From: an uncultured Acidobacteriota bacterium
GTDB lineage: Bacteria > Acidobacteriota > Terriglobia > Acidiferrales > UBA7541
Length of the DNA: 64,000 nt
Reading direction: 5' to 3'
Assembly: GCA_963819235.1 (NCBI GenBank)
Contig: CAWFVE010000003.1
Span: 947,568-1,011,567 of the forward strand
Shown here: one piece after another, positions 1-64,000 of the stretch
How the letters are laid out: every line of letters starts with the position of its first letter
How positions within the stretch are numbered: position 1 is the first letter of the stretch
Translations under genes and position numbers: made by a program
The notes under the pieces: model-generated
Database searches by the model: none
Told to the model about the DNA's origin: nothing
What the model saw: the letters and a program-made list of their open reading frames with translations, nothing else

Positions 1-618
1 GTATTCTCGTTGCCTTGAAATGCCCAACTGCACGAGTAGCGCGGCAAGTGGCGCTACGATCAACATCAAAAGAGCTTCCAGCCCGCCCCCGCGCCGGTCG
101 CGATCGCCTCCGAATCCTCCGAACAGAAGGGTCCAGCGGCCCATAGACGCAATCCAGGTGATCGCGCCGGCCAGCGTGGCGGCGATTGAGGTGGTCAGTA
201 TGTCGTAATTACGAACGTGAGATAGTTCATGAGCGATGACGCCTTCGAGTTCGTCGTCATTCATGAGCTCGAGGAGCCCTTCCGTCGCCGCCACGGAGGC
301 GTGTGAGGGGTTTCGCCCGGTAGCGAAGGCATTTGGCGCCGCCTGCGGGATTACATAGAGCTTAGGCATCGGCAGGTTGCCCTTAGAAGCCAGCCGTTCC
401 ATCACCTGATAGAGCCGTGGGGCCTGCTCGCGCGTTACGGGGCGCGCACCGCTGGAGGACAAGGCGATCTTGTCGGAGAAGAAATAGGCTATCCCATTCA
501 TAAATATGGCGATGACCAGCCCGAAGGTCATGCCTTGGCGTCCAGCGATTGCTTCTCCTCCGAACAGCAGGATGAGCGTAAGCGCCGTCAGTAGAAGTCC
601 AGTTTTAAGTGCCCTCAT
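1..618 (-). CDS. htpX: M48-family zinc metalloprotease HtpX (3' end cut by window edge)
   Basis: Reverse strand from the ATG at 618-616 reads MRALKTGLLLTALTLILLFGG...LMNDDELEGVIAHELSHVRNYDILT. It has the HEXXH motif in the HtpX context and a hydrophobic N-terminus. It is absent from the ORF track because no stop lies inside the window. Confidence 0.85.
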   Translation of the reverse strand, partial: MRALKTGLLLTALTLILLFGGEAIAGRQGMTFGLVIAIFMNGIAYFFSDKIALSSSGARPVTREQAPRLYQVMERLASKGNLPMPKLYVIPQAAPNAFATGRNPSHASVAATEGLLELMNDDELEGVIAHELSHVRNYDILTTSIAATLAGAITWIASMGRWTLLFGGFGGDRDRRGGGLEALLMLIVAPLAALLVQLGISRQREY

Positions 619-700
619 AAGCTATACCTCTGCAATTCCGCCGATCCGCCCGCAAAATCAGTCTAGATGCGCAAAAACCTTGCGTCAATCAGCCTTCCAC

Positions 701-3352
701 TTAGCCCTTGCGCGACGCGGTCCGAGCCGCTGCGGCTGCTGGTTCTTTCCCTCTCGACTTATCGGCCGGTGCTCGCTCGAACTTCATTTTTCCTCCCGAT
801 GCGTCGATCCGAATCACGTCGCCTGGGAGAACCTTGCCCTCCAGGATCTCCTTAGCCAGCGGATCCTGCACCAGCCGTTGCACCGTGCGCCGCAAGGGCC
901 GCGCGCCATATGCCGGGTCGTAGCCTTCGGCGAGTACTAAGTCGCGTGCAGCGGGCGTTAATTCGATACGAACCTGGCGCTCGGCAAGCAACTTCGACAC
1001 GGATGCGAGCTGCAAGTCCACGATCTTCTCCAGTTGCTCCCGCCCCAGAGGATTAAAGAGCACAATATCGTCGATCCGGTTCAGGAATTCGGGACGAAAC
1101 GTCGCGCGCAAAGCTTCAGTGGCCTCTTTGCGAGCGCGCTCAGGATCCTTGTCCGCCAGCTCGAACAGCGCCGCAGAACCCACGTTGCTGGTCATTACCA
1201 GCACCGTGTTGCGGAAGTCCACCTTGCGCCCTTTCCCATCGGTTAGACGGCCGTCTTCCAGAATCTGCAGAAGCACATTGAAAACGTCCGGATGGGCCTT
1301 CTCGATCTCGTCGAATAACACTACGGAATAAGGCCGCCGGCGAACTTGTTCGGTCAGCTGACCCCCTTCCTCGTAGCCCACATAACCTGGAGGCGCGCCG
1401 ATCATCCGTGAGACGGAATGCTTCTCCATGTATTCCGACATGTCTAGCCGGATCATCGCGCGCTCGTCGTCGAACAGGAATTCCGCCAATGCCCGGGCCA
1501 GTTCCGTTTTTCCGACGCCTGTTGGGCCGAGAAAGATGAACGAACCAATCGGTCGATTGGGGTCGGAGAGCCCAGCGCGGTTGCGCCGTATGGCGTTTGA
1601 AACCCGCTCCAGAGCGTCTTCCTGTCCGACTACGCGTTGGCGTAACCGGTCTTCCATGGTGACCAGTTTCCTGGCCTCGCCTTCGAGCAGCCGGCCGACG
1701 GGAATGCCGGTCCACTTGCTGACCAGCGCGGCGATATCTTCTTCGTCGACCTCTTCTTTGAGCATGCGGCCGCTTTTCTGCAACTCTTCCAGCCGCTTCT
1801 GCGCGTCCTGCTGTGCGCGTTCGGCCTGAGCCAGCTTGCTGTAACGAATCTCCGCGACTTTCGCCAAGTCGCCGGACCGCTCGTAGCGTTGCTCCTCCGC
1901 TTTTAGGGCGTCAATCTGCTCTTTCAGTTTGCCGATGCCCGCGATGGCATCCTTCTCCACCTGCCAGCGGGCCTTGCGGGCGTTCGATTGCTCGCGCAGT
2001 TCGGCGAGTTGTTGATCGAGCTGCCCGAGTCGCTCGCGCGAATGCGCGTCGTTTTCCTTGAGCAGCGCCTGGCGCTCGATCTCCAGCTGCATAATGCGCC
2101 GTTCGATCTCATCAATCTCCACGGGCAGGGAATCGAGCTGCATGCGCAAAGCCGCCGCCGATTCATCTATCAAATCGATGGCTTTGTCGGGCAAAAATCG
2201 GTCCGTAATGTAGCGGTTTGATAGCGTGGCCGCCGCGATAATGGCAGCGTCTTTAATTCGGACGCCGTGGTGCAGTTCATAGCGGTCTTTCAGGCCCCGC
2301 AGAATGGCAATCGTATCTTCAACGGACGGCTCGGCGATCACTACCGGCTGGAAGCGCCGTTCCAGCGCCGGATCCTTCTCGATGTGCTTGCGGTATTCGT
2401 TTATGGTGGTGGCGCCGATGGCGCGAAGCTCGCCCCGGGCCAGCGCCGGCTTGAGCATGTTCGAAGCGTCCATCGAGCCTTCCGCAGCGCCCGCACCTAC
2501 CAGGGTGTGCAGTTCGTCGATAAACAAAATGACTTGGCCTTCCGCTTCTGTGATCTCTTTGAGTACGGCCTTCAGCCGGTCCTCGAATTCCCCTCGATAT
2601 TTTGTGCCTGCCACGAGCGCGGCCAGGTCAAGCGCCACGATGCGTTTGGGCTTGAGGACCTCGGGCACGTCGCCGGCCACGATTCTCTGGGCCAAGCCCT
2701 CCACCACGGCGGTTTTGCCGACGCCCGGCTCTCCAATTAACACCGGATTGTTCTTGGTGCGCCGCGCCAGGATCTGCATCACGCGGCGAATCTCCACATC
2801 GCGCCCGATGACGGGATCGAGCTTGCCTCGGCGCGCCAGCTCCGTCAGATCGCGCGCGTACTGCTCGAGCGCGCGAAACGTCGATTCGGGCGTCTGCGAC
2901 GTTACCCGATGGCTTCCACGCACCGCCGCGAGTGCCTGCAGAATGGCATCGCGCGAAGCGCCATGGCGCGCCAGCAGCTGTCCCGCCGGGTCTTTGGTTC
3001 TCGCCGCGATGGCCAGCAGGATATGTTCGGCTGAAACGTATTCGTCCTTGAACTTTTCCGCTTCGTCAAATGCCGCTTCGAGAACTTCGTTTGTCTCCTT
3101 GCTCAGATATTGCTGCGAAACGCCGCTCACTTTGGGCAGCCGCTCGATTTGCGCCGCGATCTCCGCTTCCAGGGTCTGCGGGCGCACACCGAGGCGGTTC
3201 AAGAGCGGAGGCACAACTCCGTCCGGCTGCGCCACCAGAGCAGCCAGCAGATGCAGTGGCTCCAGTTGCTGCTGGCCAGCTTTTCCGGCAATGTCCTGCG
3301 CCTCTTGCAGCGCCTCTTGAGCTTTTACCGTCAGTTTGTCGTATCGCAGCAT
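701..3352 (-). CDS. clpB: ATP-dependent chaperone/disaggregase ClpB
   Basis: 883-aa ORF with two AAA+ modules (GEPGVGKTA and GPTGVGKTE Walker A motifs), a long coiled-coil middle domain and an N-terminal Clp repeat. GAGAAGGAA lies upstream of the ATG. Confidence 0.97.
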
Positions 3353-3402
3353 GGTTTGTTCCTTCTCGACCCTAGCCGTTAATTCAGCTTCATCTTAGAC
3401 CG

Positions 3403-3424
3403 AAAAAGGCCGGATGGCCCGGCC
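3403..3424 (-). terminator. Hairpin plus T-run (reverse strand) between the hsp20 remnant and clpB
   Basis: Reverse strand reads GGCCGG-gccat-CCGGCC followed by TTTTT. The stem is short, so function is uncertain. Confidence 0.3.
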
Positions 3425-3448
3425 CCATTTCGAGTAACGGCCTTTTGG

Positions 3449-3574
3449 TTATTTCTTGCCGTTTCCCAAAACACTGATCTTGACTTGCTTTGGCTTAGAC
3501 TCCTCTCGCTTCGGCAGATGCACGCTCAGGACGCCATTCTGATATTCCGCGCGAATGCCAATCCTGCCTGCGAG
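3449..3574 (-). pseudogene. Hsp20/alpha-crystallin small heat-shock protein, C-terminal remnant only
   Basis: Reverse frame reads LAGRIGIRAEYQNGVLSVHLPKREESKPKQVKISVLGNGKK*, the typical Hsp20 C-terminal strand plus tail. An in-frame TAA lies immediately upstream. Only about 125 nt remain before queA, so the ~100 N-terminal residues are missing. Confidence 0.55.
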
Positions 3575-3594
3575 TTATACTTATTGCACGACAG

Positions 3595-3623
3595 AGCATA
3601 TAATATTAGTGCGTGGATGTCAA
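3595..3623 (-). promoter_or_regulatory. sigma70-like promoter (TTGACA-N17-TATGCT), reverse strand
   Basis: Read directly: TTGACA at 3623-3618, a 17-nt spacer, TATGCT at 3600-3595. It sits in the AT-rich divergent region between queA and the hsp20 remnant/clpB. Confidence 0.3.
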
Positions 3624-3703
3624 TGATAAAAACGAGGTCTCTGTATATTAGTAACCTCCTTCTATTTCAGTATGTTAGATAGCAATCATGCTATCATTTC
3701 CTC

Positions 3704-4804
3704 GTGCAGATTTCAGAGTTCGATTACGCCCTTCCGACTGATCGCATCGCGCAGAAGCCTGCCGAAGATCGCTCTGCGTCCCGTATGCTTCTGCTGGATC
3801 GAAATTCTGGCCGGGTTGAGGATGCCTATTTCAAGGAACTGCCCTCGCGACTTACGGGCAACGAGTTGATGGTGGTAAACAATGCGCGGGTCATCCCGGC
3901 GAGACTTTTTGCTCATCGGGCCGGGATCCTTGCCGAGCCGTCGGGAAAGCATGGCGCGAGGGGGCACCTCTCCTCTCGCATCGAGGTGCTACTTACTCGC
4001 CGCATAGACCCCGATGTGTGGGAAGCCCTCGTCCGCCCGGGAAGGAAAGTCGGAACTGGGGAGAAGCTATTTTTCGAGGGGGCGGCACTCGAAGCCGAAG
4101 TGATCTGGCGCGGAGGCTACGGTCTTCGACAGCTCCGATTCCGCGCCGAGAACGGGGCCGATGTATCTGAAGCCATCAACCGGGCCGGTCATGTGCCTTT
4201 GCCGCCATATATCCGCAGATCGGACGAAGGCTTAGATCGAGAGCGCTATCAGACGGTATTTGCAAAGCATCCGGCCGCAGTCGCTGCACCAACGGCGGGT
4301 CTTCATTTCACCCCAGGGATTCTCTCCGAATTGCGCCAGAAGGGAATCGAGATAGCGGAGATCACGCTCGAAGTCGGTCTCGGCACCTTTCAGCCCATTC
4401 GCTCGGAGAGTTTAGACGATCACGTTATGCATTCCGAGGCCTACGAGATTTCGCCCGGCGCAGCGGCGGCGATCGCGTCCGCGCGCCACCAGAACAGGCC
4501 CATTTTGGCTATAGGTACCACGGTTGTTCGCGCGCTCGAGGATGCCGCTCAGAAATCGATGGCGGCTGGCCGCGCTCCCGAGGCGATTGCCGCCGGACGT
4601 ACTGTCGCGGATATTTTTATTCGTCCCGGGCATCGCTTCCTGGCAATCGATCAGCTTCTGACGAATTTTCACCTGCCTCGCTCCACTTTACTCGCGCTGG
4701 TTTGCGCGTTTGCGGGCCGCGAAACGGTGTTATCCGCCTACCGCCATGCTGTCGCCTCCGGCTACCGCTTTTACAGTTACGGCGATTGCATGCTCATCCG
4801 CTAA
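3704..4804 (+). CDS. queA: S-adenosylmethionine:tRNA ribosyltransferase-isomerase
   Basis: 366-aa ORF with a GTG start. The N-terminus (M)QISEFDYALPTDRIAQKPAEDRSASRMLLL and the tail GYRFYSYGDCMLI are QueA hallmarks. Confidence 0.93.
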   Translation: MQISEFDYALPTDRIAQKPAEDRSASRMLLLDRNSGRVEDAYFKELPSRLTGNELMVVNNARVIPARLFAHRAGILAEPSGKHGARGHLSSRIEVLLTRRIDPDVWEALVRPGRKVGTGEKLFFEGAALEAEVIWRGGYGLRQLRFRAENGADVSEAINRAGHVPLPPYIRRSDEGLDRERYQTVFAKHPAAVAAPTAGLHFTPGILSELRQKGIEIAEITLEVGLGTFQPIRSESLDDHVMHSEAYEISPGAAAAIASARHQNRPILAIGTTVVRALEDAAQKSMAAGRAPEAIAAGRTVADIFIRPGHRFLAIDQLLTNFHLPRSTLLALVCAFAGRETVLSAYRHAVASGYRFYSYGDCMLIR

Positions 4805-4997
4805 GACCTGCAGCGCCACATCGCTGCGTTCAATGCATCTGTCCCGGAAAACGCTCCAAGGGCCATAGGGTGCCGGATTGGTATCTGGCAGTACGGAAGT
4901 ACTATTACGCAAGTTTTAAGACCACCACAGAATTAGCGCCAAGGCAAAAGCCTTAGGTCAAGACGGAGCGCCCGTGGGCGCTGTAAAGGACCCTATA

Positions 4998-6662
4998 ATG
5001 CCAAGCACTGCGAAGGACTCCCTCTTCGAAGCCACCACGGCTGAAGGCCTGGCCAAGAGCGAAATACAAGGTTCCCAGCCTAGCGATGCCATCGGTGCAG
5101 AAGTGCCTGTAACGATTCACGCGTCGCGATATTCAGCGGCGTCAAAGGGCGCGGGCAAACTTCCGCCGGTGCATGAAGAGACGCGCACCGTGATCATTTT
5201 TCCGCAGGGCGCTGTGGTGCGCTTGTCGGCGATGGTGACCCCTGGCGAGTTGGTCGTAGTCACGAATAACCGGACGGGAGCGGACGTAATTTGCCGCGTC
5301 ACGAGCGTGAAAACGCAGCCCGGAATTCAAAACTACGTGAACCTGGAATTTACGCAGCGAGCCCTCGGTTTTTGGGAAGAACCGCGGCAGGCCGAGCATC
5401 CCCTTGCGAAAGACAAAGCCCCCCTTGGCGTCGTTTCGTCCGCCGCGCCAGCGCAGGTGCCAACGCCGATAACCGCGGTTCCCAAAGTGAGTATGCCGGC
5501 GGTACAGCCGGAATCTACCGCACGAGTTTTGGCGCCGTCTGCCGAAGCGAAGCCGGTTTTCACGCAACCCCTAAAGGTGACTTCGTTGGCGGATGCGCCC
5601 GCCGGAAGGTTGCGAGACGCTGTTCAGCAAATCCCCATTGCTGCGCCCCCGATTTCAGAGATTCCGTCCGCACCGGCCCTATCCACCAGCCAGCCGCGTA
5701 TCGTTCCGTCTCGTGTCCCACGACTGGAATCGTTCGACTCGGCGGGCTTCGAGGAAGCCAAGGACCAGGAAAACAAGGGCCCAAACAACTCGAACAACAG
5801 GATCGTTTTGATCCTGACTGCAGCAATCGTGCTGCTGGCTATTGGCGCCGTCGGCGGCGCCCTCTTTCTGCGTTGGAACCGGGCTCTTGCGATCACACAG
5901 CAGGCTTCAACCGCGCCGGTCTCAACCGCAACGTCCGAGCCGGTTGCGACGATGTCTACGTCAGGTCCAGCAACGGCAGAGGCTCTGCCGGTCGCCAACA
6001 CATCCGTCAAGTCCAACCCGGTCGCACCCGCCTCGAGTATTTCGACCTTACCGGGTAACGCTGGGTCAGGGAGTTCGACGGTGCCTCAATCGACGCCCGT
6101 CCGCCTAAGCATCGAGACGCCCAAAGTCGAGGTGCGTTCCGAACCTCAACCGCAGCCTAAGGTCGAGGTGCGCTCCGAACCTGAATCGCAGCCCGCCGTA
6201 CGTGCGAATATAAACGTGGGCAAGATCTCAGCGCCAAACATGAGAACGGCGGCAAGAATCAATGCCGTGGAACCTCCGCCAGTGCTAACGTCTGACCCTG
6301 CCGCACTGCCCAAGGGAATCAACGTTGCGAACACCTTCGGCGCCAGCAGTTCCATTGCCTCTCCTGGGGCGCCGCCGGAAGCCATAAAAGGCGGACAACT
6401 CGTGCAGCCGAAGCTCATCTCTTCCGTCGCCTCGTCATATCCCGCCGCCGCCAGAGCCGCCCATGCGGAAGGCGATGTTCTTATTGACGCGCTCATCGAT
6501 AGCACGGGAAAGGTTGCGACTACAAAGGTCATCAGCGGCTCTCCACTTCTGCAGCAAGCGGCCGTCGATTCGCTCCGCTTTTGGAAGTACGAGCCCGCGC
6601 GGCTGAATGGTGAGCCTATTCCCATTCACATCAGGGTCGACGTCAATTTCCGCTTGCAGTAG
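4998..6662 (+). CDS. TonB C-terminal domain protein with a long Pro/Ala/Ser-rich linker
   Basis: The last ~80 aa (YPAAARAAHAEGDVLIDALIDSTGKVATTKVISGSPLLQQAAVDSLRFWKYEPARLNGEPIPIHIRVDVNFRL) fit the TonB_C fold. A single TM segment is present (IVLILTAAIVLLAIGAVGGALFL). The ATG at 4998 has AAGGA upstream; the ORF track starts earlier at GTG 4974. Confidence 0.8.
   Translation: MPSTAKDSLFEATTAEGLAKSEIQGSQPSDAIGAEVPVTIHASRYSAASKGAGKLPPVHEETRTVIIFPQGAVVRLSAMVTPGELVVVTNNRTGADVICRVTSVKTQPGIQNYVNLEFTQRALGFWEEPRQAEHPLAKDKAPLGVVSSAAPAQVPTPITAVPKVSMPAVQPESTARVLAPSAEAKPVFTQPLKVTSLADAPAGRLRDAVQQIPIAAPPISEIPSAPALSTSQPRIVPSRVPRLESFDSAGFEEAKDQENKGPNNSNNRIVLILTAAIVLLAIGAVGGALFLRWNRALAITQQASTAPVSTATSEPVATMSTSGPATAEALPVANTSVKSNPVAPASSISTLPGNAGSGSSTVPQSTPVRLSIETPKVEVRSEPQPQPKVEVRSEPESQPAVRANINVGKISAPNMRTAARINAVEPPPVLTSDPAALPKGINVANTFGASSSIASPGAPPEAIKGGQLVQPKLISSVASSYPAAARAAHAEGDVLIDALIDSTGKVATTKVISGSPLLQQAAVDSLRFWKYEPARLNGEPIPIHIRVDVNFRLQ
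6120..6191 (+). repeat. 2 x 36-nt in-frame tandem repeat (PKVEVRSEPQPQ / PKVEVRSEPESQ) inside the TonB-C protein
   Basis: Direct reading: units at 6120-6155 and 6156-6191 differ at a few positions. Confidence 0.85.
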
Positions 6663-6760
6663 TTGCGGTCTGACGAGCTCGGCTCGCAGTTGGCGTCGCA
6701 AAAGCTTCAGGCCTCCTCTATAATCTATACTCTTCCGCTGCCGTTTTCGGCGGTCTTCCC

Positions 6761-7504
6761 ATGCGCTTGCTGGTGTTTAGCGATGTGCACGCGAACGCGA
6801 CCGCGCTCGAAGCGGCGCTCGTAGCCTGCGCCGGGCATTGGGAGAAGGCAGTATGCCTTGGGGACGTCGTGGGCTATGGACCCGACCCGAATGAGGTTGT
6901 GCGGCGCGTGCGTTCCCTGGTGAGCGCGGCTGTTCGCGGCAATCATGATAAAGCCGTCGGGGGCGCTGCGGATCTCGAGGATTTCAATCCGGCCGCTCGG
7001 GCTGCCATTGAATGGACCCGCGCACAGCTTCTTCCCGAGAATCTCGAGTACCTGCGGAACCTGCCTGGCGGGCCGCTAGAGGCTGAAGGGGTCGCGCTGG
7101 TGCACGGCGCGGTAGAAGACGAGGACGAGTATGTTTTTACTCCCGATCGAGCGCTGGACGGTATACTCACTTCGCCTCGGGCGGTCACGTTCTTCGGGCA
7201 CACCCACATTCAGGGTGGCTTTTCGTTTGACGGAGAAAGCATCCAGTCTATCGATCCGCACCCGGATCCAAAGATGAATCGAAGCGTAATTCGCCTGCAG
7301 CCGGGAACACGTTACTTGTTGAATCCGGGGTCAATTGGGCAGCCGCGTGATGGTGATTCGCGAGCTGCTTTTGCCATCATCGATCTCCGCCACCGGGAAG
7401 TGGAATTCTGGCGGACGCCTTACGACATTTCCTCCGTACAGGAGCGCATGGAGCGTGCCGGCGCTCCGCAAACGCTGATCTTGAGGCTAGCCTTCGGACG
7501 ATGA
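6761..7504 (+). CDS. Metallophosphoesterase family protein (YfcE/MJ0936-like)
   Basis: Motifs MRLLVFSDVHAN, GDVVGYGPDP, GNHD and GHTH occur in canonical order. Confidence 0.85.
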   Translation: MRLLVFSDVHANATALEAALVACAGHWEKAVCLGDVVGYGPDPNEVVRRVRSLVSAAVRGNHDKAVGGAADLEDFNPAARAAIEWTRAQLLPENLEYLRNLPGGPLEAEGVALVHGAVEDEDEYVFTPDRALDGILTSPRAVTFFGHTHIQGGFSFDGESIQSIDPHPDPKMNRSVIRLQPGTRYLLNPGSIGQPRDGDSRAAFAIIDLRHREVEFWRTPYDISSVQERMERAGAPQTLILRLAFGR

Positions 7505-7995
7505 GCAATACTCCAAAGCCCTTGATGGACGACGAAAAGAGCAGAGCGCCGATGGTTTTACTCGTCGGCATTGCCGCGGCCTTGGTGCTGATCGGTGTGA
7601 TCTATCTTGCGGGCCGGCTTACGCCGGCGCCGGCAAAAGTCGTCGAGCAGCCCTTACCTATGGGGGCTGCGGAACAAGCTTACGCCCAGAATATTCAGTT
7701 TTTAGAACCCAAGGTCGCTCGTGCGGCGAACTTCCTCAATCAAGAGGTGACCTTCGTATTCGGAACGGTGTTGAACAATGGCCCTGGGGCGATTCGGCAG
7801 ATCGAGATTACGCTCGAGTTCCATGACGTCTTCAACCAGGTGGTTTTGCGAGATAAGCAGCGCTTGTTCGGCCCGACGGCTGTGCCCCTCGCTCCCAACG
7901 ATCGCCGCGATTTTCAACTTGGCTATGAAACGCTTCCCGCGCAGTGGAACCAGGCCTACCCGACGATTCGCATCACCGGTTTGCAGCTTCAGTAA
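7501..7995 (+). CDS. Hypothetical membrane-anchored protein
   Basis: ATGA start/stop overlap with the upstream gene. One N-terminal TM segment (MVLLVGIAAALVLIGVIYLAG). No recognisable domain. Confidence 0.6.
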   Translation: MSNTPKPLMDDEKSRAPMVLLVGIAAALVLIGVIYLAGRLTPAPAKVVEQPLPMGAAEQAYAQNIQFLEPKVARAANFLNQEVTFVFGTVLNNGPGAIRQIEITLEFHDVFNQVVLRDKQRLFGPTAVPLAPNDRRDFQLGYETLPAQWNQAYPTIRITGLQLQ

Positions 7996-8055
7996 GCGCC
8001 CTAGGCGCTGCGATTTCGCTTACTGCCTGCCCCTTTTGGCCTATACTCGGCCACC

Positions 8056-9540
8056 ATGGATTTGAGGGAGGCGGTGAACGAGGCGCTTCAGCGCTTGATC
8101 GCAAGCGGCCGCGTAAAGGTTCAGGAGAACGGCTCTTGGGTAGCGTCGCTCGAAAACTTCCAGTACGAATTGCGCGAGAAGGCCGGAGCGGTCGTGCTGC
8201 ATTTGTGGTCCGCGGAAAGTACGCTCGTGCGGCGCGTGGTGGGCATCGATAGCGATGCTTCTGGAGGTCTGGCGCTCAAGGTTACCCGCTTCGGCCGCGC
8301 GCGGCCAGCTCGCCTTGAATTCTTATCCTGCGAGCGCGAGCCACATCGAGGACAGATGCGGCGAGAGCAATTTCGTTCCCGTTTCAGGGAAATGCTCGCC
8401 CAGCACTATCCAGACGAGACGGTCTCCTCTTTAACCTCAGCACCCGACCTCGAACATTCTCTCTCCGGTAATTATGTTCGCGGCCTAACCTTCGTGGGAA
8501 ATCATGGCGCGGCCATCATGGCCGCGGCGCCAGGCGAGACCCCTGCCACCTACGACGCCCTCCTTACCTTCGGTCTGCTTTGGCTCGACCGTGCCCGGCA
8601 TCGACAATCACGGAAACCTGTAGGCGTCCTTCGCCTGTTCTTTCCCGAAGAGACGGGCAGCGTTATAGCGCACCGCTTGAAAGCGGTTTCGTCTTCCACG
8701 AGTGTGGAGATCCATGCCTATGACGCCCGGTCGGGGCGGGTACGCCAAGTCGACCCGAAAGACAGCGGCAACCTCAAAACCTGGCTCGTGCCGCGCCGGG
8801 AAGTCGAAGCCGTGATGAATCAGGCGAGACCGGCAATCGAGCCCATTTGCCGGCTAAATCCCACCGCCATTACCGCACAGCCGATCTCCGGCACATCTGA
8901 AGTTGCTCTGCGATTTCGCGGTCTTCTCTTTGCCCGCTGGTCGCAGGGAACTGTATTCTTCGGCATCGGGTCCGAGCAGCCACTCTCTCCGTCTAACCGC
9001 CAACAGCTCGATCGCCTCATTCGCGAACTCGACACGTACCGATCGCCAGTCTCCGGTTCGCCTCGGCATCCTTTATATAGGGCGCAGCCCGAACGCTGGC
9101 TGCAGTCGCTCGTGGTCGCGGACGCTGTGCGCATCGATCCGCACATCGATTCGCGCTTTATTTATACCCAGATCCCCGTCTCCTCCTCCGCGGACCGCGG
9201 CATCATGGATCTCTTGTGCATTACGCTGGACGGCCGGCTGGTAATTATGGAGCTCAAGGCCGCCGAAGATGTGCAGTTGGTTATGCAGGCGGTCGATTAC
9301 TGGTTGCGGGTTCGCCATCATCAGGAGCAGGAGGATTTCCCCCGCTACGGCTATTTCCCAGGGCTGAACATAAGCTCACAACCGCCTTTGCTTTTCTTGA
9401 TAGCGCCCGCACTCCAATTTCATCCGGCCGCCGATGTCTTGGCTCGTTATCTGATCCCGAAGATGGAAATCTGTCGGGTGGGGCTGAATGAGGGATGGCG
9501 CCGAGGCCTGCGCGTGGTTCTTCGGCGGAGTCTGCCGTAA
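8056..9540 (+). CDS. Conserved hypothetical protein with a C-terminal PD-(D/E)xK-like nuclease motif
   Basis: 494-aa ORF. The C-terminal segment GIMDLLCITLDGRLVIMELKAAEDVQLVMQAVDYW has the D...E-x-K arrangement of restriction-endonuclease-like folds. The family was not identified. Confidence 0.65.
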   Translation: MDLREAVNEALQRLIASGRVKVQENGSWVASLENFQYELREKAGAVVLHLWSAESTLVRRVVGIDSDASGGLALKVTRFGRARPARLEFLSCEREPHRGQMRREQFRSRFREMLAQHYPDETVSSLTSAPDLEHSLSGNYVRGLTFVGNHGAAIMAAAPGETPATYDALLTFGLLWLDRARHRQSRKPVGVLRLFFPEETGSVIAHRLKAVSSSTSVEIHAYDARSGRVRQVDPKDSGNLKTWLVPRREVEAVMNQARPAIEPICRLNPTAITAQPISGTSEVALRFRGLLFARWSQGTVFFGIGSEQPLSPSNRQQLDRLIRELDTYRSPVSGSPRHPLYRAQPERWLQSLVVADAVRIDPHIDSRFIYTQIPVSSSADRGIMDLLCITLDGRLVIMELKAAEDVQLVMQAVDYWLRVRHHQEQEDFPRYGYFPGLNISSQPPLLFLIAPALQFHPAADVLARYLIPKMEICRVGLNEGWRRGLRVVLRRSLP

Positions 9541-9580
9541 AAAAATGGAAGCAGCCTTGGCTTTCGCCGTAGCTGCTTCC
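9538..9580 (-). terminator. Rho-independent terminator candidate downstream of the HNH gene
   Basis: Reverse strand reads GGAAGCAGC-16 nt loop-GCTGCTTCC followed by ATTTTTTT. On the + strand the same hairpin follows the stop of the 8056-9540 gene but lacks a T-run. Confidence 0.45.
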
Positions 9581-9683
9581 CGGGGTGTGTCCTAGAAGTG
9601 GTCTTAGGAATTAGATGCCGACTAACTCGAGGGCGTTGTATCTTTCAGGCAGGCTCGATTCTCTGACTCCCGCTTTGTAACCT

Positions 9684-10316
9684 TCAGTAAAAAAGGTACT
9701 TCCGCCACTTCTCGTCTCGGTGGCCAATCAAGCGCATAAGCTGCCGAGAGGTGTAGAGCGTAAAAGGGCGCGGTCGCCGAGCCAGCTTAATGCCCGCTTC
9801 CTCCGGCGTACGATCGCCCTTGCGATTATTACACTGGTAGCAGCAGGCCACGAGGTTGTCCCATGAGGAGCGCCCGCCCCGCGAACGCGGAACGACGTGG
9901 TCCAGGGTCAGCTCCGAAGCGGGGAAAACCGCGCCGCAGAATTGGCACGTGTTGCGGTCCCGCAGCAGAATATTCTTCCGCGAAAGGGCGCGCGTCTGTT
10001 GCGGAATGTGCCGATAGGCAAGCAAACGGATCACCGACGGCACCTTCATGGCCCGCGAAGTGGAATGCACTTCGTGGTGGTTCAACTCCTCGGCCTGGGC
10101 TACGCCCTTCAGCAACAGCACCATGGCCCTGCGGACCGCCGTCACGTTGATGGGTTCAAACGTTGCGTTCAGGACTAATACTGGCTCCTGCATGACCGCT
10201 GGCTTGCGGCTGGCGTGAGGCGGAATAGAACGAGGAGGATGGCTTTCGCGGTTAGCTACCGGCAGGACAGGCTTGTCCTTGGTACTTACACCTTCATCTG
10301 ATGAGCCCGAGTTCAT
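9684..10316 (-). CDS. HNH endonuclease
   Basis: CQFCG...[40 protein letters not shown] is a classic HNH/zinc-finger core. The true start could be the internal MQEPVLVLN (10193). Confidence 0.88.
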
Positions 10317-10341
10317 CCGTCCGGCCCCCTGCTCGGCGACT

Positions 10342-10785
10342 CTACGCCGGAATCTCCCAGCGCGGGATTGCGCGAGCCACCGTCAGAGCTACCACCTTAG
10401 ATGCTCCGGCCTTTCGCAAGGCTCTTGAACAGGCATCGAGCGTTGCACCGGTGGTCAGTACATCATCTACCAGTAAAACGCGAAGCTTGTCAACTCGCAT
10501 GCCGTTACGCATCGTATACGCGCCGCGAACGCTCCGCCAGCGCTCCCTTAGACTGAGCCGCAGCTTATCCGGACGAGGTCTGCTTCGTACCAGCAGATAG
10601 GACCGGCAAGGCAGCCCGAGGGATCGCGCCAGCGGCTTGGCGATGAGCTCAGAATGATTGTAACCGCGCTCCCACAGCCGCGCCACATGCCGGGGTAGCC
10701 TTTTGGGTTCGTTCCGTAGAAAGCCCCTCGTTCCGGCGAGACCACGTCTAGCCTGGAAGGCACCCGTGGGTTCGTTTTGTAGGGC
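10342..10785 (-). pseudogene. comF: ComF-family phosphoribosyltransferase, 5'-truncated
   Basis: The C-terminal PRT part is clear (RGYNHSELIAKPLA..., VLLVDDVLTTGATLDACSRALRKAGASKV). The frame stays open upstream to a stop at ~10786 with no ATG/GTG/TTG other than GTG 10686. The N-terminal zinc-finger half is absent. Confidence 0.6.
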
Positions 10786-10838
10786 TGCCTATTGCCAGGC
10801 GCGAACTTAACATTGACAGGGCGCCATGGCGGTTTTGC

Positions 10839-11417
10839 TTATCTCTTCTCCTCTTCACGGTCAGGGCGATCTTCACCAGTGCCATTCTCGCTAGCTTCTA
10901 CATTCGTCGGTTTGTCATTCGAGATCGATTGTTCTTTGCGTTCAGCTTGTAGATGCTCCAATTGTTCCATTGCTTGGAAAAGTTGCCTGTTGATGGTCGC
11001 TTGATAACGGAGAATGCGGTCAACACCCTGAAACCAAAAAGCATTTTTGCGACCAAGTTCCTGTTGTTCGAAGGACAACAGACGACGAAATCGCATGGTT
11101 TCGGTGGTGATTTTCTCGACTAGGAGTTCTTCTATGAAACCCACGGGTTTGTAATAGCTGGCGATGGCGTCCACAATCTCTTCAAACACAGCTCGATCGT
11201 GTTTCTCCGATTCGCCTTGGCGGATCAGGGTCGCAGAGAAGATTCCGTGCTTGTATGAATTCCGAGCGCTGGTTGCTTTGCCTTCAGTCGTCTTCGGGCC
11301 AGTCGAGCGTTTAGCATTCTCTCGATTCGCAGCGAGTTTGCGGTCTGACACGTCTCTTGCTGACAAGGTAGCATCGCCTTTACCGCCGTCGGCTTCTTCT
11401 TCATCCTCTTGTGGCAT
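10839..11417 (-). CDS. Hypothetical protein (acidic termini; ANRENAKRSTGPKTTEGKATSARNSYKHG motif)
   Basis: 192-aa ORF in the AT-richer islet with protein-like composition. No assignable family. Confidence 0.55.
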   Translation of the reverse strand: MPQEDEEEADGGKGDATLSARDVSDRKLAANRENAKRSTGPKTTEGKATSARNSYKHGIFSATLIRQGESEKHDRAVFEEIVDAIASYYKPVGFIEELLVEKITTETMRFRRLLSFEQQELGRKNAFWFQGVDRILRYQATINRQLFQAMEQLEHLQAERKEQSISNDKPTNVEASENGTGEDRPDREEEKR

Positions 11418-12257
11418 ATAACTGCACCTCTTATCGATTTGGAGTGTAGAGGTTCAAATGGAAGAGCTCCTGTGCGATCAAAACAGGTCAATCCCGAGAC
11501 CCTCTCAACCAAGGGTTTGAATAGTTAAAACTTTTCAGTAACTGTCGTATTCAAGCTTTTAAGCGGGGAGAAACAAATCAAGCGGGCTGGATGCGGTGGG
11601 CGAGGAAGGGAATTAGCAGGCTTCGCCGAATCCCGGGAGCCGCTCTGCGATACCGGTCCTGCCAGTGGGGCCAGCAACTGCTGCCGCATGAAATGCGCTA
11701 GCGATGTGTACAGTCGAAGGTGGAGATTGCACAACAAGCCACCGCGGTCCGGCTGACGGAGATACAAAACGGGACGGTGAGGAGCAAATCGGCTCGAGCT
11801 GCAGAAGCCTTACGGACGTTGCGTTCAGAATTAAGGACCCTAGGCTTGGATTTCTTTCGGTGCCGGACCAATTGGCCAATTTACGAGTGTCGTCCGTATA
11901 CTTCGGATGGGAGTACACCACATGTTGAAAAAAGCGATAGGCAAAACAACCCGAAGCGGCGCCGTCAGAACTTCCGCAGAAAAATGAGTGTGCCAAATCA
12001 GTAAGCAACGCGAAATCCTCGACGTTGAGCCGCTGGTTCTCCCGGCGCCTTCGCGCCGGATAGGGATCCGCCGAAGCTGCCCCGTGCCTGTCCAAGTTTC
12101 CTTAGCGCAGGAAATCCCCGTGCCAGAGGGTGCGACAGTTCACCCGAAAGCCAGGTGAAACGATGGTGCGTTCCAGCCGAGAAGATGAGAAAAGCTTCCT
12201 AGAGGAAATATACCAAGTTGCGCAGCGCCGCCGACCAGCGAACCAGGCAGGCCACAG

Positions 12258-12611
12258 GTGGGCATTATTTTCCTGGTGAAAGGAAAACTGTTCATCGACC
12301 CTACGTCCGCAACCGAAGCCGAAGGTTACGCGCATTTCAAGATTCACAGCCGCGACCACCATCAGTATTGGGGCCAGTTGCATAGAGTGAAGGCAGTGCC
12401 TAAGGATTTGGAGTACCACGAGGTGCCCCGAGGGCGGACAGTCTACGACACGAGGGCCGCCAAATATACGCTATTCCTGGACCGCTGCATCCTCAAGAAT
12501 AAGAAGCTCGTGTCGCGAATCATTGCGCAGATGAACTTGTCTTTCAAGAGCACAGAGACCAGCACCGACGACCACTACCGCTGCCCGGTTTGCCTGCGAA
12601 AGACAGGCTAA
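12258..12611 (+). CDS. Hypothetical protein (C-terminal HYRCPVC)
   Basis: 117-aa ORF with a GTG start and protein-like composition. No family recognised. Confidence 0.5.
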   Translation: MGIIFLVKGKLFIDPTSATEAEGYAHFKIHSRDHHQYWGQLHRVKAVPKDLEYHEVPRGRTVYDTRAAKYTLFLDRCILKNKKLVSRIIAQMNLSFKSTETSTDDHYRCPVCLRKTG

Positions 12612-12744
12612 TCGAGGACGAAGGGGCGGAGCAGGCGATGGGGAATGAGCGATCAGGTGGCCATATTCAGCACTGCCGCCGTGTAGGCCAATCGATGTCG
12701 GCTGTTGCTTTGCATCCGTACATCACGGGCGCGGGATATTTTTC

Positions 12745-12882
12745 ATGCCGACATACCCGACTGACCTAACACCAGCCGATCTGACCATTTTCTGGTCGCT
12801 GATGCTGTTTGTGGCGTTCTCACCTGTGATCGCGGTGCTGATAAGCCAGTGGACTCGCCGGAACAAGTACGCCGCCGGTTAG
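12745..12882 (+). CDS. Small hydrophobic peptide (45 aa)
   Basis: Below the ORF-track cut-off. Reads MPTYPTDLTPADLTIFWSLMLFVAFSPVIAVLISQWTRRNKYAAG*, with one TM segment. It lies directly upstream of the next ORF. Confidence 0.35.
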   Translation: MPTYPTDLTPADLTIFWSLMLFVAFSPVIAVLISQWTRRNKYAAG

Positions 12883-12920
12883 CGACACTTTAAAGGATGA
12901 ACCCGTCTGGAGGCGACGAC

Positions 12921-13223
12921 ATGAATAAGCGCAAACACCCGGAGTTCGAAGCGATCTCCCGGATAGCCCACGAGCGCGTCGTCGCCGTGTTGAGCTGTCT
13001 CGACATCTTGGTGCCGGACGCAACGTCTCGCCAGAAAAGGCGGCTCGCGAACAAGATTCTTACGCTGTGCGACGGCAAGGATCGCTCGGTGAAGATCGCA
13101 CAGGCACAAGCGCAGGATTTGATCATGCCGCACCTGCAATGTATCCACGAACATTGCCCACAGCTTTGTTTCTGGGAGCCGATCGGCAGGTCGCTTAACA
13201 TGTTCTTCAATGAGGAGGAGTGA
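12921..13223 (+). CDS. Hypothetical protein (100 aa)
   Basis: GGAGG lies 7 nt upstream of the ATG at 12921 (the ORF track starts at 12897). The antisense ORFs covering it look like shadow frames. Confidence 0.45.
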   Translation: MNKRKHPEFEAISRIAHERVVAVLSCLDILVPDATSRQKRRLANKILTLCDGKDRSVKIAQAQAQDLIMPHLQCIHEHCPQLCFWEPIGRSLNMFFNEEE

Positions 13224-14059
13224 CGTGGAGAGGCCGGCGCGCCAATATTCAAGAAGATCGCAGGCGCGGTGGAGAAATTCCTTCGCGACAGCGATCTGGG
13301 AGGATTCAGCACACGGCGTCATTCAAGCAACTCCGGGACAACGTTTTCGCGCCGGCCACCGCGACGGGTCCATCGTGTGGCCGCACCCGGCGGGCAGGCG
13401 GGGAATACTGATGTCGATTGGTCCTCGTTCGGCGATATCGCCGATCCTGGCGTTTGGAGTCAAGTTCACGCCGAAGGGGTACAGAAAACATAGCCAACAT
13501 ACGCGTGCCGGTCATCGTGCCCAGCGAGGGACGCGCCCATGTGCACTCAGACTACGCGCCACTTGCCAGCATGATTGTGGCGGCGGCTGGCGCGACCTTC
13601 CAGGACGTGGACCATTTCGCCGCCGGCGTTGCGCCCGGCGACGGAATCTTTACTACTTGGAGTCATCGCGCCGGAGCGGGCCGGGCGGAGGCCTTCCTGC
13701 TGAACCCGCAGCCACTGGCGGCGCGTACCGCACGCGAATGGGGAGTGGCTGCCGACGTGGTGCCGAATGGTAAGGCGCTCCGCCGCGCGCGAGTTGGTCG
13801 AGCTGTACTTGAAGGCGCCGGAAGTGACCCGCCGCAACACGCGGGGCACTTCATTCAGCCGCTTAAGGAGCGTATCGTACGGGAAGTTGACGAAGTTAGA
13901 TGGCACTACCCGAAATACCGTCCGTCCCTAGGTCCGCGGCCCCCGGGCATCAACAACCGGCACGACCACAGCAGCCACTAAAAGAGCAACAACTAGCCCG
14001 CCGAAATCGCGAAGCATTCTCGTAAAAGTCAGTATTAGCAAGTGAAGGAGTGCTCATCA

Positions 14060-14935
14060 ATGGCAAATCGAAGGAAAGTCACACTGAAAGACCAGCTCGT
14101 AATGCGCATCAGCACGACGCAGGAGAAAGGGAAGCCTCGCTACTGCCTCGGCCGTCCTTATCCTGACGGATACCAAATGTTTGGCAGAATGCACATCTCA
14201 GCGGACCGACTGCGTGTAATAGGTTGTCAAATACTTGCAAAATGGCGCTTGCCTGAGAAAGAAGAGGACCGCCTGTGCAGACGGTTTGTGTCCATACTTC
14301 AGCGCAGAATCGACGCACGTGAGGACCTATCCGCACTTCTCGAAACAGCGGATGTCACGATGACCGCAGCTGAATACGAGAGCTGCCAATCCGTATTACA
14401 GAAGCGGACGGCGGAGGAACTGTTCGCGGAAGTGAAGGAGTACAGCAAAGACTGTCCGGGGGCTGCAATTTTTGTCGCTTTTGATGATCAGGGAGTCGTC
14501 ATTGAAGCCGACGATCCAAACCGCGTCCGGCTACTTGAGGAAGCTAGGGATTGTGGCGGCGAGGCGATTGGCTTTAAGTTCCTTGAGCCGCCTGCCGATG
14601 GCGAGCAAGTAGTGAGACTCAGCATCTTTCGCGAGTACCGCGACAAACCCTGGGCTCGGGGAATCATGGATGATATTGCGCACGAGATGTTAAAGACAAG
14701 AATTCAGCGGGGCGACGAGATCCGCCGTGTGCCCGAATGGCTATGGGTGACAGAGCAAGCGAAGCGCCTCCAAGTTTCCGCATCTGCCATAAACAGATAT
14801 ATACGTGACGGGTTGCGACAGGATGGATCCAAGTTCGAAGAACTCAAGAGGATCGTCGAGTCCTCAACGCTGGAAGATGCCAGAGGTGACATTTGGAATT
14901 GGAAGCCAAAGGACAAGGGGAGAGATTTGGGCTAA
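14060..14935 (+). CDS. Hypothetical protein with a C-terminal excisionase/MerR-like HTH
   Basis: AAGGAG lies 9 nt upstream of the ATG at 14060. The segment WVTEQAKRLQVSASAINRYIRDG resembles a helix-turn-helix of the excisionase type. Confidence 0.55.
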   Translation: MANRRKVTLKDQLVMRISTTQEKGKPRYCLGRPYPDGYQMFGRMHISADRLRVIGCQILAKWRLPEKEEDRLCRRFVSILQRRIDAREDLSALLETADVTMTAAEYESCQSVLQKRTAEELFAEVKEYSKDCPGAAIFVAFDDQGVVIEADDPNRVRLLEEARDCGGEAIGFKFLEPPADGEQVVRLSIFREYRDKPWARGIMDDIAHEMLKTRIQRGDEIRRVPEWLWVTEQAKRLQVSASAINRYIRDGLRQDGSKFEELKRIVESSTLEDARGDIWNWKPKDKGRDLG

Positions 14936-15268
14936 ACAGACAGCGTGAAAGCTTCCAACCTGCATGTTGCTTGCTTCGATAGAGACGGCCCGAACTGGCC
15001 AATGCGGCGCCTAGCCGGGGGCCTGAAACAGAAGCGGTCCTGCTCAGTTTGCTATTCTCACCTGTGAGGAGGGGCGTCCGATACTACTTTTCGAGCTCGG
15101 TTTCAATCACCGTCTAATAATCAACGAGGCTTTCTACGCGCCACGCTAAACCACCGAGCGTCATAAGAGAAGCGGCAAGCGGTCCTCGTGAGCGCAACGT
15201 CAGCCGCAAACGGGGCTAGGATGCCAAAGTCCCAGCCCCGGGCGCCGTTAAAACCTTATGGGAATGGG

Positions 15269-15622
15269 CTACAGAAGGCCTTGCTCGTGCTTTTCCTGGC
15301 AGGTTGTGCAATGACTGGCCCAAGGCACAGCTTCCAGCCGTTTTTGCTGCAGTTCGGTTTCGCAGTTCATGCAGGTCCCAAAAGTATTGTTGCGGATGCG
15401 GGTGAGCGCTTCGTCGATCTGCTGCAAGGTCGTTCGATCCGTATTGTTCTGTCCGAACAGGAACTCTTTGGTATACGAATTCGCGGCCTTATCCGCCAGG
15501 TCTACCGTCGGATCGTCGTCGGCCGAGCGGCCTTCCTCTTCGGTGCGCGCAATGCTCCGCACCAACTCCTCGCGCTTACTCTGCAGCTTCTTTTTATAGT
15601 ATTCGAGACGCTTTTTATCCAT
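15269..15622 (-). CDS. TraR/DksA-family C4 zinc-finger protein
   Basis: CMNCETELQQKRLEAVPWASHCTTCQ is the DksA/TraR four-Cys finger, preceded by a coiled-coil. The start was set at MDKKRLEYY because the upstream in-frame ATG (15670) overlaps the -10 box of the promoter below. Confidence 0.8.
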   Translation of the reverse strand: MDKKRLEYYKKKLQSKREELVRSIARTEEEGRSADDDPTVDLADKAANSYTKEFLFGQNNTDRTTLQQIDEALTRIRNNTFGTCMNCETELQQKRLEAVPWASHCTTCQEKHEQGLL

Positions 15623-15668
15623 ACTTGCAGCCCCACTGTGGGCTTTATCGGCAGTATTCAAAACGGTC

Positions 15669-15697
15669 ATTGTACGTACCGCCTTTCCTAGTGTCAA
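15669..15697 (-). promoter_or_regulatory. Near-consensus sigma70 promoter (TTGACA-N17-TACAAT)
   Basis: Read directly on the reverse strand: TTGACA at 15697-15692, a 17-nt spacer, TACAAT at 15674-15669. Confidence 0.45.
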
Positions 15698-16021
15698 GGA
15701 AGCCCCTCGCGGGCTTCGGCTCCGTTACTAAGATTCCAAAAAACTGATTTGGATTCCCCTATCCGTAATTAATTTGCGAACGCTACAGTTCTACGCCTAT
15801 CTTCGGCTTTGCTACTCGCACGCCACGCTTTGCCAACCCTCACCGAAAGTTGCGACCCTGGATACGCGTTGCTAGAATCTGATTTTCGCGTCTTCGCGGG
15901 GTGTCACTCGCGGGTGCTCGCCCGGCTCGATCCGGCAATTCCGGTGCGATCCTCATCTTTCCCGTCTGGATCCGCGTTCGGCGAAAATGGCCTCCGGAGC
16001 AAGTACTCTCGCGGCGGCGAA

Positions 16022-17434
16022 GTGTCGGAGGTTACCTTGGCTGCATACGATTTAGCAATCATCGGCAGCGGACCGGGCGGCTATGTTACCGCCATTCGCG
16101 CATCCCAATGGGGATTAAAGACGCTGGTCATCGAGAAAGACGGCTTTCTGGGCGGCACGTGCCTTCACGTCGGATGCATTCCAACCAAGGTCCTGCTTTA
16201 CCACGCCGAACTCTACGAAGCTTTCCAGCACGCCAGCGAATTCGGTATTGAGGTTTCCGAGGTCAAGGTCAATTGGCCCGCGATGCTGGCCCGCAAGGAG
16301 CGCATCGTCAATAAACACGCCAAAGGCATCGAGTTCCTTTTTCGGAAGAATAAAGTGGAATCCATGAAAGGCTGGGGGCGCTGGGCGGCGCCGCATCATG
16401 TCCAGGTGGAGAACGCCGGCAATATCACTGACGTGGAAGCCAAACACATCATGTTTGCCACGGGCTCCGAAGCGCGTTCCATTCCCGGCGTCGCATTCGA
16501 CGGCCAGGTGATTGTTGGCAACCGCGATATCTTGAAGCTGCCGCAAATTCCCGGGCGCCTCGTCGTGGTAGGCGCGGGCGCTGTTGGAGTTGAGTTCGCC
16601 TCCATTTATCGCTCCTTTGGTGCGGAAGTGACGATTCTTGAGATGCTGCCGCGCGTGGCGCCTCTCGAGGACGAGGAAATTTCCGCGGAGTTGGAGAAGG
16701 CCTTTCGCAAGCGCGGGATTCGTATCTTCACGGAAGCGACAGTGGAATCCGTAAAAAGGGACGGGGCCGGAGCCGCCGTCGCGTTTAAAGATAAATCGGG
16801 CGCCTCGCAAAATCTTGCCGCCGATGTCGTCCTCATCGCTGTGGGGCGGTCTCCGCTGACGCAAAACGTCGGCCTGGAGAAGACGCAGGCGAAGCTCGAG
16901 CGCGGCTTTGTGCATGTGGGACGCTATATGGAGACTGCCGAGCCGCAGGTGTATGCGATCGGGGATATCGTGGCTGGGATGCCCCAACTGGCGCACGCCG
17001 CATCCATGGAAGGCATCATCGCCGTCGGGCGGATCGCCGGTATCCAGGTGCCGACGCTAGAAAGGAGCCGCATCCCCAACGCGACCTACTGCGAGCCGCA
17101 AATCGGGTCCATCGGCCTCACCGAGAAGCAGGCTCGCGAAGCGGGATATGACGTGAAGACGGGAAAATTCCCCTTCCTGGCCAATAGCAAAGCTTCCATA
17201 ATCAATCATCACGAAGGCTTCATCAAAGTAGTGGCGGACAACAAGACGTCTGAAATTTTGGGCGTGCATATCATCGGGCCACTGGCGACGGAAATTTTGT
17301 CCGAGTCCGTGACGGCGTTGCAGCTCGAAGCCACGATTGACGATATGCTCTTCACGGTGCATGCCCATCCCACGTTGTGGGAGGCCATGGGAGACGCCTT
17401 TGCTTCTGTGCGAGGCTTGGCCATAAATATCTAA
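16022..17434 (+). CDS. lpdA: Dihydrolipoyl dehydrogenase (E3)
   Basis: Motifs YDLAIIGSGPGGY (FAD), GGTCLHVGCIPTK (redox disulfide), VVVGAGAVGVEF (NAD) and the C-terminal HAHPTLWE. The ORF track opens at 15809, but the GTG at 16022 gives the normal ~470 aa. Confidence 0.93.
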   Translation: MSEVTLAAYDLAIIGSGPGGYVTAIRASQWGLKTLVIEKDGFLGGTCLHVGCIPTKVLLYHAELYEAFQHASEFGIEVSEVKVNWPAMLARKERIVNKHAKGIEFLFRKNKVESMKGWGRWAAPHHVQVENAGNITDVEAKHIMFATGSEARSIPGVAFDGQVIVGNRDILKLPQIPGRLVVVGAGAVGVEFASIYRSFGAEVTILEMLPRVAPLEDEEISAELEKAFRKRGIRIFTEATVESVKRDGAGAAVAFKDKSGASQNLAADVVLIAVGRSPLTQNVGLEKTQAKLERGFVHVGRYMETAEPQVYAIGDIVAGMPQLAHAASMEGIIAVGRIAGIQVPTLERSRIPNATYCEPQIGSIGLTEKQAREAGYDVKTGKFPFLANSKASIINHHEGFIKVVADNKTSEILGVHIIGPLATEILSESVTALQLEATIDDMLFTVHAHPTLWEAMGDAFASVRGLAINI

Positions 17435-17509
17435 GCGCTTGCCTCGCGAATGCCTCACGTCGAGGGCTGCCGCTGAGGTGGCAGAAGAGGTCCGTAAGGA
17501 ACTCCCGCC

Positions 17510-18235
17510 ATGACAGAACTGCAAGACGATTGACCTCGGGCTCATCGGCTACGGAGAAGCCGCCGCCTTGCAGCAGCGGCTGGTTGCCGCGCGCAAGCTT
17601 GCCGCCGTACCCGACCTTTTGCTCTTTTGCGAACATCCCCACGTCATTACCCTCGGCCGCAATGGCAAGCGCGAAAACCTGCGCGTTACCGAAGATCTCC
17701 TCAGCCGTCAAGGCGTCGAATTTCATCACACCAATCGCGGCGGCGATATCACCTATCACGGCCCGGGCCAGATTGTCGGATACCCTATTTTGGACTTGAA
17801 CGGAATTCGCCGCGACGTGGTCTGGTACGTGCGGCAGCTCGAGCAGTGCATGATCCAGGCAACCTCCTCCTTCGGGATCGATGCGTTCCGTATTCCGGGA
17901 TGCACGGGGGTGTGGGTTCGGGGCGGCGATCATTTGCGCCCAAAGAAAAGCTCGCCTCCATCGGCGTGCACATCAGCCGCTGGGTCACGTCTCACGGATT
18001 TGCCTACAATGTCTCCACGGATCTGCGCTTTTTCGATCTCATCACGCCTTGCGGCATCGCCGATTGCCGCGTCACTTCGCTCGAGAAGTTGCTCGGCCAT
18101 TCCGTTTCGCGCGCAGAGGCGATGGCGCGTTTGAGCGATGGATTTAGTGAAGCTTTTGGTTTGGAGTTGACTTCGGCAACATCCGGCGACCTCGACGATT
18201 GGCTGCGGGAATCGATCCCGGTGGGCACGGCGTGA
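17510..18235 (+). pseudogene. lipB: Octanoyltransferase LipB, frame broken twice as assembled
   Basis: The ATG at 17510 (AAGGA upstream) hits a TGA after 7 codons. The conserved IDLGLIGYGEAAALQ...CEHPHVITLGR...GGDITYHGPGQ...GCTGVWV continues in the next frame. The frame shifts again near 17920-17936 into KLASIGVHISRWVTSHGFAYNVSTDLRFFDLITPCG. Confidence 0.8.
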
Positions 18236-18245
18236 AGGAGAACGC

Positions 18246-19495
18246 ATGAAGTCGGACGGAACGCGCCGCGATCTGACCAGGGAACAGTCGCTCGAGCTCT
18301 ACTACTACATGCGGCTCAACCGCTCGCTCGAGGAACTGCTGGTGCGCCTATTCCGGCAAAATAAAGTCGTCGGTGGCCTGTACGGAAGCCTGGGGCAGGA
18401 AGCCACGTCCGTAGGCACGGCCTACGCCTTGGCCGAGGGCGATTGGATCGCGCCTATGATCCGCAACGTGGGCGCGCTTCTGGTCCGCGGCTACAAGCCG
18501 CGCGACATTCTCACCCAATATATGGCGCGGGTTACCTCGCCCACCCAGGGCAAGGACGGCACGAGCCACTTCGGCGATCTGAAGGGCCGGCATGTCGTTT
18601 CTCCCATCTCCATGTTGGGCGATCTGATCCCGGTGATGACCGGAGTGGCCATGGGCGGCCGCTACTTGGGCCAGAAAATCGTGTCCATGACCTGGATCGG
18701 CGACGGCGGCACGTCCACGGGTGCGTTTCACGAAGGCATGAACCTGGCCGCCGTGCAGCGCGCGCCATTCGTCCTGATTGTCGAGAATAATCAATGGGCT
18801 TACTCCACTCCTGTCAGCCGGCAAGCTCCCTTGCGCGACTTTGCCGACCGAGCCCGTGCTTACGGGATCGCCAGCTACATAGTGGATGGCAATGACGTCG
18901 TGGCTGTCTGGCGCACGGCGCGCGAAGCGGTCGAACAAGCGCGCCGGGGCGAAGGCCCCGTGTTGATCGAATCCAAAACCATGCGCATGACCGGACATGC
19001 GCAGCACGACGCCGCTGAGTACGTCCCACGCGAAATGCTGGAGTATTGGAAAGCGCGCGATCCCCTAAGCCGGTATGAGAAATATCTTAGCCAGCATGAG
19101 CTCTGGAACGAAAAAGATAAAACCGCGATACACGAGCGTATCGAAAGCGAGTTGGCTGCCGATCTCGAGTTCGCCGAGAATTCTCCTTTTCCGCCACCGG
19201 AACTCGCCGAAGAAGGAGTCTATTGTCAGGGCTGCCACACCGTGGAAGCGGAATGGCATCGCGCTAAAGAAGAACTGATGCCGCCGAAGTCCAGCGTGAA
19301 GCCGGAATGGACCATCTCCAGTTATGACGCCATGCAGGCTGCGGGCGATGGTCCCCATGATCGTCCCCGCCGTGATCGTCCAACGATCAGGCCGAGCAGC
19401 GGGATTCGGCCATCGAGCCAAAACCTGCGCAGCCGGCGCAAACGGATGGCAAGAACAAAATGCCGGCCCGTGCGCCTCGCAGGGCGCGGAGATAG
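18246..19495 (+). pseudogene. 2-oxoacid (branched-chain/pyruvate type) dehydrogenase E1 alpha, 3' frame break
   Basis: The TPP-binding region is present (GDGGTSTGAFHEGMNLAA...IVENNQWAYSTP). The frame has no stop until 19985, which lies inside E1 beta. A different frame from ~19376 ends with ...EPKPAQPAQTDGKNK... and a TAG at 19493-19495, 2 nt before the E1 beta ATG. Confidence 0.8.
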
Positions 19496-19497
19496 CC

Positions 19498-20472
19498 ATG
19501 GCCCAGGTGACCTATCTCGATGCCATTCGGCAGGCCCTGCTCGAAGAGATGGACCGCGACCCGGCGGTCTTGTTGATTGGGGAAGATATTGGCGTTTACG
19601 GCGGCGCATTCAAGGCCACTGCGGGCCTTCTCGAGCGCTTCGGCTGGGAGCGCGTGATCGATACTCCCATCAGCGAGACCGCCATTGTGGGCGCCGCGGT
19701 GGGTATGAGCTATCTTGGCCTGCGCCCCGTAGCGGAGATGCAGTTCATCGACTTCATTGCCTGCGCCTTCAACCAGATAACCAACTTCGCGGCCAAATCG
19801 CACTATCGCTGGGGCGCTCCTGTGCCCATCGTCATTCGAGGACCTGCCGGCGGCGGCGTGCACGGCAGCGCGTTCCATTCCGCGAATCCGGAGATGTACT
19901 TTGTCCATACGCCTGGCCTGAAGGTGGTCTATCCCGCCACGCCTTACGATGCCAAGGGGCTGCTCAAATCGGCGATACGCGATAACAATCCCGTGCTCTT
20001 CTTTGAACACAAATTTCTCTACCGGCGCATCAAGGAGGAAGTGCCGGAAGGGGATTACACCGTACCCATTGGCCAAGCCATCGTGCGGCGGCCGGGGCGC
20101 GACTTGACTATCGTCACGTACGCTGCCATGGTGCACGCTTCGCTCGACGCAGCCGCGCAACTGGCGCGAGAAGGCATAGAAGCCGAAGTCGTCGACCTTC
20201 GCACGCTGCTGCCGCTCGATCGCGAGACCATCATCGAATCCGTCAGGCGCACGAGCAAGCTGCTCGTGGTGCACGAAGATACGCGCACGGGCGGCATCGC
20301 CGGCGAGATTGCCGCGGTGGTCACCGACTCCGCTTTCGAGGATTTGGACGGGCCTGTTCGGAGGGTGACCTCGCTCGATACGCCGGTGCCGTTTTCGCCG
20401 CCGCTCGAGGAGCATTTTCTGCCCAACGCGGAGCGCATTGCGGCAGCCGCGCGCGATCTGGCCCGCTATTGA
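19498..20472 (+). CDS. 2-oxoacid dehydrogenase E1 beta subunit
   Basis: MAQVTYLDAIRQALLEEMDRDPAVLLIGEDIG...DTPISE... is the typical transketolase-like E1 beta. GGAGA lies upstream of the ATG at 19498. Confidence 0.93.
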   Translation: MAQVTYLDAIRQALLEEMDRDPAVLLIGEDIGVYGGAFKATAGLLERFGWERVIDTPISETAIVGAAVGMSYLGLRPVAEMQFIDFIACAFNQITNFAAKSHYRWGAPVPIVIRGPAGGGVHGSAFHSANPEMYFVHTPGLKVVYPATPYDAKGLLKSAIRDNNPVLFFEHKFLYRRIKEEVPEGDYTVPIGQAIVRRPGRDLTIVTYAAMVHASLDAAAQLAREGIEAEVVDLRTLLPLDRETIIESVRRTSKLLVVHEDTRTGGIAGEIAAVVTDSAFEDLDGPVRRVTSLDTPVPFSPPLEEHFLPNAERIAAAARDLARY

Positions 20473-20571
20473 ACTTATCGAACCGCCGAGTGCATGCTTT
20501 AGATGGTGTCCGGCTGCGCTCTCGCGGTTTACGGCGCAGCGAGTTCCACACGCGAGGTATAGGAGAGAGCC

Positions 20572-22004
20572 ATGGCCGTCGAAGTTATCATGCCCCAGAT
20601 GGGGGAAAGCATCTTCGAAGGCACCATCACGAAATGGCTGAAAAAGCCTGGAGATTCGATAGAACGCGATGAGCCGCTTTTTGAAATCTCCACCGACAAG
20701 GTCGATGCCGAAATCCCATCACCCGCCGCCGGCGTCCTCAAGGAGATTCGCGTCGAAGAGGGCAAGACGGTTCCCATCCAGACCGTGGTAGCCGTCATCG
20801 ATTCCGCAGGATCTCAGTCCGCAGCGAAGCCCGTGGCCGCTCGCCCGGCTGAAGCGCCAGCCATACCAGCCGCATCGGCCAAGGCGCAGGCTCCTCCCGC
20901 GCAGGCCCCATCGTCACCTCGGCAAGAGCCCGAAGTGCGCGCTGACCGGCGAGCCGCCCCGCCTCCGCAACAAAAGCCGATGCCGGATATTACGGCGCCT
21001 CAAGAAGCTCTGGCCTCCGAGGAAGAAGAGGAAGAGAGCGTTTCCCCGGACGGCAAACGCATTCGCAGCTCTCCGCTGGTGCGTCGCCTCGCGCGTGAAA
21101 ACCAGATCGATCTAGGCTACCATTCAAGGCAGCGGCGTCGGAGGACGCATCAGCAAGAAAGACGTGCTCGCGGCTATTTCCGCCGCGGAGCGGCCTGCCA
21201 CTCCCGCCCCCAAGCTGCGCCTCCGCTTTCGGCCCCGCCGTCAATTCCCGGACCGCGACCTCGCCCTCTCCGCTGCTGGAGACGGCGGTGCCCCGCGAGC
21301 GGATCTATTTCGGCCACTACGAAGTTCGGCCGATGAGCGTGATGCGCCAGCGCATTGCCGAGCATATGGTCCTTTCCAAACGTGTTTCGCCCCACGTCTA
21401 CTCCATCGATGAGGCGGACATGACTCGCATCGCGCACGTGCGTGAGCAGGCTCGCGCCGAATTCGAGCGAAGGCACCAGATGAAGCTCACCTTCATGCCC
21501 TTTTTCGTGCGCGCCTGCGTGGACGCTCTTCGTGATTTCCCGATGGTGAACGCTTCCGTGGACGGCATCAACGTCGTTTTGCACGGCGAGATCAATATCG
21601 GTATTGCCGTGGCGCTCGATTGGGGATTGATCGTTCCCGTGCTCAAGAATGCCGAGGAGAAGAATTTCCTCGGCTTGCAGCGGGGAATCAATGATCTGGC
21701 TGAGCGGGCCCGCGCGAAAAAACTGAAGCCCGAGGAAGTTCAGGAGAGCACTTTCTCCATCACCAACCCGGGCACCTTCGGCGGGTTGATGGGTCTGCCG
21801 GTGATCAATCAGCCCAACGTAGCCATTCTAGGTATCGGGGCGATCCAGAAGCGCCCAGTCGTCATCGATGATGCCATCGCCATCCGTTCCATGGTCTATC
21901 TCACCTTGAGTTACGATCACCGGGTCGTGGATGGCGCCATGGCGCATCAGTTCATGCGCCGCGTGAAGGAGCGCTTGGAAAACTGGAGTGAAGAGGTAGT
22001 CTGA
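20572..22004 (+). pseudogene. Dihydrolipoamide acyltransferase (E2), split over three frames
   Basis: The lipoyl domain (EISTDKVDAEIPSPAAGVL) lies in frame 1. The E3-binding domain breaks at 21115 (IRSSPLVRRLARENQIDL | ATIQGSGVGGRISKKDVLAAI in frame 2). The catalytic domain (SYDHRVVDGA) lies in the third frame from ~21288. Confidence 0.85.
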
Positions 22005-22065
22005 GAATCTCGGGCAAGTCGTTCGGATTATGAGCTCGGTCGTGGCCCGCACAAACAATCCGTTG

Positions 22066-24165
22066 TTATCGCACGCTGTGCTGGTTGGTCAAAAACGCGC
22101 CACGATAATCGTGATGTCGTCCATCTGCTCGACGGGCCCGGTCCATCGATCGACCACCTCGAGCACATTCTTTAGCACTGACCCGGGCTGTCTCCTGCCG
22201 CAAGCGCAAAGCCACGTCGAGCAGGCGCTGCTCGCCGAGTTCGCGGCCGTCCGGATCTTCCGCCTCGGTTAGGCCGTCGCTGTAAGCAATCAGCAAGCTT
22301 CCGGGCGGCACTTCGATAACTTGCGATTCATAGCGGCGATCGTCGAAAAGGCCGAGCACCGTGCCGCCCACGCTCAGCCGCTGCACTTTTTCGCCGGTGA
22401 TGCAAAACGGCGCGGGATGGCCGGCATTGGTGTACTCCAGACGGCGCGTTTGCGCATCGTAGACGCCATAAAAGAACGTCGCGTAGCGATCCGCTGACGT
22501 GCTGCGAAACAGGTGCTGGTTCAGGCGGGCCACAATTTCCGCGGTGCTGCCGGGACCCCGACCGTTGAATAGCGCCTGGCTGCGCAGCGCTGCCTGCAGG
22601 CTGGCCATAATCAGCGCGGCCGAGATACCTTTGCCGCTGATATCGGCCAGGGCCAAACCCAAGCGTCCCGGGCCCAGCGGCAGGAAATCGTAATAATCCC
22701 CGCTCACCACCCGCGCCGGGCGGCAGACCGCCTCGATCTCCACACCCTGCACAGCGGGTTTCTCCGTCGGGAAAAGCTGTGCTTGCACTTCGCGAGCAAT
22801 GGCCAGCTCGTGTTCCAGCCGTTGGAGCTGGCGCTGCTCGTCAATCAATGTCGCCACGGATGCGGTCATGGAGTTGAACGAGCTCGCCAGAGCGCCGAGC
22901 TGATCGCGCCGCCGGATTTCTATGCGATGGCTGAAATCGCCGGATTCGACGTAGCGCGTGGCCTGATAAAGGTCGTCTACGGCGCGCGTCATCGAACGCG
23001 TCAGGGAGATGCTGCCGGCGAAGGCGGCAAATTCGATAACCAGAAAAATCGCCCCGGCCACGAGCAACGCCGTCACAGCTATGCCGCCCCATTCGCCGAC
23101 CAGCGCGAGCAGCAGCCCATTGATCTGCGAAGCCCACGCCGTGTATCGCACGATCACCGGCACGGCCGGCTCGCGGATTCGAGACATCGGCCAGATTCAC
23201 GGCATCGAGCCGCACGAAGCCGGTCACTCTGAAGTCGAACCAGTGCCGCCGAGGAGGCAGTGCGCGGCCTGCAGCCTGCACCTGCCGCACAGGAACGAGG
23301 ATGCTGCCGCGGCTTCGATAAAAGAATGCGGGGCGGGCGCGCCTGCTGTGCTGCGCGTGCGATAACCACTTCGACGGGGACCAAGCTGCGGCCCGAGCGT
23401 GGCCACGAATTCCGGCGTTACCGGCACCTCGGCCGACAGGATGATCTCCTGGCCGTTCAGCAAGCGCCGCGCGGTCACGGCGCGCAGTTTCAGCGTGCCG
23501 TGATCCTCCACCAATCCTTCGAAGCGCGGCCGCCGCCCCCCGCTCCCTCGCGCCAGCAATTCCTGGCCGGCGCCCAATTCAATCTTCAACCCGGGGAAGC
23601 TTTCCTGGGCTGCGGCGAAAAACGCCTCGACGACGGGGAGGCGGGCGCCGTAACCGGACCGACCGGGGCTCCCGCGCCGCTCGCGGCGCTCTCCAGGGCA
23701 TAGGCCGTGATCAGCGTGTCGGCCGTGGACTCGACCTGATCGATGCGTTTCTCCAGGTCCGCATACAGAAGATAAGCCCCGAAATGCCAATAGAGGAGGT
23801 AAAGCGAAAGCGCGCCCATGGCCAGTAGCAGCACCAGAGGAACGACGGCCAGGAAAACATACAAGTCGATCAATTGGTTGCGCATGCTCCAGAGCCACTG
23901 AGCGCGCGTCCAGAGCAGCCCGCGAACGACGAGATAACCCGCCGCGAGCGATGACGACTATGCGCAAAATCGCGATGCCCGGAACGCGCCTCTCGGCCAG
24001 CCCGAAAAGCGCCAGCAGGGCATAGATCAGCACGGCCGCTGAGGCCAGCCGATCCACAAGATTGAGGCGGCGCCAGAGGTCGCGCCCGAACTTGCTGACG
24101 TGTGACAAAATTGAATGCACGGTGCTTGGAAATTCTTGCTGTGCTGGTGGCATCGGAGGCGCCAT
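22066..24165 (-). pseudogene. Membrane sensor HAMP-PP2C (SpoIIE/RsbU-like) phosphatase, at least 5 frame breaks in the N-terminal half
   Basis: 22066-23187 is intact: HAMP (DQLGALASSFNSM) plus PP2C (VSGDYYDF, DISGKGISAAL, YSDGLTEA). Upstream TM and sensor segments continue sensibly only by hopping frames near 23190, 23355, 23385, 23660 and 23935. Confidence 0.75.
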
Positions 24166-24362
24166 TTAGCGAAATCGCGAGCGCAGTTTACTCCTCAGGA
24201 GTCCTGAGTCAATCGGCCTTCGCCTTCGCGATGGAACTTCTCATCCGCCACCTTCTGTGATATTACTCGTTCCAGCCTTCGAGTTCTTCACTCGTGCTGT
24301 CGGAGGCACGGGTATAGACAACATAGCTCAAGCGTTCTGACAATTCGTCGGGGGAGTGGTGC

Positions 24363-25808
24363 ATGCGTGCTAATCGTGTGCTACAGGCGTTTTTTATTGT
24401 ACTGGCGCCGCTAGCCGTCTTCTTTCTTTATGTTCGCGCTACGCGTTCCAGCGATTTTATCGTTTATTACCGCGCATCGCGTGTATTGGTCGAAGGCCAT
24501 GGCCATTTGTATGGCCCGCTGAGCGGTATCGGCTGGCCCCAATATTTCCGCTATACGCCCCTGTTTTTGCTCGTTTTCTTGCCTTTTGCATTGCTGCCCT
24601 ATAAAGCAGCCGTCGCGGTCTGGCTTTGCTGCTTGCTCAAGTGCGCGGCCATATATTTTGATTCGCGCGTGCGCCGTTGGGTCTTGCCAGGACCGGCTAC
24701 TGGTGGTCCTTCTCATGCTCTTGTGCGGCGGGTTTGTAGTGCAGGAACTCAGCCTGGGAATGTGCAGTTTCTTGATCTTTGCTATGGTCGCGGCAAGCCT
24801 GCTCTGGCTCGATCAGCACCGCCATGCGGCGGTCTTTCACTGCGTCCTCGCCCTGCGCCTGGCGGTTGACGGCCAGCTTTGAAGGTGCCGCTGTTGTCTT
24901 TGCACGGTCTCAGTCGGGGTCTTCTGCTGGCTGACTGCGTATCCTCCGAAGCGTCTTTTCCTTGCACGCTGGCCGCATCATTTCCTCAAGGATATCCCCT
25001 GTTTTTTGTGCCCTACTGCTCTCGCCGAGCGCACACCCATGGTCCTGCGACCCTCGGTCTGATCGGCGGATTGAGCTCTTGCCGGCGACATTGGATGGAG
25101 CGGCAATCTCCATCTCCTTCGAGAGTGGGCTGCGCAAGGAGTGGGCCACGGGCAGCCTGCAGGTTGGCATGTGGTTTCCCCATCAGTCCCTCAGCGGCAT
25201 TCTGGAAAGGTATCTGACGCGTATGGACTACTCCGGCTGGACGGATCGAAATTACGTCCAGCTTCATCTCCTGAATCTCAATCCCGTTTACATTCCCTGG
25301 ATTTGGGCCGTCCTCGTGGGGACCGTTTACCTCGGGCCTTCTGTGGATGGCGCGCCAGACCATGGAAGACGCTGGCAATCCGATGCAGGTCCTCGTCATG
25401 GATAGCCTCGCGTTTTGCGCACTTCCGGTGCTCGAACCCTTTGCCCATCGCATTGCTTTTGTCGTATTGCTCTGGCCGGCGATGGTTGCGGCGGCTCTCC
25501 TCGCGCGCAAGGGAATTCCATCTGCTTGGTCGAAGGCGTTTATCTACGCGGCCGCAACGATCGAAGCGATCGAAGTATTGACGCCCGGCGCAAGGATGCA
25601 GCGGCTTTACCAGATCCTTGGCGTGGATTTCTGGGCTACCTGCATATTGGCTGCCGGTCTGCTGAAGGCATGGTTCGAATGGCGCGACGCGTTCGGGTCC
25701 GAGGTAATATGTGTGGAAGTTGCCTTGGATAATCGCCATGAACTCGTGCCGAAGCACGGAGTTTTTGCTGCTCACGTCGCACGGGCGAGTTCAAGCAGCG
25801 AGGAATGA
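24363..25808 (+). pseudogene. Polytopic membrane protein, DUF2029/GT87-like glycosyltransferase, fragmented over several frames
   Basis: Hydrophobic protein-like stretches occur in ORFs 24363-24869, 24586-24882, 24962-25405 and 25347-25808. The N-terminus SDFIVYYRASRVL...YRYTPLFLLVFLPFALLP resembles GT87 family openings. Family assignment is tentative. Confidence 0.45.
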
Positions 25809-25817
25809 CGCTGAGAG

Positions 25818-26534
25818 ATGACGGGTAAGCTGTATGCAGGCACGTCTGGCTGGGCCTACCCGCAGTGGAAGCCCGATTTTTATCCCGCCAAGCTTGCCGC
25901 CGCAAAATTCCTCGGCTATTACGGCAGCCGCTTGAATTCGGTCGAGCTGAACTACACATTTCGCCGCTTCCCCACGGGCAAATTGCTCTCAGGATGGATT
26001 GCCGCTACACCCGAGGATTTCAAATTCGCGGTGAAAGCCAACCAGGCTATCACACATATCAAGCGGTTGAAGGACGCTGAAGACGTAACTTCCCGCTTCC
26101 TCGCCTCGCTCAACGATTTGCGCGAAGCTGGCAAGCTGGGACCGGTGCTCTTTCAGTTGCCGCCGTTCTTGCGCTGCGATTTGCCGCGGCTCAAGGATTT
26201 TCTCGCTCAACTTCCGCGCGATACCCGCGCGGCGTTTGAATTCCGCCACGACTCCTGGTTCACCGATGAAGTCTTCGCCCTTCTGCGCGAGGCCAACGCC
26301 GCTCTCTGCGAGGCGGAGAGCGAAAAATTAGAGACTCCGCATGTCCGTACCGCCGACTTCACTTATTTTCGGCTGCGCAAGCAGAGCTATTCCGCGAAAG
26401 AACGCTCCGAGCTGGCCAAAAGGGTTCATGAACTTGCGCGATCGGGCGACGTCTTCACCTATTTCAAGCACGAAGACACGCCGGAAGGCGCTCTATACGC
26501 CGAAGATCTGTTGTCCGTGTCTAAACCCAATTAA
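25818..26534 (+). CDS. DUF72 family protein (YecE-like)
   Basis: The opening GTSGWAYPQWKPDFYP...YYGSRLNSVELNYTFRR is the DUF72 signature. The frame is intact. Confidence 0.88.
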   Translation: MTGKLYAGTSGWAYPQWKPDFYPAKLAAAKFLGYYGSRLNSVELNYTFRRFPTGKLLSGWIAATPEDFKFAVKANQAITHIKRLKDAEDVTSRFLASLNDLREAGKLGPVLFQLPPFLRCDLPRLKDFLAQLPRDTRAAFEFRHDSWFTDEVFALLREANAALCEAESEKLETPHVRTADFTYFRLRKQSYSAKERSELAKRVHELARSGDVFTYFKHEDTPEGALYAEDLLSVSKPN

Positions 26535-26650
26535 GCGGTACTCGCGAGACCGTAAGCCGGACCGGGCCGGGAATCACTTTCTTTTTCTTGACTCCTTATT
26601 CCAAGCGCGTGGGTTCGTGCTTTCTTCGCCGAGCGCGTTACAATTAGCAA

Positions 26651-29600
26651 ATGGCCGCGAACGCCTCCGAAAAACTTTCTTTCGTTGAGGGCTCGAACGG
26701 CGCGCCCGATGGACCGCCCAGTCAGGCACTCGACTGGGCGCATCCTATCGTCCGCGAGTGGTTCCTGGAGCGCTTCGCCTCGCCTACCGAGCCGCAGGAA
26801 CTGGGCTGGCCGCACATCCTCGCTCGCCGCACCACGGTAATTTCAGCGCCCACCGGCTCGGGCAAGACCCTGGCCGCCTTTCTCGCTTGCATCGATCGGC
26901 TGGTGCGCAAAGCGCTTGCCGGAGAACTGCAAGACGCCACCGAAGTGCTTTACGTCTCGCCGCTTAAGGCCCTGGGCAACGATATCCAGAAGAATCTCGA
27001 GGTCCCGCTCGGCGAAATTCTTCAGAAAGCCGCCCAGCGCGGGCTGCTGATGCCCGAAATCCGCGTTGGCGTTCGCACTGGCGATACGCTGATGCACGAG
27101 CGCCGCAAGATGCTGGTGCGGCCGCCGCACATTCTGGTGACCACGCCCGAATCGCTCTACATTTTGCTTACGGCCGAAAAGAGCCGGGCAATCCTGCGCA
27201 ATATCGAAACGGTGATCGTGGACGAGATCCACGCCGTCGCCGACGATAAGCGCGGCGCGCATCTGGCCCTTTCACTCGAACGGCTCGAAGCTTTGCTCCC
27301 GCGCCCGCCGGTGCGCATCGGCCTTTCCGCCACGCAGAAGCCGATCGATTCGATCGCGCAATTCCTTGCCGGGAACAACCGGCCTGCGCCCGTGATCGTT
27401 GATACCGGCCACGGCCGCCGCATGGATATCGCCATCGAGGTGCCTCCCAGCGAACTCGGCCCGGTGGCCTCCAACGAAATGTGGGGCGAGATTTACGACC
27501 GCATCGCGGCCCTCGTACTGCAGCACCGTTCCACGCTGGTGTTCGTCAATACGCGGCGGCTTTCCGAGCGCGTGGCGCATCATCTGGCCGAGCGGCTTGG
27601 CAAAGAAGCCGTGGCGGCGCACCACGGCAGCCTCTCGCGCAAGCTCCGCCTCGCAGCGGAACGCAAGCTGAAAGCTGGCGAAGTGCGCGTGCTCGTGGCT
27701 ACCGCGTCGCTCGAATTGGGCATCGATATCGGCTTCGTGGATTTGGTCTGCCAGATCGGCTCGCCCCGTGCGATTGCCGTAGCCCTGCAGCGCATCGGCC
27801 GCGCCGGCCATTGGCGTGGCGCGATTCCCAAGGGCCGCATCTTCGCCACTACCCTCGACGAATTGGTGGAATGTGCTGCGCTGGTGCGCTGCGTGCGCTC
27901 GGGCGAGCTCGACAAGTTGGAAATTCCCGCCAATCCCCTCGACGTTCTGGCTCAGCAGATCGTGGCCGCTTGCGCCGCCGAGGAATGGCGCGAGGACGAT
28001 CTCTACGAACTGGTTCGCCACGCGTATCCCTACCGCGATCTGCCCCGCGCGGATTTCGATGCCATCCTGGAGATGCTTTCCGAAGGCATCGCCGCCCGCC
28101 GCGGCCGCTATAGCGCCTATCTTTTCCGCGACCGCGTCAATCATCGCCTCAAGGGCCGCCGGGGAAGCCGGCTCGCCGCCATCACCAGCGGCGGAGCCAT
28201 TCCCGAAAATTCGCTCTATACCGTTGTCGCTGCGCCGGACGACACGCCGGTCGGCACCGTGGACGAGGACTTCGCCGTGGAGAGCCTGGCCGGCGACATC
28301 ATGCTGCTGGGCAATTCGTCTTGGCGCATTCGGCGCGTGCAGCTGGGCCGCGTGCTGGTCGAAGACGCGCAAGGCGCGGCGCCCAACGTCCCGTTTTGGC
28401 GCGGCGAAGCGCCGGCGCGCACGGCTGAGCTCTCCGCGCAGGTCTCCTGGCTGCGCGAGGAGATCGCCTCGCGTACAGCCGCACAAAACGGCCTTCGCGA
28501 AACGGCAGACAGTGCCGCAACCCGGGATTGGCTCAAGCAGGAATGCGGTCTTGACGATGGCGGCGCCGAGCAAATCATCAAGTACATCGCCGCCGGAATC
28601 TCCGTGCTCGGCGCCGTGCCCTCGCAGGAATTGATTATCGCCGAGCGCTTTTTTGACGAAGGCGGCGGCATGCAGCTTGTGATCCATGCGCCCTTCGGCG
28701 CGCGGATCAATAAAGCCTGGGGCCTGGCGCTCAGGAAAAAGTTCTGCCGCTCGTTCAATTTTGAGTTGCAAGCCGCGGCGACGGACAACGGCTTGAACAT
28801 TTCGCTCAGCGAACAGCATAGTTTTCCGCTCGCCGACGTCTTCCGTTATCTGCTTCCGGCTACGGTGCAGCAGATTTTGGAGCAGGCCGTGCTGGCCGCG
28901 CCGCTTTTTGGCGTGCGCTGGCGCTGGGCCGCGGGGCGCGCCCTGGCTCTCTTGCGTTTTCAGGGCGGGAAGAAGGTCGCTCCGCAGATTCAGCGCATGC
29001 GCGCTGAGGATTTGCTCGGCGCCGTCTTTCCGCAAGCGCTCGCCTGTCAGGAGAATATCGTCGGCGATATCGCCATTCCCGATCATCCCCTCGTGCGCGA
29101 AACGATGAAGGACGTGCTCACCGAAGCCCTCGATGTGGATGGCTTGAAGCGCGTCCTGTCCGGCTTGGTGGAGGGCCGGATCAAATGCCTGGCTGTGGAT
29201 ACGCCGGTGCCTTCCGCCTTCTCGCACGAGATACTCAACGCTAATCCCTACGCTTATCTCGACGACGCGCCGCTCGAGGAGCGCAGAGCGCGCGCCGTGG
29301 ATATGCGCCGCGCTCTCCCCGAGGCGCTGGCCTCGGAGTTGGGGCGGCTCGATCCCGCTGCCATCGATGAGGTAAGGCGCGACGCCTGGCCGGACGTGCG
29401 CGATGCCGATGAATTGCACGATGCGCTCCTCACTTTTGTGGCTTTGCCGGAGGTGGCGCCGCCGGACGCTCTTCCTTTGCGTCCACTGCGTGAACGATTG
29501 GCCGAATCGCTTCCTCGATGGCAAAACCATTTCGATGAACTGGCTCGGCAGAATCGTGCCACCCGCGCCACGCAAGATGGCCGCACGTATTGGGTATGCG

Positions 29601-31016
29601 CGGAGACAGCGCCCGTATTCCGGCAGATTTTTGGCGCGGCTTCCTTTTGTCAAGCTCTGCCCGATATCGGCGCTGGGGTGGCGTCGAAAGAGGATGCCGT
29701 AGCGGCGATGGTCACGGGTTGGATGTCCCACGCCGGCCCCGCCACCGCCGCCGAATTGTGCGAACTCCTCGGCGTTTCCGCCTCGGAAATAGACAAGGCC
29801 CTGTTGCGGCTGGAAGCCGAGCGGCTCGATTCTCAGAGGAAATTTCACTGGCGCCTCTGCACAGGTTACCGAGTGGTGCGATCGTCGCTTGCTCGCCCGC
29901 ATCCACCGGCTCACCGTGGGCGAATTGCGAAAGCAGGTGCAGCCCGTTACTCCGGCGCAATTCATGCGCTGGCTTCTGCGCTGGCAGCACGCCGCGCCCG
30001 GCACGCAACTCATCGGCGAACGTGGTCTGCTGGAGACCCTGCGCCAGTTGCAGGGCTTCGAGGCGCCCGCGAACTCCTGGGAGCGGCAGATTCTCCGGCA
30101 GCGCGTCGCCGATTATTCACCGCAGGTTCTCGACCAGCTTTGCCTTACGGGCTCCGCTGGGTGGGCGCGTTTGTCGCCGCATCCCGCGACTCTGGAAGCG
30201 GTCACTTCTGGCGGACGCCGCGTGATTCCCACCAGCGTCGCCCCTATCGCCTTTTTCGTGCGCGACGACGCCGATTGGATGGCTGCCCGCCGTCACGATA
30301 ATGCTGGGCACCAGGGTCTTGGCCTAAGTGCTGCGGCGCGCGAGGTACACGCATTTTTGCGCGAACGTGGAGCTTCGTTTTTCCCCGACATTGTGCGCGG
30401 CACGCGGCGGCTCAAGGCCGAAGTCGAAACCGGCCTCTGGGAACTGGTCACCGCCGGCCTGATTACTGCGGATGGTTTCGATAATCTGCGCGCCCTGATC
30501 GATCCCAAACGGCGCGCCGGACACGGTTCTGGACGCGCCGCCCGCCCGCGTCATAGCAGTGGGCGATGGTCTTTGCTCTACACCGAGCCGCCCGCCACTC
30601 AGGCTGCCGACCGGGACTGCGCCCTCGAAGCCATTTGCAACGTGCTCTTGCGGCGCTATGGCGTGGTTTTTCGCGAGGTGCTGGCCCGCGAGAGTATTCT
30701 GCCGCCCTGGCGCGAACTCCTGGGCATGCTGCGGCGCCTGGAGGGGCGCGGCGAAGTCCGCGGCGGCAGATTCGTCAGCGATTTTCTGGGCGAGCAATTC
30801 GCGTTGCCGATCGCCGTGGAGTCTCTCCGGGCTATGCGCCGCGAACCTACGATAGGCGAGAGAGTGACCATCGCAGCCGCCGATCCGCTCAATCTGGCCG
30901 GGATTATCGTGCCGGGCGACCGCGTCGCCGCCAATTCCGGCACGTTTGTCACCTTCCGTGACGGCGCGGTGGCGGAGGATCCGCTTCCGATAACGGAACT
31001 CTCCGCGGCGCTCTAG
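26651..31016 (+). pseudogene. lhr: Large DEAH-box helicase Lhr, single frame break at ~29822
   Basis: Motifs SAPTGSGKTLAAFL, VDEIH and the Lhr C-terminal region. Frame 1 gives ...LLRLEAE and then nonsense. The next frame continues GSILRGNFTGASAQVTEWCDRRLLARIHRLTVGELRK, exactly the expected Lhr sequence. One extra or missing base lies at GAG-c-GGC (29819-29825). Confidence 0.9.
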
Positions 31017-31049
31017 CGCGCTGGTCCTGGCGGTGTCCTTCCCACGTTG

Positions 31050-32714
31050 ATGCACCGATTCACTCAAACATGCAACGCCGTTGCCGCAACCGCTAAGAAG
31101 ACGGAAAAAATCCGGCTGGTGAGCGGCCTCTTCCAAACCCTTCCCGTCGAAGATGCCGTGCGCGCCGCGATTTTTCTCACCGGTCGCCCTTTCCCCCGAT
31201 GGGACGAACGCGTCCTTGGCATTGGCGGCATGCTGCTCGCTCGCTTGGTTGGCGAAATGTCCGGGAAGAGCGGTGAAGCGATGAGCGGCGCTTATCGCCA
31301 GCACGGTGATCTCGGAGACATGGCCGAAGAGCTTTTGGCCGGGCGCAGCGCGCCCGGCGTGTCGCTGGGTGAAGTCGCGGAATGCTTTAACGAATTGGCG
31401 GCCCTTCGCGGCCAGAGCGGAAAAAGCGAATTGGTCCGCAAGCTCCTGGTGCGGGCCCAGCCGGCGGAAGTGAAGTACATCGTCAAGATCATGACCGGCG
31501 ATCTGCGAATTGGTTTACGGGAGAGCCTGGTCGAAGAGGCCGTCGCCAAGGCTTACGAGCGCCCGATCGCCGCGGTGCGGCGCGCCAATATGCTGCTCGG
31601 GGATATTGGCGAGACGCTGCGATACGGTTTTCGCAATGAGCTGGAGACGGTCCGTTTCCGCCTGTTTCATCCCATCGACTTCATGCTCGCGACTCCGGCG
31701 GAAAATGCCGCCGAGATTTTCAAGAACGCGCCCGAAGCCATGGCGGTCGAAGAAAAGTACGATGGCATTCGCACCCAGGCTCACAAGAGCGGCAGCCGCG
31801 TGAAGATTTTTTCGAGGACCTTGGACGAAGTGGTCGAATTTCCGGAACTAAGCGAACCACTGGCTGCCCTTCCCGGCGAGTACATCGTCGACGGCGAAGT
31901 CCTGGCCTGGCATGGCAATCAGCCTCTGCCTTTCACGCAGCTTCAAAAGCGGCTGGGCCGCAAGAGGCCGAATCTCGCACTGGTCCAGGAGATTCCGGTC
32001 AAGTTCGTGCTCTTCGATCTGCTTTACCACAATGGCGAACTGCTCTTGGACGCGCCGCTGTCGGAAAGACGCCGGCGGCTGAAGCAGATTCTCGATTCCG
32101 CACAAACAAAAGACCTTCAACTGGCGCCGGAGCGATTGTGCCAGACGCGCGAGGCGCTTGAAGACGCCTTTCAAGCCGCCTTATCCGCCGGACACGAAGG
32201 AATCGTGGCCAAAGCGCCCGATTCGCTCTATACGCCGGGACGCCGCGGCAGGTTTTGGTTCAAGCTTAAAGAGCCATTCGCCGCGCTCGACGTGGTCGTC
32301 ACGGCGGTCGAGTATGGCCATGGCAAACGGCACGGCGTTCTCTCGGACTACACGTTTGCAGTGCGCGACGGTGATCGCCTGCTCAACATCGGCAAGGCTT
32401 ATTCGGGCCTCACCGACGCTGAGATCCGCGAATTCACAGACTATTTCCTCACCCATACCCTCGAGGACCGTGGTTTCCGGCGCATCGTCGAGCCCAAAGT
32501 CGTGCTGGAGGTAGCCTTCAACAACATACAGCGCTCCAGCCGGCATGAGAGCGGCTTCGCTCTTCGCTTTCCCCGAATCCTGCGCCTGCGTCCGGATAAG
32601 ACGCCGGAGCAGATCGATACCCTCGACCGGGTGGCTCAACTCTACGCCAAGCAAGTCACCCTGCCGCGTTCACCGGGCGCCGCACATGAACGCGATCCCG
32701 GCACGGAATCATGA
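31050..32714 (+). CDS. ATP-dependent DNA ligase
   Basis: Adenylation motif I EEKYDGIR, followed by EGIVAK and the FPRILRLRPDK OB-fold end. 554 aa from the ATG at 31050 (the ORF track starts at TTG 31047). Confidence 0.93.
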   Translation: MHRFTQTCNAVAATAKKTEKIRLVSGLFQTLPVEDAVRAAIFLTGRPFPRWDERVLGIGGMLLARLVGEMSGKSGEAMSGAYRQHGDLGDMAEELLAGRSAPGVSLGEVAECFNELAALRGQSGKSELVRKLLVRAQPAEVKYIVKIMTGDLRIGLRESLVEEAVAKAYERPIAAVRRANMLLGDIGETLRYGFRNELETVRFRLFHPIDFMLATPAENAAEIFKNAPEAMAVEEKYDGIRTQAHKSGSRVKIFSRTLDEVVEFPELSEPLAALPGEYIVDGEVLAWHGNQPLPFTQLQKRLGRKRPNLALVQEIPVKFVLFDLLYHNGELLLDAPLSERRRRLKQILDSAQTKDLQLAPERLCQTREALEDAFQAALSAGHEGIVAKAPDSLYTPGRRGRFWFKLKEPFAALDVVVTAVEYGHGKRHGVLSDYTFAVRDGDRLLNIGKAYSGLTDAEIREFTDYFLTHTLEDRGFRRIVEPKVVLEVAFNNIQRSSRHESGFALRFPRILRLRPDKTPEQIDTLDRVAQLYAKQVTLPRSPGAAHERDPGTES

Positions 32715-32859
32715 AGCAAAGGCCCTGCTCGCGAGGACATGTTGTTAACCAATCGGTGTCGTCCCTTTAGCTTTAATACACTAAACCTTGTATTGCCCGA
32801 ATCCCCGGGATTAAACTCCCCCTCGTGCGCACCGCGATCAAGGGTGGGGTACGTTCCGA

Positions 32860-33522
32860 GTGAATCCGAGCTCTCGGATCAAGGTTCTGCTTCTGGTCGG
32901 TAATCATCTTCTTTGCAAGTCGTTAGTTCGCATCATCCAACAAAAAACAGACATTCTCGTCATCCGGCAATCCGTGGATTTGTCGGATATAGCGCTGCTA
33001 ATCGCCAAGTTGTCAAGTGACGTCGTCCTGCTGGATTCGGTCGGCGCAAATGCCTTGAACCGTCAATGTGTTGGCCGGATGAAGGATTTGAATCCCAATA
33101 CGCAGATACTCATGATTGGCATGGATGCCGACGAGAGCGCATTCCTGCGAGCGGTTCGGGCTGGTGTGAGTGGATATTTGTTACACGAAGCCTCGGCGAC
33201 AGACGTAGTCACCGCAATTCGTGCCGTCGCGCGGCGTGAGGCTGTCTGTCCTCCGCAATTTTGTAAGGCCCTATTCGAAGTTGTTGCGGGCGTGCGAGGG
33301 TTCACTCCTGGCATCCGTAGAGCGGCACCGCGGCTCACGCGCCGCCAGCAGGAACTCCTCCCAATGGTTGCGCGCGGGCTTACCAATAAAGAGATCGCTT
33401 CGCACTTGAACTTGTCCGAACAAACCATTAAAAACCATATACATAGAATGCTCCGCAGGATGGGTGCAAACGACCGTTCAGAAGCGGTCGAAATCGCCCT
33501 CGCTGACAGTCTCCCGACCTAG
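32860..33522 (+). CDS. NarL/FixJ-type response regulator (LuxR HTH) with an atypical receiver
   Basis: The C-terminal LTRRQQELLPMVARGLTNKEIASHLNLSEQTIKNHIHRM is a LuxR HTH. The receiver-like N-terminus has GN in place of the acidic DD pair and H in place of the conserved Lys (GYLLHEAS). The VVLLDS Asp is retained. Confidence 0.8.
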   Translation: MNPSSRIKVLLLVGNHLLCKSLVRIIQQKTDILVIRQSVDLSDIALLIAKLSSDVVLLDSVGANALNRQCVGRMKDLNPNTQILMIGMDADESAFLRAVRAGVSGYLLHEASATDVVTAIRAVARREAVCPPQFCKALFEVVAGVRGFTPGIRRAAPRLTRRQQELLPMVARGLTNKEIASHLNLSEQTIKNHIHRMLRRMGANDRSEAVEIALADSLPT

Positions 33523-33790
33523 AAGCGCAAAAACTGGGCCCGTAAGCGAAACAGTGATCACCCTGTCTTCCCTAAAATCTGTATTGTGCTGAAATGTTTC
33601 CGCCGAAACCAGTATTCCAGTACGGACCGAAACTCAATCGAAAAGTTCGAGAAAGATCGACCTGAAGCCACCTTCCCCGCCCACAACAGGGATGATCTTT
33701 GTCACGTTATCCACTGCGGGCTCCATTATCGGGAAGAGGCCTTCGACATCTTGTATCGAATAGCCGTTAAAAGATCCTCGAAATGTTACC

Positions 33791-34180
33791 TCAGTCAAAA
33801 ATCGCGCCTGCCGTGCTCCAATTGGTTCTTCCGGCAGTCGAACCAGAAAGGCCTTGCGCAGCGAGTTGAGCATTACCGTCTTGTGTGGCCCACAATCCAT
33901 TTCCCGCGCCCATGGCTTGAAATCCCTGAATCTCAAGATACCATCGCCCATTTAGATCATAACCCGCCCGAACGTTGCAACTGAACCCATTGAAACTATT
34001 CGGGTGCTGAATGATGGAGCGGTCGAGGCCCAACACGAAACCCGGAACTCGGTATGAGCCGCATCCGGTCCCAAAAGAAAGCCGATCATGCCAAGTCAAG
34101 GTCGTTTCTTGGCCACGGCTTGCAGCACTCGCGAAAAGAATGAACGTCACCAGTAACGAAAAGATTGTGGGTTGCCGCAT
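33791..34180 (-). CDS. Small secreted protein, possibly an outer-membrane strand protein
   Basis: MRQPTIFSLLVTFILFASAASRGQE is a signal peptide, followed by Gly/aromatic-rich alternating sequence. An overlapping alternative frame (33634-33951) makes the 3' end uncertain. Confidence 0.3.
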   Translation of the reverse strand: MRQPTIFSLLVTFILFASAASRGQETTLTWHDRLSFGTGCGSYRVPGFVLGLDRSIIQHPNSFNGFSCNVRAGYDLNGRWYLEIQGFQAMGAGNGLWATQDGNAQLAAQGLSGSTAGRTNWSTAGAIFD

Positions 34181-34415
34181 TCTAGTCGACCTCTTTCTTG
34201 ATCCCGAAAGCGAACGGCTCGACCATCTGCACGAGCATCGCCACATTGCTCGGGCAGTTAACTAACGTTAACTTCGTAACTTGCTTGATTGTCCTAAGCT
34301 CAGGGAGACCCATTTTGGTTCTTGATTCCCAGTTGGGGCGTTTCGAATCAGGACAATTTGCAATTCCTATTTGGATCGGGGCAAATTGATCAACGGTCTA
34401 TGATGAAGGAGCAAC

Positions 34416-34598
34416 ATGAAATCGAGCGACAAGAAGTCGAAGGCGTCCGTCGCCAAAATGGCGTATTACAACATGATTTTGACTGAGGCCATTTTTCAGA
34501 TACTCGAAGAGAAGGGATTGCTTACGCGGCAGCAAGTTAAGGAGCGTATTGAGCGCATAAAAGCAGAAACCAAGCTCGGCTTCCAAATAATTCAGTAA
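34416..34598 (+). CDS. Small hypothetical protein (60 aa)
   Basis: GAAGGAG lies 5 nt upstream of the ATG. The sequence is helical and charged. No family recognised. Confidence 0.45.
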   Translation: MKSSDKKSKASVAKMAYYNMILTEAIFQILEEKGLLTRQQVKERIERIKAETKLGFQIIQ

Positions 34599-34649
34599 AT
34601 TCGGGGCTGAGCAATAGGGCCAAATGCTATTACTCTCCGTCAGCTCTAG

Positions 34650-35215
34650 TGCGAATTGCATACTGCGCTAGGGCCAACGCGATCTAACAAGGTTGAGCTT
34701 GAGCATAATTCTAGCGCGGTGACTTTCAACCGTCTGCACATGGATGCCCAGCTCAACGTACACTTAAAGAAGCCGAGGAAGTTCACGGCTTCAAAGTCGC
34801 CGTATTGGCTCGATACTGCGGCCGCCCGCCATGGCGGGCCACCTCCCGGCTCACCGTCGACACCGCTCGCTGCAGACCCTGGGCGATTTGACGAATCGAC
34901 CATCCGCCAGCTATCCCCGCGGGAGATGTCCTCTCGCGCTGCCAGGGTAAGTGTTCGCAGCGAACGCCGACAGGCGGCCGGAGCAATCCCCACCATGACG
35001 CGCCAACAAAAAGTGAATGACTACATGGTCCTTGCCCAGAGGCCGCCCTATTTCATGCGATGACTGTCCTGCCCTCCAACAGGTACACAGCTCGCTTCTT
35101 TACACCGCCGGAAAGCTTCACCCGTCTCGTTTGGGTCATAAACACCACCTTTTAAGTGAAGATTCATATCAGATGGTGTTGCATCGACCGGTTGAGCCGG
35201 CGCCGTTTTTCGGGA
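34650..35215 (-). mobile_element. IS30-family element, 5' stump (left end plus frameshifted N-terminal HTH region; DDE domain absent)
   Basis: Reverse strand from the ATG at 35131 reads MTQTRRVKLS... With frame hops it continues GQSSHEIGRPLGKDHVV...GGIAPAACRRSLRTLTLAAREDISRGIAGGWSIRQIAQGLQRAVSTVSREVARHGGRPQYRANTA. This is the double-HTH N-terminus typical of IS30 transposases. Nothing resembling the catalytic domain follows. Confidence 0.65.
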
Positions 35216-35381
35216 ATTGGCGGCATGCTCGCCGGGCATCAGCAGGATGTAGCTCCCGTGGACACCAGACCGCGGATTGAACACCCGGTCATCCGAGGGT
35301 TGTTTTTACCTAACTTAAGTGGCTTGCAATCAATCGATTGCATGGATCTAAAAGGCTGCCGACCTGCAATACAGAGAGGGT

Positions 35382-35861
35382 ATGAATCATCATTCTAAAA
35401 AACACCAAGTCATCTGCCCTCTCTGTGGTTGCCGAGCGCAACACAACGGCTCCGGTCCAGACCAAGTGATTCGAGCAATCCGGCGGAGAACGCGTCAGGT
35501 GGAGGCTCTCTTAGAGGGATTGTTTAAAAACTCTGCTCGAAGACGAAATCAGAGCAACGGCAGTCAAGGTCACAGACAGAACTTCTCGCAAACGACACTT
35601 CGACTGAAATCCACGCAAGCAGTGGCGAAGCGTGGCCCTATAGCGGCAGAACGAACAGAACGGACCGTGCTTTCGCCTAGAGAACGTGAAATTACCCACC
35701 GTCTAGCGGAAGGCCTTAGCAACAAAGAGACCGCAAGCGAACTGGGGATCAATGTGAGGACGGTCGAGACACACCGGGCTCGAATCATGCTGAAACTCAA
35801 CCTAAGGTCATTTGCAGAGTTGGTCCAGTATGCGATTCGGGAGGAGTTAATCGATGCCTGA
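35382..35861 (+). CDS. LuxR-family HTH transcriptional regulator
   Basis: The C-terminus is LSPREREITHRLAEGLSNKETASELGINVRTVETHRARIMLKLNLRSFAELVQYAIREELIDA. The N-terminal ~90 aa has no recognisable domain. Confidence 0.75.
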   Translation: MNHHSKKHQVICPLCGCRAQHNGSGPDQVIRAIRRRTRQVEALLEGLFKNSARRRNQSNGSQGHRQNFSQTTLRLKSTQAVAKRGPIAAERTERTVLSPREREITHRLAEGLSNKETASELGINVRTVETHRARIMLKLNLRSFAELVQYAIREELIDA

Positions 35862-36105
35862 GGTTAGGACTGGGACGTAGGAATACCTAGTAATTCACCG
35901 GACTTTCCCGGTTGCTGATAAGTTGTTAAGAAGTTGTTTAACCCCGCACGCCGTAGCTGGCAACCGTCTGGCTTTTGACGGGATGCGAAACGGCCATAAC
36001 AGTCGAACGTAATCCGGTCGGGAAACAGTCCCAGCCTAGGACTGCCCGAAAAACCACCCGGTTGCCAATGTCTTAAACGGACTCGACATTCTTGGTGTTA
36101 GACGT

Positions 36106-36794
36106 ATGGATATTGACGCTCTCCGAGTGCCCGATATCTCAGGGCAAGTGTTAGCGAGCCTGATTGCATCGAACATCGGCATTGCTGTCTTTGACCAATG
36201 GCTTCGCTACCGTTTCGTTAACGACGCGCTCGCGAGGATAAACGGCATTCCTGTCCAAGATCATATCGGCGAAAGTGTTCGCAAAATTGCGGGCGAAGTG
36301 AAGGCCGAGCCTGCATTCCGGGCTGTCTTCTCCAGCGGGAAAGTCATTTCTGGCCTCGAGATCACAGGGAAACTCCCAAAGAGGTCAGATGTGGGTCACT
36401 GGATTGAGACCTACCTTCCAATCCGAAGGGCCGGAGAAATGGTCACATACGTGGCCGTACTTATGATCGAGGTCAGTTTCGGCACACGCAAGGAGGTTAA
36501 GGAACTAGATCAGCAGCTGCTCGAAAGATTGACCCTCAATATGGATCGGACCCAAGAGTTGTTGCTAGAACTTCGGCGGCTACGCGGTAAGTACGGTCCT
36601 CTCCGAGCCGATTCGGAACGAATTATCGCTGAAATAGGAAAACCGGCTAGCGAGCGCGGACCGGCTCAAGCGCATGGCCCTGCAAGCCTTTCGGAACGAG
36701 AAGGAGAAATAGTAACCTTTCTCGCAAAGGGAAGGTCGAACAAGGAGATTGCCTCCACCCTGAATATCAGCGTGAAGACGGTGGAGACCCATCG
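36106..36794 (+). pseudogene. PAS-LuxR regulator, 5' part (interrupted by IS3-family insertion)
   Basis: A PAS-like N-terminus, then LSEREGEIVTFLAKGRSNKEIASTLNISVKTVETH. The HTH recognition helix is cut at CATCG (36790-36794). Confidence 0.8.
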
Positions 36795-36832
36795 GCGCGT
36801 GTCAACGAGTTTGAGACCACTGGTCATGGAAT

Positions 36833-37837
36833 TTAGTGAGCATTTTCATCTGCGTTGAGCGGTTTGTTGATCCAGACCTCGGTTGGAACCGAGAGTGGTT
36901 TCGGCTCCTGGCGCACGAAGCGTTCGGGGTGGACGCGATAGGCGGCATCGAGAACGGCTTGACGCTGTTCGAGGATGTGCGCGGTTTGGTTGTAGTGGAC
37001 CATGGCCGGGGTGAGCAAGCCCAACCCGGAGTGGCGGTGTTCCTGGTTGTACCAGCGGAAAAATCCCTGCGAAAAAGCGCGGCTGTCCTGAATGCACCCG
37101 AAGCGGTCCGGAAACTCCGGCCGGTACTTCAGGGTGCGAAACTGGCTTTCCGAATACGGATTGTCATCGGAGACGTGCGGGCGGCTGTGGGTTTTCGTGA
37201 CACCCAAGTCGGCCAACAGGAAGGCTACCGGCTTGGAACTCATCGAGGTGCCGCGATCAGCATGTAGGGTGAGCTGGCCGGGCTGGATGTTTTGTTTCGC
37301 ACAACTCTCCCCGATCAGCCGCTTGGCCAGCTCCGCGCTTTCGCGCATCGCCACCATCCAGCCGGTGACGTAGCGGCTGAAGACATCGAGGATGACGTAG
37401 AGGTAGAAGTAGGTCCACTTGGCGGGCCCCAGCAGCTTGGTGATGTCCCAGCTCCAGAGTTGATTGGGAGCCGTCGCCAGTAGTTCCGGCTTCGTGTACG
37501 GCGGATGAGTCAACTGGTCACGTCGTTCGCGGGATTCGCCCTCTTGTTTCAGGAAGCGATGCATGGTGCGAATCGAGCAGTAATAGTGCCCTTCGTCGAG
37601 CAACGTCGCATACACAGCGGCTGGGGAGCGATCCTGGAATCGTTCTCCGTGCAGATGCGCCAGGACCGTTTCGCGTTCCGTCGGACTCAGGGCACGTGCT
37701 GGTCTCGGTCGCAAAGCGATCGCTGCGGGGAAAGAAGCTGCACGTCGATCCCGGTAGTAGGAAGCACGCGGCGCAAACAGCGCACGGCAAGCGGCGCGCG
37801 TGCCTACATCGGTCGCCAGTTCAGTGACCGCGGTCAT
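36833..37837 (-). CDS. IS3-family transposase OrfB (DDE integrase core)
   Basis: 334 aa with NQLWSWDITKL, LHADRGTSMSS and WYNQEHRHSGLGLLTP (the rve domain D, D, E regions). Confidence 0.92.
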   Translation of the reverse strand: MTAVTELATDVGTRAACRALFAPRASYYRDRRAASFPAAIALRPRPARALSPTERETVLAHLHGERFQDRSPAAVYATLLDEGHYYCSIRTMHRFLKQEGESRERRDQLTHPPYTKPELLATAPNQLWSWDITKLLGPAKWTYFYLYVILDVFSRYVTGWMVAMRESAELAKRLIGESCAKQNIQPGQLTLHADRGTSMSSKPVAFLLADLGVTKTHSRPHVSDDNPYSESQFRTLKYRPEFPDRFGCIQDSRAFSQGFFRWYNQEHRHSGLGLLTPAMVHYNQTAHILEQRQAVLDAAYRVHPERFVRQEPKPLSVPTEVWINKPLNADENAH

Positions 37838-38385
37838 CAGGACTCTTCCTCCAGGTCCTGTTCCGGAATCGGATGACCCAACAGCGCAGCCACTTTTTTT
37901 TGGACATCGATGATGATGTGCGCCTTACGCAGATCTTCGGTCAGACGTGCGTTCTGGCGGCGCAGCTTCTGGTTCTCCTCATCCATCGGATGGCGCTTGG
38001 ACTTCGGCCCGCGCCTCTGCGGAGTCAGCGCTTCGAGGATGCCGTTGGCCCGCTCGCGCCGCCAAGTGGCCAGCAGCGAAGAGTACAAACCTTCCCGGCG
38101 GAGGAGAGAGCCGATACCGCCTCGTGTGGCAGCGGCGGCCTCGGCTTCCTGCAGGATGCCCAGTTTATATTCCGCGGTGTAGGTACGCCGCTTGGGTTTC
38201 GCGACCACTTCGGGATCAGGCCGCGAGGCCGGCAGCGAATCGGCGCCCGCTTGGGCTGCCACTGCACTCCGCTTCGGCTCGCCAGGCTCGCCTCCGCTCC
38301 GTTCCGTGGCAGCCCAACTTGCAGAAGAAACAAAACCAAGAGAATTCCCGTTCATCTCTCCCTTTTTCTTTCTCGCCCTGCTCAT
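37837..38385 (-). CDS. IS3-family transposase OrfA (HTH plus leucine zipper)
   Basis: KRRTYTAEYKLGILQE... and LRRQNARLTEDLRKAHIIIDVQKKVAALLG. Its stop overlaps the orfB ATG by 1 nt (TGATG). Confidence 0.88.
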   Translation of the reverse strand: MSRARKKKGEMNGNSLGFVSSASWAATERSGGEPGEPKRSAVAAQAGADSLPASRPDPEVVAKPKRRTYTAEYKLGILQEAEAAAATRGGIGSLLRREGLYSSLLATWRRERANGILEALTPQRRGPKSKRHPMDEENQKLRRQNARLTEDLRKAHIIIDVQKKVAALLGHPIPEQDLEEES

Positions 38386-38430
38386 TAATTAAGAGTACTA
38401 AAACGGTCTCAGAGATGTTGGCACGGAGGG

Positions 38431-38520
38431 CATCGCGCAAGAATCTTTTTGAAGCTCCACCTGGATTCGTTTGCCAGCTTAGTGAGGTACGCCATCCGCA
38501 ATAAAATGGTTGAACCCTAG
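38431..38520 (+). pseudogene. PAS-LuxR regulator, 3' part
   Basis: Reads HRARIFLKLHLDSFASLVRYAIRNKMVEP*. This parallels the tail of the 35382 gene (HRARIMLKLNLRSFAELVQYAIREELIDA) and is in frame with 36106-36794 once the IS and one CATCG copy are removed. Confidence 0.8.
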
Positions 38521-38677
38521 TAAGGCAAGCCTGTCAGGAAGCCTTACGGGATTTAACTGACTATTCCCCAAGTCCTAATGGCAGTTTCCGGGTGGCCGAC
38601 CATTCGTGAGCAACCGTGTCCCGGACTAGCGGGTAGCGTTTGACCTGGCCCTTCGCACCAAGAGAGGAGTTCGGAAA

Positions 38678-39643
38678 TTATGGAAGCTCAGGCATTGGTG
38701 TGTTTTGGGAGATGTCGGGTTCAATATTGGCGTCCTCGAGGGTTTTGGCTATTTGCTGGATCAGCGTTTTCAGGTTTTCCCCAGGTTCGATCACGGCAGC
38801 TCGCGCCCAAAGGAACTGGTCTCTTACTGGCGTAAGAATCAGGCCCTTTACGACTCCTAGGACGAATGGCTGCAATTCCCTGTACGTGAACGGGTATGTT
38901 GCCACCTCAAGACCAGACGCGAAAACAGGTGCACCGCTAAGCTCCAGCGCACCGGATAAGTCCAACGCATATCCACGTTCAAGACGATGACTCTGAGGGT
39001 TGTGATACCACCATTTTTCTGTAAGCAGCGATATGCGGGCAAACTTCGCAGCAGGAGTGTTGGGCATTTGCCCGTCGAAGTCGAGAAGGTAGCCTACAGT
39101 CAAGACATCTGTGCCGATTCCGATGGTTTGCTCCATCATCCCCTTGGCATCGATCAACAATGAAGAAGGAATTACCGTCAGATCAGCGCCAGGAATTTCA
39201 GGCAGGCTCAAGGCGACGAGGTCAACTCCCGAAGTGGCGAAGACTGCATTTCGCAGGTCCAGGCTATAACAGACGAAATGCGATGCCGTTTTAGAGGGCA
39301 CGCGCATGATGAATTCAGTCTGGTTGGCAATCAAATGCTTCGCGGTAACGAGAACATTCCACGCGCCCTGCTGTGACGAGGATGCGGCTGTTTTGCTTTC
39401 CAGGTGAACTACAAAGCCACTTCCAAGGGGCGGAATGTTTCGGTGCGCGGGTTGCGTTACGCAAGGGGTTGCTTGAGGTCCGTAGATGAAGATCGAGATG
39501 TTTGCAGCCCTGCGAAAAAAGCCTGATTTGAGAATAGCCGCTTCTTCTTGTCCTTCTGTCGGAGCCTGGGCCTGCTGAGCGTGCAACGGAGCCAGAAAGC
39601 CTAGAACGCCTAGAGCGCAAAAGATGCCACAGACAGCTTTCAT
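38678..39643 (-). CDS. Secreted trypsin-like (S1 fold) serine protease
   Basis: Signal peptide MKAVCGIFCALGVLGFLAPLHAQQ. Candidate triad contexts are GSGFVV...VLVTAKHLI (His), GVDLVALSL (Asp) and LELSGAPVF (Ser). Confidence 0.7.
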   Translation of the reverse strand: MKAVCGIFCALGVLGFLAPLHAQQAQAPTEGQEEAAILKSGFFRRAANISIFIYGPQATPCVTQPAHRNIPPLGSGFVVHLESKTAASSSQQGAWNVLVTAKHLIANQTEFIMRVPSKTASHFVCYSLDLRNAVFATSGVDLVALSLPEIPGADLTVIPSSLLIDAKGMMEQTIGIGTDVLTVGYLLDFDGQMPNTPAAKFARISLLTEKWWYHNPQSHRLERGYALDLSGALELSGAPVFASGLEVATYPFTYRELQPFVLGVVKGLILTPVRDQFLWARAAVIEPGENLKTLIQQIAKTLEDANIEPDISQNTPMPELP

Positions 39644-39676
39644 GCAGTTAACGGCTCAAGGGAGTTCGGCGCGCTC

Positions 39677-40417
39677 TCAATACCATTGATCTTTGCCGCC
39701 AAATTCCCAACGCACGGTCAGAGCCATCGTATCCGCCAGTTGGCATGTTCGAGGCGCAGGAACCCATGGATTTGCTTGGTCGCAAAAGTGGTAGAACGCG
39801 AGCGCACCGCCGAGACGTAAACTGTATTTGGAAAGCGATATAGCGCGAAACTCCTGATAGAACTCCGGGCCTTGGGTGCGATTTGACTGGATGCCATCCG
39901 AAGACAATGTGCATTCAGTCGCCCAAACACAGCCCGTCGGGATCACATAATCAGCCGAAAATCTACCGGCCAAGCCGAGCAAGTTATCGCGGATCATCAT
40001 TCCTGCTGTAGGCATCCAGCCACTCTTGTTGAATTGGGAGGTCCAAAGATGGCTTTGCCGAAGCTCGCCTGAGATGCCTACGTGCCAACGTGGAAACCAA
40101 ATGCCCTTCACATCCCAGACAAAACTATTCCCGTCATTAGTTAGGTACTTTTTGTCTGGCGAGTAATCAGCGGATGTTTGCAGCTCGATGTGGGCACCAA
40201 TCGGCTTCTCGATAGTGAAACCGACACCGATGTCAGGTAATTTGAACCCTAGTTGTGACTCGTTGCCAATATGCGTATCGATTACCAGACGATCAAATGG
40301 CATCGGCGCCAGCGTAGCAGGTGCCTGCGCAAGTAGACGTGAGGAGACCAATGCCATCTTTGCCAGTAAAGCTGCCGACGCTAACAGCACATTGGCCGGA
40401 CTACTGCGGAATTGCAT
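39677..40417 (-). CDS. Outer-membrane beta-barrel-like protein
   Basis: Signal peptide, alternating hydrophobic and aromatic strands, and a C-terminal ...GGKDQWY aromatic end. Confidence 0.55.
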   Translation of the reverse strand: MQFRSSPANVLLASAALLAKMALVSSRLLAQAPATLAPMPFDRLVIDTHIGNESQLGFKLPDIGVGFTIEKPIGAHIELQTSADYSPDKKYLTNDGNSFVWDVKGIWFPRWHVGISGELRQSHLWTSQFNKSGWMPTAGMMIRDNLLGLAGRFSADYVIPTGCVWATECTLSSDGIQSNRTQGPEFYQEFRAISLSKYSLRLGGALAFYHFCDQANPWVPAPRTCQLADTMALTVRWEFGGKDQWY

Positions 40418-40922
40418 GATCTGCTCTTAGCTCGGGCGCCAGGGTGTTTTGTCCTTGGGGCGCTGGGGAACTTGCAGGTTGGATTTGCGCATTGCGGAAG
40501 GCAAACCATCCGTGCAGGACGGCCGGGAAGAGAAAGAAATAGCGCTCAAACAAATGCGCGGTGGGATCGGTCTCCGTGTAGGAGATCTCCCAGGACACTT
40601 GATTAATTGTGGAGTAATAGAATCCGGTGAGGCCGAGTAACCCGTATACCCGGGCTGCCGGGGGATGCGCTCCCCACATGAAAGAATAGTTCTCGCACGG
40701 CTGCGAGCATCGGCGCGTAAGATCGAAGCTCGTCTTAGCGTCTGCTAACACGGCTCCCATCAAAATCCACTGATTCAGGGCCAATCGCCGGTCTTTGAGC
40801 GTGAACATATTTTCAGCCGTCCGGCCGAATGCTCGTGGAACCGCGGTTAGGAAGTGCTTCGGGCCTGCTTTAACTTCGACAGCCATCGATACAAGAAGAC
40901 AATACAACATCAGGCGTCGCAT
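40401..40922 (-). CDS. Hypothetical membrane/secreted protein, first gene of the protease operon
   Basis: The ATG at 40922 (MRRLMLYCLLVSMAVEVKAG) has GAGG 7 nt upstream. The ORF-track GTG start (40976) would lie only ~20 nt from the putative -12 element. It overlaps the next gene by 17 nt. Confidence 0.5.
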   Translation of the reverse strand: MRRLMLYCLLVSMAVEVKAGPKHFLTAVPRAFGRTAENMFTLKDRRLALNQWILMGAVLADAKTSFDLTRRCSQPCENYSFMWGAHPPAARVYGLLGLTGFYYSTINQVSWEISYTETDPTAHLFERYFFLFPAVLHGWFAFRNAQIQPASSPAPQGQNTLAPELRADHAIPQ

Positions 40923-40997
40923 GAATTCGCCTCGCCATTTTTCAAATAGCGTGGGGACATTGGTCAGAGATCGCACGAATAGAGCCAGACTGTGCTC

Positions 40998-41012
40998 GCA
41001 AGCTAACCTCCA
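40998..41012 (-). promoter_or_regulatory. Candidate sigma54 (-24/-12) promoter TGGAGG-N5-TTGC
   Basis: Reverse strand reads TGGAGGTTAGCTTGC. The GG and GC are at the canonical 12-nt offset and the -12 TTGC is perfect. It lies ~75 nt upstream of the ATG at 40922 and faces away from the adjacent sigma54 activator gene. Confidence 0.4.
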
Positions 41013-41220
41013 GAGCAGTAGCGGCTTGCAGGACTCTCTGCGCAGAAATAGCTAAGAAATCAGGTCATTTCGGGAACGGCCTTCTTCCGAGAAACTCCGA
41101 AACGGGATAGAAAGCCAGTGCTTGGCCTATGAAGCACACCCAGCTAGGGATCTAGGGGAGGGAACCATGACTTCCACGACCGTCTGCTTTATCTGGAATA
41201 TAAAATTTAAGGGCGATCCT

Positions 41221-41250
41221 GTCAGGAAATCCCCTAGGGGATTTCCTGAC
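41221..41250. promoter_or_regulatory. Perfect 30-nt palindrome GTCAGGAAATCCCCT|AGGGGATTTCCTGAC (candidate enhancer/operator)
   Basis: Read directly; the two 15-nt halves are exact reverse complements. It lies ~210 nt upstream of the -24/-12 candidate and ~75 nt upstream of the activator gene. Confidence 0.5.
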
Positions 41251-41323
41251 TTTCCATATCTGTTAACAGTTCTATAGTGGAAGGCAACCGTACCGTTACA
41301 GTACGTGCGCATGGCCTCATGCC

Positions 41324-42355
41324 ATGCGCCAAGTTGGTGCATTGCCGATGAAGTTGGCTTCAGAAAGCCCATTTCGCGAAGCATACTTGAGTGACCTGAT
41401 CGGTGCCTGCCCAGCTATGCATAAGGTATACACGCTAATCAACCGGGCCAGCCAATTTGAGTTTCCCGTACTGGTTCTGGGAGAAAGTGGGACGGGGAAA
41501 GAATTGGTTGCCCGCGCAATTCACAGCCAGAGTCAGAGGGGGCGGTGCCCCTTCGTCCCTATTGATTGCGCGGCGTTGGTCCCAACCCTGATCGAGTCAG
41601 AGCTCTTCGGTTATGTAAAAGGGGCATTCACCGATGCCCAGCATTCGCGGATCGGATTATTAGAAGCGGCAAGTGGGGGAACCGTTTTCCTCGACGAAAT
41701 CGGCGAAATGTCACTCCATTGCCAAACTAAGTTGCTCAGAGCTTTGCAGGAGCGTGAAATTCGACCCGTGGGCGCTACGGCGCGAGTTTGTCTTAACGTG
41801 CGAGTTATCGCAGCAACCAATCGGAACTTGGAATCGGAGGTCAAGTCGGGCCGGTTTCGGCAGGACCTTTTCTTCCGACTGAACGTACTGCAAATCACGC
41901 TTCCGGCGCTTCGAGAGCGGAAGAGCGATATTCATCTCCTGGTGGACTTGTTCTTATCGAAGTATCGAGATTTGCGGCCCTCGATCCGTTCCATCTCGGA
42001 AGACGCTATGCGATGCCTGATGTCCTATAACTGGCCCGGGAACGTTCGAGAATTAGAAAACGCAATCGAGCATGCCCTCGCATCGGGCGAAGAGGCGTCG
42101 GTACAAGTAGGCGATCTGCCCTCCAACTTACAAGTCGCACAGCAGAGAGCATTAGAGGCTGGGGCAGAGGCAGACGACACGTTTTTATTGACAGAAATTC
42201 AACGTCGGGCCATCTTTCGTGCTCTGACCGAGACGCACGGTGACAAGGTTGCGGCAGCTCGCCTTCTGCATATGGGCAAGACGACGTTATACCGAAAGCT
42301 TAGGGAATACGGCGCTGGCGCGAATGTGCATAACGTTGGGCTCGCACACTCGTGA
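41324..42355 (+). CDS. Sigma54-dependent transcriptional activator (AAA+ plus Fis-type HTH, no sensory domain)
   Basis: Motifs VLVLGESGTGKELVARAIH, ESELFGYVKGAFTDA (GAFTGA loop variant), GGTVFLDEIGEM and WPGNVRELEN, with a C-terminal HTH (AARLLHMGKTTLYRKLREYG). Only ~25 aa precede the AAA+ core. Confidence 0.9.
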   Translation: MRQVGALPMKLASESPFREAYLSDLIGACPAMHKVYTLINRASQFEFPVLVLGESGTGKELVARAIHSQSQRGRCPFVPIDCAALVPTLIESELFGYVKGAFTDAQHSRIGLLEAASGGTVFLDEIGEMSLHCQTKLLRALQEREIRPVGATARVCLNVRVIAATNRNLESEVKSGRFRQDLFFRLNVLQITLPALRERKSDIHLLVDLFLSKYRDLRPSIRSISEDAMRCLMSYNWPGNVRELENAIEHALASGEEASVQVGDLPSNLQVAQQRALEAGAEADDTFLLTEIQRRAIFRALTETHGDKVAAARLLHMGKTTLYRKLREYGAGANVHNVGLAHS

Positions 42356-42366
42356 CGGTCACACGG

Positions 42367-42809
42367 CTATGTTTGAAGCCTCCGCCGAGCTAAGAGCTCA
42401 CGACCCTTTTCAGCCACTTCCTGATGGCTCGCTCCGTAGATGGCTTGTTCTTCTCCGTAAGAATCGGCAGGAATTAACAGCCTAAACGGGCCGCCCCAGC
42501 CAGCCGTTCCGGATATGAGTTCATGGATATTCAGAAATTGCGTGTGACTTCCGATCTGAACTAGGTAACGGTATTCCCTAAAAAGCATTGAGACCCCGCA
42601 ATGTGAGTATTCCCTGTCCGTGCTAAGGACCCGTCTCTGAATCGAGCCCTTTCCGTTGAGTTATAGAACCCTTTAGACGGACGTGTTGTCAATCGTAACG
42701 AGTTTCGCAACGTCACGCTCTTTACAATGGCCCATAGAAGCGCATCGCCCCGGTACGAGAACTTATAATCTGCATTCCCTCCGCTTAGGTGAGTTACTTC
42801 TGTAAGCAT
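42367..42809 (-). CDS. Hypothetical protein, possibly one gene split by a frame break (42561-42809 plus 42367-42588)
   Basis: Two abutting reverse-strand ORFs with protein-like sequence (MLTEVTHLSGGNADYKFSYRGDALLWAIVK... and ...YLVQIGSHTQFLNIHELISGTAGWGGPFRLLIPADSYGEEQAIYGASHQEVAEKGRELL). No family recognised. Confidence 0.3.
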
Positions 42810-42841
42810 TGAGGGGTAATCTGACTTTTGCCGAAGGTGCA

Positions 42842-43864
42842 ATGTTCCTGACCTTCGCAGGACATGGGGGAATCGTGATTTCTGATCAGGTTGCGCTTGT
42901 TGTGGTAACTGGGGCAGGAGGATTCATCGGTGGGAATCTTGTGGCGAAGTTGCGCAGTCAGGGACACAAGAGGATCCGCGCCGTAGACGTCAAGCCCTTC
43001 GAAGAGTGGTACGGGCAGTTCAATGACGTGGAATCCATCTGCCTAGATCTGAATCTGAAGGAAAACTGCGAGATGGTGGCGGAGGGCGCGAGCGACGTTT
43101 ATAACCTTGCCGCGAATATGGGCGGAATGGGTTTCATCGAGCACAACAAAGCGCTCTGCATGCTGTCAGTGCTGATCAACACGCACATGTTGCAGGCGGC
43201 GGTAAAGCACGGGGTAAAGAGATATTTCTACTCATCGTCCGCATGTGTGTACAACAGAGACAAGCAGAAGACCTTCGAGGCGCCTCCGCTGAAGGAAGAG
43301 GAAGCATATCCGGCACTGGCTGAGGACGGATATGGCTGGGAAAAGTTGTTCTCCGAACGGATGTGTCGGCATTTCCGAGAAGATTTTGGATTGTACACGC
43401 GCGTCGCTCGCTTGCACAACGTCTACGGGCCCTGGGGGACGTGGTATGGCGGCCGTGAAAAGGCTCCGGCTGCGATCTGCAGAAAAGTGATTGAAGCGAA
43501 AGTTTCCGGCAAGGACGAAATCGAGATCTGGGGTTCTGGCCAGCAAACCCGCAGCTTCATGTTCATCGATGACTGCCTCAAAGGAATCGATTTGATTATG
43601 CAGTCCGAGGTCGTGGAGCCGGTCAACTTGGGGTCAAGCGAATCCGTCACGATCAATCAACTGGTTGACCTTGTGGAGGAAATTGGCGGGGTCAAGCTCA
43701 AGCGTAAATATGACCTCACTGCGCCGAAGGGTGTCAACGGCCGAAACAGTGACAATACTCTGATCAAGAGGCATCTCAATTGGGAGCCCAATACCTCTTT
43801 GAGGTCTGGTCTTGAAAAAACCTATCGTTGGATTTACGAGCAGTATTTGGCTCGCGAGGGGTGA
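42842..43864 (+). CDS. GDP-mannose 3,5-epimerase-like NAD-dependent epimerase
   Basis: Motifs VTGAGGFIGGNL, NLAANMGGMGFIEHN, YSSSACVY, YGWEKLFSE, LHNVYGPWGTWYGGREKAPAAICRK and GVNGRNSDNTLIKRHLNWEP. These match, as I recall them, the signature blocks of plant/bacterial GME. The start is uncertain (ATG 42842 or the GTG a few codons later). Confidence 0.8.
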   Translation: MFLTFAGHGGIVISDQVALVVVTGAGGFIGGNLVAKLRSQGHKRIRAVDVKPFEEWYGQFNDVESICLDLNLKENCEMVAEGASDVYNLAANMGGMGFIEHNKALCMLSVLINTHMLQAAVKHGVKRYFYSSSACVYNRDKQKTFEAPPLKEEEAYPALAEDGYGWEKLFSERMCRHFREDFGLYTRVARLHNVYGPWGTWYGGREKAPAAICRKVIEAKVSGKDEIEIWGSGQQTRSFMFIDDCLKGIDLIMQSEVVEPVNLGSSESVTINQLVDLVEEIGGVKLKRKYDLTAPKGVNGRNSDNTLIKRHLNWEPNTSLRSGLEKTYRWIYEQYLAREG

Positions 43865-44137
43865 GGCAGGTGGTCCCTCGTCTCCATGATGCAGAAACAC
43901 CGGCTGGGTGGGAACGTTCTGGGAGCCTCGCGTTTGCCCGGCGCTCACAATGGCCGACTGTCCGTTCTTGTCCGTAAATCGCGCCCAGAAGTTATAGGCT
44001 TCGGCATCAAAGTCCGGGTTTACCTGTTGCGCCGTCTGCGGATCGAGTAGCGCTGCGAAGGCTCCGGGTCGGGCGAGCAACCCGGGAAGCGTACCTACCG
44101 CGAATGCCTGTTTCAGGAAGTCTCTGCGTTGGGACAT
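43865..44137 (-). pseudogene. Tat-signal protein, N-terminal remnant
   Basis: MSQRRDFLKQAFAVGTLPGLLARPGAFA is a twin-arginine signal. After ~90 aa the ORF (43634-44137) runs antisense into the epimerase gene for 230 nt, so it is likely truncated. Confidence 0.4.
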
Positions 44138-44703
44138 GGTTCGCCTCCTTTGTTAGGCGAAGTCAGCTAGTAGCGCAATTATGCTACTCTCAAGATTCCA
44201 TCCAGGATCCTGCTTCATTGTAAGCAGTCCCCAACAGCTAAGCATGTTCGAAACTATCCCAGCGTTGTTAACCGATCTGCTTTAGAAATCGACGCCTTGT
44301 CGGTATTGGCTTAGCGGGACGCTTTCGAAGAGGTTGGGATTTGCGTCTTCGAGCGCGCCAGCCAGATCGTCGTAAGAGTGAGGTTCAAATGTATTTTCTG
44401 CAAGATGCGAGCTTTGATGCGCGTATTGGTGAAGTCAAGATGATTGCGACGGTGAGCGATTGAAATTAAATGCGAAAGCTAGCTTGATCTGTAGCTTACG
44501 CGTGGTACGCCGGCGTCTGACAGCGTGGGCCGCCTTACGGCGCTGCTCGAATGGTTGGTCCAGATACGCCTTCACCAGGGATCAGCTCTTTACTTCCGCG
44601 CTCTTTGCGGCTAGCATCTGCGGCAATTCACCCTGCCCGGAGCCGGTCGTAACAAGATGCCCAGCACACTTCGCCCGCAGACTACTGATGCACCACGAGA
44701 ATA

Positions 44704-47619
44704 ATGATGGCAAGTTCACGATGGTTTTGTTACCGCTCGATTAGAATCCGGCTCTTGGCATTCGTTGTCGCCGCTTTGCTTTCATCGTGCGCCACGGCCA
44801 GTGCCAAAGCTACTTTGGTCATTCGCGTTGGCGTCGCCGACTACGGAAACGTCGAACGAAATTATGAAAGATACGTTGCGCTGTTCCGCGAATTGACAGA
44901 CCTGGCTACTCCGGACCAACCGGTCAGCTTCAGCGTGGCCGTCGGTGATTTCAGCGAAGTCATGGGTTGGTACCTGAGAAGAATCGTTGATGTCGCCGTC
45001 TTGCCGGCGATGCCGATAGCGCAACTGATCGCCAACACGCCCGATTCTGATTTGCCCAAACTCGAAGAAAGCTATGTGGCTACGCTCGCCGAGCGTCTCT
45101 CTATTCCTAAATCGGGACAGCAGGTCCTGTGGCAGCTCTTTCCCAACGACGATGAGATGGCCCGATCGCGAGCAGCTTACGGCGCCGATGTCTTTGATCG
45201 AGTCACGCTGGTTGTGGCGGATCGTCCCGGAGCGCCCTCACCGCTGCGAAGCGTGGCCGACCTCTCGGATAAGCGGTTCGCGCGGAGGATCAAATACATT
45301 TTCCTTCAGCCCTTCTCCATCCCGGGATACATATTGCCCACGCAATTCCTACGGGATCAAGGGATTGACCCGGCGGTCATAAAGTACGATTTCGCCTATC
45401 AGCCACAGTATTCGCTGCGAAGGATTGCCGAGCCGCTGCCAGGCGAGGACGACGGCAAACTCCTGGTGGCGTTTTCAACGGACACGGCGAGCTACGAAGA
45501 CCGCGGTCAAAACGTCACGTTCCGACGGTTAGAGGGCGCGACCATGCTCGAAGAAGCGCGCGTCCCGCGCAACACGGTTATCGTGAACCAGTTCCTCGAC
45601 CAAGCGACACGCCAGAGGATCAAGGACGAATTATCGATGTTGTTCGAGCGCCGGCGGCCCACGGAGACAAAAGAATCGGAGTTCCGGATTAAAGTCTCCC
45701 CGGCGAACGAATGGGTCGCACAGTACACAGGTGTGCAGTCTTGGCTGGAGCACGCGGACCTGCCCCAGAACTTTCAATCCAAGTCCACGCTCGATGAACT
45801 CATCGCCGACCTCGAGGCGTATAAGAGCGCGGGCAAGACCCCACGGCTGGCCCTGGTTCTTTCGGGAGGCGGAGCGAAATGCTCCTATCAGGTGGGCGCC
45901 ATTAATGCCATTGAGACTCGCCTCGGTCAGGAGCGCGAAAAGTCGGGCGGCAAAGATAATTTAGATATCGACCTGGTGGTGGGCACTTCGGGCGGCTCGA
46001 TCAACGCATTGCTTGTGGCGTTGGGCGTGACGCGGGATGATGCCGGGCGCAAGGCTTTGAGTCAGACCTGGGCGTCGTTTCGGCAGGAGGATTTTCTTTC
46101 GCCGTCGCCGGGGTTCAACTTCATCTTTGGATTTGCGCTCGGAGTATTGCAAGCGTTGTTTTTCACGAGCGCCAGTGTGTTATTCGCTCAGGAGAAGGTC
46201 AAGTGGAGAGCCGCAATCGCGATCCTGGCAGGCGCGGCCGTTTTTGAAGCGGTCCTGGGACCGCTCGCAAAAGTGCCCGCGTCGTCCGTGTTGAAACTGG
46301 TGGCGTGGGAGACCGGCTTTCTGTTGCTCGTGCTCGGGGTGATGCGGCTGCTGCGAAAGATATCCAAGGATTGGTGGCGCGTGGCCGGCTGGGCGATGGT
46401 GATTTTCGCGACGGCGCAATTGGTGGCCGCTCGAACGCGAGAGCCACTGCTCTTGCAGACTGTGTTTCCCCAAAATAACCCGGTGCAGCACCTTTGGCCG
46501 ATTTTGGCGGTGGCCGGCCTGTGGTCTTTTCCGTGGCCACTCGTGCTGGGGCTGGCCATGTTGGCTTCCGGAAGAAGACCCATTCCCGAGCTGCGGTGGC
46601 AAGCCAGACACATCCGCTCGATGGTATGGATCTTGGGGGCGACGTCGGTAGTGTTCGTCTGGTATGTCTTCTGGATCGGCGGCTCCCTTTCCACCACGAT
46701 GGGCGTGAAGCAGGCCTTGGCGTCCGCGGTTCCCAAGATGGTGGCGAATCAGCATGTCATGCTGCAATCCGATCCGCACGCAGACGTCAACGCGCGCCTG
46801 GAAGATATTTCCGAGCAAATCATCAGCCACCCTGAATTGATCAAGCGAGACCTCATCATCACCGCATCGCGGCTTCCAGGCGCCGAAGGCCCGCAACCGA
46901 CGCTTAAAAGCGCTCGGGATGGTTCACCCCGGTTCGTCGAAGCCAACCTCATGCCGGAGGATTTGTATTTTTATTACGACGGCAATTCCGGGAAACACGT
47001 GCAGCCGCCGGTGCAGGAGCCGAGGTTTATTCCCCTGCGGCAGAATCCCACAAAGCTGCTTCCAGTGGTGATCGGCTCGAGCACCATCTATCCCGTCTTT
47101 GCCCCCGAAACTTTGCAGAATATCGACCTGGGGCGAAATCGCAAGGTAAAGCAGATCGATTTGGTCGATGGGGGTTTTATCCATGACAGTCCGATCCAGG
47201 CGGCGTATCTCTGGGGCGCTACCCATATTTTGTTGATTGAGGCCTCTCCGCAAGCCCCCGAGACCGAGCCGACAAATTTCCTGGAGAGCGCCATGCAGGC
47301 GCTCAGCTTCTTATTCGCACAGGCTCAGCGCATGGATACCCTTTCTGCGGGCAGTGTGGAGATATACGAGCTGCGCCCTTCGAGTCAGTGCGATCGGATG
47401 GAAGCTCATCACTCTTGCGACCCGACACCCGATCCGGATCTGGACGTTTTCGATTTCGGCCAGGATTTGGTGACGCACGCGGTGGATATGGGCCGCAATG
47501 ACGTGGTGCCGGACAATCCTTTAGATCGTCCCAGGCCCTTATTTACGAGAATTCCAGGCCCTCCCATTTTTCGCAACGTCAGCGAGGCGAACAGCCAAGC
47601 GGCCGCGCTTCAGCGATAG
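44704..47619 (+). CDS. Lipoprotein fusing a PhnD-like periplasmic binding domain to a patatin-like phospholipase with an embedded TM block
   Basis: Lipobox LLSSC. The N-terminal region TLVIRVGVADYG...FLQPFSIPGYILPTQFLRDQGIDP resembles phosphonate/ABC substrate-binding proteins. Patatin motifs are GGGAK (~45865), GTSGG (~45981), SSTIYPVFAP and DLVDGGF (~47167). About 5-6 hydrophobic helices (~46100-46690) lie between the Ser and Asp motifs. Confidence 0.88.
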   Translation: MMASSRWFCYRSIRIRLLAFVVAALLSSCATASAKATLVIRVGVADYGNVERNYERYVALFRELTDLATPDQPVSFSVAVGDFSEVMGWYLRRIVDVAVLPAMPIAQLIANTPDSDLPKLEESYVATLAERLSIPKSGQQVLWQLFPNDDEMARSRAAYGADVFDRVTLVVADRPGAPSPLRSVADLSDKRFARRIKYIFLQPFSIPGYILPTQFLRDQGIDPAVIKYDFAYQPQYSLRRIAEPLPGEDDGKLLVAFSTDTASYEDRGQNVTFRRLEGATMLEEARVPRNTVIVNQFLDQATRQRIKDELSMLFERRRPTETKESEFRIKVSPANEWVAQYTGVQSWLEHADLPQNFQSKSTLDELIADLEAYKSAGKTPRLALVLSGGGAKCSYQVGAINAIETRLGQEREKSGGKDNLDIDLVVGTSGGSINALLVALGVTRDDAGRKALSQTWASFRQEDFLSPSPGFNFIFGFALGVLQALFFTSASVLFAQEKVKWRAAIAILAGAAVFEAVLGPLAKVPASSVLKLVAWETGFLLLVLGVMRLLRKISKDWWRVAGWAMVIFATAQLVAARTREPLLLQTVFPQNNPVQHLWPILAVAGLWSFPWPLVLGLAMLASGRRPIPELRWQARHIRSMVWILGATSVVFVWYVFWIGGSLSTTMGVKQALASAVPKMVANQHVMLQSDPHADVNARLEDISEQIISHPELIKRDLIITASRLPGAEGPQPTLKSARDGSPRFVEANLMPEDLYFYYDGNSGKHVQPPVQEPRFIPLRQNPTKLLPVVIGSSTIYPVFAPETLQNIDLGRNRKVKQIDLVDGGFIHDSPIQAAYLWGATHILLIEASPQAPETEPTNFLESAMQALSFLFAQAQRMDTLSAGSVEIYELRPSSQCDRMEAHHSCDPTPDPDLDVFDFGQDLVTHAVDMGRNDVVPDNPLDRPRPLFTRIPGPPIFRNVSEANSQAAALQR

Positions 47620-47988
47620 ACCGAAACCGAACAATATCGGGCTCCGAGGCGCATTGCCCGAACGGCGTCACGCTTGCCTTCCGCTGCCGCGACCTGTAGG
47701 TAATGTTCCACTGCCTACAATGCAATCACGGCGACGCGTGGCACCTCTGAGTGTTGACCCCATTTCCTCACTTTTTGCTGAATCACGATGTGTAGCAAGA
47801 GCGCCACTGGAATCAGAAAACCAAGCTTTATCAGAGATGCCGCGTTGAGGACGTAGGCTCTATAGAACTTGTCAGGACCTGACGATTTCTTAACCCTCCG
47901 GTGTATACTCAAATTGCCCGAGTCCCTGGCGTGGCCTCTCGGATGATCCCGAATTAGGGTGGAGCCGTTACTGCCCAACCTATGCGCG

Positions 47989-48018
47989 TTGACACCGACA
48001 AATGTGCGGCGCTATGGT
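47989..48018 (+). promoter_or_regulatory. sigma70-like promoter TTGACA-N18-TATGGT upstream of cassette 1
   Basis: Read directly; it lies ~25 nt upstream of the ATG at 48042. Confidence 0.3.
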
Positions 48019-48041
48019 CGCGCCGAGATACGGCGAGCACG

Positions 48042-48434
48042 ATGAGACAGAGGGCCGGAATTGTTCCGCTTGTGGTGTTTGGCTTATTGGCGGTTTCCGT
48101 TCCGCTGTTTGCGCACCACGGGAACGCCTCGTTCGACACCAAACTAACCACGGTGACGGGAACGGTGACCGAGTTTATTTGGTCCAATCCTCATGTTTGG
48201 CTAAAAATGGACGCCAAGGACGCCAACGGCAATGTCCAGCATTGGATTGTCGAAGCTCAGAACACCGTGTCCATGAGAGCCATAGGCTGGAGGCCAGATA
48301 CATTCAAGCCTGGGGACGTCGTCAGCGTTGACGTCAACCAAGCCAAGAATGGCCGCCCCATCGGATCGACCGGTGGCTCCAGCCCCACCTCGGCCAAGCG
48401 CCGCATCATCATCAATGGCAAACAGTTCCAATGA
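48042..48434 (+). CDS. Small secreted protein, AHH family copy D1 (possibly DUF6152-like)
   Basis: MRQRAGIVPLVVFGLLAVSVPLFA|HHGNASFD...GTVTEFIWSNPHVWLKMDAKD. The signal peptide ends in FA followed by HH. One of four paralogues in the window. Confidence 0.8.
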   Translation: MRQRAGIVPLVVFGLLAVSVPLFAHHGNASFDTKLTTVTGTVTEFIWSNPHVWLKMDAKDANGNVQHWIVEAQNTVSMRAIGWRPDTFKPGDVVSVDVNQAKNGRPIGSTGGSSPTSAKRRIIINGKQFQ

Positions 48435-48526
48435 GAATGCTTGGGTGATCGTCGGTGCTATTGCGCCTGCCCCGGTCACGGGCCACTTCTAAAATCGCAG
48501 CTTTAGCTGCATGAGGGATTGCGAAA

Positions 48527-49438
48527 ATGTTTAAGCGCCTGCTCGGTTCGGCCGTTGCTCTGATCTTTTTGGCGTTTTCGCCTGCCGTACGCGCTCAAAC
48601 CGCGGCGGGCAACGCTTCCCAAGACAAATGGAATGGCGTCTCGCCTCTGCGATCGACGTACGAGGGGAAAAAGTCGGGCCCGGCTCCCGTCCGCGACATT
48701 TCGGGGATCTGGGACGCAGCTTACGAAGATGGAGGACGCCAAACGAGTGGTGCGAAAGAGCACCCGTCGGTCTACCCAGGAAGAAATTTTGCCGAAGGAG
48801 GGGGGCACCCCGACGAAACCGGTATTGTTCATCCTTTGCCTTATACGCCCGCGGGGCTCGCGGCGCTGAAGGCCAATCGGCCTTCGAACGGTGTCAGGCA
48901 AGTCCCCTCCGCATCTTCAAATGATCCGATTAATAAGTGTGATCCGCTCGGATTCCCCTACATGGAACTTTTCGAGCTAAGGACCTTGGATGTCGTCCAA
49001 GCGAAAAACCAGGTGCTTATCATCAGCCCGTTTTATGGCAATTACCGTATCATCTGGACCGACGGCCGCGAGCTTCCCAAGAATGAAGAGGCTCGCTGGA
49101 ACGGCTACTCTGTAGGCAAATGGCTGAACGATTCCGACTTTTTCATCGAGACCAACGGAATGATGCCCGGGAGCTGGATCGACCACGCCGGCCGTCCGCA
49201 TAGCGATGCCCTGCGCGTCGAGGAGACCTGGCACCGCGTGGACCGCGACAATATGCAACTCACGCTGAAGATTATCGACCCCAAGTACTACAGCGAACCG
49301 TGGCTGGCTCTCGACAAGTTTCCTATGCACTTGCAACCAGCCGATTTCGACATCCAGGAGCTGCGCTGCGCCCCCTCGGAGATGGACAAGTACAACGACA
49401 ACGTGGGCGACGTAGTCCTTGACCCCAAGACGAAATGA
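48527..49438 (+). CDS. Secreted ~300-aa partner protein, copy P1
   Basis: Signal peptide, then DISGIW, KCDPLGFP, IIWTDGRELP, GYSVGKWLNDSDFFIET, GRPHSDALRVEE and IIDPKYYSEPW. These motifs are shared with four paralogues. Confidence 0.8.
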   Translation: MFKRLLGSAVALIFLAFSPAVRAQTAAGNASQDKWNGVSPLRSTYEGKKSGPAPVRDISGIWDAAYEDGGRQTSGAKEHPSVYPGRNFAEGGGHPDETGIVHPLPYTPAGLAALKANRPSNGVRQVPSASSNDPINKCDPLGFPYMELFELRTLDVVQAKNQVLIISPFYGNYRIIWTDGRELPKNEEARWNGYSVGKWLNDSDFFIETNGMMPGSWIDHAGRPHSDALRVEETWHRVDRDNMQLTLKIIDPKYYSEPWLALDKFPMHLQPADFDIQELRCAPSEMDKYNDNVGDVVLDPKTK

Positions 49439-49608
49439 TATTTTCTGCAACTCTCGGCTCGCTGCCCTGAACTCAGTTTCGGAGGACTGCGCTTGAGCGC
49501 GCCTTCGTCGGTATGGTGGCAAACTGAGCGCGGATTGCCTTGATTCGTTCGCGCGCTGCCGTGGAGCGCTTCCGCCATCCGGCGTTGCGTCAACGTTCTC
49601 TGCGCTGC

Positions 49609-49708
49609 AAGAAAGCTTCACTCGTTTGGGTTGCGTCATGAACACCACTTTATAGAGAACAAGTTTATCTCCGATGGTGTTGCATCGACCGATTGAGCTG
49701 GCAGGGAT
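49609..49708 (-). repeat. Second copy of the ~100-nt terminal segment of the IS30-like stump
   Basis: By eye about three quarters of positions are identical to 35110-35215, in the same orientation (shared strings GAAAGCTTCAC, CGTTTGGGT, AACACCAC, GATGGTGTTGCATCGACCG.TTGAGC). The reverse-strand ATG at ~49640 opens MTQPKRVKLS, versus MTQTRRVKLS in the other copy. Confidence 0.55.
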
Positions 49709-49793
49709 TTGGGGAATGTCGTACGGCGACTACTGAAGTCCCGACGCGTTGCGCAGTCCGATGGGGAACGTTTAATGTTGTTTCTATCCGTCC

Positions 49794-51386
49794 CTACCGG
49801 TTGATGTACCAGTAGCCAACCTTGTTATTCACCGAACTCGCATACCACATGCGCCCCTGCGAATCCATGAAGAATTCGCGCATGGAAATCTCGGAGTGCG
49901 GATACGGATATTCGATCACCTCGCCCGTTTTGGGATCGAAGCGGCCGATCGTGTCCTGCTCGTGTGAGGCATACCAGATCATCTTGTTGCGATCCATGCC
50001 TATGGCGTAAGGGCTAGCGGCAGGTCCGGGCAAATCGAATTCTTTAAAGCTTTCGGTTTGGGGATCGAATCGGCCTAACTTGTTTCCGCCTCGCTCGCTG
50101 AACCACACAATATTATTCTCGTCCACCAGCAAGCGTTGCGGCTTGCCCTTGGTGGGCGGGTAGAACTTCGAAAGTTTCCCATCCTTGGTGACTCTGGCGA
50201 TAGGTCCAGGAAAAACAAACGATGTGAACCACTCGTCTCCATTGTGTCCGACGATGTTGCCATAGGTGTTGCCGACGTCGAAATGAGAGAACTTATTGGC
50301 GATCGGGTCAAACATCGTGATGGCGGGACCGCCGCTGGTCCACACGCGTCCCCGCTCATCGACTCGAATTGTGTGCGTGCCGGTTGGCGTGCCGTCCAGC
50401 AGTGGCGTGTTCTGATATTCCACGATCTCCTTGGTAAACGGGTTCAAATGCCCGAACTTCCCCAGTGCTGCTTCGGTGAACCAGACGGTGCCGTCGGGAG
50501 CCGGAATTGCCGAGTGAATACCCGCCGTTTTTGTGAACGGCAACGGGAATCGCGCCAACTCGGCTGTTTTTGGGTTCAGCCGCACGACTTCGTTGCCGCG
50601 CCCGTAATAAGGAATCCAGAACATACCGTCTTTGTCTTCGACGGCGCTCCACGGACCCTGTCCCTTGATTGGCGGGAAATCGTATTCCACGTAGGCGATA
50701 TTCATCGCCTCCGGGCTGAACGTGCGTACCAGCTTCTTATATTCCGGTAGGGCGGCGGGAGAAGCGGGCTTCTTCGAGTCAGGACCGAACATGGCTGCCA
50801 GGAATTCCGCAAAGTCCTGGGCTTTTTCGTCGGTCATCCGGCCGCCGCCCTCGCCGCCCATGATCGTATTGCTCATGTACTGGATCAGAGTCTTCCAGCC
50901 TTGTGCATCATGGCTTTGCGATGCCACTCGATGCTGGAGCGAATGGCAGGAAGTCATGCAAGTCGTGAAGTAGGGTTCCTGATATCTCTTCGAAAGGTCG
51001 TGCTTGGCAGTTTTGGGCAGCAGTTGCGTTATCTGGTAGGTGGTCAGGTCGGTCCAGCGCACAGAGGCCGCCTGCAGCGCGAAATCGCAAGCCAATTTTT
51101 GGTCGGCAGTCAACTGGACGTTGTCGTGGGGATCGCTCCTGTAGCCCACGGCCGAGATTTGTACGGAATAGGTGGCAGCCGGCAGGTTATTGATGTGGTA
51201 GCGGCCCTGCGCGTCCGACAGCACCGTGACCGTCATTTTGTTTTGCGAATTCTCGGCGACCACGAAGATGCCCATGATGGGCTTGCCGTCGGGTCCTGTG
51301 ACGTTACCTGCAATCGAAGCCGCGAAGGCCGTTGACGCCAGCGATGCCGTCAAGGCGAGAGAAACGAGTTTACCGATGAACCTCAT
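49794..51386 (-). CDS. CarboxypepD_reg domain plus Vgb (streptogramin lyase)-like beta-propeller protein
   Basis: Signal peptide. IAGNVTGPDGKPIMGIFVV...GRYHINNLPAATYSV is a carboxypeptidase-regulatory-like fold. A mid-region CMTSCH motif follows, then repeated ...W(F/Y)(T/A)(E/S)...G(R/H)(F/L)(D/N)P.T... blades. The ATG at 51386 is preceded by GGGAGGAG. Confidence 0.75.
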   Translation of the reverse strand: MRFIGKLVSLALTASLASTAFAASIAGNVTGPDGKPIMGIFVVAENSQNKMTVTVLSDAQGRYHINNLPAATYSVQISAVGYRSDPHDNVQLTADQKLACDFALQAASVRWTDLTTYQITQLLPKTAKHDLSKRYQEPYFTTCMTSCHSLQHRVASQSHDAQGWKTLIQYMSNTIMGGEGGGRMTDEKAQDFAEFLAAMFGPDSKKPASPAALPEYKKLVRTFSPEAMNIAYVEYDFPPIKGQGPWSAVEDKDGMFWIPYYGRGNEVVRLNPKTAELARFPLPFTKTAGIHSAIPAPDGTVWFTEAALGKFGHLNPFTKEIVEYQNTPLLDGTPTGTHTIRVDERGRVWTSGGPAITMFDPIANKFSHFDVGNTYGNIVGHNGDEWFTSFVFPGPIARVTKDGKLSKFYPPTKGKPQRLLVDENNIVWFSERGGNKLGRFDPQTESFKEFDLPGPAASPYAIGMDRNKMIWYASHEQDTIGRFDPKTGEVIEYPYPHSEISMREFFMDSQGRMWYASSVNNKVGYWYINR

Positions 51387-51855
51387 GGCTCCTCCCAATC
51401 CGGGATGTCCAAGTGATCTCTGGAACGAACGGCAACATACAACCGACCACCTCAGAATGCAATGTTCGGGCCACCTTGGATGCGGCGTTGGCGGCTAAAA
51501 CGAAAAAGGTTGCTGAGAAGCAGATCCAATCCTTTTTCATGGACACCTACGCCGTATACCAATCGGTAAAAATCGAGCGCTGTGCGTCAGCGACGGACAT
51601 CTTCCCTGAGCACACCTGCTGATGCAGCTAACAGCCTATCGCTATAAAGTAATCGTGCCGATCGCACTACTCTGGCGATGTTCGCAGATGGGAGACAGGA
51701 GAGGCCGAGCCAGGAAACTTGTGCCGGCTTAGCCCATTCGGTGCTACACTATCGCGACGATGTGAATTACTGCTTCCCCTGATAAACAGCTGTCGTTGTG
51801 CTACGGGTAACCTTTCTGTCGCACACTGGGACTCCATCTACTTGAGGAGGCTACG

Positions 51856-52266
51856 ATGATGAGGCACAGGGTTCTACTGGGCTTGCCGCTCGTCTTGGGG
51901 TTCTTGGCTGCACCCGCCTTCGCGCACCACACCTTTTCCGTTGAATACGACAAGGACAAGTGCAGCGACATGGTTGGTACCCTCACGAAAGTTGACTGGG
52001 AAAATCCGCACGTTTACTTCTATATCGACCTAAAGGACGCCGATAATCAGGTTACCTCCTGGAGCTTTGAGGCAGTGTCGGTAGCCTATCTGAAGCGGAG
52101 CGGGATACAGAGGCAAGATTTCATCGATAATATGGGCAAGACCGTCACTGCCCGTGCCTGCCTGGGGAAAAACGCCAGCATAAAAAGAGCCGCTGCTGAA
52201 TACATCACGATGCCCGATGGCCGAAAACTGAAAGTCGGCAGCGATTACGAGCATGGGCAGAACTGA
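51856..52266 (+). CDS. Small secreted protein, AHH family copy D2
   Basis: MMRHRVLLGLPLVLGFLAAPAFA|HHTFSVEYD...GTLTKVDWENPHVYFYIDLKD. GAGGAGG lies upstream. Confidence 0.8.
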   Translation: MMRHRVLLGLPLVLGFLAAPAFAHHTFSVEYDKDKCSDMVGTLTKVDWENPHVYFYIDLKDADNQVTSWSFEAVSVAYLKRSGIQRQDFIDNMGKTVTARACLGKNASIKRAAAEYITMPDGRKLKVGSDYEHGQN

Positions 52267-53077
52267 ACGGCTGCGAACAACGGTTTGTCTTGCTCGCCTT
52301 GTTTTAGTCCTCGCAACCGTGGCGGCCTGTGTCTGCATGGCTGCAGCCCAGGACAACGGGGGTGCGTTGCCGAAGGGTGGACCGGCTCCGCGTGCCGCCG
52401 ACGGTCATCCCGACCTTTCCGGCGTGTGGTTTCCGGGCTACACGGGCACCTACTCTACGGATCATCCTGCAGCGCAACGCCCATTTGATCCTAAGGCGAC
52501 GCCCGAAGAAAGGCCCGCCTTCCAACCGTGGGCGGCAGCCAAGATCAAATCCATGACTGCTGTCGATCTCGAACTCGCGAGGCCCTCAGTGAATTGTTTG
52601 CCGCGCGGCACGCCCGGCATGCTGCTCCTGAATCCGTACCCCACACAATTGGTGCAAACGCGCGACGAACTGATCCAACTGAACGAATTGAACACCAATT
52701 TTCGCGTGATCCACACTGATGGCAGGCCGCACACCAAAAATCCCGATCCGACTTTCGTTGGAGATGCAACCGCGCATTGGGAGGGAGAGACGTTGGTGAT
52801 CGATGTGATTGCCATCGACGAACGCACCTGGAACAACTTCGTCGGCTGGTTCCATAGCGATCAGGAGCACGTGATCGAGCGCCTTACGCGTACAAGCAAA
52901 AACTATCTCACCTATCAAGTTACGATCGAGGATCCCAAAGTGCTCACGAAGCCGTGGACCTCGGCGCCACGGATGTGGTCGCTTGGCCACGAAGATCTGG
53001 AGGAGTACTACTGCACGGATAACCAGGAAGTGCAACAATACGGGTCCATCAAAGACAAAGACGCGAGCAGCAAGTAA
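52253..53077 (+). CDS. Secreted partner protein, copy P2
   Basis: Overlaps D2 by 14 nt. Motifs PDLSGVW, NCLPRGTP, VIHTDGRPHT, ATAHWEGETLVIDV, FHSDQEHVIER and IEDPKVLTKPW. Confidence 0.8.
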   Translation: MGRTERLRTTVCLARLVLVLATVAACVCMAAAQDNGGALPKGGPAPRAADGHPDLSGVWFPGYTGTYSTDHPAAQRPFDPKATPEERPAFQPWAAAKIKSMTAVDLELARPSVNCLPRGTPGMLLLNPYPTQLVQTRDELIQLNELNTNFRVIHTDGRPHTKNPDPTFVGDATAHWEGETLVIDVIAIDERTWNNFVGWFHSDQEHVIERLTRTSKNYLTYQVTIEDPKVLTKPWTSAPRMWSLGHEDLEEYYCTDNQEVQQYGSIKDKDASSK

Positions 53078-53197
53078 TCAGGCCGAGCCTCTTGGCGCAA
53101 CGAGCACGCCTTTCAACCGGTGAGTCAGCTAACCTCTGTTTTCAAGGAAGTCGAAGCGGAGTTTCACGATTGCCTGCCAAAATCAGCAGCCGATAAG

Positions 53198-54085
53198 CTA
53201 TTTCTTTTGTGAGTCTGGTAGCACGGGCTTGCTCACCTGCTTGTCATATTCGGCTTGTTCTGACGGTGAGCAGAGCATCTCGCGAATGTCGAAATCGGCT
53301 GATTGCAGCCGCATAGGGAATTTATCGAGGGCATTCCAGGGTTTCGTATACATTTGAGGATCAATGATCGTCACCGTGAGTTCAAAAATGTCATGATTCA
53401 CTCGGTGGAACCGCTCTTCCACTCGCAAGTCGCCGCTATGAGGACGACCGGCATTATCCAGCCAGGTTCTTTCGTCGAGGCCAATCGTCTCGACGACCAA
53501 CGTGGTATCGTCCACCCACTTGCCGACCGAGTAGCCGAACCATCGAGGCTCCATAATATCCTTTTGAGGCGGGAAGTCTCGGCCATCGGTCCAGATGTTG
53601 CGAAAAGTCCGATCATTTTGATACAAGATCAGCACCTGCTTTTCCGTCTGCGTAATCTGTATCGACCTAAAGCCGAAGAGTTCTAACCGCGGAAACCCGA
53701 TTGGATCGCAGACGTCAAACGGATCATTATTGGTCCCAATGGCGACTTCGGTGGTTCCAAATCCAGGCCTATGAGACTTCCATGTTTTTTCCCCAAGAGG
53801 GGTAAAAGGCAACTGATGCTCGGGTTTGTTATCTGACGGGTATTGCATAGCGCCATATTGCTGGACTCCGGCCCGCCACCCCGCGGCTGGTTCCCAAATC
53901 CCAGAAAGGTCGTGGCGAGGCGCCGCGAGTGACTTCTGGTCTTTGGGCGGAACAGGGACGTCCCTGTACCAACCGTCGACATGTTCCGCAGTTCCCGGCT
54001 CCAGCGTCGCAGCATTTTGAGCGCGGGCCGGAAGTGAAAACATCGACGCAGCAAGTACGATTGGGACCGCTAACCGATTTAACAT
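53198..54085 (-). CDS. Secreted partner protein, copy P3
   Basis: The ATG at 54085 (MLNRLAVPIVLAASMFSLPARAQ) is preceded by GGAGGAAGAGGAA. Motifs HDLSGIW, VCDPIGFP, NIWTDGRDFP, GYSVGKWVDDTTLVVET, GRPHSGDLRVEE and IIDPQMYTKPW. Confidence 0.8.
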   Translation of the reverse strand: MLNRLAVPIVLAASMFSLPARAQNAATLEPGTAEHVDGWYRDVPVPPKDQKSLAAPRHDLSGIWEPAAGWRAGVQQYGAMQYPSDNKPEHQLPFTPLGEKTWKSHRPGFGTTEVAIGTNNDPFDVCDPIGFPRLELFGFRSIQITQTEKQVLILYQNDRTFRNIWTDGRDFPPQKDIMEPRWFGYSVGKWVDDTTLVVETIGLDERTWLDNAGRPHSGDLRVEERFHRVNHDIFELTVTIIDPQMYTKPWNALDKFPMRLQSADFDIREMLCSPSEQAEYDKQVSKPVLPDSQKK

Positions 54086-54105
54086 GGGAGATTCCTCTTC
54101 CTCCA

Positions 54106-54504
54106 CTACCGGTCAGGACCGCGATCTTCGGTCTGCTGGCGTACCCACTTGCCATTGGCGAGTTGTGCCCGCTGGACACGCCCGACAGCCGCGCCATTGT
54201 CAGGTGTCAAAGCGACCACCGTCACTTCATCCCCAGGCTTGAAAGTCGCGCGGGTTATGCCGGAATTGATGAGACTTGACGGAGCGTTCCACTCAACGAC
54301 CCAATTGACAACCTTCTCGTCGTCGCCTTTTACATCCATCTTCAGAAAGGCGTGCGGATTAAGCCAAACCCACTCTGTCACGGTTCCCTTCAGAGTCATC
54401 TGTTTGGCATGGCCATAGGATGCGTTTCCGTGGTGCGCGAAGAGCGGAAGGGAAGCAGCGAAAAGGCCGATGATCACGAGGGAACTCCTGAGCTTATTTT
54501 TCAT
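54106..54504 (-). CDS. Small secreted protein, AHH family copy D3
   Basis: MKNKLRSSLVIIGLFAASLPLFA|HHGNASYG...GTVTEWVWLNPHAFLKMDVKG. Confidence 0.8.
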   Translation of the reverse strand: MKNKLRSSLVIIGLFAASLPLFAHHGNASYGHAKQMTLKGTVTEWVWLNPHAFLKMDVKGDDEKVVNWVVEWNAPSSLINSGITRATFKPGDEVTVVALTPDNGAAVGRVQRAQLANGKWVRQQTEDRGPDR

Positions 54505-54767
54505 TCCGTCCCTCCGAATTTCAGCGTGAAAAGTGCGATTCTTCTACGGGCTGGGCCGAATATACGCTTTGGGTGACTGCCAGGCAATCTGTTTTTCGAG
54601 GTTGAGGAATCCGCCTCGGCAAGTCTATCTCAGATCCGACTCAAAGACCTGGATCCAACGGCAGCTATTTAGCAGGCTTAGCACCCGTTTCACTCTTGAC
54701 CTTGTCCATGTCAGTTTTGAAGCGCATTTCGTCCGTTGCCAAGCAATTCGGTGTGCGCCGGACCTAA

Positions 54768-55889
54768 CTACGCGGCTGGTCTCATCCGCGGCAACAACCT
54801 AAGAGCGTTCTCGCTCTTAATGGCCTGAAGCTCCTGAGAGTCAAATACCCCTGAAGCCGTTAAACCATTGGTATTTTCGAGAGAAGAACGATATGGGTAA
54901 TCTGTCCCGAATACGATCTGCGACATGGGCACGACGTGCCGCAGGGCGGTCATTGGCACCGGGTGAAATGCTTGCGCCGTATCGTAATAGAATTTGCCGA
55001 CCTCGACTTGGAAATCCGATCGCCAAGTACCGGGGTTAGTTCCTTTGGGAGGGAGGCGATCAGCGAAGCGCCCTATCAAGAATGGCATGGTGCCGCCGGC
55101 GTGAGAGAAAATCATACGAACGTCCGGATAGCGTTTGGACGCGCCGCTATAGACCATTCGGACGATCGCACGTGTCGTGTCCGTCCCATACTCGATTGCG
55201 GCGGACGCCACGCCAGAGAGGAGGTTCTTGCAACAATCGTTGAAAGTTGGGTGAACGAAGACGACTGCCTTACGTCGATTGAGTTCCTCGAAGAGCGGCG
55301 CGAAAAACGGATCTCCCAACCATTTGTTGCCGTAGCTTGAAAACAGCTGGATACCGTCCAACTTCAGGTTATCGAGGGCGTACTCGGCCTCCTGCAGGCT
55401 GCCGTCGATATCGGGCAACGTCAGCGTAGCAAAACTGCCGAACCTGCCCGGATAATCCGAAGCAAGCTTCGCAGCATATTCATTACAGTCGCGGGCCAGA
55501 TGCCGTCCCTGGTTTTCGTCTCCAAACGAGACGCCCGGCGTGACAATGGAATTCATGGAGGTAGTGACGCCCGCCTGATCCATATCCTCTATGGTCTTCT
55601 GGGCCGACCAACCGACCAGGGCTGCGGGAAAGTTCCTGTGATCTTTCAAGACCTGCATGTAAGCTGTCGGCGCAAAATGGTGGTGGACATCAATCCAACC
55701 CTTCGTTGGAGGCGACGTCAACCGTTCTTGTGGTGCTGATACGCTCCAAGGAAAAATCGCACTCCCAGCCAAGGCGGCGACTCGAGTGAGGAATTGCCGT
55801 CGAGGCATGGAGGAAGAACTTGAGTCCGCCGCGGCTCCGCTTCGCAATGTGCGGGAATCGTGGTTGTGTTTGTGATCCAGGAGACTCAT
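54768..55889 (-). CDS. Tat-signal amidohydrolase (amidohydrolase_2/ACMSD-like)
   Basis: RRQFLTRVAALAGSA is a twin-arginine signal. WIDVHHHFAP is a metal-binding motif, followed by a TIM-barrel-like remainder. The ORF track starts at TTG 55901. Confidence 0.8.
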   Translation of the reverse strand: MSLLDHKHNHDSRTLRSGAAADSSSSSMPRRQFLTRVAALAGSAIFPWSVSAPQERLTSPPTKGWIDVHHHFAPTAYMQVLKDHRNFPAALVGWSAQKTIEDMDQAGVTTSMNSIVTPGVSFGDENQGRHLARDCNEYAAKLASDYPGRFGSFATLTLPDIDGSLQEAEYALDNLKLDGIQLFSSYGNKWLGDPFFAPLFEELNRRKAVVFVHPTFNDCCKNLLSGVASAAIEYGTDTTRAIVRMVYSGASKRYPDVRMIFSHAGGTMPFLIGRFADRLPPKGTNPGTWRSDFQVEVGKFYYDTAQAFHPVPMTALRHVVPMSQIVFGTDYPYRSSLENTNGLTASGVFDSQELQAIKSENALRLLPRMRPAA

Positions 55890-55966
55890 GGCCTCTCGCA
55901 ATAGAGTGCCGCCTCTCCGCTAAAGACCAACTGTGAATCGGACACCCGTTGCCGAGCTAGGTTCTC

Positions 55967-58900
55967 TCAGAATAGAAGTTTCAAAGAGAATTGAATTTGC
56001 CGACTGGAGGTCGACGTTGAAATAATCCCTGTGAAGGCCGGGTTTTCCGCAAGGTCTTTCACACTTCCCGAAAGAAATCCGCCATTTTGCGCCGGTCCTA
56101 AATTCGGGTGGTTCAAGATATTAAAGAGTTCCGCACGGAACTGCACTTTGCCAGCCTCGCCCAGCCAGCGCAGTGAAGTGTCCTTGTTTATGGAGAAGTC
56201 CCAGGTGGACAAGCCCGGCCCTCTCAGAGTGTTCCTCGGCACATCGCCGATGGTCCCGACAGCGGGCAGCGTAAACATATTGGGATTAAACCACTGCCCG
56301 ACCGTGCCAGTGATCACGGTGTTGGGGTTAAAAACCACGGGATTGTAAGGAATGCAGCCCGTCGAGTTTGCGGGACAGGAAGTCACACCCGCAGCTTGCG
56401 CCGCGGCCGTTACCGTCGCGAGATTGGAGCTTGTGACGTAATCGGGTCGTTCAAGCCCTCCGTTTGTGCCTGCCAGGCCGGCCTGTTCGCGGTCGGCGCC
56501 CAGCAGTGGCGTGAATGGCTGGCCCGTCTGCACGGTGACGATGCTTCCCGTCCACCATCCGCTCAGAACCTTGCCCAGGAATCCCCGCACCGGGGCATTC
56601 GGCAAATTGTACAAAACGTTGAAATGCCAGTTCTGTTTTATATCAAAGTTGCCTGGGCCATAATCGAGCATGGGATTAAACGGATCTTCGATCAAACCCG
56701 TTTGGCTGCCGCTGGTATCGGAATTCGAGAGGCCTTCCGTATCGTCGAGCAACTTACTGAATGTGTAGGCGCTTTGGAATTGCAACCCGTGGCCCAGCCT
56801 CTTCGTCAGATTCACTTCCAAGGCGTTGTAATTGGATATGCCGATCGTGTTGAACAATCCGAAGTTCGTATAAAAGGGATTGAGCCGGGGCGCTGCGGTG
56901 AAGCCCGGTGGACAAGCAGGGCCTTGGGTTGCTTGGCAGCCCCAGACCGGGCTAGCATTCGGAACCACTGTTGTGAACCCCGCGCATCCTTGGGGCACGA
57001 AGGTATTAGAATTGGGACAAAACGGATTCGATTCGTTTGCAGGTTGCCATAGGTTCAGTCCCCGCGAGCCGGCATAGGCTACGCTCAAAGCCATTCCGAA
57101 CGGAAGCTGCCGCTCGACGGTCAAATTGAAATCCTGCATGTGCGGCGATGTGAAGTTCGTAACTACGGCCGTGGGCGATGATCCTTGGAGAGCGCCGAAG
57201 ACGGTGCCGGGTGGAACAGTCAGGGGAAGCGGAAGTACACCAGGAGTCTTTGTTGAGTTCGTGACTGTGAAACTGGAACTGTAAGGCGGCATCCCGCCCA
57301 GCATCGCAAACAGCGCGCCAAGATCACTGATATCGTAGAGGATGGCGAAGCCGCCTCTTACGGACGTTTTGCCATTGCCGAATACGTCCCAAGCAAATCC
57401 GATTCGAGGGCTCACATCGCCATGCGTCGGGTCGTTAACGATATGGCCGATTGAGACGGTGTCGCTGTACGGCGGATCTGCGAAAAACGATTGGTGCCCT
57501 TGCGCTTCATTCGGCTGTGTATTGAATTCGTATCGCAAGCCAAGATTCAGAGTGAATCGCGGCAGCACGCGATATTCGTCCTCCGCGTAAAATCCCACCG
57601 TATTGTAGAGCATATACTTCAGATTGTTATTTCCCGGAGAGGGAACGGAATAGCTCCGGTATTGGCCCAGCAAAAATGACTGGAGCGAGCCGAAGGTAAC
57701 CGAGCCTTTTGGTCCCTCGTTATTGTTGGCGTACTGCTGATAGTGATTGATTAAAGTTCCAAATTTCAGCGCGTGCTTGCCTTTGGTCCAGAAAACGTCG
57801 TCGCCGAAACTGAAGATGTTCTGCCTGTCGTTCAAGGCGCTGCTGGCTGTATCACTGAAATTCGCGATGGGAGTGATGTTCATGGGGCAGATCGGCTCGC
57901 CAGTCACGCACGAGTACTGCTGGCCGGATACTGAGCTGGTGAACGGGTTCGAAGAAGATGGCGTCGCGTCTAGGACATTCGACCGGCTGAATGAGAAACG
58001 TGCCGAGTTCAACAGGATCGGAGTAAAAATGTGGTTCTCAGAGATGGTCACGTACTGCTGCCGCTCCACGAGACCGAAATCGAACTGCGGAAAAATTTTC
58101 GGATAGCTCTCATTGGCATCGTCAATCGTGTAACGGACGAAAGTCGAATCCGCACTGGAGAAATTGTGGTCGATCCTTGCTTGCCCGTAGTCTTCCCGGG
58201 TTCTCGAAGTGGCCAGATAAGTAAACTCGTCGCCGGGCTCAATGTTCGGCAACGGCCAAAGCGCGAGGATCGGTTGTATGACGGGCGCTACGTTTTCCGT
58301 TGCGCCGCCTTTCAGTGAGGGATCACATGCGCTCGTCACCGTCTCCACCGGACCACCTGGAGTATTGATGATCGGCGTATGGCACGCTGCTGGGATCGTA
58401 GGCGTTATGCCAACATTTGGCGGGTTTGCATAAACTTGCCGAAATCCTTCATATGTAGTGAAGAAAAACGTCTTGTCCTTCTTGATCGGTCCGCCTACGC
58501 TGCCGCCGAACTGATTTCTGCGGAAGGGAGCGATGCGCAACCCTCCGCCCGGAACGGTGGGCGGAAGCGAGAATAGCTCGTCGAAGAGATTGCGCGCGTC
58601 GAACGCGTCATTCCGCACATACTCGTAGAGGTCGCCATGAAGCGAATTCGTCCCGCTCTTGGTGACAATGGTCATCTGGCTGCCCATGTTGAGCCCGTAC
58701 TCGGCGCTGAACGTATTGGTCATGACCTTGTACTCTTGAATGCCGTCTAGTCCGAGCGACTCTCCTGTGATCGATGCGGCACTGGCGCCCTGAATGTTTC
58801 CCATGATCGCGCCATCGAGCGTGTACATGTTCGAGCGGAGCGGGGCTCCATTGGCGCTATAAAAAACTCCAAAGAGGCCATTGGTGCCGAAATTATTGTT

Positions 58901-59410
58901 TGCGAACGGGGTTACGCCTGTTTGCATGAGCGTAAGGTCCACGAAATTCCGCCCATTTAGAGGAAGATCGGAAATCTCGGTCTCGTTCACGAGTTGGCCT
59001 AAAGAACTTGACGTCGTGTCGATCGCCGGCGCTTCGCCGGTAACGGTGACCTGCTGCGCTGTTGTACCGACCTGAAGCGCGAAATTCACGACGGCTTCCT
59101 GAGCGACATCGAGCGTGAGTCCCGTTTGGGTCACGGTCTCGAACCCGGTCGACTCGGCCTTTACGTCGTAACGGCCGACCGGCAGGGCCGGAAAACGATA
59201 CGCCCCGTCATCGCCCGTCATAGCCATCCGCGACACACCCGACTCCACATTCCGCACGCTTACGCTCGCTTTTGGAACTGAGGCGCCGCTCGCGTCCTTC
59301 ACGACCCCCGAGATCGTCCCCGTCGGCACGACCTGCGCCGCCAGAGAAACTCCCACAAGAAACACAACCAGTACAGTCCGGCCCACCCTGGAACACACGT
59401 CATTCAACAT
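55967..59410 (-). CDS. TonB-dependent receptor with an N-terminal carboxypeptidase-regulatory-like domain
   Basis: 1147 aa. Signal peptide, GTISGVVKDASGASVPKASVSVRNVESG...YRFPALPVGRYDV, a plug-like region, then a long beta-barrel ending ...SRQIQFSLKLLF (C-terminal Phe). Confidence 0.9.
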   Translation of the reverse strand: MLNDVCSRVGRTVLVVFLVGVSLAAQVVPTGTISGVVKDASGASVPKASVSVRNVESGVSRMAMTGDDGAYRFPALPVGRYDVKAESTGFETVTQTGLTLDVAQEAVVNFALQVGTTAQQVTVTGEAPAIDTTSSSLGQLVNETEISDLPLNGRNFVDLTLMQTGVTPFANNNFGTNGLFGVFYSANGAPLRSNMYTLDGAIMGNIQGASAASITGESLGLDGIQEYKVMTNTFSAEYGLNMGSQMTIVTKSGTNSLHGDLYEYVRNDAFDARNLFDELFSLPPTVPGGGLRIAPFRRNQFGGSVGGPIKKDKTFFFTTYEGFRQVYANPPNVGITPTIPAACHTPIINTPGGPVETVTSACDPSLKGGATENVAPVIQPILALWPLPNIEPGDEFTYLATSRTREDYGQARIDHNFSSADSTFVRYTIDDANESYPKIFPQFDFGLVERQQYVTISENHIFTPILLNSARFSFSRSNVLDATPSSSNPFTSSVSGQQYSCVTGEPICPMNITPIANFSDTASSALNDRQNIFSFGDDVFWTKGKHALKFGTLINHYQQYANNNEGPKGSVTFGSLQSFLLGQYRSYSVPSPGNNNLKYMLYNTVGFYAEDEYRVLPRFTLNLGLRYEFNTQPNEAQGHQSFFADPPYSDTVSIGHIVNDPTHGDVSPRIGFAWDVFGNGKTSVRGGFAILYDISDLGALFAMLGGMPPYSSSFTVTNSTKTPGVLPLPLTVPPGTVFGALQGSSPTAVVTNFTSPHMQDFNLTVERQLPFGMALSVAYAGSRGLNLWQPANESNPFCPNSNTFVPQGCAGFTTVVPNASPVWGCQATQGPACPPGFTAAPRLNPFYTNFGLFNTIGISNYNALEVNLTKRLGHGLQFQSAYTFSKLLDDTEGLSNSDTSGSQTGLIEDPFNPMLDYGPGNFDIKQNWHFNVLYNLPNAPVRGFLGKVLSGWWTGSIVTVQTGQPFTPLLGADREQAGLAGTNGGLERPDYVTSSNLATVTAAAQAAGVTSCPANSTGCIPYNPVVFNPNTVITGTVGQWFNPNMFTLPAVGTIGDVPRNTLRGPGLSTWDFSINKDTSLRWLGEAGKVQFRAELFNILNHPNLGPAQNGGFLSGSVKDLAENPAFTGIISTSTSSRQIQFSLKLLF

Positions 59411-59899
59411 AGAACACTGCCTCCGCGATCGGTCTGTCCTGATACAGGAGCCGCTTCACCGCTTAAACTAGCCGTGCGACGTCTTTTGCTAGAGAGGCCG
59501 TTTATTCTGATTTCCGACAATTGTCAAGCGCTTAATTGCCGCGAAGCCGGTACTGGGTTCTTTCAGAGACTCTCGATTGATCATGATCTTGCGCCAGCTC
59601 TGATCATTGCTTGAGAAGAATATTCGTGACTGCGGCAGGGCCAAAGGCACTGCCGGCGAAACGATAGCGCACACCCTGAATCCACGAACGAACTAGCGCT
59701 CGAAACAAACAGCATGCAATGGCCTGTGTCGCTTTCTCGTCGCGACCGACGGAACTTTATTTCGAGCTGCGCGTTTGTGCGGGACCTCCTCCGCCGAACT
59801 CAGGTCCGTGGCGAATACTGGGAAGGAGAAGTCCTCCAGGATCAGTCGGATCGCATCAGGACGCAATTGGGTCACGCCCGGCCCCTATCGTCCTCCCGC

Positions 59900-59929
59900 T
59901 TGACATTAATTCAGTTGCTCTTGTAGAGT
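59900..59929 (+). promoter_or_regulatory. sigma70-like promoter TTGACA-N18-TAGAGT upstream of cassette 4
   Basis: Read directly. AGGAGG lies 5 nt before the ATG at 59970. Confidence 0.35.
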
Positions 59930-59969
59930 CGCGACAACGTTCCTTCCCTCAACACAAAAAGGAGGCCTG

Positions 59970-60416
59970 ATGAAACGGCACCTTCCTTTGACTGGCTTAG
60001 GCTTATTGGTTTTGAGTTCTGTCTTATTAGTCCTTCCGGCTTTTGCACACCATGGATTTCAGTATGAGTACGACGGGAACAAATACATCACCGTCTCAGG
60101 TGTGTTGACGAAAATCGAATGGGAAAACCCTCACATCTATTTCAATGCCGACGTGAAGGATGCAGATGGGAAGGTGACCTCGTGGCGTTTTGAAGGCTCA
60201 TCCGTCACGCTAGTCAAAAGGACGGGAGTCACTCGGTCGGATTTCGCGGACAATATCGGTAAAACGATCAGTGTAAGTGGCTGTCCAGCCTTGGGCGGCC
60301 AGCCTAGAGTCGCAGCCGAAACGGTCAAGCTGCCTGACGGTCGAGAAATCACCGTTGCCAGGAAGAGATATTTCGGCGATGGCAGCAAGCCAGCGGACGA
60401 CAAAGGCGAAAACTAG
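59970..60416 (+). CDS. Small secreted protein, AHH family copy D4
   Basis: MKRHLPLTGLGLLVLSSVLLVLPAFA|HHGFQYEYD...GVLTKIEWENPHIYFNADVKD. Confidence 0.8.
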   Translation: MKRHLPLTGLGLLVLSSVLLVLPAFAHHGFQYEYDGNKYITVSGVLTKIEWENPHIYFNADVKDADGKVTSWRFEGSSVTLVKRTGVTRSDFADNIGKTISVSGCPALGGQPRVAAETVKLPDGREITVARKRYFGDGSKPADDKGEN

Positions 60417-60615
60417 ACTTCCTTCGCTCTTGACATAAAGGCTTTCAAGGCACCGAAACGCCACGGTCACCATGGGTTGTACTTACGATATGTGGCCGCT
60501 TTCAATCCGGGCTGGAGCCCGCGCTCAATGGCAGTCGGACGTGAAGTACCGACGCGTTGCCATGACCCAACATTTGACAGAGAAGGCGCAATAGCAGAGA
60601 AGGAGGGAATAACAC

Positions 60616-61596
60616 ATGAAACTTCGCTCTAGTGCGTACCTGGCGATCACGACAGGCGCGCTGGCGTTGGTATCCATCTTCTATATACACGCGAGTGCCC
60701 AGGATAAGAAGGGAAGCGGCGCCACGCCGGGCGGGGTCCAGAAGGTGCCCTCCAAGCCACTGCCTGAAGGCGGGCCTGCGCCCCGCTTGGCGGACGGCCA
60801 TCCCGACCTAACCGGACATTGGTACCCGGGGTTCTTGGGAAAAGAGGATGCCACGCTCGTAAGTTCCGCCGCAACTCAGGGTGAACCGTTGCTTAAGCCC
60901 TTCGATCCTAAGGTGACGCCCGAGGAAAAGCCTTCCTTTCAGCCTTGGGCAATCGAAAAGATGAAAGAGACGGCAACCGGCGGCGGAGCCGATGCGGATG
61001 ACACAGGCAGGGGAGGGACAAACCTTAGGAATTTTCAGAATTTACCTAAGGCTCAAAAGATAGCCATTCTCAAGAACGAGATACTTCACTTATCGATGGA
61101 TTGCATGCCTCATGGTGTTCCAGCCATGTTCCTAGGTGCTGGCCACGGCATGCAGTTGGTGCAATCGACTGGATTGTTGGTGCAATTGACCGAGTTAAAT
61201 CATGACTTTCGACTGATACCTACGGATGGACGGGCGCATACCAAGGATCCAGATCCTGCATTCAACGGCGAAGGTGTGGCGCATTGGGACGAAGATACGC
61301 TCGTGATCGACACCATCGCAATCGATGAGAGGGCCGGTGTTACCCAGCGATGGACATTACATAGTGATCAGGAACACGTTATCGAACGCATCAGCCGCCC
61401 CTCATTGAATTACCTGAATTACCAAGTCACGGTCGAGGACCCCAAAGTACTGACAAAGCCGTGGCATTCCGTCGTTCATCATTACTCCCTCAGCCGCGAG
61501 TCTCTGTTGGAGTGGTATTGCGGCGTTGCCAGTCATAATGACGAGGACATCGCAGCTTACCAGGAGGAGATACGAAAGCTGGAAGAAGAGCAGTAG
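60616..61596 (+). CDS. Secreted partner protein, copy P4
   Basis: Motifs PDLTGHW, DCMPHGVP, LIPTDGRAHT, GVAHWDEDTLVIDT, LHSDQEHVIER and VEDPKVLTKPW. Confidence 0.8.
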   Translation: MKLRSSAYLAITTGALALVSIFYIHASAQDKKGSGATPGGVQKVPSKPLPEGGPAPRLADGHPDLTGHWYPGFLGKEDATLVSSAATQGEPLLKPFDPKVTPEEKPSFQPWAIEKMKETATGGGADADDTGRGGTNLRNFQNLPKAQKIAILKNEILHLSMDCMPHGVPAMFLGAGHGMQLVQSTGLLVQLTELNHDFRLIPTDGRAHTKDPDPAFNGEGVAHWDEDTLVIDTIAIDERAGVTQRWTLHSDQEHVIERISRPSLNYLNYQVTVEDPKVLTKPWHSVVHHYSLSRESLLEWYCGVASHNDEDIAAYQEEIRKLEEEQ

Positions 61597-62132
61597 GCGC
61601 GAATCTCTTCCAGCATCGCGCTTGAATGGCCAGAGGCGAACCCCCAAGCTGACTACGCTGGAGACCGACCTATGCTGGAACACCCGTCTGCCCGCCCTTG
61701 CGTTGCCCCGTCTAATCCCAACTGTCGTCTGTCGTCTTGCGAGTTCTGCTCCCAGTTTGACTCTACTGCGGCAATACCTGCCGAAGAAGGCGGATCTGTC
61801 CCTGCGACTCGCAGTCAGACCTGGACGAGATCGCTCTGCGTCTCAATCAAAGGCCACGAAAAACGTTGGGATTTCAAACTCCGGCGGATAGACTGCAAGC
61901 CAGTATTGCGTCGACCCCTTGAGAACACCCTTGTTTTCGGAAATTGGCGCTAATCAGCAGAAGTCTCTCTGAGTTTCTAAGGAGGAGGGCTAACCCCCGA
62001 ACGAGGATAGTCTAGTTGTCCTAAACACGCGCCGTCGGCATGTGGTCTGAGTTGACGCGAATGCATCCACAGACTTATGCTTTCGGTCCAAGAAACAGTT
62101 TAAAGGTCGTAAATTCCGGTTGAAGGTGCGCA

Positions 62133-63035
62133 ATGAAGTGCAAGCCAATAGGGCGCCTCCCGAGTAAACTCTGTCTCAAAGTTGTGGTATTGGGAGCTCT
62201 GCTGTGGACTCCCGCATGGGCTCAGGTCGACCTTGAGGGTTCGTGGCGTCCGCTTCCGCGCGCGCAAGACGGCAGCGGGATGATCGGCGACATCGCCGGC
62301 GTGCCTGTCACTGACGGCGACCGCTTGAGAGTCGAAACCTGGTCTCCGGAAGACTTCGATATCACAGAGTGGAGCTGCCGCCCGCACCCGTGGGACTATT
62401 CACTTGAAAGTGAGCGGTCTCCGATACGATTCTGGGCCGACGCCGATCCCGCCACGCAGAAGATCATCGCTTATCATGGCCACATTAATATGGAAGAGCA
62501 GGAAGTGACCATCTGGATGGATGGCCGCCCGCGTCCTTCCGAAAATACTCTGCATACCTGGAGCGGATTTTCGACCGGCGAGTGGGATGGCGATGTCCTG
62601 GTCGTGACAACGACGCACCTCAAAGAATCCTACGAGCGTCGCAACGGACTCATGCGCAGTGATCAGGCAGTGGTGCGTACGCGCTGGCGACGCATGGGCA
62701 ATTACCTGCAGGCGACTTCGATTCTTTATGATCCGGTCTATATGACCGAACCCTACATCCGAAGCAACTTGATTTGGGTCAATGACCCCACGATGCAGAT
62801 GCCGCCTTATCCGTGCGAGGAGGCGACCGATACGGCGGTTCCTAGAGGCGTGGTGCCGCACTTTCTTCCAGGCAAGAGTCCCTTGCCCGCGTTCAACAAG
62901 GATCTGACGGATAAGTTCGGAACGCCTTATGAGCCTAGACTTGGCGGGGCTGAAACGATGTATCCCGAGTACATCAAGAAGATGAAAGCCATGCCGCGAC
63001 CTCCGAAGCTTGCCGATAGCAGTTCGGCGCGCTGA
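62133..63035 (+). CDS. Secreted partner protein, divergent copy P5
   Basis: Signal peptide ...TPAWAQ, then VDLEGSW, IWMDGRPRP, GFSTGEWDGDVLVVTT, MRSDQAVVRTR and LYDPVYMTEPY. The C.P.G.P motif is degenerate (SCRPHP). Confidence 0.7.
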   Translation: MKCKPIGRLPSKLCLKVVVLGALLWTPAWAQVDLEGSWRPLPRAQDGSGMIGDIAGVPVTDGDRLRVETWSPEDFDITEWSCRPHPWDYSLESERSPIRFWADADPATQKIIAYHGHINMEEQEVTIWMDGRPRPSENTLHTWSGFSTGEWDGDVLVVTTTHLKESYERRNGLMRSDQAVVRTRWRRMGNYLQATSILYDPVYMTEPYIRSNLIWVNDPTMQMPPYPCEEATDTAVPRGVVPHFLPGKSPLPAFNKDLTDKFGTPYEPRLGGAETMYPEYIKKMKAMPRPPKLADSSSAR

Positions 63036-63059
63036 TGAGGCGAGCGCACGTACGACTGT

Positions 63060-63240
63060 GGCGTGTCTCACGCGGTTCGCAATGGCCAGTCTCTATCCTC
63101 GCCTTTGCAATTTTGATGTCAAAATAAATCTGGCAATGCGGATTCATAAAACGGAAGTATGTAACCGTCCCGGTCCAGAAGGCCCCTGCCTCCTTACTTA
63201 GCGGCGCCAACACGCCTAATCCCGCCAAGCGCCGTCAACA
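63060..63240 (-). pseudogene. Possible decayed AHH-family (D-type) remnant
   Basis: Reverse frame reads ...TGTVTYFRFMNPHCQIYFDIK, matching the GT(V/L)T...W.NPH...K core of D1-D4. No FAHH, no clean signal peptide, and the frame is broken on both sides. Confidence 0.3.
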
Positions 63241-63506
63241 ATTGGTTCAATGTTTTTTTCGTGGGCTTCGGACGCCCTGCCAAACGTCGAAGATTGGGGC
63301 CGTCGTGTCCCTCATCGATCGAACACATCAATATCTCCACTACATTGCGTCCTTCTCCTTTCGGCGGATTCTATCAGCGAAACAAAAGCCGCAACCAATG
63401 CGGCCCGGCCCTGTCACAGCTTGTCGGCCCGACATGATAAGAAGCCTTTGCTGGCCTCGGCTCCTCGCACTGTGGCTTGAGAAGTACCTCCTTTGGGCCT
63501 TGGTGC

Positions 63507-63767
63507 TCAGGGGACTGAAACTTTGGCTCGGGGTTCGAGAACTACCTCTTGCCCCTGACTGGCTAGAGTGAAGGCATGAGAGCAATTCTCGCAGAGCCAG
63601 TAATGTTGCACGCCGTGGTGGTTAGCGGCGAAATCGTTTTTGAAACGGAAGAACCTTCCGCCTCCAAACCAATCAAAAGCCACTGGACAGATCGGATTGG
63701 CGCACTTTGCATGGAGCCCGTGATCGATAGGAAAGGCTTTTGTGGTGCTTCGCTCGGCGGTCTCCAT
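63507..63767 (-). CDS. Small Cys/His-rich (zinc-ribbon-like) protein
   Basis: AGGAGG lies 5 nt upstream of the ATG. CANPICPVAFDWFGGGRFFRF...HYWLCENCS suggests two CxxC-like pairs. Confidence 0.6.
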   Translation of the reverse strand: METAERSTTKAFPIDHGLHAKCANPICPVAFDWFGGGRFFRFKNDFAANHHGVQHYWLCENCSHAFTLASQGQEVVLEPRAKVSVP

Positions 63768-63787
63768 GGAGTCCTCCTAGATAAACT

Positions 63788-63946
63788 TCACTCCGGAAGA
63801 ATCAACTTGTGTGGTCTGTGCGAACCCACAAGGTGTAGTGACCGGCGATGGGCCACCCGCAGGATCAAGAGCGGAACGCCCATCATCACGACGAAAAAAG
63901 AAATCATAAAGAGAACCGCTGTTACTGGCATAGTGAGGGGCGGCAT
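63788..63946 (-). CDS. Small membrane peptide (52 aa)
   Basis: Below the ORF-track cut-off. AAGGAGG lies 6 nt upstream of the ATG. Reads MPPLTMPVTAVLFMISFFVVMMGVPLLILRVAHRRSLHLVGSHRPHKLILPE*. It lies 20 nt upstream of the zinc-ribbon-like gene. Confidence 0.5.
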   Translation of the reverse strand: MPPLTMPVTAVLFMISFFVVMMGVPLLILRVAHRRSLHLVGSHRPHKLILPE

Positions 63947-64000
63947 GGCGTCCTCCTTGTAACCTCATGCTCGCCCAATCTCCCAAAGGATGCTGTGATC

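Follow-up and report, generated by a model that had tools for sequence, protein, structure and literature searches.

An exported DUF6152 protein and a predicted β-barrel partner form a recurrent gene pair, frequently beside TonB-dependent receptors, in Acidobacteriota and Alphaproteobacteria

CusF, which serves the Cus system as a periplasmic metallochaperone for Cu(I)/Ag(I), is a small exported OB-type barrel that binds its metal on strands β2 and β3 through a Met2-His-Trp site and has an RND efflux pump as its partner. The histidine-brace and other N-terminal-His copper proteins (LPMO, CopC, YcnI, PmoB) are Ig-like or fibronectin-like β-sandwiches; in CopC/CopD and YcnI/YcnJ, a His protein of the periplasm is coupled to a partner in the membrane, and c-type cytochrome as well as YceI-like (calycin) domains are also recruited to LPMO systems of bacteria. 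A calycin-like barrel is likewise present in ZinT. On the level of gene clusters, the SusC/SusD polysaccharide loci (PULs) of Bacteroidota and the CUT loci of Xanthomonas assemble a TonB-dependent receptor (TBDR) with exported hydrolases and reiterated accessory proteins, with many paralogous loci per genome. Exported zinc-capture proteins whose pockets contain three His and/or whose mature N-termini are rich in His, namely Zcp (PMC12663993) as well as ZepA and ZinT (PMC10957091), support the uptake of metal by cells in which TonB-dependent transporters import it as well (PMC12663993, PMC10957091).

Here, we analyzed a stretch of 64,000 nt (the window) from an uncultured Acidobacteriota bacterium, in which a sequence-only reading had proposed four copies of a small exported protein, D, and five copies of a larger one, P, around a TBDR. 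The ORF list returned all nine genes at the proposed positions and strands (Table 1). Each D is followed by a P on the same strand, the spacing ranging from a 14-nt overlap (D2/P2) to a gap of 199 nt (D4-P4), and the fifth P has no D of its own. The predicted signal peptides were borne out in every copy, as all nine sequences open with a charged n-region, followed by a hydrophobic core and a cleavage site of the A-x-A type. Pfam also confirmed that a TBDR, a Tat amidohydrolase and a Vgb-like propeller are interleaved with the copies. TBDR, Amidohydro_2, D3 and P3 follow each other in this order in a minus-strand run, D4 and the TBDR are divergently transcribed, and P4 and P5 stand after D4 in a D-P-P arrangement. 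The start of D1 at 48042 is supported by a promoter-like TTGACA-18-TATGGT at 47989-48018; a second promoter-like element, TTGACA-18-TAGAGT, is located at 59900-59929 ahead of D4.

Table 1. Features of the D-P locus (coordinates of the 64,000-nt window)
Feature	Coordinates	Strand	Description and basis
D1	48042..48434	+	DUF6152 subtype A; ORF; PF19649 E 1.3e-24
P1	48527..49438	+	Subtype A, predicted exported barrel protein; ORF
Vgb_lyase/SGL-like β-propeller neighbour	49794..51398	-	Exported; CarboxypepD_reg + CxxCH (CMTSCH); Pfam
D2	51856..52266	+	DUF6152 subtype B; PF19649 E 1.6e-18
P2	52253..53077	+	Subtype B partner of D2; ORF, alignment
P3	53198..54085	-	Subtype A partner of D3; ORF
D3	54106..54504	-	DUF6152 subtype A; PF19649 E 2.6e-26
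Amidohydro_2 hydrolase/decarboxylase neighbour	54768..55901	-	Tat signal SMPRRQFL; PF04909 E 2.9e-31
TonB-dependent receptor (TBDR)	55967..59410	-	PF25183 E 4.5e-184, PF13620 E 1.7e-22, PF00593 E 1.6e-7
D4	59970..60416	+	DUF6152 subtype B; PF19649 E 1.3e-19
P4	60616..61596	+	Subtype B partner of D4; ORF, alignment
P5	62133..63035	+	Divergent second P, no D of its own; alignment

Judged by their sequences, the copies are ancient paralogues that fall into two subtypes, D1P1/D3P3 and D2P2/D4P4. Identities within the subtypes are 44-45% (D1 and D3), 46% (D2 and D4), 47-49% (P1 and P3) and 50% (P2 and P4, with an insertion of ~40 residues in P4). With 21-50% protein identity among the copies and no more than ~75% DNA identity over the best-conserved 60-70 nt, neither a recent repeat nor an artefact of the assembly can account for them. 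D always precedes the orthologues of P2 (61-70% identity) and also precedes those of P3 (62-77% identity). P5 has neither the first of the conserved Cys nor the His in the HSD motif. Its orthologues are 68-84% identical, and in two loci (L063 and L067) they occupy the same second-P slot after a D-P pair, followed by a gene for a SoxH-like protein of the metallo-β-lactamase (MBL) fold, which is not present in the window.

The guess that D belongs to DUF6152 turned out to be correct: based on profile matches, D is a member of this Pfam family (PF19649, E 1e-18 to 3e-26), with scores of 86.6 (D1), 67.1 (D2), 92.0 (D3) and 70.5 bits (D4) at a gathering cut-off of 27 bits. Pfam assigns no function to DUF6152, the D profiles found no solved structure among PDB sequences, and the family had no mention in the searched literature. 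All four copies in the window contain FA↓HH (the arrow marks the predicted cleavage) together with G(T/V)(V/L)T(E/K)..W.NPH, both as described before, and the predicted mature N-termini read HHGNASF in D1 and HHTFSVEY in D2. By motif count, A↓HH is present at the predicted A-x-A site in 147 of 158 D sequences (99% in the alignment), and 125/158 carry the exact pattern A↓HH..NPH..D..W..E. The set conserved to at least 80% comprises His1, His2, His28 (99%), Asp/Glu34, Trp45 and Glu48. The single D copy without HH is also devoid of His28, and D paralogues retain the candidate metal ligands with the remaining sequence down to ~27% identity. The invariant HH together with His28 of NPH, Asp/Glu34 and Glu48 suggests a candidate metal site.

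D is predicted to be an exported small OB-fold barrel. The AF2 model of the mature D3 chain (pLDDT 86) shows an OB fold of the order β1-β3/helix/β4-β5 with a disordered N-terminal tail, and the Foldseek matches of D were weak OB folds throughout (best E 2e-3). The presumed closeness of His1/His2 to His28 and Glu48 was reasoned from strand pairing. As a small, exported and probably five-stranded OB-type barrel with candidate ligands on β2 and β3, D resembles CusF. It differs in its partner, which is P, and in its His/Glu ligands with a free N-terminal His-His. Sequence and structure searches did not place D with CusF: the predicted OB barrel is shared, but there was no CusF match in Pfam (E <= 0.1), no CusF chain in the PDB (D profiles, E <= 10) and no CusF among the top Foldseek matches, and the Met-Met-His(-Trp) Cu(I) site has no counterpart, as Met is absent from the D positions conserved to at least 80%. 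The predicted mature His1 and a second, distant conserved His recall the histidine-brace proteins, and His28 would be the candidate to complete a T-shaped Cu site. In contrast to their β-sandwich, D is a predicted OB fold, and its candidate ligands include the conserved Glu48 and Asp/Glu34; to our knowledge, a conserved Glu among the ligands would be unusual for a histidine brace. ZinT/YodA, Zcp (DUF4198) and ZepA are exported like D and recall it in their three-His pockets and/or His-rich mature N-termini, and P is predicted to be a calycin-like barrel like ZinT, whereas the D-P module splits His site and barrel over two chains. Pfam and PDB sequence searches revealed no relationship of D or P to these proteins.

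The view that P falls into no characterised family held, since the five copies had no match in Pfam or NCBIfam (E <= 0.1) or among PDB sequences. Among the P motifs described before, D(I/L)xGxW, (T/M)DGR and DP...(S/T)(E/K)P(W/Y) are present in all five copies; the third and fourth were slightly off, with one extra residue between W and (L/F) in P1 and P3 and the reading V-E-E-T in P1, respectively. The D-x-x-G-x-W motif (G60 99%, W62 97%) sits in the first predicted strand and does not prove homology by itself. In the alignment, conservation further extends to two Cys and to Arg, Asp, Glu and Trp residues, but to no His. The AF2 model of P1 (pLDDT 80.6) has nine strands and a C-terminal helix, with a β-barrel at residues 150-270 (pLDDT > 90) and a helical excursion that separates strand one from strand two. 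CRABP2, FABP, Tp0751 and avidins were the best, weak Foldseek matches (E 0.02 or worse, TM 0.42-0.54 on target); those to CRABP2/FABP, at E 0.02-0.1 and a probability <=0.97, did not reach a safe threshold. We predict that P is an exported β-barrel of the calycin (lipocalin/fatty-acid-binding) type that contains a disulfide. It resembles lipocalins, FABPs and avidin in its predicted antiparallel barrel, the G-x-W in the first strand, the helical excursion, the C-terminal helix and conserved Arg residues, and differs in its doubled size, a ~90-residue insertion and the conserved disulfide; none of the five copies matched the Pfam lipocalin, FABP or YceI models at E <= 0.1. The possibility that P is a SusD-like partner lipoprotein was rejected, as a lipobox-like string is found in only 17 of 188 P sequences and P is predicted to be mostly β and not TPR-like helical.

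To follow D and P beyond their source genome, we used 82 loci, comprising the window and 81 from elsewhere, mostly from Acidobacteriota MAGs. D is directly upstream on the same strand for 109/190 intact P genes, and tandem P arrays hold 26 more. In 107 adjacent pairs, D-D identity followed P-P identity with r = 0.87 (permutation maximum 0.08), and the correlation was also 0.87 among paralogues within one locus. Natural D-P fusion proteins form at least 10 clusters at 90% identity (65-100% identical to protein P0314), one of them from a MAG assigned to Pseudomonadota by NCBI; they keep the signal peptide and AHH of D and have lost the signal peptide of P. One locus (L089) encodes three fusions in tandem, and in another protein (P0311) P is joined to an MBL domain, i.e. 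to another metal-binding module. The pairing recurs in Acidobacteriota, Alphaproteobacteria and one Planctomycetota MAG, with P-D-P-D or D-D-P-TBDR arrangements on sphingomonad plasmids. As many as seven P genes and five D genes were found in 20 kb, and there are several loci per genome. Based on adjacency, lock-step divergence, fusions and the recurrence in sphingomonads, the D-P pair is a real functional unit.

Neighbour enrichment was measured against a baseline of 21.7%, and it should be considered that many of the 82 loci stem from related MAGs, so that the following values overstate independence: TBDRs were immediate D/P neighbours in 19/30 cases (p = 1e-6), PufC-like c-type cytochromes in 20/27, DUF6644-like proteins in 5/7 and SoxH-like MBL proteins in 3/3, but Amidohydro_2, present in 14/82 loci, in 4/14 without enrichment (p = 0.36) and MFS transporters in 0/13. 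The proposed TBDR linkage is thus real and frequent. It is not obligatory, as only 27/82 loci contain a TBDR and none is near the fusions; a TBDR, cytochrome or DUF6644 protein within 10 kb was found in only 43/82 loci. In sphingomonads, all four loci with P have a TBDR within ~2 kb, and some pairs adjoin ordinary TBDRs plus an inner-membrane DUF6644 protein. The acidobacterial DUF6644 neighbours scored 46.1, 43.0 and 35.3 bits (cut-off 27 bits) and aligned with the alphaproteobacterial members at an hhalign probability of 100%. DUF6644 has a conserved His in TM1 and faint matches to DUF2214 and UPF0093, and in Paracoccus and Azospirillum D is paired with DUF6644 alone, an arrangement reminiscent of CopC/CopD and YcnI/YcnJ. 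The PufC-like cytochrome, DUF6644 and MBL-fold proteins are stronger recurrent partners that are absent from the window and had been missed by the sequence-only reading.

The window TBDR combines an N-terminal CarboxypepD_reg with OMP_b-brl_4; no match to the Pfam Plug model was reported at E <= 1e-3, and a plug-like stretch (LPLNGRNF...) was noted by eye. The earlier interpretation as an envelope uptake/processing locus is supported overall, because neither D nor P matched a functionally characterised family and their adjacency is conserved elsewhere. The amidohydrolase and the propeller have no significant tie to the pair. The propeller stayed below the cut-off of NCBIfam VgbA/B, the only P1-type pairs with homologues of it nearby are those of L010 and L014, and its membership in the D-P system is uncertain. 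The locus shares with PULs and CUT loci a TBDR, exported hydrolases, reiterated accessory proteins and many paralogous loci per genome. D and P are, however, no lipoproteins and are unrelated to SusD, several pairs can belong to one TBDR, many pairs have none, and cytochrome and DUF6644 partners are not PUL features.

The explanation that we tentatively favour, at somewhat less than even chances, is a periplasmic two-subunit metalloprotein module, which receives and probably chemically processes cargo imported by TBDRs; we infer both metal and chemistry. D and P would be two subunits of one exported module, probably a heterodimer, and would have been duplicated as a unit. Signal-peptide cleavage would expose the invariant His1-His2 on a flexible tail; these two residues, His28 in the NPH turn, Glu48 on the neighbouring strand and Asp/Glu34 would most likely make up one transition-metal site on the usual binding face of the OB fold. 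P, a disulfide-stabilised calycin-type barrel with a helical lid, would most likely hold an organic ligand. Below the TBDRs, the complex would take over imported cargo and present it to the metal centre of D, and the many paralogues would serve different cargoes. As many pairs adjoin four-helix membrane proteins of the DUF6644 family and/or a PufC-like c-type cytochrome, the metal centre may, speculatively, not be the cargo itself but a cofactor, redox or catalytic, by which the cargo is processed or stripped. Against the metalloprotein reading stand the weak Foldseek matches of both folds, the absence of the cytochrome and DUF6644 from the window, and the three partners being near just over half of the loci, with the fusion loci free of TBDRs. 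The His3-Glu set would also suit redox-inert zinc, and the link to the cytochrome would then have no explanation.

Pure metal trafficking, which we consider unlikely, would make D a periplasmic Zn/Cu/Ni/Fe metallochaperone or buffer in the manner of CusF, CopC/YcnI, ZinT or Zcp, handing metal that entered through the TBDR to DUF6644 (as a CopD-like importer) or to co-encoded periplasmic metallohydrolases (MBL, Amidohydro_2), with P as an accessory or metallophore-binding partner. The invariant His1, His2, His28 and Glu48 would fit this role, and zinc proteins that are periplasmic or secreted typically have N-termini rich in His and pockets of three His (Zcp, PMC12663993; ZepA, ZinT and ZnuA, PMC10957091). 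The TBDR adjacency, the MBL genes beside or fused to P, the DUF6644-only pairing of D and the TM1 His and faint family matches of DUF6644 point in the same direction. The number of D and P genes per locus and genome would, however, be unusual for one metal, and a ligand set shared by all paralogues speaks more for a constant cofactor than for cargo that has diversified. Furthermore, upstream regions of 94 D genes revealed no Fur-box enrichment, no Zur- or Fur-type operator and no common palindromic operator, and the cytochrome link would be unexplained if the metal were zinc.

Rather improbable is a non-catalytic shuttle in the style of SusD or solute-binding proteins, in which D-P would take organic nutrients from the TBDR and bring them to enzymes of the periplasm or transporters of the inner membrane, and the conserved His of D would be structural or located at an interface. 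Calycin-like barrels are classic carriers of small ligands, TBDR adjacency occurs in two phyla, exported hydrolases, lactonases, PrpD and MFS transporters abound in the neighbourhoods, and the big paralogue families resemble expanded solute-binding protein families. Yet the invariant pair at the mature N-terminus with His28 and Glu48 is hard to call purely structural, especially as HH and His28 were lost together, MFS transporters were never immediate neighbours, and P, with no lipoprotein signal in 171/188 sequences, is unlike SusD.

The N-domain of TIMP is an OB fold whose N-terminal residue chelates the protease zinc. D, with its predicted OB fold, invariant free N-terminus and nearby Amidohydro_2 and MBL-fold genes, could by analogy be an inhibitor or regulator (TIMP- or serralysin inhibitor-like) that inserts its free N-terminal residues into co-encoded periplasmic metallohydrolases and chelates their active-site metal. 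This is very unlikely, as it leaves P, the fusions and the DUF6644/cytochrome linkage unexplained, most pairs have no adjoining metallohydrolase, and His28 and Glu48 suggest a metal site of D itself. Equally poor is the outlook for D and P as cargo that a CarboxypepD_reg-type TBDR exports across the outer membrane to act outside the cell. Oar of Myxococcus exports PopC, the window TBDR presumably resembles Oar in its architecture, and D and P carry Sec signals only, but sphingomonad pairs stand beside ordinary TBDRs, some also beside inner-membrane DUF6644, and many loci contain no TBDR. A lineage-specific tandem duplication of hypothetical genes without functional coupling or a link to TonB-dependent uptake, for which only the lack of annotation speaks, is contradicted by the conservation across phyla, the correlated divergence of D and P, the fusions and the enriched neighbours and can practically be dismissed.

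Taken together, the D-P unit is widespread, and the pairing, the predicted fold and the candidate metal ligands of DUF6152 are described here.

All nine D and P genes named by the sequence-only reading were reproduced in the ORF list of the window, at the same coordinates and on the same strands. Every D (small exported protein) and every P (its larger exported partner) carries the proposed signal peptide, whose n-region is basic and is followed by a hydrophobic core and a site of A-x-A type. The predicted cleavage sites (↓) are (L/A)FA↓HH in D and A.A↓Q in P; A↓HH is peculiar to D, while A↓Q is a frequent junction among other exported proteins of these genomes. Alignments bore out the shared motifs except for two details in P that need a small correction: the motif written as G....KW....LVI.T has one residue more in P1 and P3, and P1 has VEET where V.(E/T)(E/R) had been given.

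Features of the window discussed in the text (window coordinates)
Feature	Position	Strand	Remark
TonB_C protein	4974-6662	+	562 aa
Lhr-type helicase and DNA ligase	26651-32714	+	1216 aa and 555 aa
Patatin-domain protein	44704-47619	+	971 aa, directly 5' of D1
Promoter-like site	47989-48018		upstream of D1
D1	48042-48434	+	ORF
P1	48527-49438	+	ORF
Vgb_lyase/SGL-like propeller	49794-51398	-	between D1-P1 and D2-P2
D2	51856-52266	+	ORF
P2	52253-53077	+	ORF
P3	53198-54085	-	ORF
D3	54106-54504	-	ORF
Promoter-like site	54587-54559	-	upstream of D3
Promoter-like site	59900-59929		upstream of D4
D4	59970-60416	+	ORF
P4	60616-61596	+	ORF
Promoter-like site	62052-62081		upstream of P5
P5	62133-63035	+	ORF, orphan P

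Pfam likewise agreed with the earlier assignment of the neighbours as a TonB-dependent receptor (TBDR), an Amidohydro_2 protein and a Vgb-like propeller. The TBDR (1147 aa) contains CarboxypepD_reg and OMP_b-brl_4, and the Amidohydro_2 protein has the twin-arginine signal SMPRRQFL. The minus-strand gene order is TBDR, Amidohydro_2, D3 and P3; D4 and the TBDR are divergently transcribed. The remainder of the window consists of ordinary chromosomal genes. The gene of a large Lhr-type helicase (DEAD, WH_Lhr and DEAD_assoc) lies closely upstream of one for an ATP-dependent DNA ligase; the two seem to be a DNA-repair pair without relation to D-P. The protein for which Pfam reported only a C-terminal TonB_C domain lies 50 kb away from the TBDR and may be a long TonB-family energiser. 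Scans of the window gave no Rfam or tRNA match, and the ~1 kb past P5 (63036-64000), likewise without such a match, has stops in all six frames and no convincing ORF.

D had been guessed to be DUF6152, and all four copies match this Pfam family (PF19649; E 1e-18 to 3e-26), which is the sole family to which D belongs. D profiles found no meaningful match and no solved relative among all PDB sequences. Searches of the full-text literature returned no relevant paper on DUF6152 or DUF6644, nor on a histidine brace with an OB fold or on Acidobacteria TBDRs. The AlphaFold2 model of mature D3 (66-sequence alignment, pLDDT 86) comprises five strands, of which the third and fourth are separated by a helix; its N-terminal tail is disordered. 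Every Foldseek match of this model in the PDB was an OB fold (SSB, LysRS N-domain, PriB) with a marginal E of ~2e-3. The predicted fold of D is thus that of an OB protein, with matches at fold level only that point to no specific relative.

Conservation of D was computed over 158 sequences from 82 loci, 80 of which came from a P peptide-pattern scan of one genome per GTDB species, one from an exact look-up and one from the window itself. Ala(-1), His1 and His2 (numbered on the mature chain) are 99% conserved and Asn26-Pro27-His28 is found in 96-99%; Asp or Glu occupies position 34 in 96% (Asp in 89%), Trp45 is present in 95% and Glu48 in 98%. The exact pattern A↓HH..NPH..D..W..E occurs in 125/158 sequences, and the sole copy without His-His (AER) is also without His28 (NPN). 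In the model, strand 2 begins at His28, and Glu48 is placed close to where the antiparallel strand 3 ends; judging from strand register, both side chains should be on the same, canonical OB-fold binding face. A carboxylate and three invariant histidines, one of which forms the free N-terminus at the end of a flexible tail, look like a mononuclear transition-metal site. D would work most like CusF, with which it has in common a predicted exported OB barrel and candidate ligands on β2/β3, but it has neither the sequence nor the ligand set of CusF. It also has, by the predicted cleavage, the N-terminal His of the N-terminal-His copper proteins, but not their fold.

In agreement with the claim that P cannot be placed in a family, none of P1-P5 matches Pfam, NCBIfam or any PDB sequence, profile searches included; NCBIfam gave no match for D either. 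The P family is very large: a word-indexed search yielded 2,054 clusters at 90% identity, and an exhaustive one (E <= 1e-3) 13,763 representatives of clusters at 50% identity. The closest relatives of P1 are from Acidobacteriota metagenome-assembled genomes (MAGs; 94% identity over the best segment). The AlphaFold2 model of P1 (82 sequences, pLDDT 80.6) opens with a very confident first strand carrying D-x-S-G-x-W, followed by a partly helical excursion of ~90 residues, eight more strands (pLDDT > 90) and a C-terminal helix. Its best Foldseek matches in the PDB are CRABP2, FABPs, the Treponema lipocalin Tp0751 and avidins, at fold level only (E 0.02-0.3, TM 0.42-0.54 on target). A calycin-type barrel is weakly supported by this model: P would be similar to calycins in fold and has the G-x-W in its first strand, but it matches no family model. 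Among the positions that are at least 80% conserved are D57, G60, W62, C138, P140, R174, D179, G180, R181, G193, W199, W217, S226, E233, R237, D251, P252, W259, E278 and C281. Exactly two Cys are present in 137/147 P sequences scored, which suggests a C138-C281 disulfide and hence an oxidising compartment. Since the family alignment holds no conserved His, Met or further Cys, P itself is unlike a metal binder. A lipobox-like string was seen in only 17/188 P sequences.

The adjacency of D and P also holds outside this genome. D lies directly upstream on the same strand for 109/190 intact P genes (median gap 48 nt), whereas 26/190 come after another P in tandem and 17 have D just downstream. For 107 adjacent pairs, D-D and P-P identity matrices correlate with r = 0.87 (highest of 500 permutations 0.08), and likewise with 0.87 for within-locus paralogues only (n = 59), and therefore D and P duplicated and diverged as a cassette. 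They are sometimes even fused: the 375-aa protein P0314 consists of a signal peptide, AHH, the DUF6152 domain and directly thereafter a P domain that begins with DLSGFW and lacks its own signal peptide. Nine more clusters at 90% identity share this architecture (65-87% identical to P0314). Such fusions occur on dozens of independent contigs, with three genes in tandem in one locus (L089) and one cluster assigned by NCBI to a Pseudomonadota MAG. As D stands first in all of them, its N-terminus stays free. Other fusions join P to P (P0285, 531 aa) or a metallo-β-lactamase (MBL) fold to P (P0311, 541 aa). An 815-aa ORF at L065:11005-13449 matches both P and D profiles.

D-P pairs were also found in one Planctomycetota MAG, one Vicinamibacterales MAG and in sphingomonads. 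Among annotated plasmids, that of Croceibacterium atlanticum has the order D-D-P-TBDR, and on that of Novosphingobium sp. KACC 22771 P-D-P-D adjoins two TBDR-like ORFs, with PP1Y being similar. On a Sphingobium sp. TomTYG65 plasmid (L084, 292748-311119), two small DUF6644-aligning genes and a TBDR come after P-D-P-D on the opposite strand, and tauD/ssuD-type organosulfur genes surround the block. One flank has genes annotated as monooxygenase and peroxiredoxin, the other a cluster of the TBDR, tauD, a sulfonate-binding protein, an alkanesulfonate monooxygenase and a rhodanese. This context hints at a role in sphingomonad organosulfur acquisition.

Reiteration is widespread, with at least three P genes within 20 kb in 29/82 loci and a maximum of seven. 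The D4-P4-P5 layout is conserved: orthologues of P5 are 68-84% identical to it, and some of them likewise stand as second P in D-P-P. In two loci (L063, L067) a SoxH-like MBL gene comes next; downstream of P5 in the window none was found. Protein identities reach 47-49% for P1/P3 and 50% for P2/P4 (remaining P pairs 21-30%), and 44-45% for D1/D3 and 46% for D2/D4 (remaining D pairs 27-34%). A repeat search detected DNA likeness of just ~75% identity over coding stretches of 60-70 nt, therefore recent duplication was rejected, and the copies are, by these identities, old paralogues. A lineage-specific chance duplication of uncoupled hypothetical genes is excluded.

For the genomic context, we grouped the neighbouring ORFs of all 82 loci into families and scored for each the share immediately adjoining D/P (baseline 249/1148 genes, 21.7%). 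Enriched, with p-values that overstate independence because many loci come from related MAGs, were a c-type cytochrome (~390 aa, two CxxCH, NCBIfam c_type_nonphoto/PufC-like; 20/27, p 9e-9), TBDRs (19/30, p 1e-6), DUF6644-like membrane proteins (5/7, p 0.007) and SoxH-like MBL proteins (3/3, p 0.01). The proposed TBDR linkage therefore stands as an enrichment, but a TBDR, cytochrome or DUF6644 is present in only 43/82 loci. Amidohydro_2 and the Vgb-like propeller are indeed interleaved with the copies in the window, yet over the 82 loci Amidohydro_2 (4/14) is not significant next to D/P, nor are MFS (0/13) and PrpD (0/13), and NHL and SGL propellers show no enrichment either.

The cytochrome is the tightest-linked neighbour of D-P pairs, yet the window has none: of TBDR, cytochrome and DUF6644 it contains the TBDR alone, along with the haem-c motif of the Vgb-like protein. 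The cytochrome at L063:14387-15565 (minus strand), with 26 homologues in 23 loci, combines a PufC-like two-haem module with an uncharacterised C-terminal domain of ~240 aa; the cytochrome gene is frequently next in line (D-P-Cyt). The DUF6644 identity of locus neighbours is solid at the level of sequence comparison (Pfam 35-46 bits; hhalign probability 100% against alphaproteobacterial members). These four-helix membrane proteins with one conserved His in helix 1 are mostly encoded as tandem pairs. Their matches to DUF2214 and UPF0093 are faint (E 0.03-0.3) and no more than a lead. In Paracoccus and Azospirillum, D is paired with DUF6644 only, without P (Paracoccus denitrificans PD1222, P. versutus and Azospirillum ramasamyi; L083:8974-9834, L092:5980-6843, L086:6911-7797). 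Next to the paa cluster of both Paracoccus species, a penicillin-acylase-family gene and this pair are transcribed divergently.

Two further candidate partners were rejected. In the patatin-domain protein of the window, the N-terminal part is weakly phosphonate-binding-like, and the middle is a long hydrophobic stretch that seems to span the membrane. The D-DUF6644 pair of A. ramasamyi is likewise followed by a large patatin-like protein, but the two patatin proteins are not orthologous (BLASTP E 0.09) and their position near D is probably a coincidence. The Vgb-like propeller does not hold as a general partner, as "VGB" phmmer matches elsewhere are mostly cross-hits to the CarboxypepD_reg of TBDRs, and such proteins lie near P1-type pairs in two loci only (L010, L014). 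With its N-terminal CarboxypepD_reg and one CxxCH haem-c motif (CMTSCH), the window protein might be a redox or lyase enzyme of haem-propeller type.

Neither an enriched palindrome as shared operator nor E. coli Fur-box matches above shuffled sequence were detected upstream of 94 D genes (acidobacterial operators may differ); control by a metal regulator is therefore not supported. Overall, neither the promoter nor the terminator scan rose above chance, and the total of promoter matches did not exceed that in shuffled sequence. Nevertheless, D1, D3, D4 and P5 each have one of the eight sigma-70-like matches of the 16-kb region no more than 100 nt upstream.

D and P both carry export signals. 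They are passed on and diverge together, in some cases as one fused protein, and their genes lie preferentially beside those of TBDRs, the c-type cytochrome and DUF6644. The whole locus is reminiscent of nutrient loci built around a TBDR, such as those of the PUL or CUT type; its accessory pair is of an undescribed kind, and we rate D-P as TBDR-linked periplasmic accessory or metalloprotein machinery from two uncharacterised families. We infer that D and P form a periplasmic heterodimer in which D would bind a transition metal via His1, His2, His28 and Glu48, and P would hold an organic ligand in its charged barrel. In the account that we prefer, though tentatively, cargo imported by the TBDR would be passed to the D-P module, where the candidate metal centre of D would act on it, and the cytochrome or DUF6644 would cycle this centre between redox states.

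The main rival, pure metal trafficking, is in line with the resemblance of D to His-rich zinc and copper proteins (PMC12663993, PMC10957091) and with the existence of D-DUF6644 pairs. We consider it unlikely, as neither a Fur-like nor a shared operator was found and copies per locus and genome are far above what is usual for metal-trafficking proteins. This copy number argues for the metal as cofactor rather than cargo, as do the identical ligand set kept by paralogues that otherwise diverge to ~27% identity, and the fusions of P to D or to an MBL-fold domain, another metal-dependent catalytic module. That D-P serves as a non-catalytic shuttle appears rather improbable; a TIMP-like inhibitor and a secreted cargo of an Oar-like TBDR are both very remote explanations.

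D-P could also be a previously unrecognised class of periplasmic metalloenzymes, which we regard as doubtful. Here, the mononuclear centre of the OB-fold subunit, anchored on its N-terminal His, would lie against a calycin-like substrate barrel. Electrons would be supplied or removed by the PufC-like cytochrome or by DUF6644, which might bind haem or copper, and organic matter or metal chelates entering via TBDRs would be processed oxidatively or reductively.

Acidobacteriota rank among the most abundant bacteria of soil and encode very many TBDRs; to our knowledge, little has been established about what these receptors import and how it is handled downstream. D-P represents a very large family of undefined role that is tied to TBDRs, a c-type cytochrome and DUF6644, and its invariant His-His N-terminus, natural D-P fusions and culturable sphingomonad carriers make it directly accessible to biochemical and genetic tests. 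The metalloenzyme, if true, would be a major overlooked part of feeding in soil Acidobacteriota and sphingomonads. A positive outcome would establish a new family of periplasmic metalloproteins and assign a function to DUF6152, DUF6644 and the unnamed P family.

Follow-up and report, generated by a model that had tools for sequence, protein, structure and literature searches.

A conserved N-terminal histidine in secreted proteins has recently been a productive route to metalloproteins, among them the LPMOs, CopC/YcnI, DUF4198, DUF6702 and the 'anglerases', all of which are beta-sandwiches. In the histidine brace, as set out in PMC10952591, the amino group and the pi-nitrogen of His1 together with the tau-nitrogen of a second histidine are arranged in a T-shape around Cu. 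Under the term 'signal-strapping', DUF families with a conserved histidine at position +1 after the signal peptide have been shown to bind Ni, Co or Cu, the families confirmed in this way being DUF4198, DUF6702, Ang-1 and Ang-2 (PMC12537917). In DUF4198 (IsDUF4198, PDB 9GCB) the residues are His1 and His18, the metal is Ni and the genes lie near TonB-dependent receptors; in DUF6702 the residues are His1, His28 and His32 (PMC12537917). IsDUF4198, PaDUF6702 and RbAng-1a, representing three of the four tested families, bound Ni(II), the first two with a preference for Ni over Cu, and none of the four families showed substantial oxidase or peroxidase activity (PMC12537917). DUF6152, the family described in the following, is mentioned neither in that paper nor in its supplements.

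We analysed a window of 64,000 nt that is part of a 1.45-Mb MAG contig and consists, outside of the region described here, of ordinary chromosome. A six-frame search of the whole window located the motif W-x-N-P-H in exactly four ORFs, hereafter D1 to D4 (Table 1). According to a rule-based signal-peptide analysis their leaders have an n-region charge of +2 or +3, a hydrophobic core of 12-18 residues, a Pro at -4 and an Ala at -1. The -3/-1 rule is satisfied directly before a His-His pair in D1 to D4, and this is the sole candidate site common to all four proteins. A cleavage GNA/S in D1 and D4 was rejected, as this site is missing from D2, D3 and the wider family. The start codons of D1, D2 and D3 agree with public gene calls, in which the exact 130-aa D1 product is also present. 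The first-pass annotation of this DNA had described signal peptides ending in (L/A)FA that are followed directly by HH, as well as an invariant WxNPH about 25-30 residues further on. The translations and the leader analysis confirm this for D1 to D4, with the W-x-N-P-H lying 25 residues after HH. Pairwise identity among the four copies is only 27-49%, and H25, H26, W47, N49, P50 and H51 are among the 23 invariant columns of their alignment; the HH/WxNPH pattern is therefore not a product of chance.

Furthermore we noticed a decayed fifth D fragment, of which HMM positions 50-78, i.e. 29 domain residues, are left. The fragment has kept the NPH (...GTVTYFRFMNPH...) and is without HH. It is convergent with E5, a divergent member of the E family described below, and overlaps slightly with the 3' end of this gene.

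Table 1. Features of the region in the window, in order of position. N-termini are taken from the ORF translations; the slash marks the predicted cleavage site.
Feature	Coordinates	Strand	Evidence and remarks
D1, DUF6152, 130 aa, PLFA/HHGNAS	48042..48434	+	Pfam PF19649 E 1.3e-24, 86.6 bits
D1 signal peptide	48042-48113	+	predicted, rule-based
D1 mature N-terminal His-His	48114-48119	+	sequence
D1 W-S-N-P-H	48180-48194	+	sequence
E1, secreted, 303 aa, partner of D1	48527..49438	+	no Pfam/NCBIfam model; predicted calycin-like 8-strand barrel and C-terminal helix
D2, DUF6152, 136 aa, PAFA/HHTFSV ... WENPH	51856..52266	+	Pfam E 1.6e-18, 67.1 bits
E2, partner of D2, start overlaps D2 end by 14 nt	52253..53077	+	E-family HMM 227.8; alignment
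E4, partner of D4, immediately downstream	53198..54106	-	E-family HMM 370.7; 48% identical to E1
D4, DUF6152, 132 aa, PLFA/HHGNAS ... WLNPH	54106..54504	-	Pfam E 2.6e-26, 92.0 bits
Amidohydrolase_2 (Amidohydro_2) enzyme, twin-arginine-type N-terminus RRQFL (RRQFLTRVAALAG)	54768..55901	-	Pfam E 2.8e-31
TonB-dependent outer-membrane receptor, CarboxypepD_reg and OMP_b-brl_4	55967..59410	-	Pfam E 4.5e-184
D3, DUF6152, 148 aa, PAFA/HHGFQY ... WENPH	59970..60416	+	Pfam E 1.3e-19, 70.5 bits
E3, partner of D3	60616..61596	+	E-family HMM 255.1
E5, divergent E-family gene, no intact D adjoining	62133..63035	+	E-family HMM 163.2; alignment
Decayed fifth D fragment (GTVTYFRFMNPHCQIYFDIK)	62977..63234	-	D-family HMM E 2.3e-8, partial match

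D1 to D4 are clear members of the Pfam family DUF6152 (PF19649): they score 67-92 bits at a gathering threshold of 27 bits, and the same domain was found in all 120 close homologues among the matches listed. No NCBIfam model matched any of the four proteins. When all 1.84 billion representatives were scanned with HMMER, the family amounted to 7708 clusters (50% identity) at E<=1e-3, of which 1464 reached E<=1e-10. The source records annotate the proteins as 'hypothetical' or 'DUF6152 family protein'. The nearest relatives of the window proteins come from MAGs of Acidobacteriota or 'Candidatus Acidoferrales'. A literature search for DUF6152, PF19649 and IPR046150 returned no publication, and the same was the case when histidine brace or N-terminal histidine was combined with OB-fold. 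Searches of the PDB sequences with a single D sequence and with the D profile gave nothing significant and detected no solved structure. A match to a type II dehydroquinase with an S-N-P-H motif (E 0.9) was dismissed as coincidence.

Conservation was assessed in an alignment of 154 sequences, composed of 150 representatives with at most 50% mutual identity and D1 to D4. Both the His-His pair (H25 0.98, H26 0.99) and the NPH (N49 0.98, P50 1.00, H51 0.99) are near-universal, followed by W68 (0.97), A24 and E71 (0.94 each), D32 (0.87) and D57 (0.86). The N-terminal histidine is stricter in DUF6152 than in DUF4198 or DUF6702, for which a conservation of 79% and 65%, respectively, was reported (PMC12537917). 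Across DUF6152 sequences the distance between HH and NPH is fixed at 24-26 residues. When counting diverse representatives, and among these solely the 142 in which the N-terminal region is present, we found the NPH in 138 and HH in 137; Ala occupies -1 in 129, and 136 show a hydrophobic stretch directly ahead of the site. All 35 sequences of a gammaproteobacterial subfamily that has diverged from the rest have preserved both HH and NPH, with Gly or Ala at -1. Cleavage before HH, judged by the -3/-1 rule, and conservation of HH and NPH among homologues, two of the three points on which the first-pass annotation had wanted its reading to be checked, are thus both borne out.

Two proteins with two D domains each (P0129 and P0173) show A/HH...NPH in the first domain; in the internal second domain HH is missing, and the NPH is either changed to DPH or absent as well. 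Since the internal repeats drop HH, the pair seems to matter at a free N-terminus only. In addition, the residue after HH covaries with mature position 43. HHG occurs together with His43 in 83 sequences; of the approximately 28 sequences with HHS none has His43 and most have Glu43. In the HHS subfamily Glu47 is replaced by Gln and Asp33 by Glu. This covariation could be compatible with one common site, or alternatively it could reflect mere subfamily descent. Mutual information with APC (~270 sequences, Neff 149) was dominated by C-terminal gap patterns, and the only usable pair, residue 27 with residue 67, may be phylogenetic. A degenerate DNA pattern (A-H-H, 20 codons, W-x-N-P-H) applied to genome contigs hit 87 loci, 6 of which are true D family by HMM; the others are chance matches, of which about 70 were expected by estimate.

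The structure of mature D1 was predicted with AlphaFold2 from a 132-sequence alignment (pLDDT 90.9, pTM 0.82). The first ten residues are the least confident part of the model, with a mean pLDDT of 66. DSSP assigns strands b1 (7-23), b2 (28-35) and b3 (41-47), a helix (51-56), b4 (69-77) and a split b5, and the model thus represents D as an OB-fold, a five-stranded barrel in the order b1-b2-b3-helix-b4-b5. Foldseek searches against the PDB gave OB-fold proteins only among the best 50 matches listed, headed by Rim1/SSB, the anticodon-binding domain of LysRS, PriB and POT1 (TM 0.45-0.6, best E 4.8e-4); no LPMO, CopC, cupredoxin, brace protein or other beta-sandwich was among these 50. With OB-fold proteins alone among these 50 matches, D does not belong to any of the known histidine-brace families. 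Membership in the LPMOs (AA9-AA17) or in CopC/PmoF/YcnI was rejected, D being predicted as an OB-fold rather than a beta-sandwich and His1 not being placed at the start of strand 1. The analogy to LPMOs and CopC/PmoF that had been drawn for the D proteins therefore fails at the level of families.

In the D1 model N25-P26-H27 (mature numbering) forms the turn between b1 and b2, loop L12, and the His-His pair sits at lower confidence on a six-residue tail ahead of b1. Judged by strand register, the hydrophobic residues 28/30/32/34 and 44/46 would face the barrel interior, and His27, Asp33, His43 and Glu47 would point outward on the b2-b3 sheet, which is the usual ligand face of OB-folds. At its beginning b1 is paired with the final part of b4, which lets the HH tail come out next to loop L45. 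The binding cleft of OB-fold proteins, e.g. the DNA-binding domains of RPA, is flanked by L12 and L45. With the tail beside L45 the predicted topology of D would thus allow the His-His pair to reach His27. Since apo models of experimentally proven His1 sites are of low confidence at the N-terminus as well (PMC12537917), the low confidence of the D tail is not decisive either way.

HH and NPH might also be structural or serve export and processing, as signal-peptidase context or as a folding nucleus, and play no part in ligand binding, with D acting as a scaffold or chaperone for its partner E. The Asn-Pro in the tight b1-b2 turn of the model is a plausible structural motif, and D covaries with E and is in some cases fused to it (see below). 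However, signal peptidase I needs no His at +1 or +2, the tail lies outside of the folded core in the model, and a conservation of ~98% of two exposed tail histidines across subfamilies less than 40% identical is hard to explain on this basis. We consider such a role very unlikely.

We tentatively prefer another reading, to which we give slightly less than an even chance: a metal site that involves the N-terminal His and lies along the OB cleft of D, with D acting as a unit with E. Signal peptidase I would cut after the conserved Ala, so that mature D, a secreted, periplasmic, single-domain protein, starts with His1-His2 on a short tail of fixed length (HH-x-x-A-x-[YF]-D). The free amine and the imidazoles of His-His together with side chains of the OB cleft would then coordinate a divalent transition metal, be it Ni, Co, Cu or Zn. 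Candidate cleft ligands, in mature numbering, are His27 of the NPH loop L12, Asp8, Asp/Glu33, His/Glu43 and Glu47. Such a site may be either of the brace type (amine and His1) or, by analogy with GHK and NikM, of the X-His type (amine, amide, His2 and a distal His). D would form a unit with the lipocalin-like E, encoded adjacent or fused, and the probable role of D-E is to capture, retain or pass on a metal or metal-bound ligand within the periplasm, in many cases at a step downstream of a TonB-dependent receptor.

Each of the four intact D genes in the window is followed on the same strand by an E gene encoding a secreted protein of about 300 aa. No model or match for E was obtained from Pfam, NCBIfam or the PDB sequences; the family comprises 2054 word-indexed homologues. 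The AlphaFold2 model of E (pLDDT 81.6, pTM 0.82) begins with a long N-terminal region that is disordered in part, followed by an eight-strand barrel and a C-terminal helix. Foldseek returned weak calycin matches alone, namely CRABP/FABP and Tp0751, with a best E of 5.4e-3 and a TM to the target of ~0.46. Conserved in the family are D-x-S-G-x-W, the Cys pair C138/C281, T-D-G-R, H-S and D-P. The true start of E4 is probably the ATG seven codons inside the ORF given in Table 1. E5 is without the first conserved Cys, and Arg replaces the His of its 'HS' motif.

D-E pairs are also found in divergent loci (L088, L092, L091, L050 and L023), and there are two pairs in L095 and four in L093, the latter a locus of a 'Candidatus Acidoferrales' MAG in which all four lie within 8 kb. 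Pairwise D-D and E-E identities are correlated with r = 0.89 over 13 pairs, a value reached by none of 2000 Mantel permutations; D and E diversify together. In a gammaproteobacterial subfamily the two are fused as a single polypeptide. P0472, P0473 and P0482 match both the D and the E HMM, and in most other gammaproteobacterial members the D domain runs on into the N-terminal motif of E (...LEGRWIAD..YPGGFDGFF...). At the DNA level fusions were seen in L096, L097 (340 aa), L098 and L099 (336 and 349 aa), and in the fusions HH remains at the predicted mature N-terminus. Like L093, L099 shows a strong amplification of paralogues: on this gammaproteobacterial contig the two fusions are accompanied by a third gene with a D domain (P0491, 249 aa), by two D genes that stand on their own, and by ORFs of 318 and 273 aa that resemble E in length and have no Pfam match.

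On the minus strand of the window the TonB-dependent receptor, the Amidohydro_2 enzyme, D4 and E4 follow each other in succession, and D3-E3 is divergent from the receptor. The sequence of the Amidohydro_2 protein suggests a periplasmic metal-dependent hydrolase or decarboxylase. A TonB-dependent receptor adjoins D-E in four of the eight long contexts (the window, L095, L097 and L098). The other neighbours vary and include amidohydrolases, MBL-fold proteins, a PQQ dehydrogenase, cytochromes c and a flavodoxin-like protein. Genes of copper or nickel homeostasis, such as copper ATPases or NikR, were not seen in the D-E contexts read.

Between D1-E1 and D2-E2, at 49794..51398 (-), lies a gene for a 534-aa secreted protein with CarboxypepD_reg, one haem-c motif of the CxxCH type (CMTSCH) and a Vgb-lyase-like beta-propeller. 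In a promoter and terminator scan promoter-like sites were not enriched over shuffles; the best two sigma-70-like matches of the 16-kb region (10/12 each) are located at 47989..48018 and 59900..59929 (+), just upstream of D1 and D3, which is weak evidence. Elsewhere in the window we found an IS3-like insertion sequence at 36833..38385 (-), consisting of an HTH_Tnp_1 transposase ORF and an rve integrase-core ORF. At 26651..32714 (+) the gene of a large helicase of the Lhr type (DEAD, Helicase_C, WH_Lhr, DEAD_assoc) precedes that of an ATP-dependent DNA ligase, and the two look like a DNA-repair gene pair. A 167-aa ORF at 43634..44137 (-), which has no match in Pfam, starts with a Tat-like leader (SQRRDFLKQAFAVG) and overlaps with an epimerase ORF (42809..43864) at the 3' end of the latter.

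The neighbourhood and the fold of E bear on a further explanation, namely that D-E serves in the periplasm as the carrier of, or the enzyme for, a ligand that is organic and not a metal, for example an aromatic or other hydrophobic compound, imported via TonB-dependent receptors. The E barrel would hold the ligand, and HH, NPH and the acidic residues of D would contact it or dock D on E, with no metal involved. The best structural matches of E are indeed carriers of small ligands (CRABP/FABP and Tp0751), weak as they are (E ~5e-3, TM ~0.46), the neighbours are catabolic (Amidohydro_2, Lactamase_B, PQQ dehydrogenase, DLH, glyoxalase) rather than related to metal homeostasis, the many D-E paralogue pairs per genome suggest varied substrates, and OB-folds classically bind oligomers or small ligands on the face in question. 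However, the fold assignment of E is weak, and an organic ligand leaves unexplained why His is mature residue 1 in ~97% of the sequences and why HH is lost in internal repeats; moreover, three His grouped with Asp and Glu are far more characteristic of metal sites. We regard this explanation as the main rival, of somewhat lower probability than the metal site.

D could also carry a true copper histidine brace and would then be the subunit responsible for catalysis or redox chemistry in a new oxidative enzyme, for which E binds the substrate. The N-terminal His is conserved, as are further His at 2, 27 and 43, the expansion of D paralogues resembles that of LPMO families, and redox proteins are sometimes found nearby (the CxxCH propeller protein in the window, CytoC_RC in L095). 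On the other hand, the predicted fold of D is unrelated to that of known brace proteins, the model places His1 on a flexible tail and not at a strand start, and no copper-handling genes lie nearby. The Ni(II) binding by three of the four tested N-terminal-His families and the lack of substantial oxidase or peroxidase activity in all four (PMC12537917) point in the same direction. We therefore consider a copper enzyme of this kind improbable.

For the N-terminal-His metal site lining the OB cleft speak the near-universal HH, NPH and Ala at -1 of DUF6152 and the confinement of HH to the free N-terminus in the two-domain proteins. We also count as support the confident OB-fold model with the predicted position of His27, Asp33, His43 and Glu47 on its ligand face, the covariation of the residue after HH with position 43, the D-E linkage, the TonB-dependent receptors that adjoin some of the loci, and the precedent of DUF4198, DUF6702, Ang-1 and Ang-2 (PMC12537917). 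Against it speak the tail as the lowest-confidence region of the model, the varied neighbours without metal-homeostasis genes, and the adjacency to TonB-dependent receptors in only about half of the long contexts. Since there are no copper genes nearby and characterised N-terminal-His DUFs prefer Ni, Co or Cu variously (PMC12537917), copper is not specifically indicated. The periplasmic metal or redox module suggested in the first-pass annotation is partly supported, in that the cleavage rule and conservation back the candidate N-terminal-His site. An N-terminal-His metal site is a good hypothesis for D; the designation as a histidine-brace copper protein goes beyond the evidence.

DUF6152 is already catalogued in Pfam yet uncharacterised. 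New among N-terminal-His candidates is its combination of the His-His/NPH signature, the predicted OB scaffold and the obligate, sometimes fused, lipocalin-like partner. From these features the family emerges as a credible candidate for a new metal-binding family working with a barrel-shaped partner, on a scaffold other than the beta-sandwich of the N-terminal-His metalloproteins named at the outset. The most far-reaching version would make DUF6152 the first OB-fold scaffold with a true N-terminal histidine-brace-type copper (or nickel) centre, and D-E a new two-component periplasmic metalloenzyme or metal shuttle with the metal centre in D and the substrate pocket in E. Such a system would have many paralogues both in Acidobacteriota from soil and in marine Gammaproteobacteria, and would be linked to TonB-dependent uptake; we think this quite unlikely. 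D and the un-modelled E (no Pfam or NCBIfam model) are a ready two-protein system to test, and with its inferred metal binding the pair deserves experimental follow-up. Should metal binding be confirmed, N-terminal-His metallobiology would gain both a fold and an architecture that are new to it, and there would be a first handle on a D-E pair that is highly amplified in Acidobacteriota beside TonB-dependent receptors.

How do D and E compare with characterised systems? Features predicted for E that recall the lipocalin/calycin carriers are a barrel of eight antiparallel strands with a helix behind it, a G-x-W on strand one and a disulfide. Unlike these carriers, E has an insertion of ~90 residues and no sequence-family match, and the structural matches are weak (E ~5e-3). 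CusF is a periplasmic five-stranded OB-fold metallochaperone for Cu(I)/Ag(I) that holds the metal on the b2-b3 face with a Trp nearby; its ligands are His-Met-Met and it has no N-terminal His. D is likewise a small periplasmic protein with a predicted five-stranded OB-fold. A metallochaperone of the CusF type was rejected, as Pfam gives DUF6152 only and D is without any conserved Met beyond the start codon (the next highest Met frequency is 0.34 at position 78, 154 sequences).

Square-planar X-His sites are known from the GHK peptide and from NikM/CbiM, membrane proteins in which Met1-His2 is complemented by a distal His; a free amine, His2 and a distal His would make a 4N site. On comparison of the sequences D likewise offers a His2 (H26 0.99) and a distal His (H51 0.99). 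With LPMOs, CopC/PmoF and YcnI (PMC10952591), D shares a mature N-terminal His that arises from removal of the signal peptide, further conserved His/Asp residues and an extracytoplasmic location. His as residue 1 of the mature protein, by which the histidine brace is defined, is what the rule-based cleavage test yields for D. Unlike these proteins, D is predicted not to be a beta-sandwich, and its His1 lies six residues before strand 1 in the model, whereas theirs is at the start of strand 1. The absence of copper genes near D-E likewise sets it apart from the copper histidine-brace proteins.

The resemblance to DUF4198 and DUF6702 includes small size, secretion, membership in a DUF family, His1 after cleavage, further conserved His about 17-30 residues on, and a His1 region of low confidence in the apo model. 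Some D-E genes adjoin TonB-dependent receptors, as is the case for DUF4198. In contrast to these two beta-sandwich or Ig-like families, D combines a predicted OB-fold with a His-His pair that is invariant, and has E as its obligate partner.
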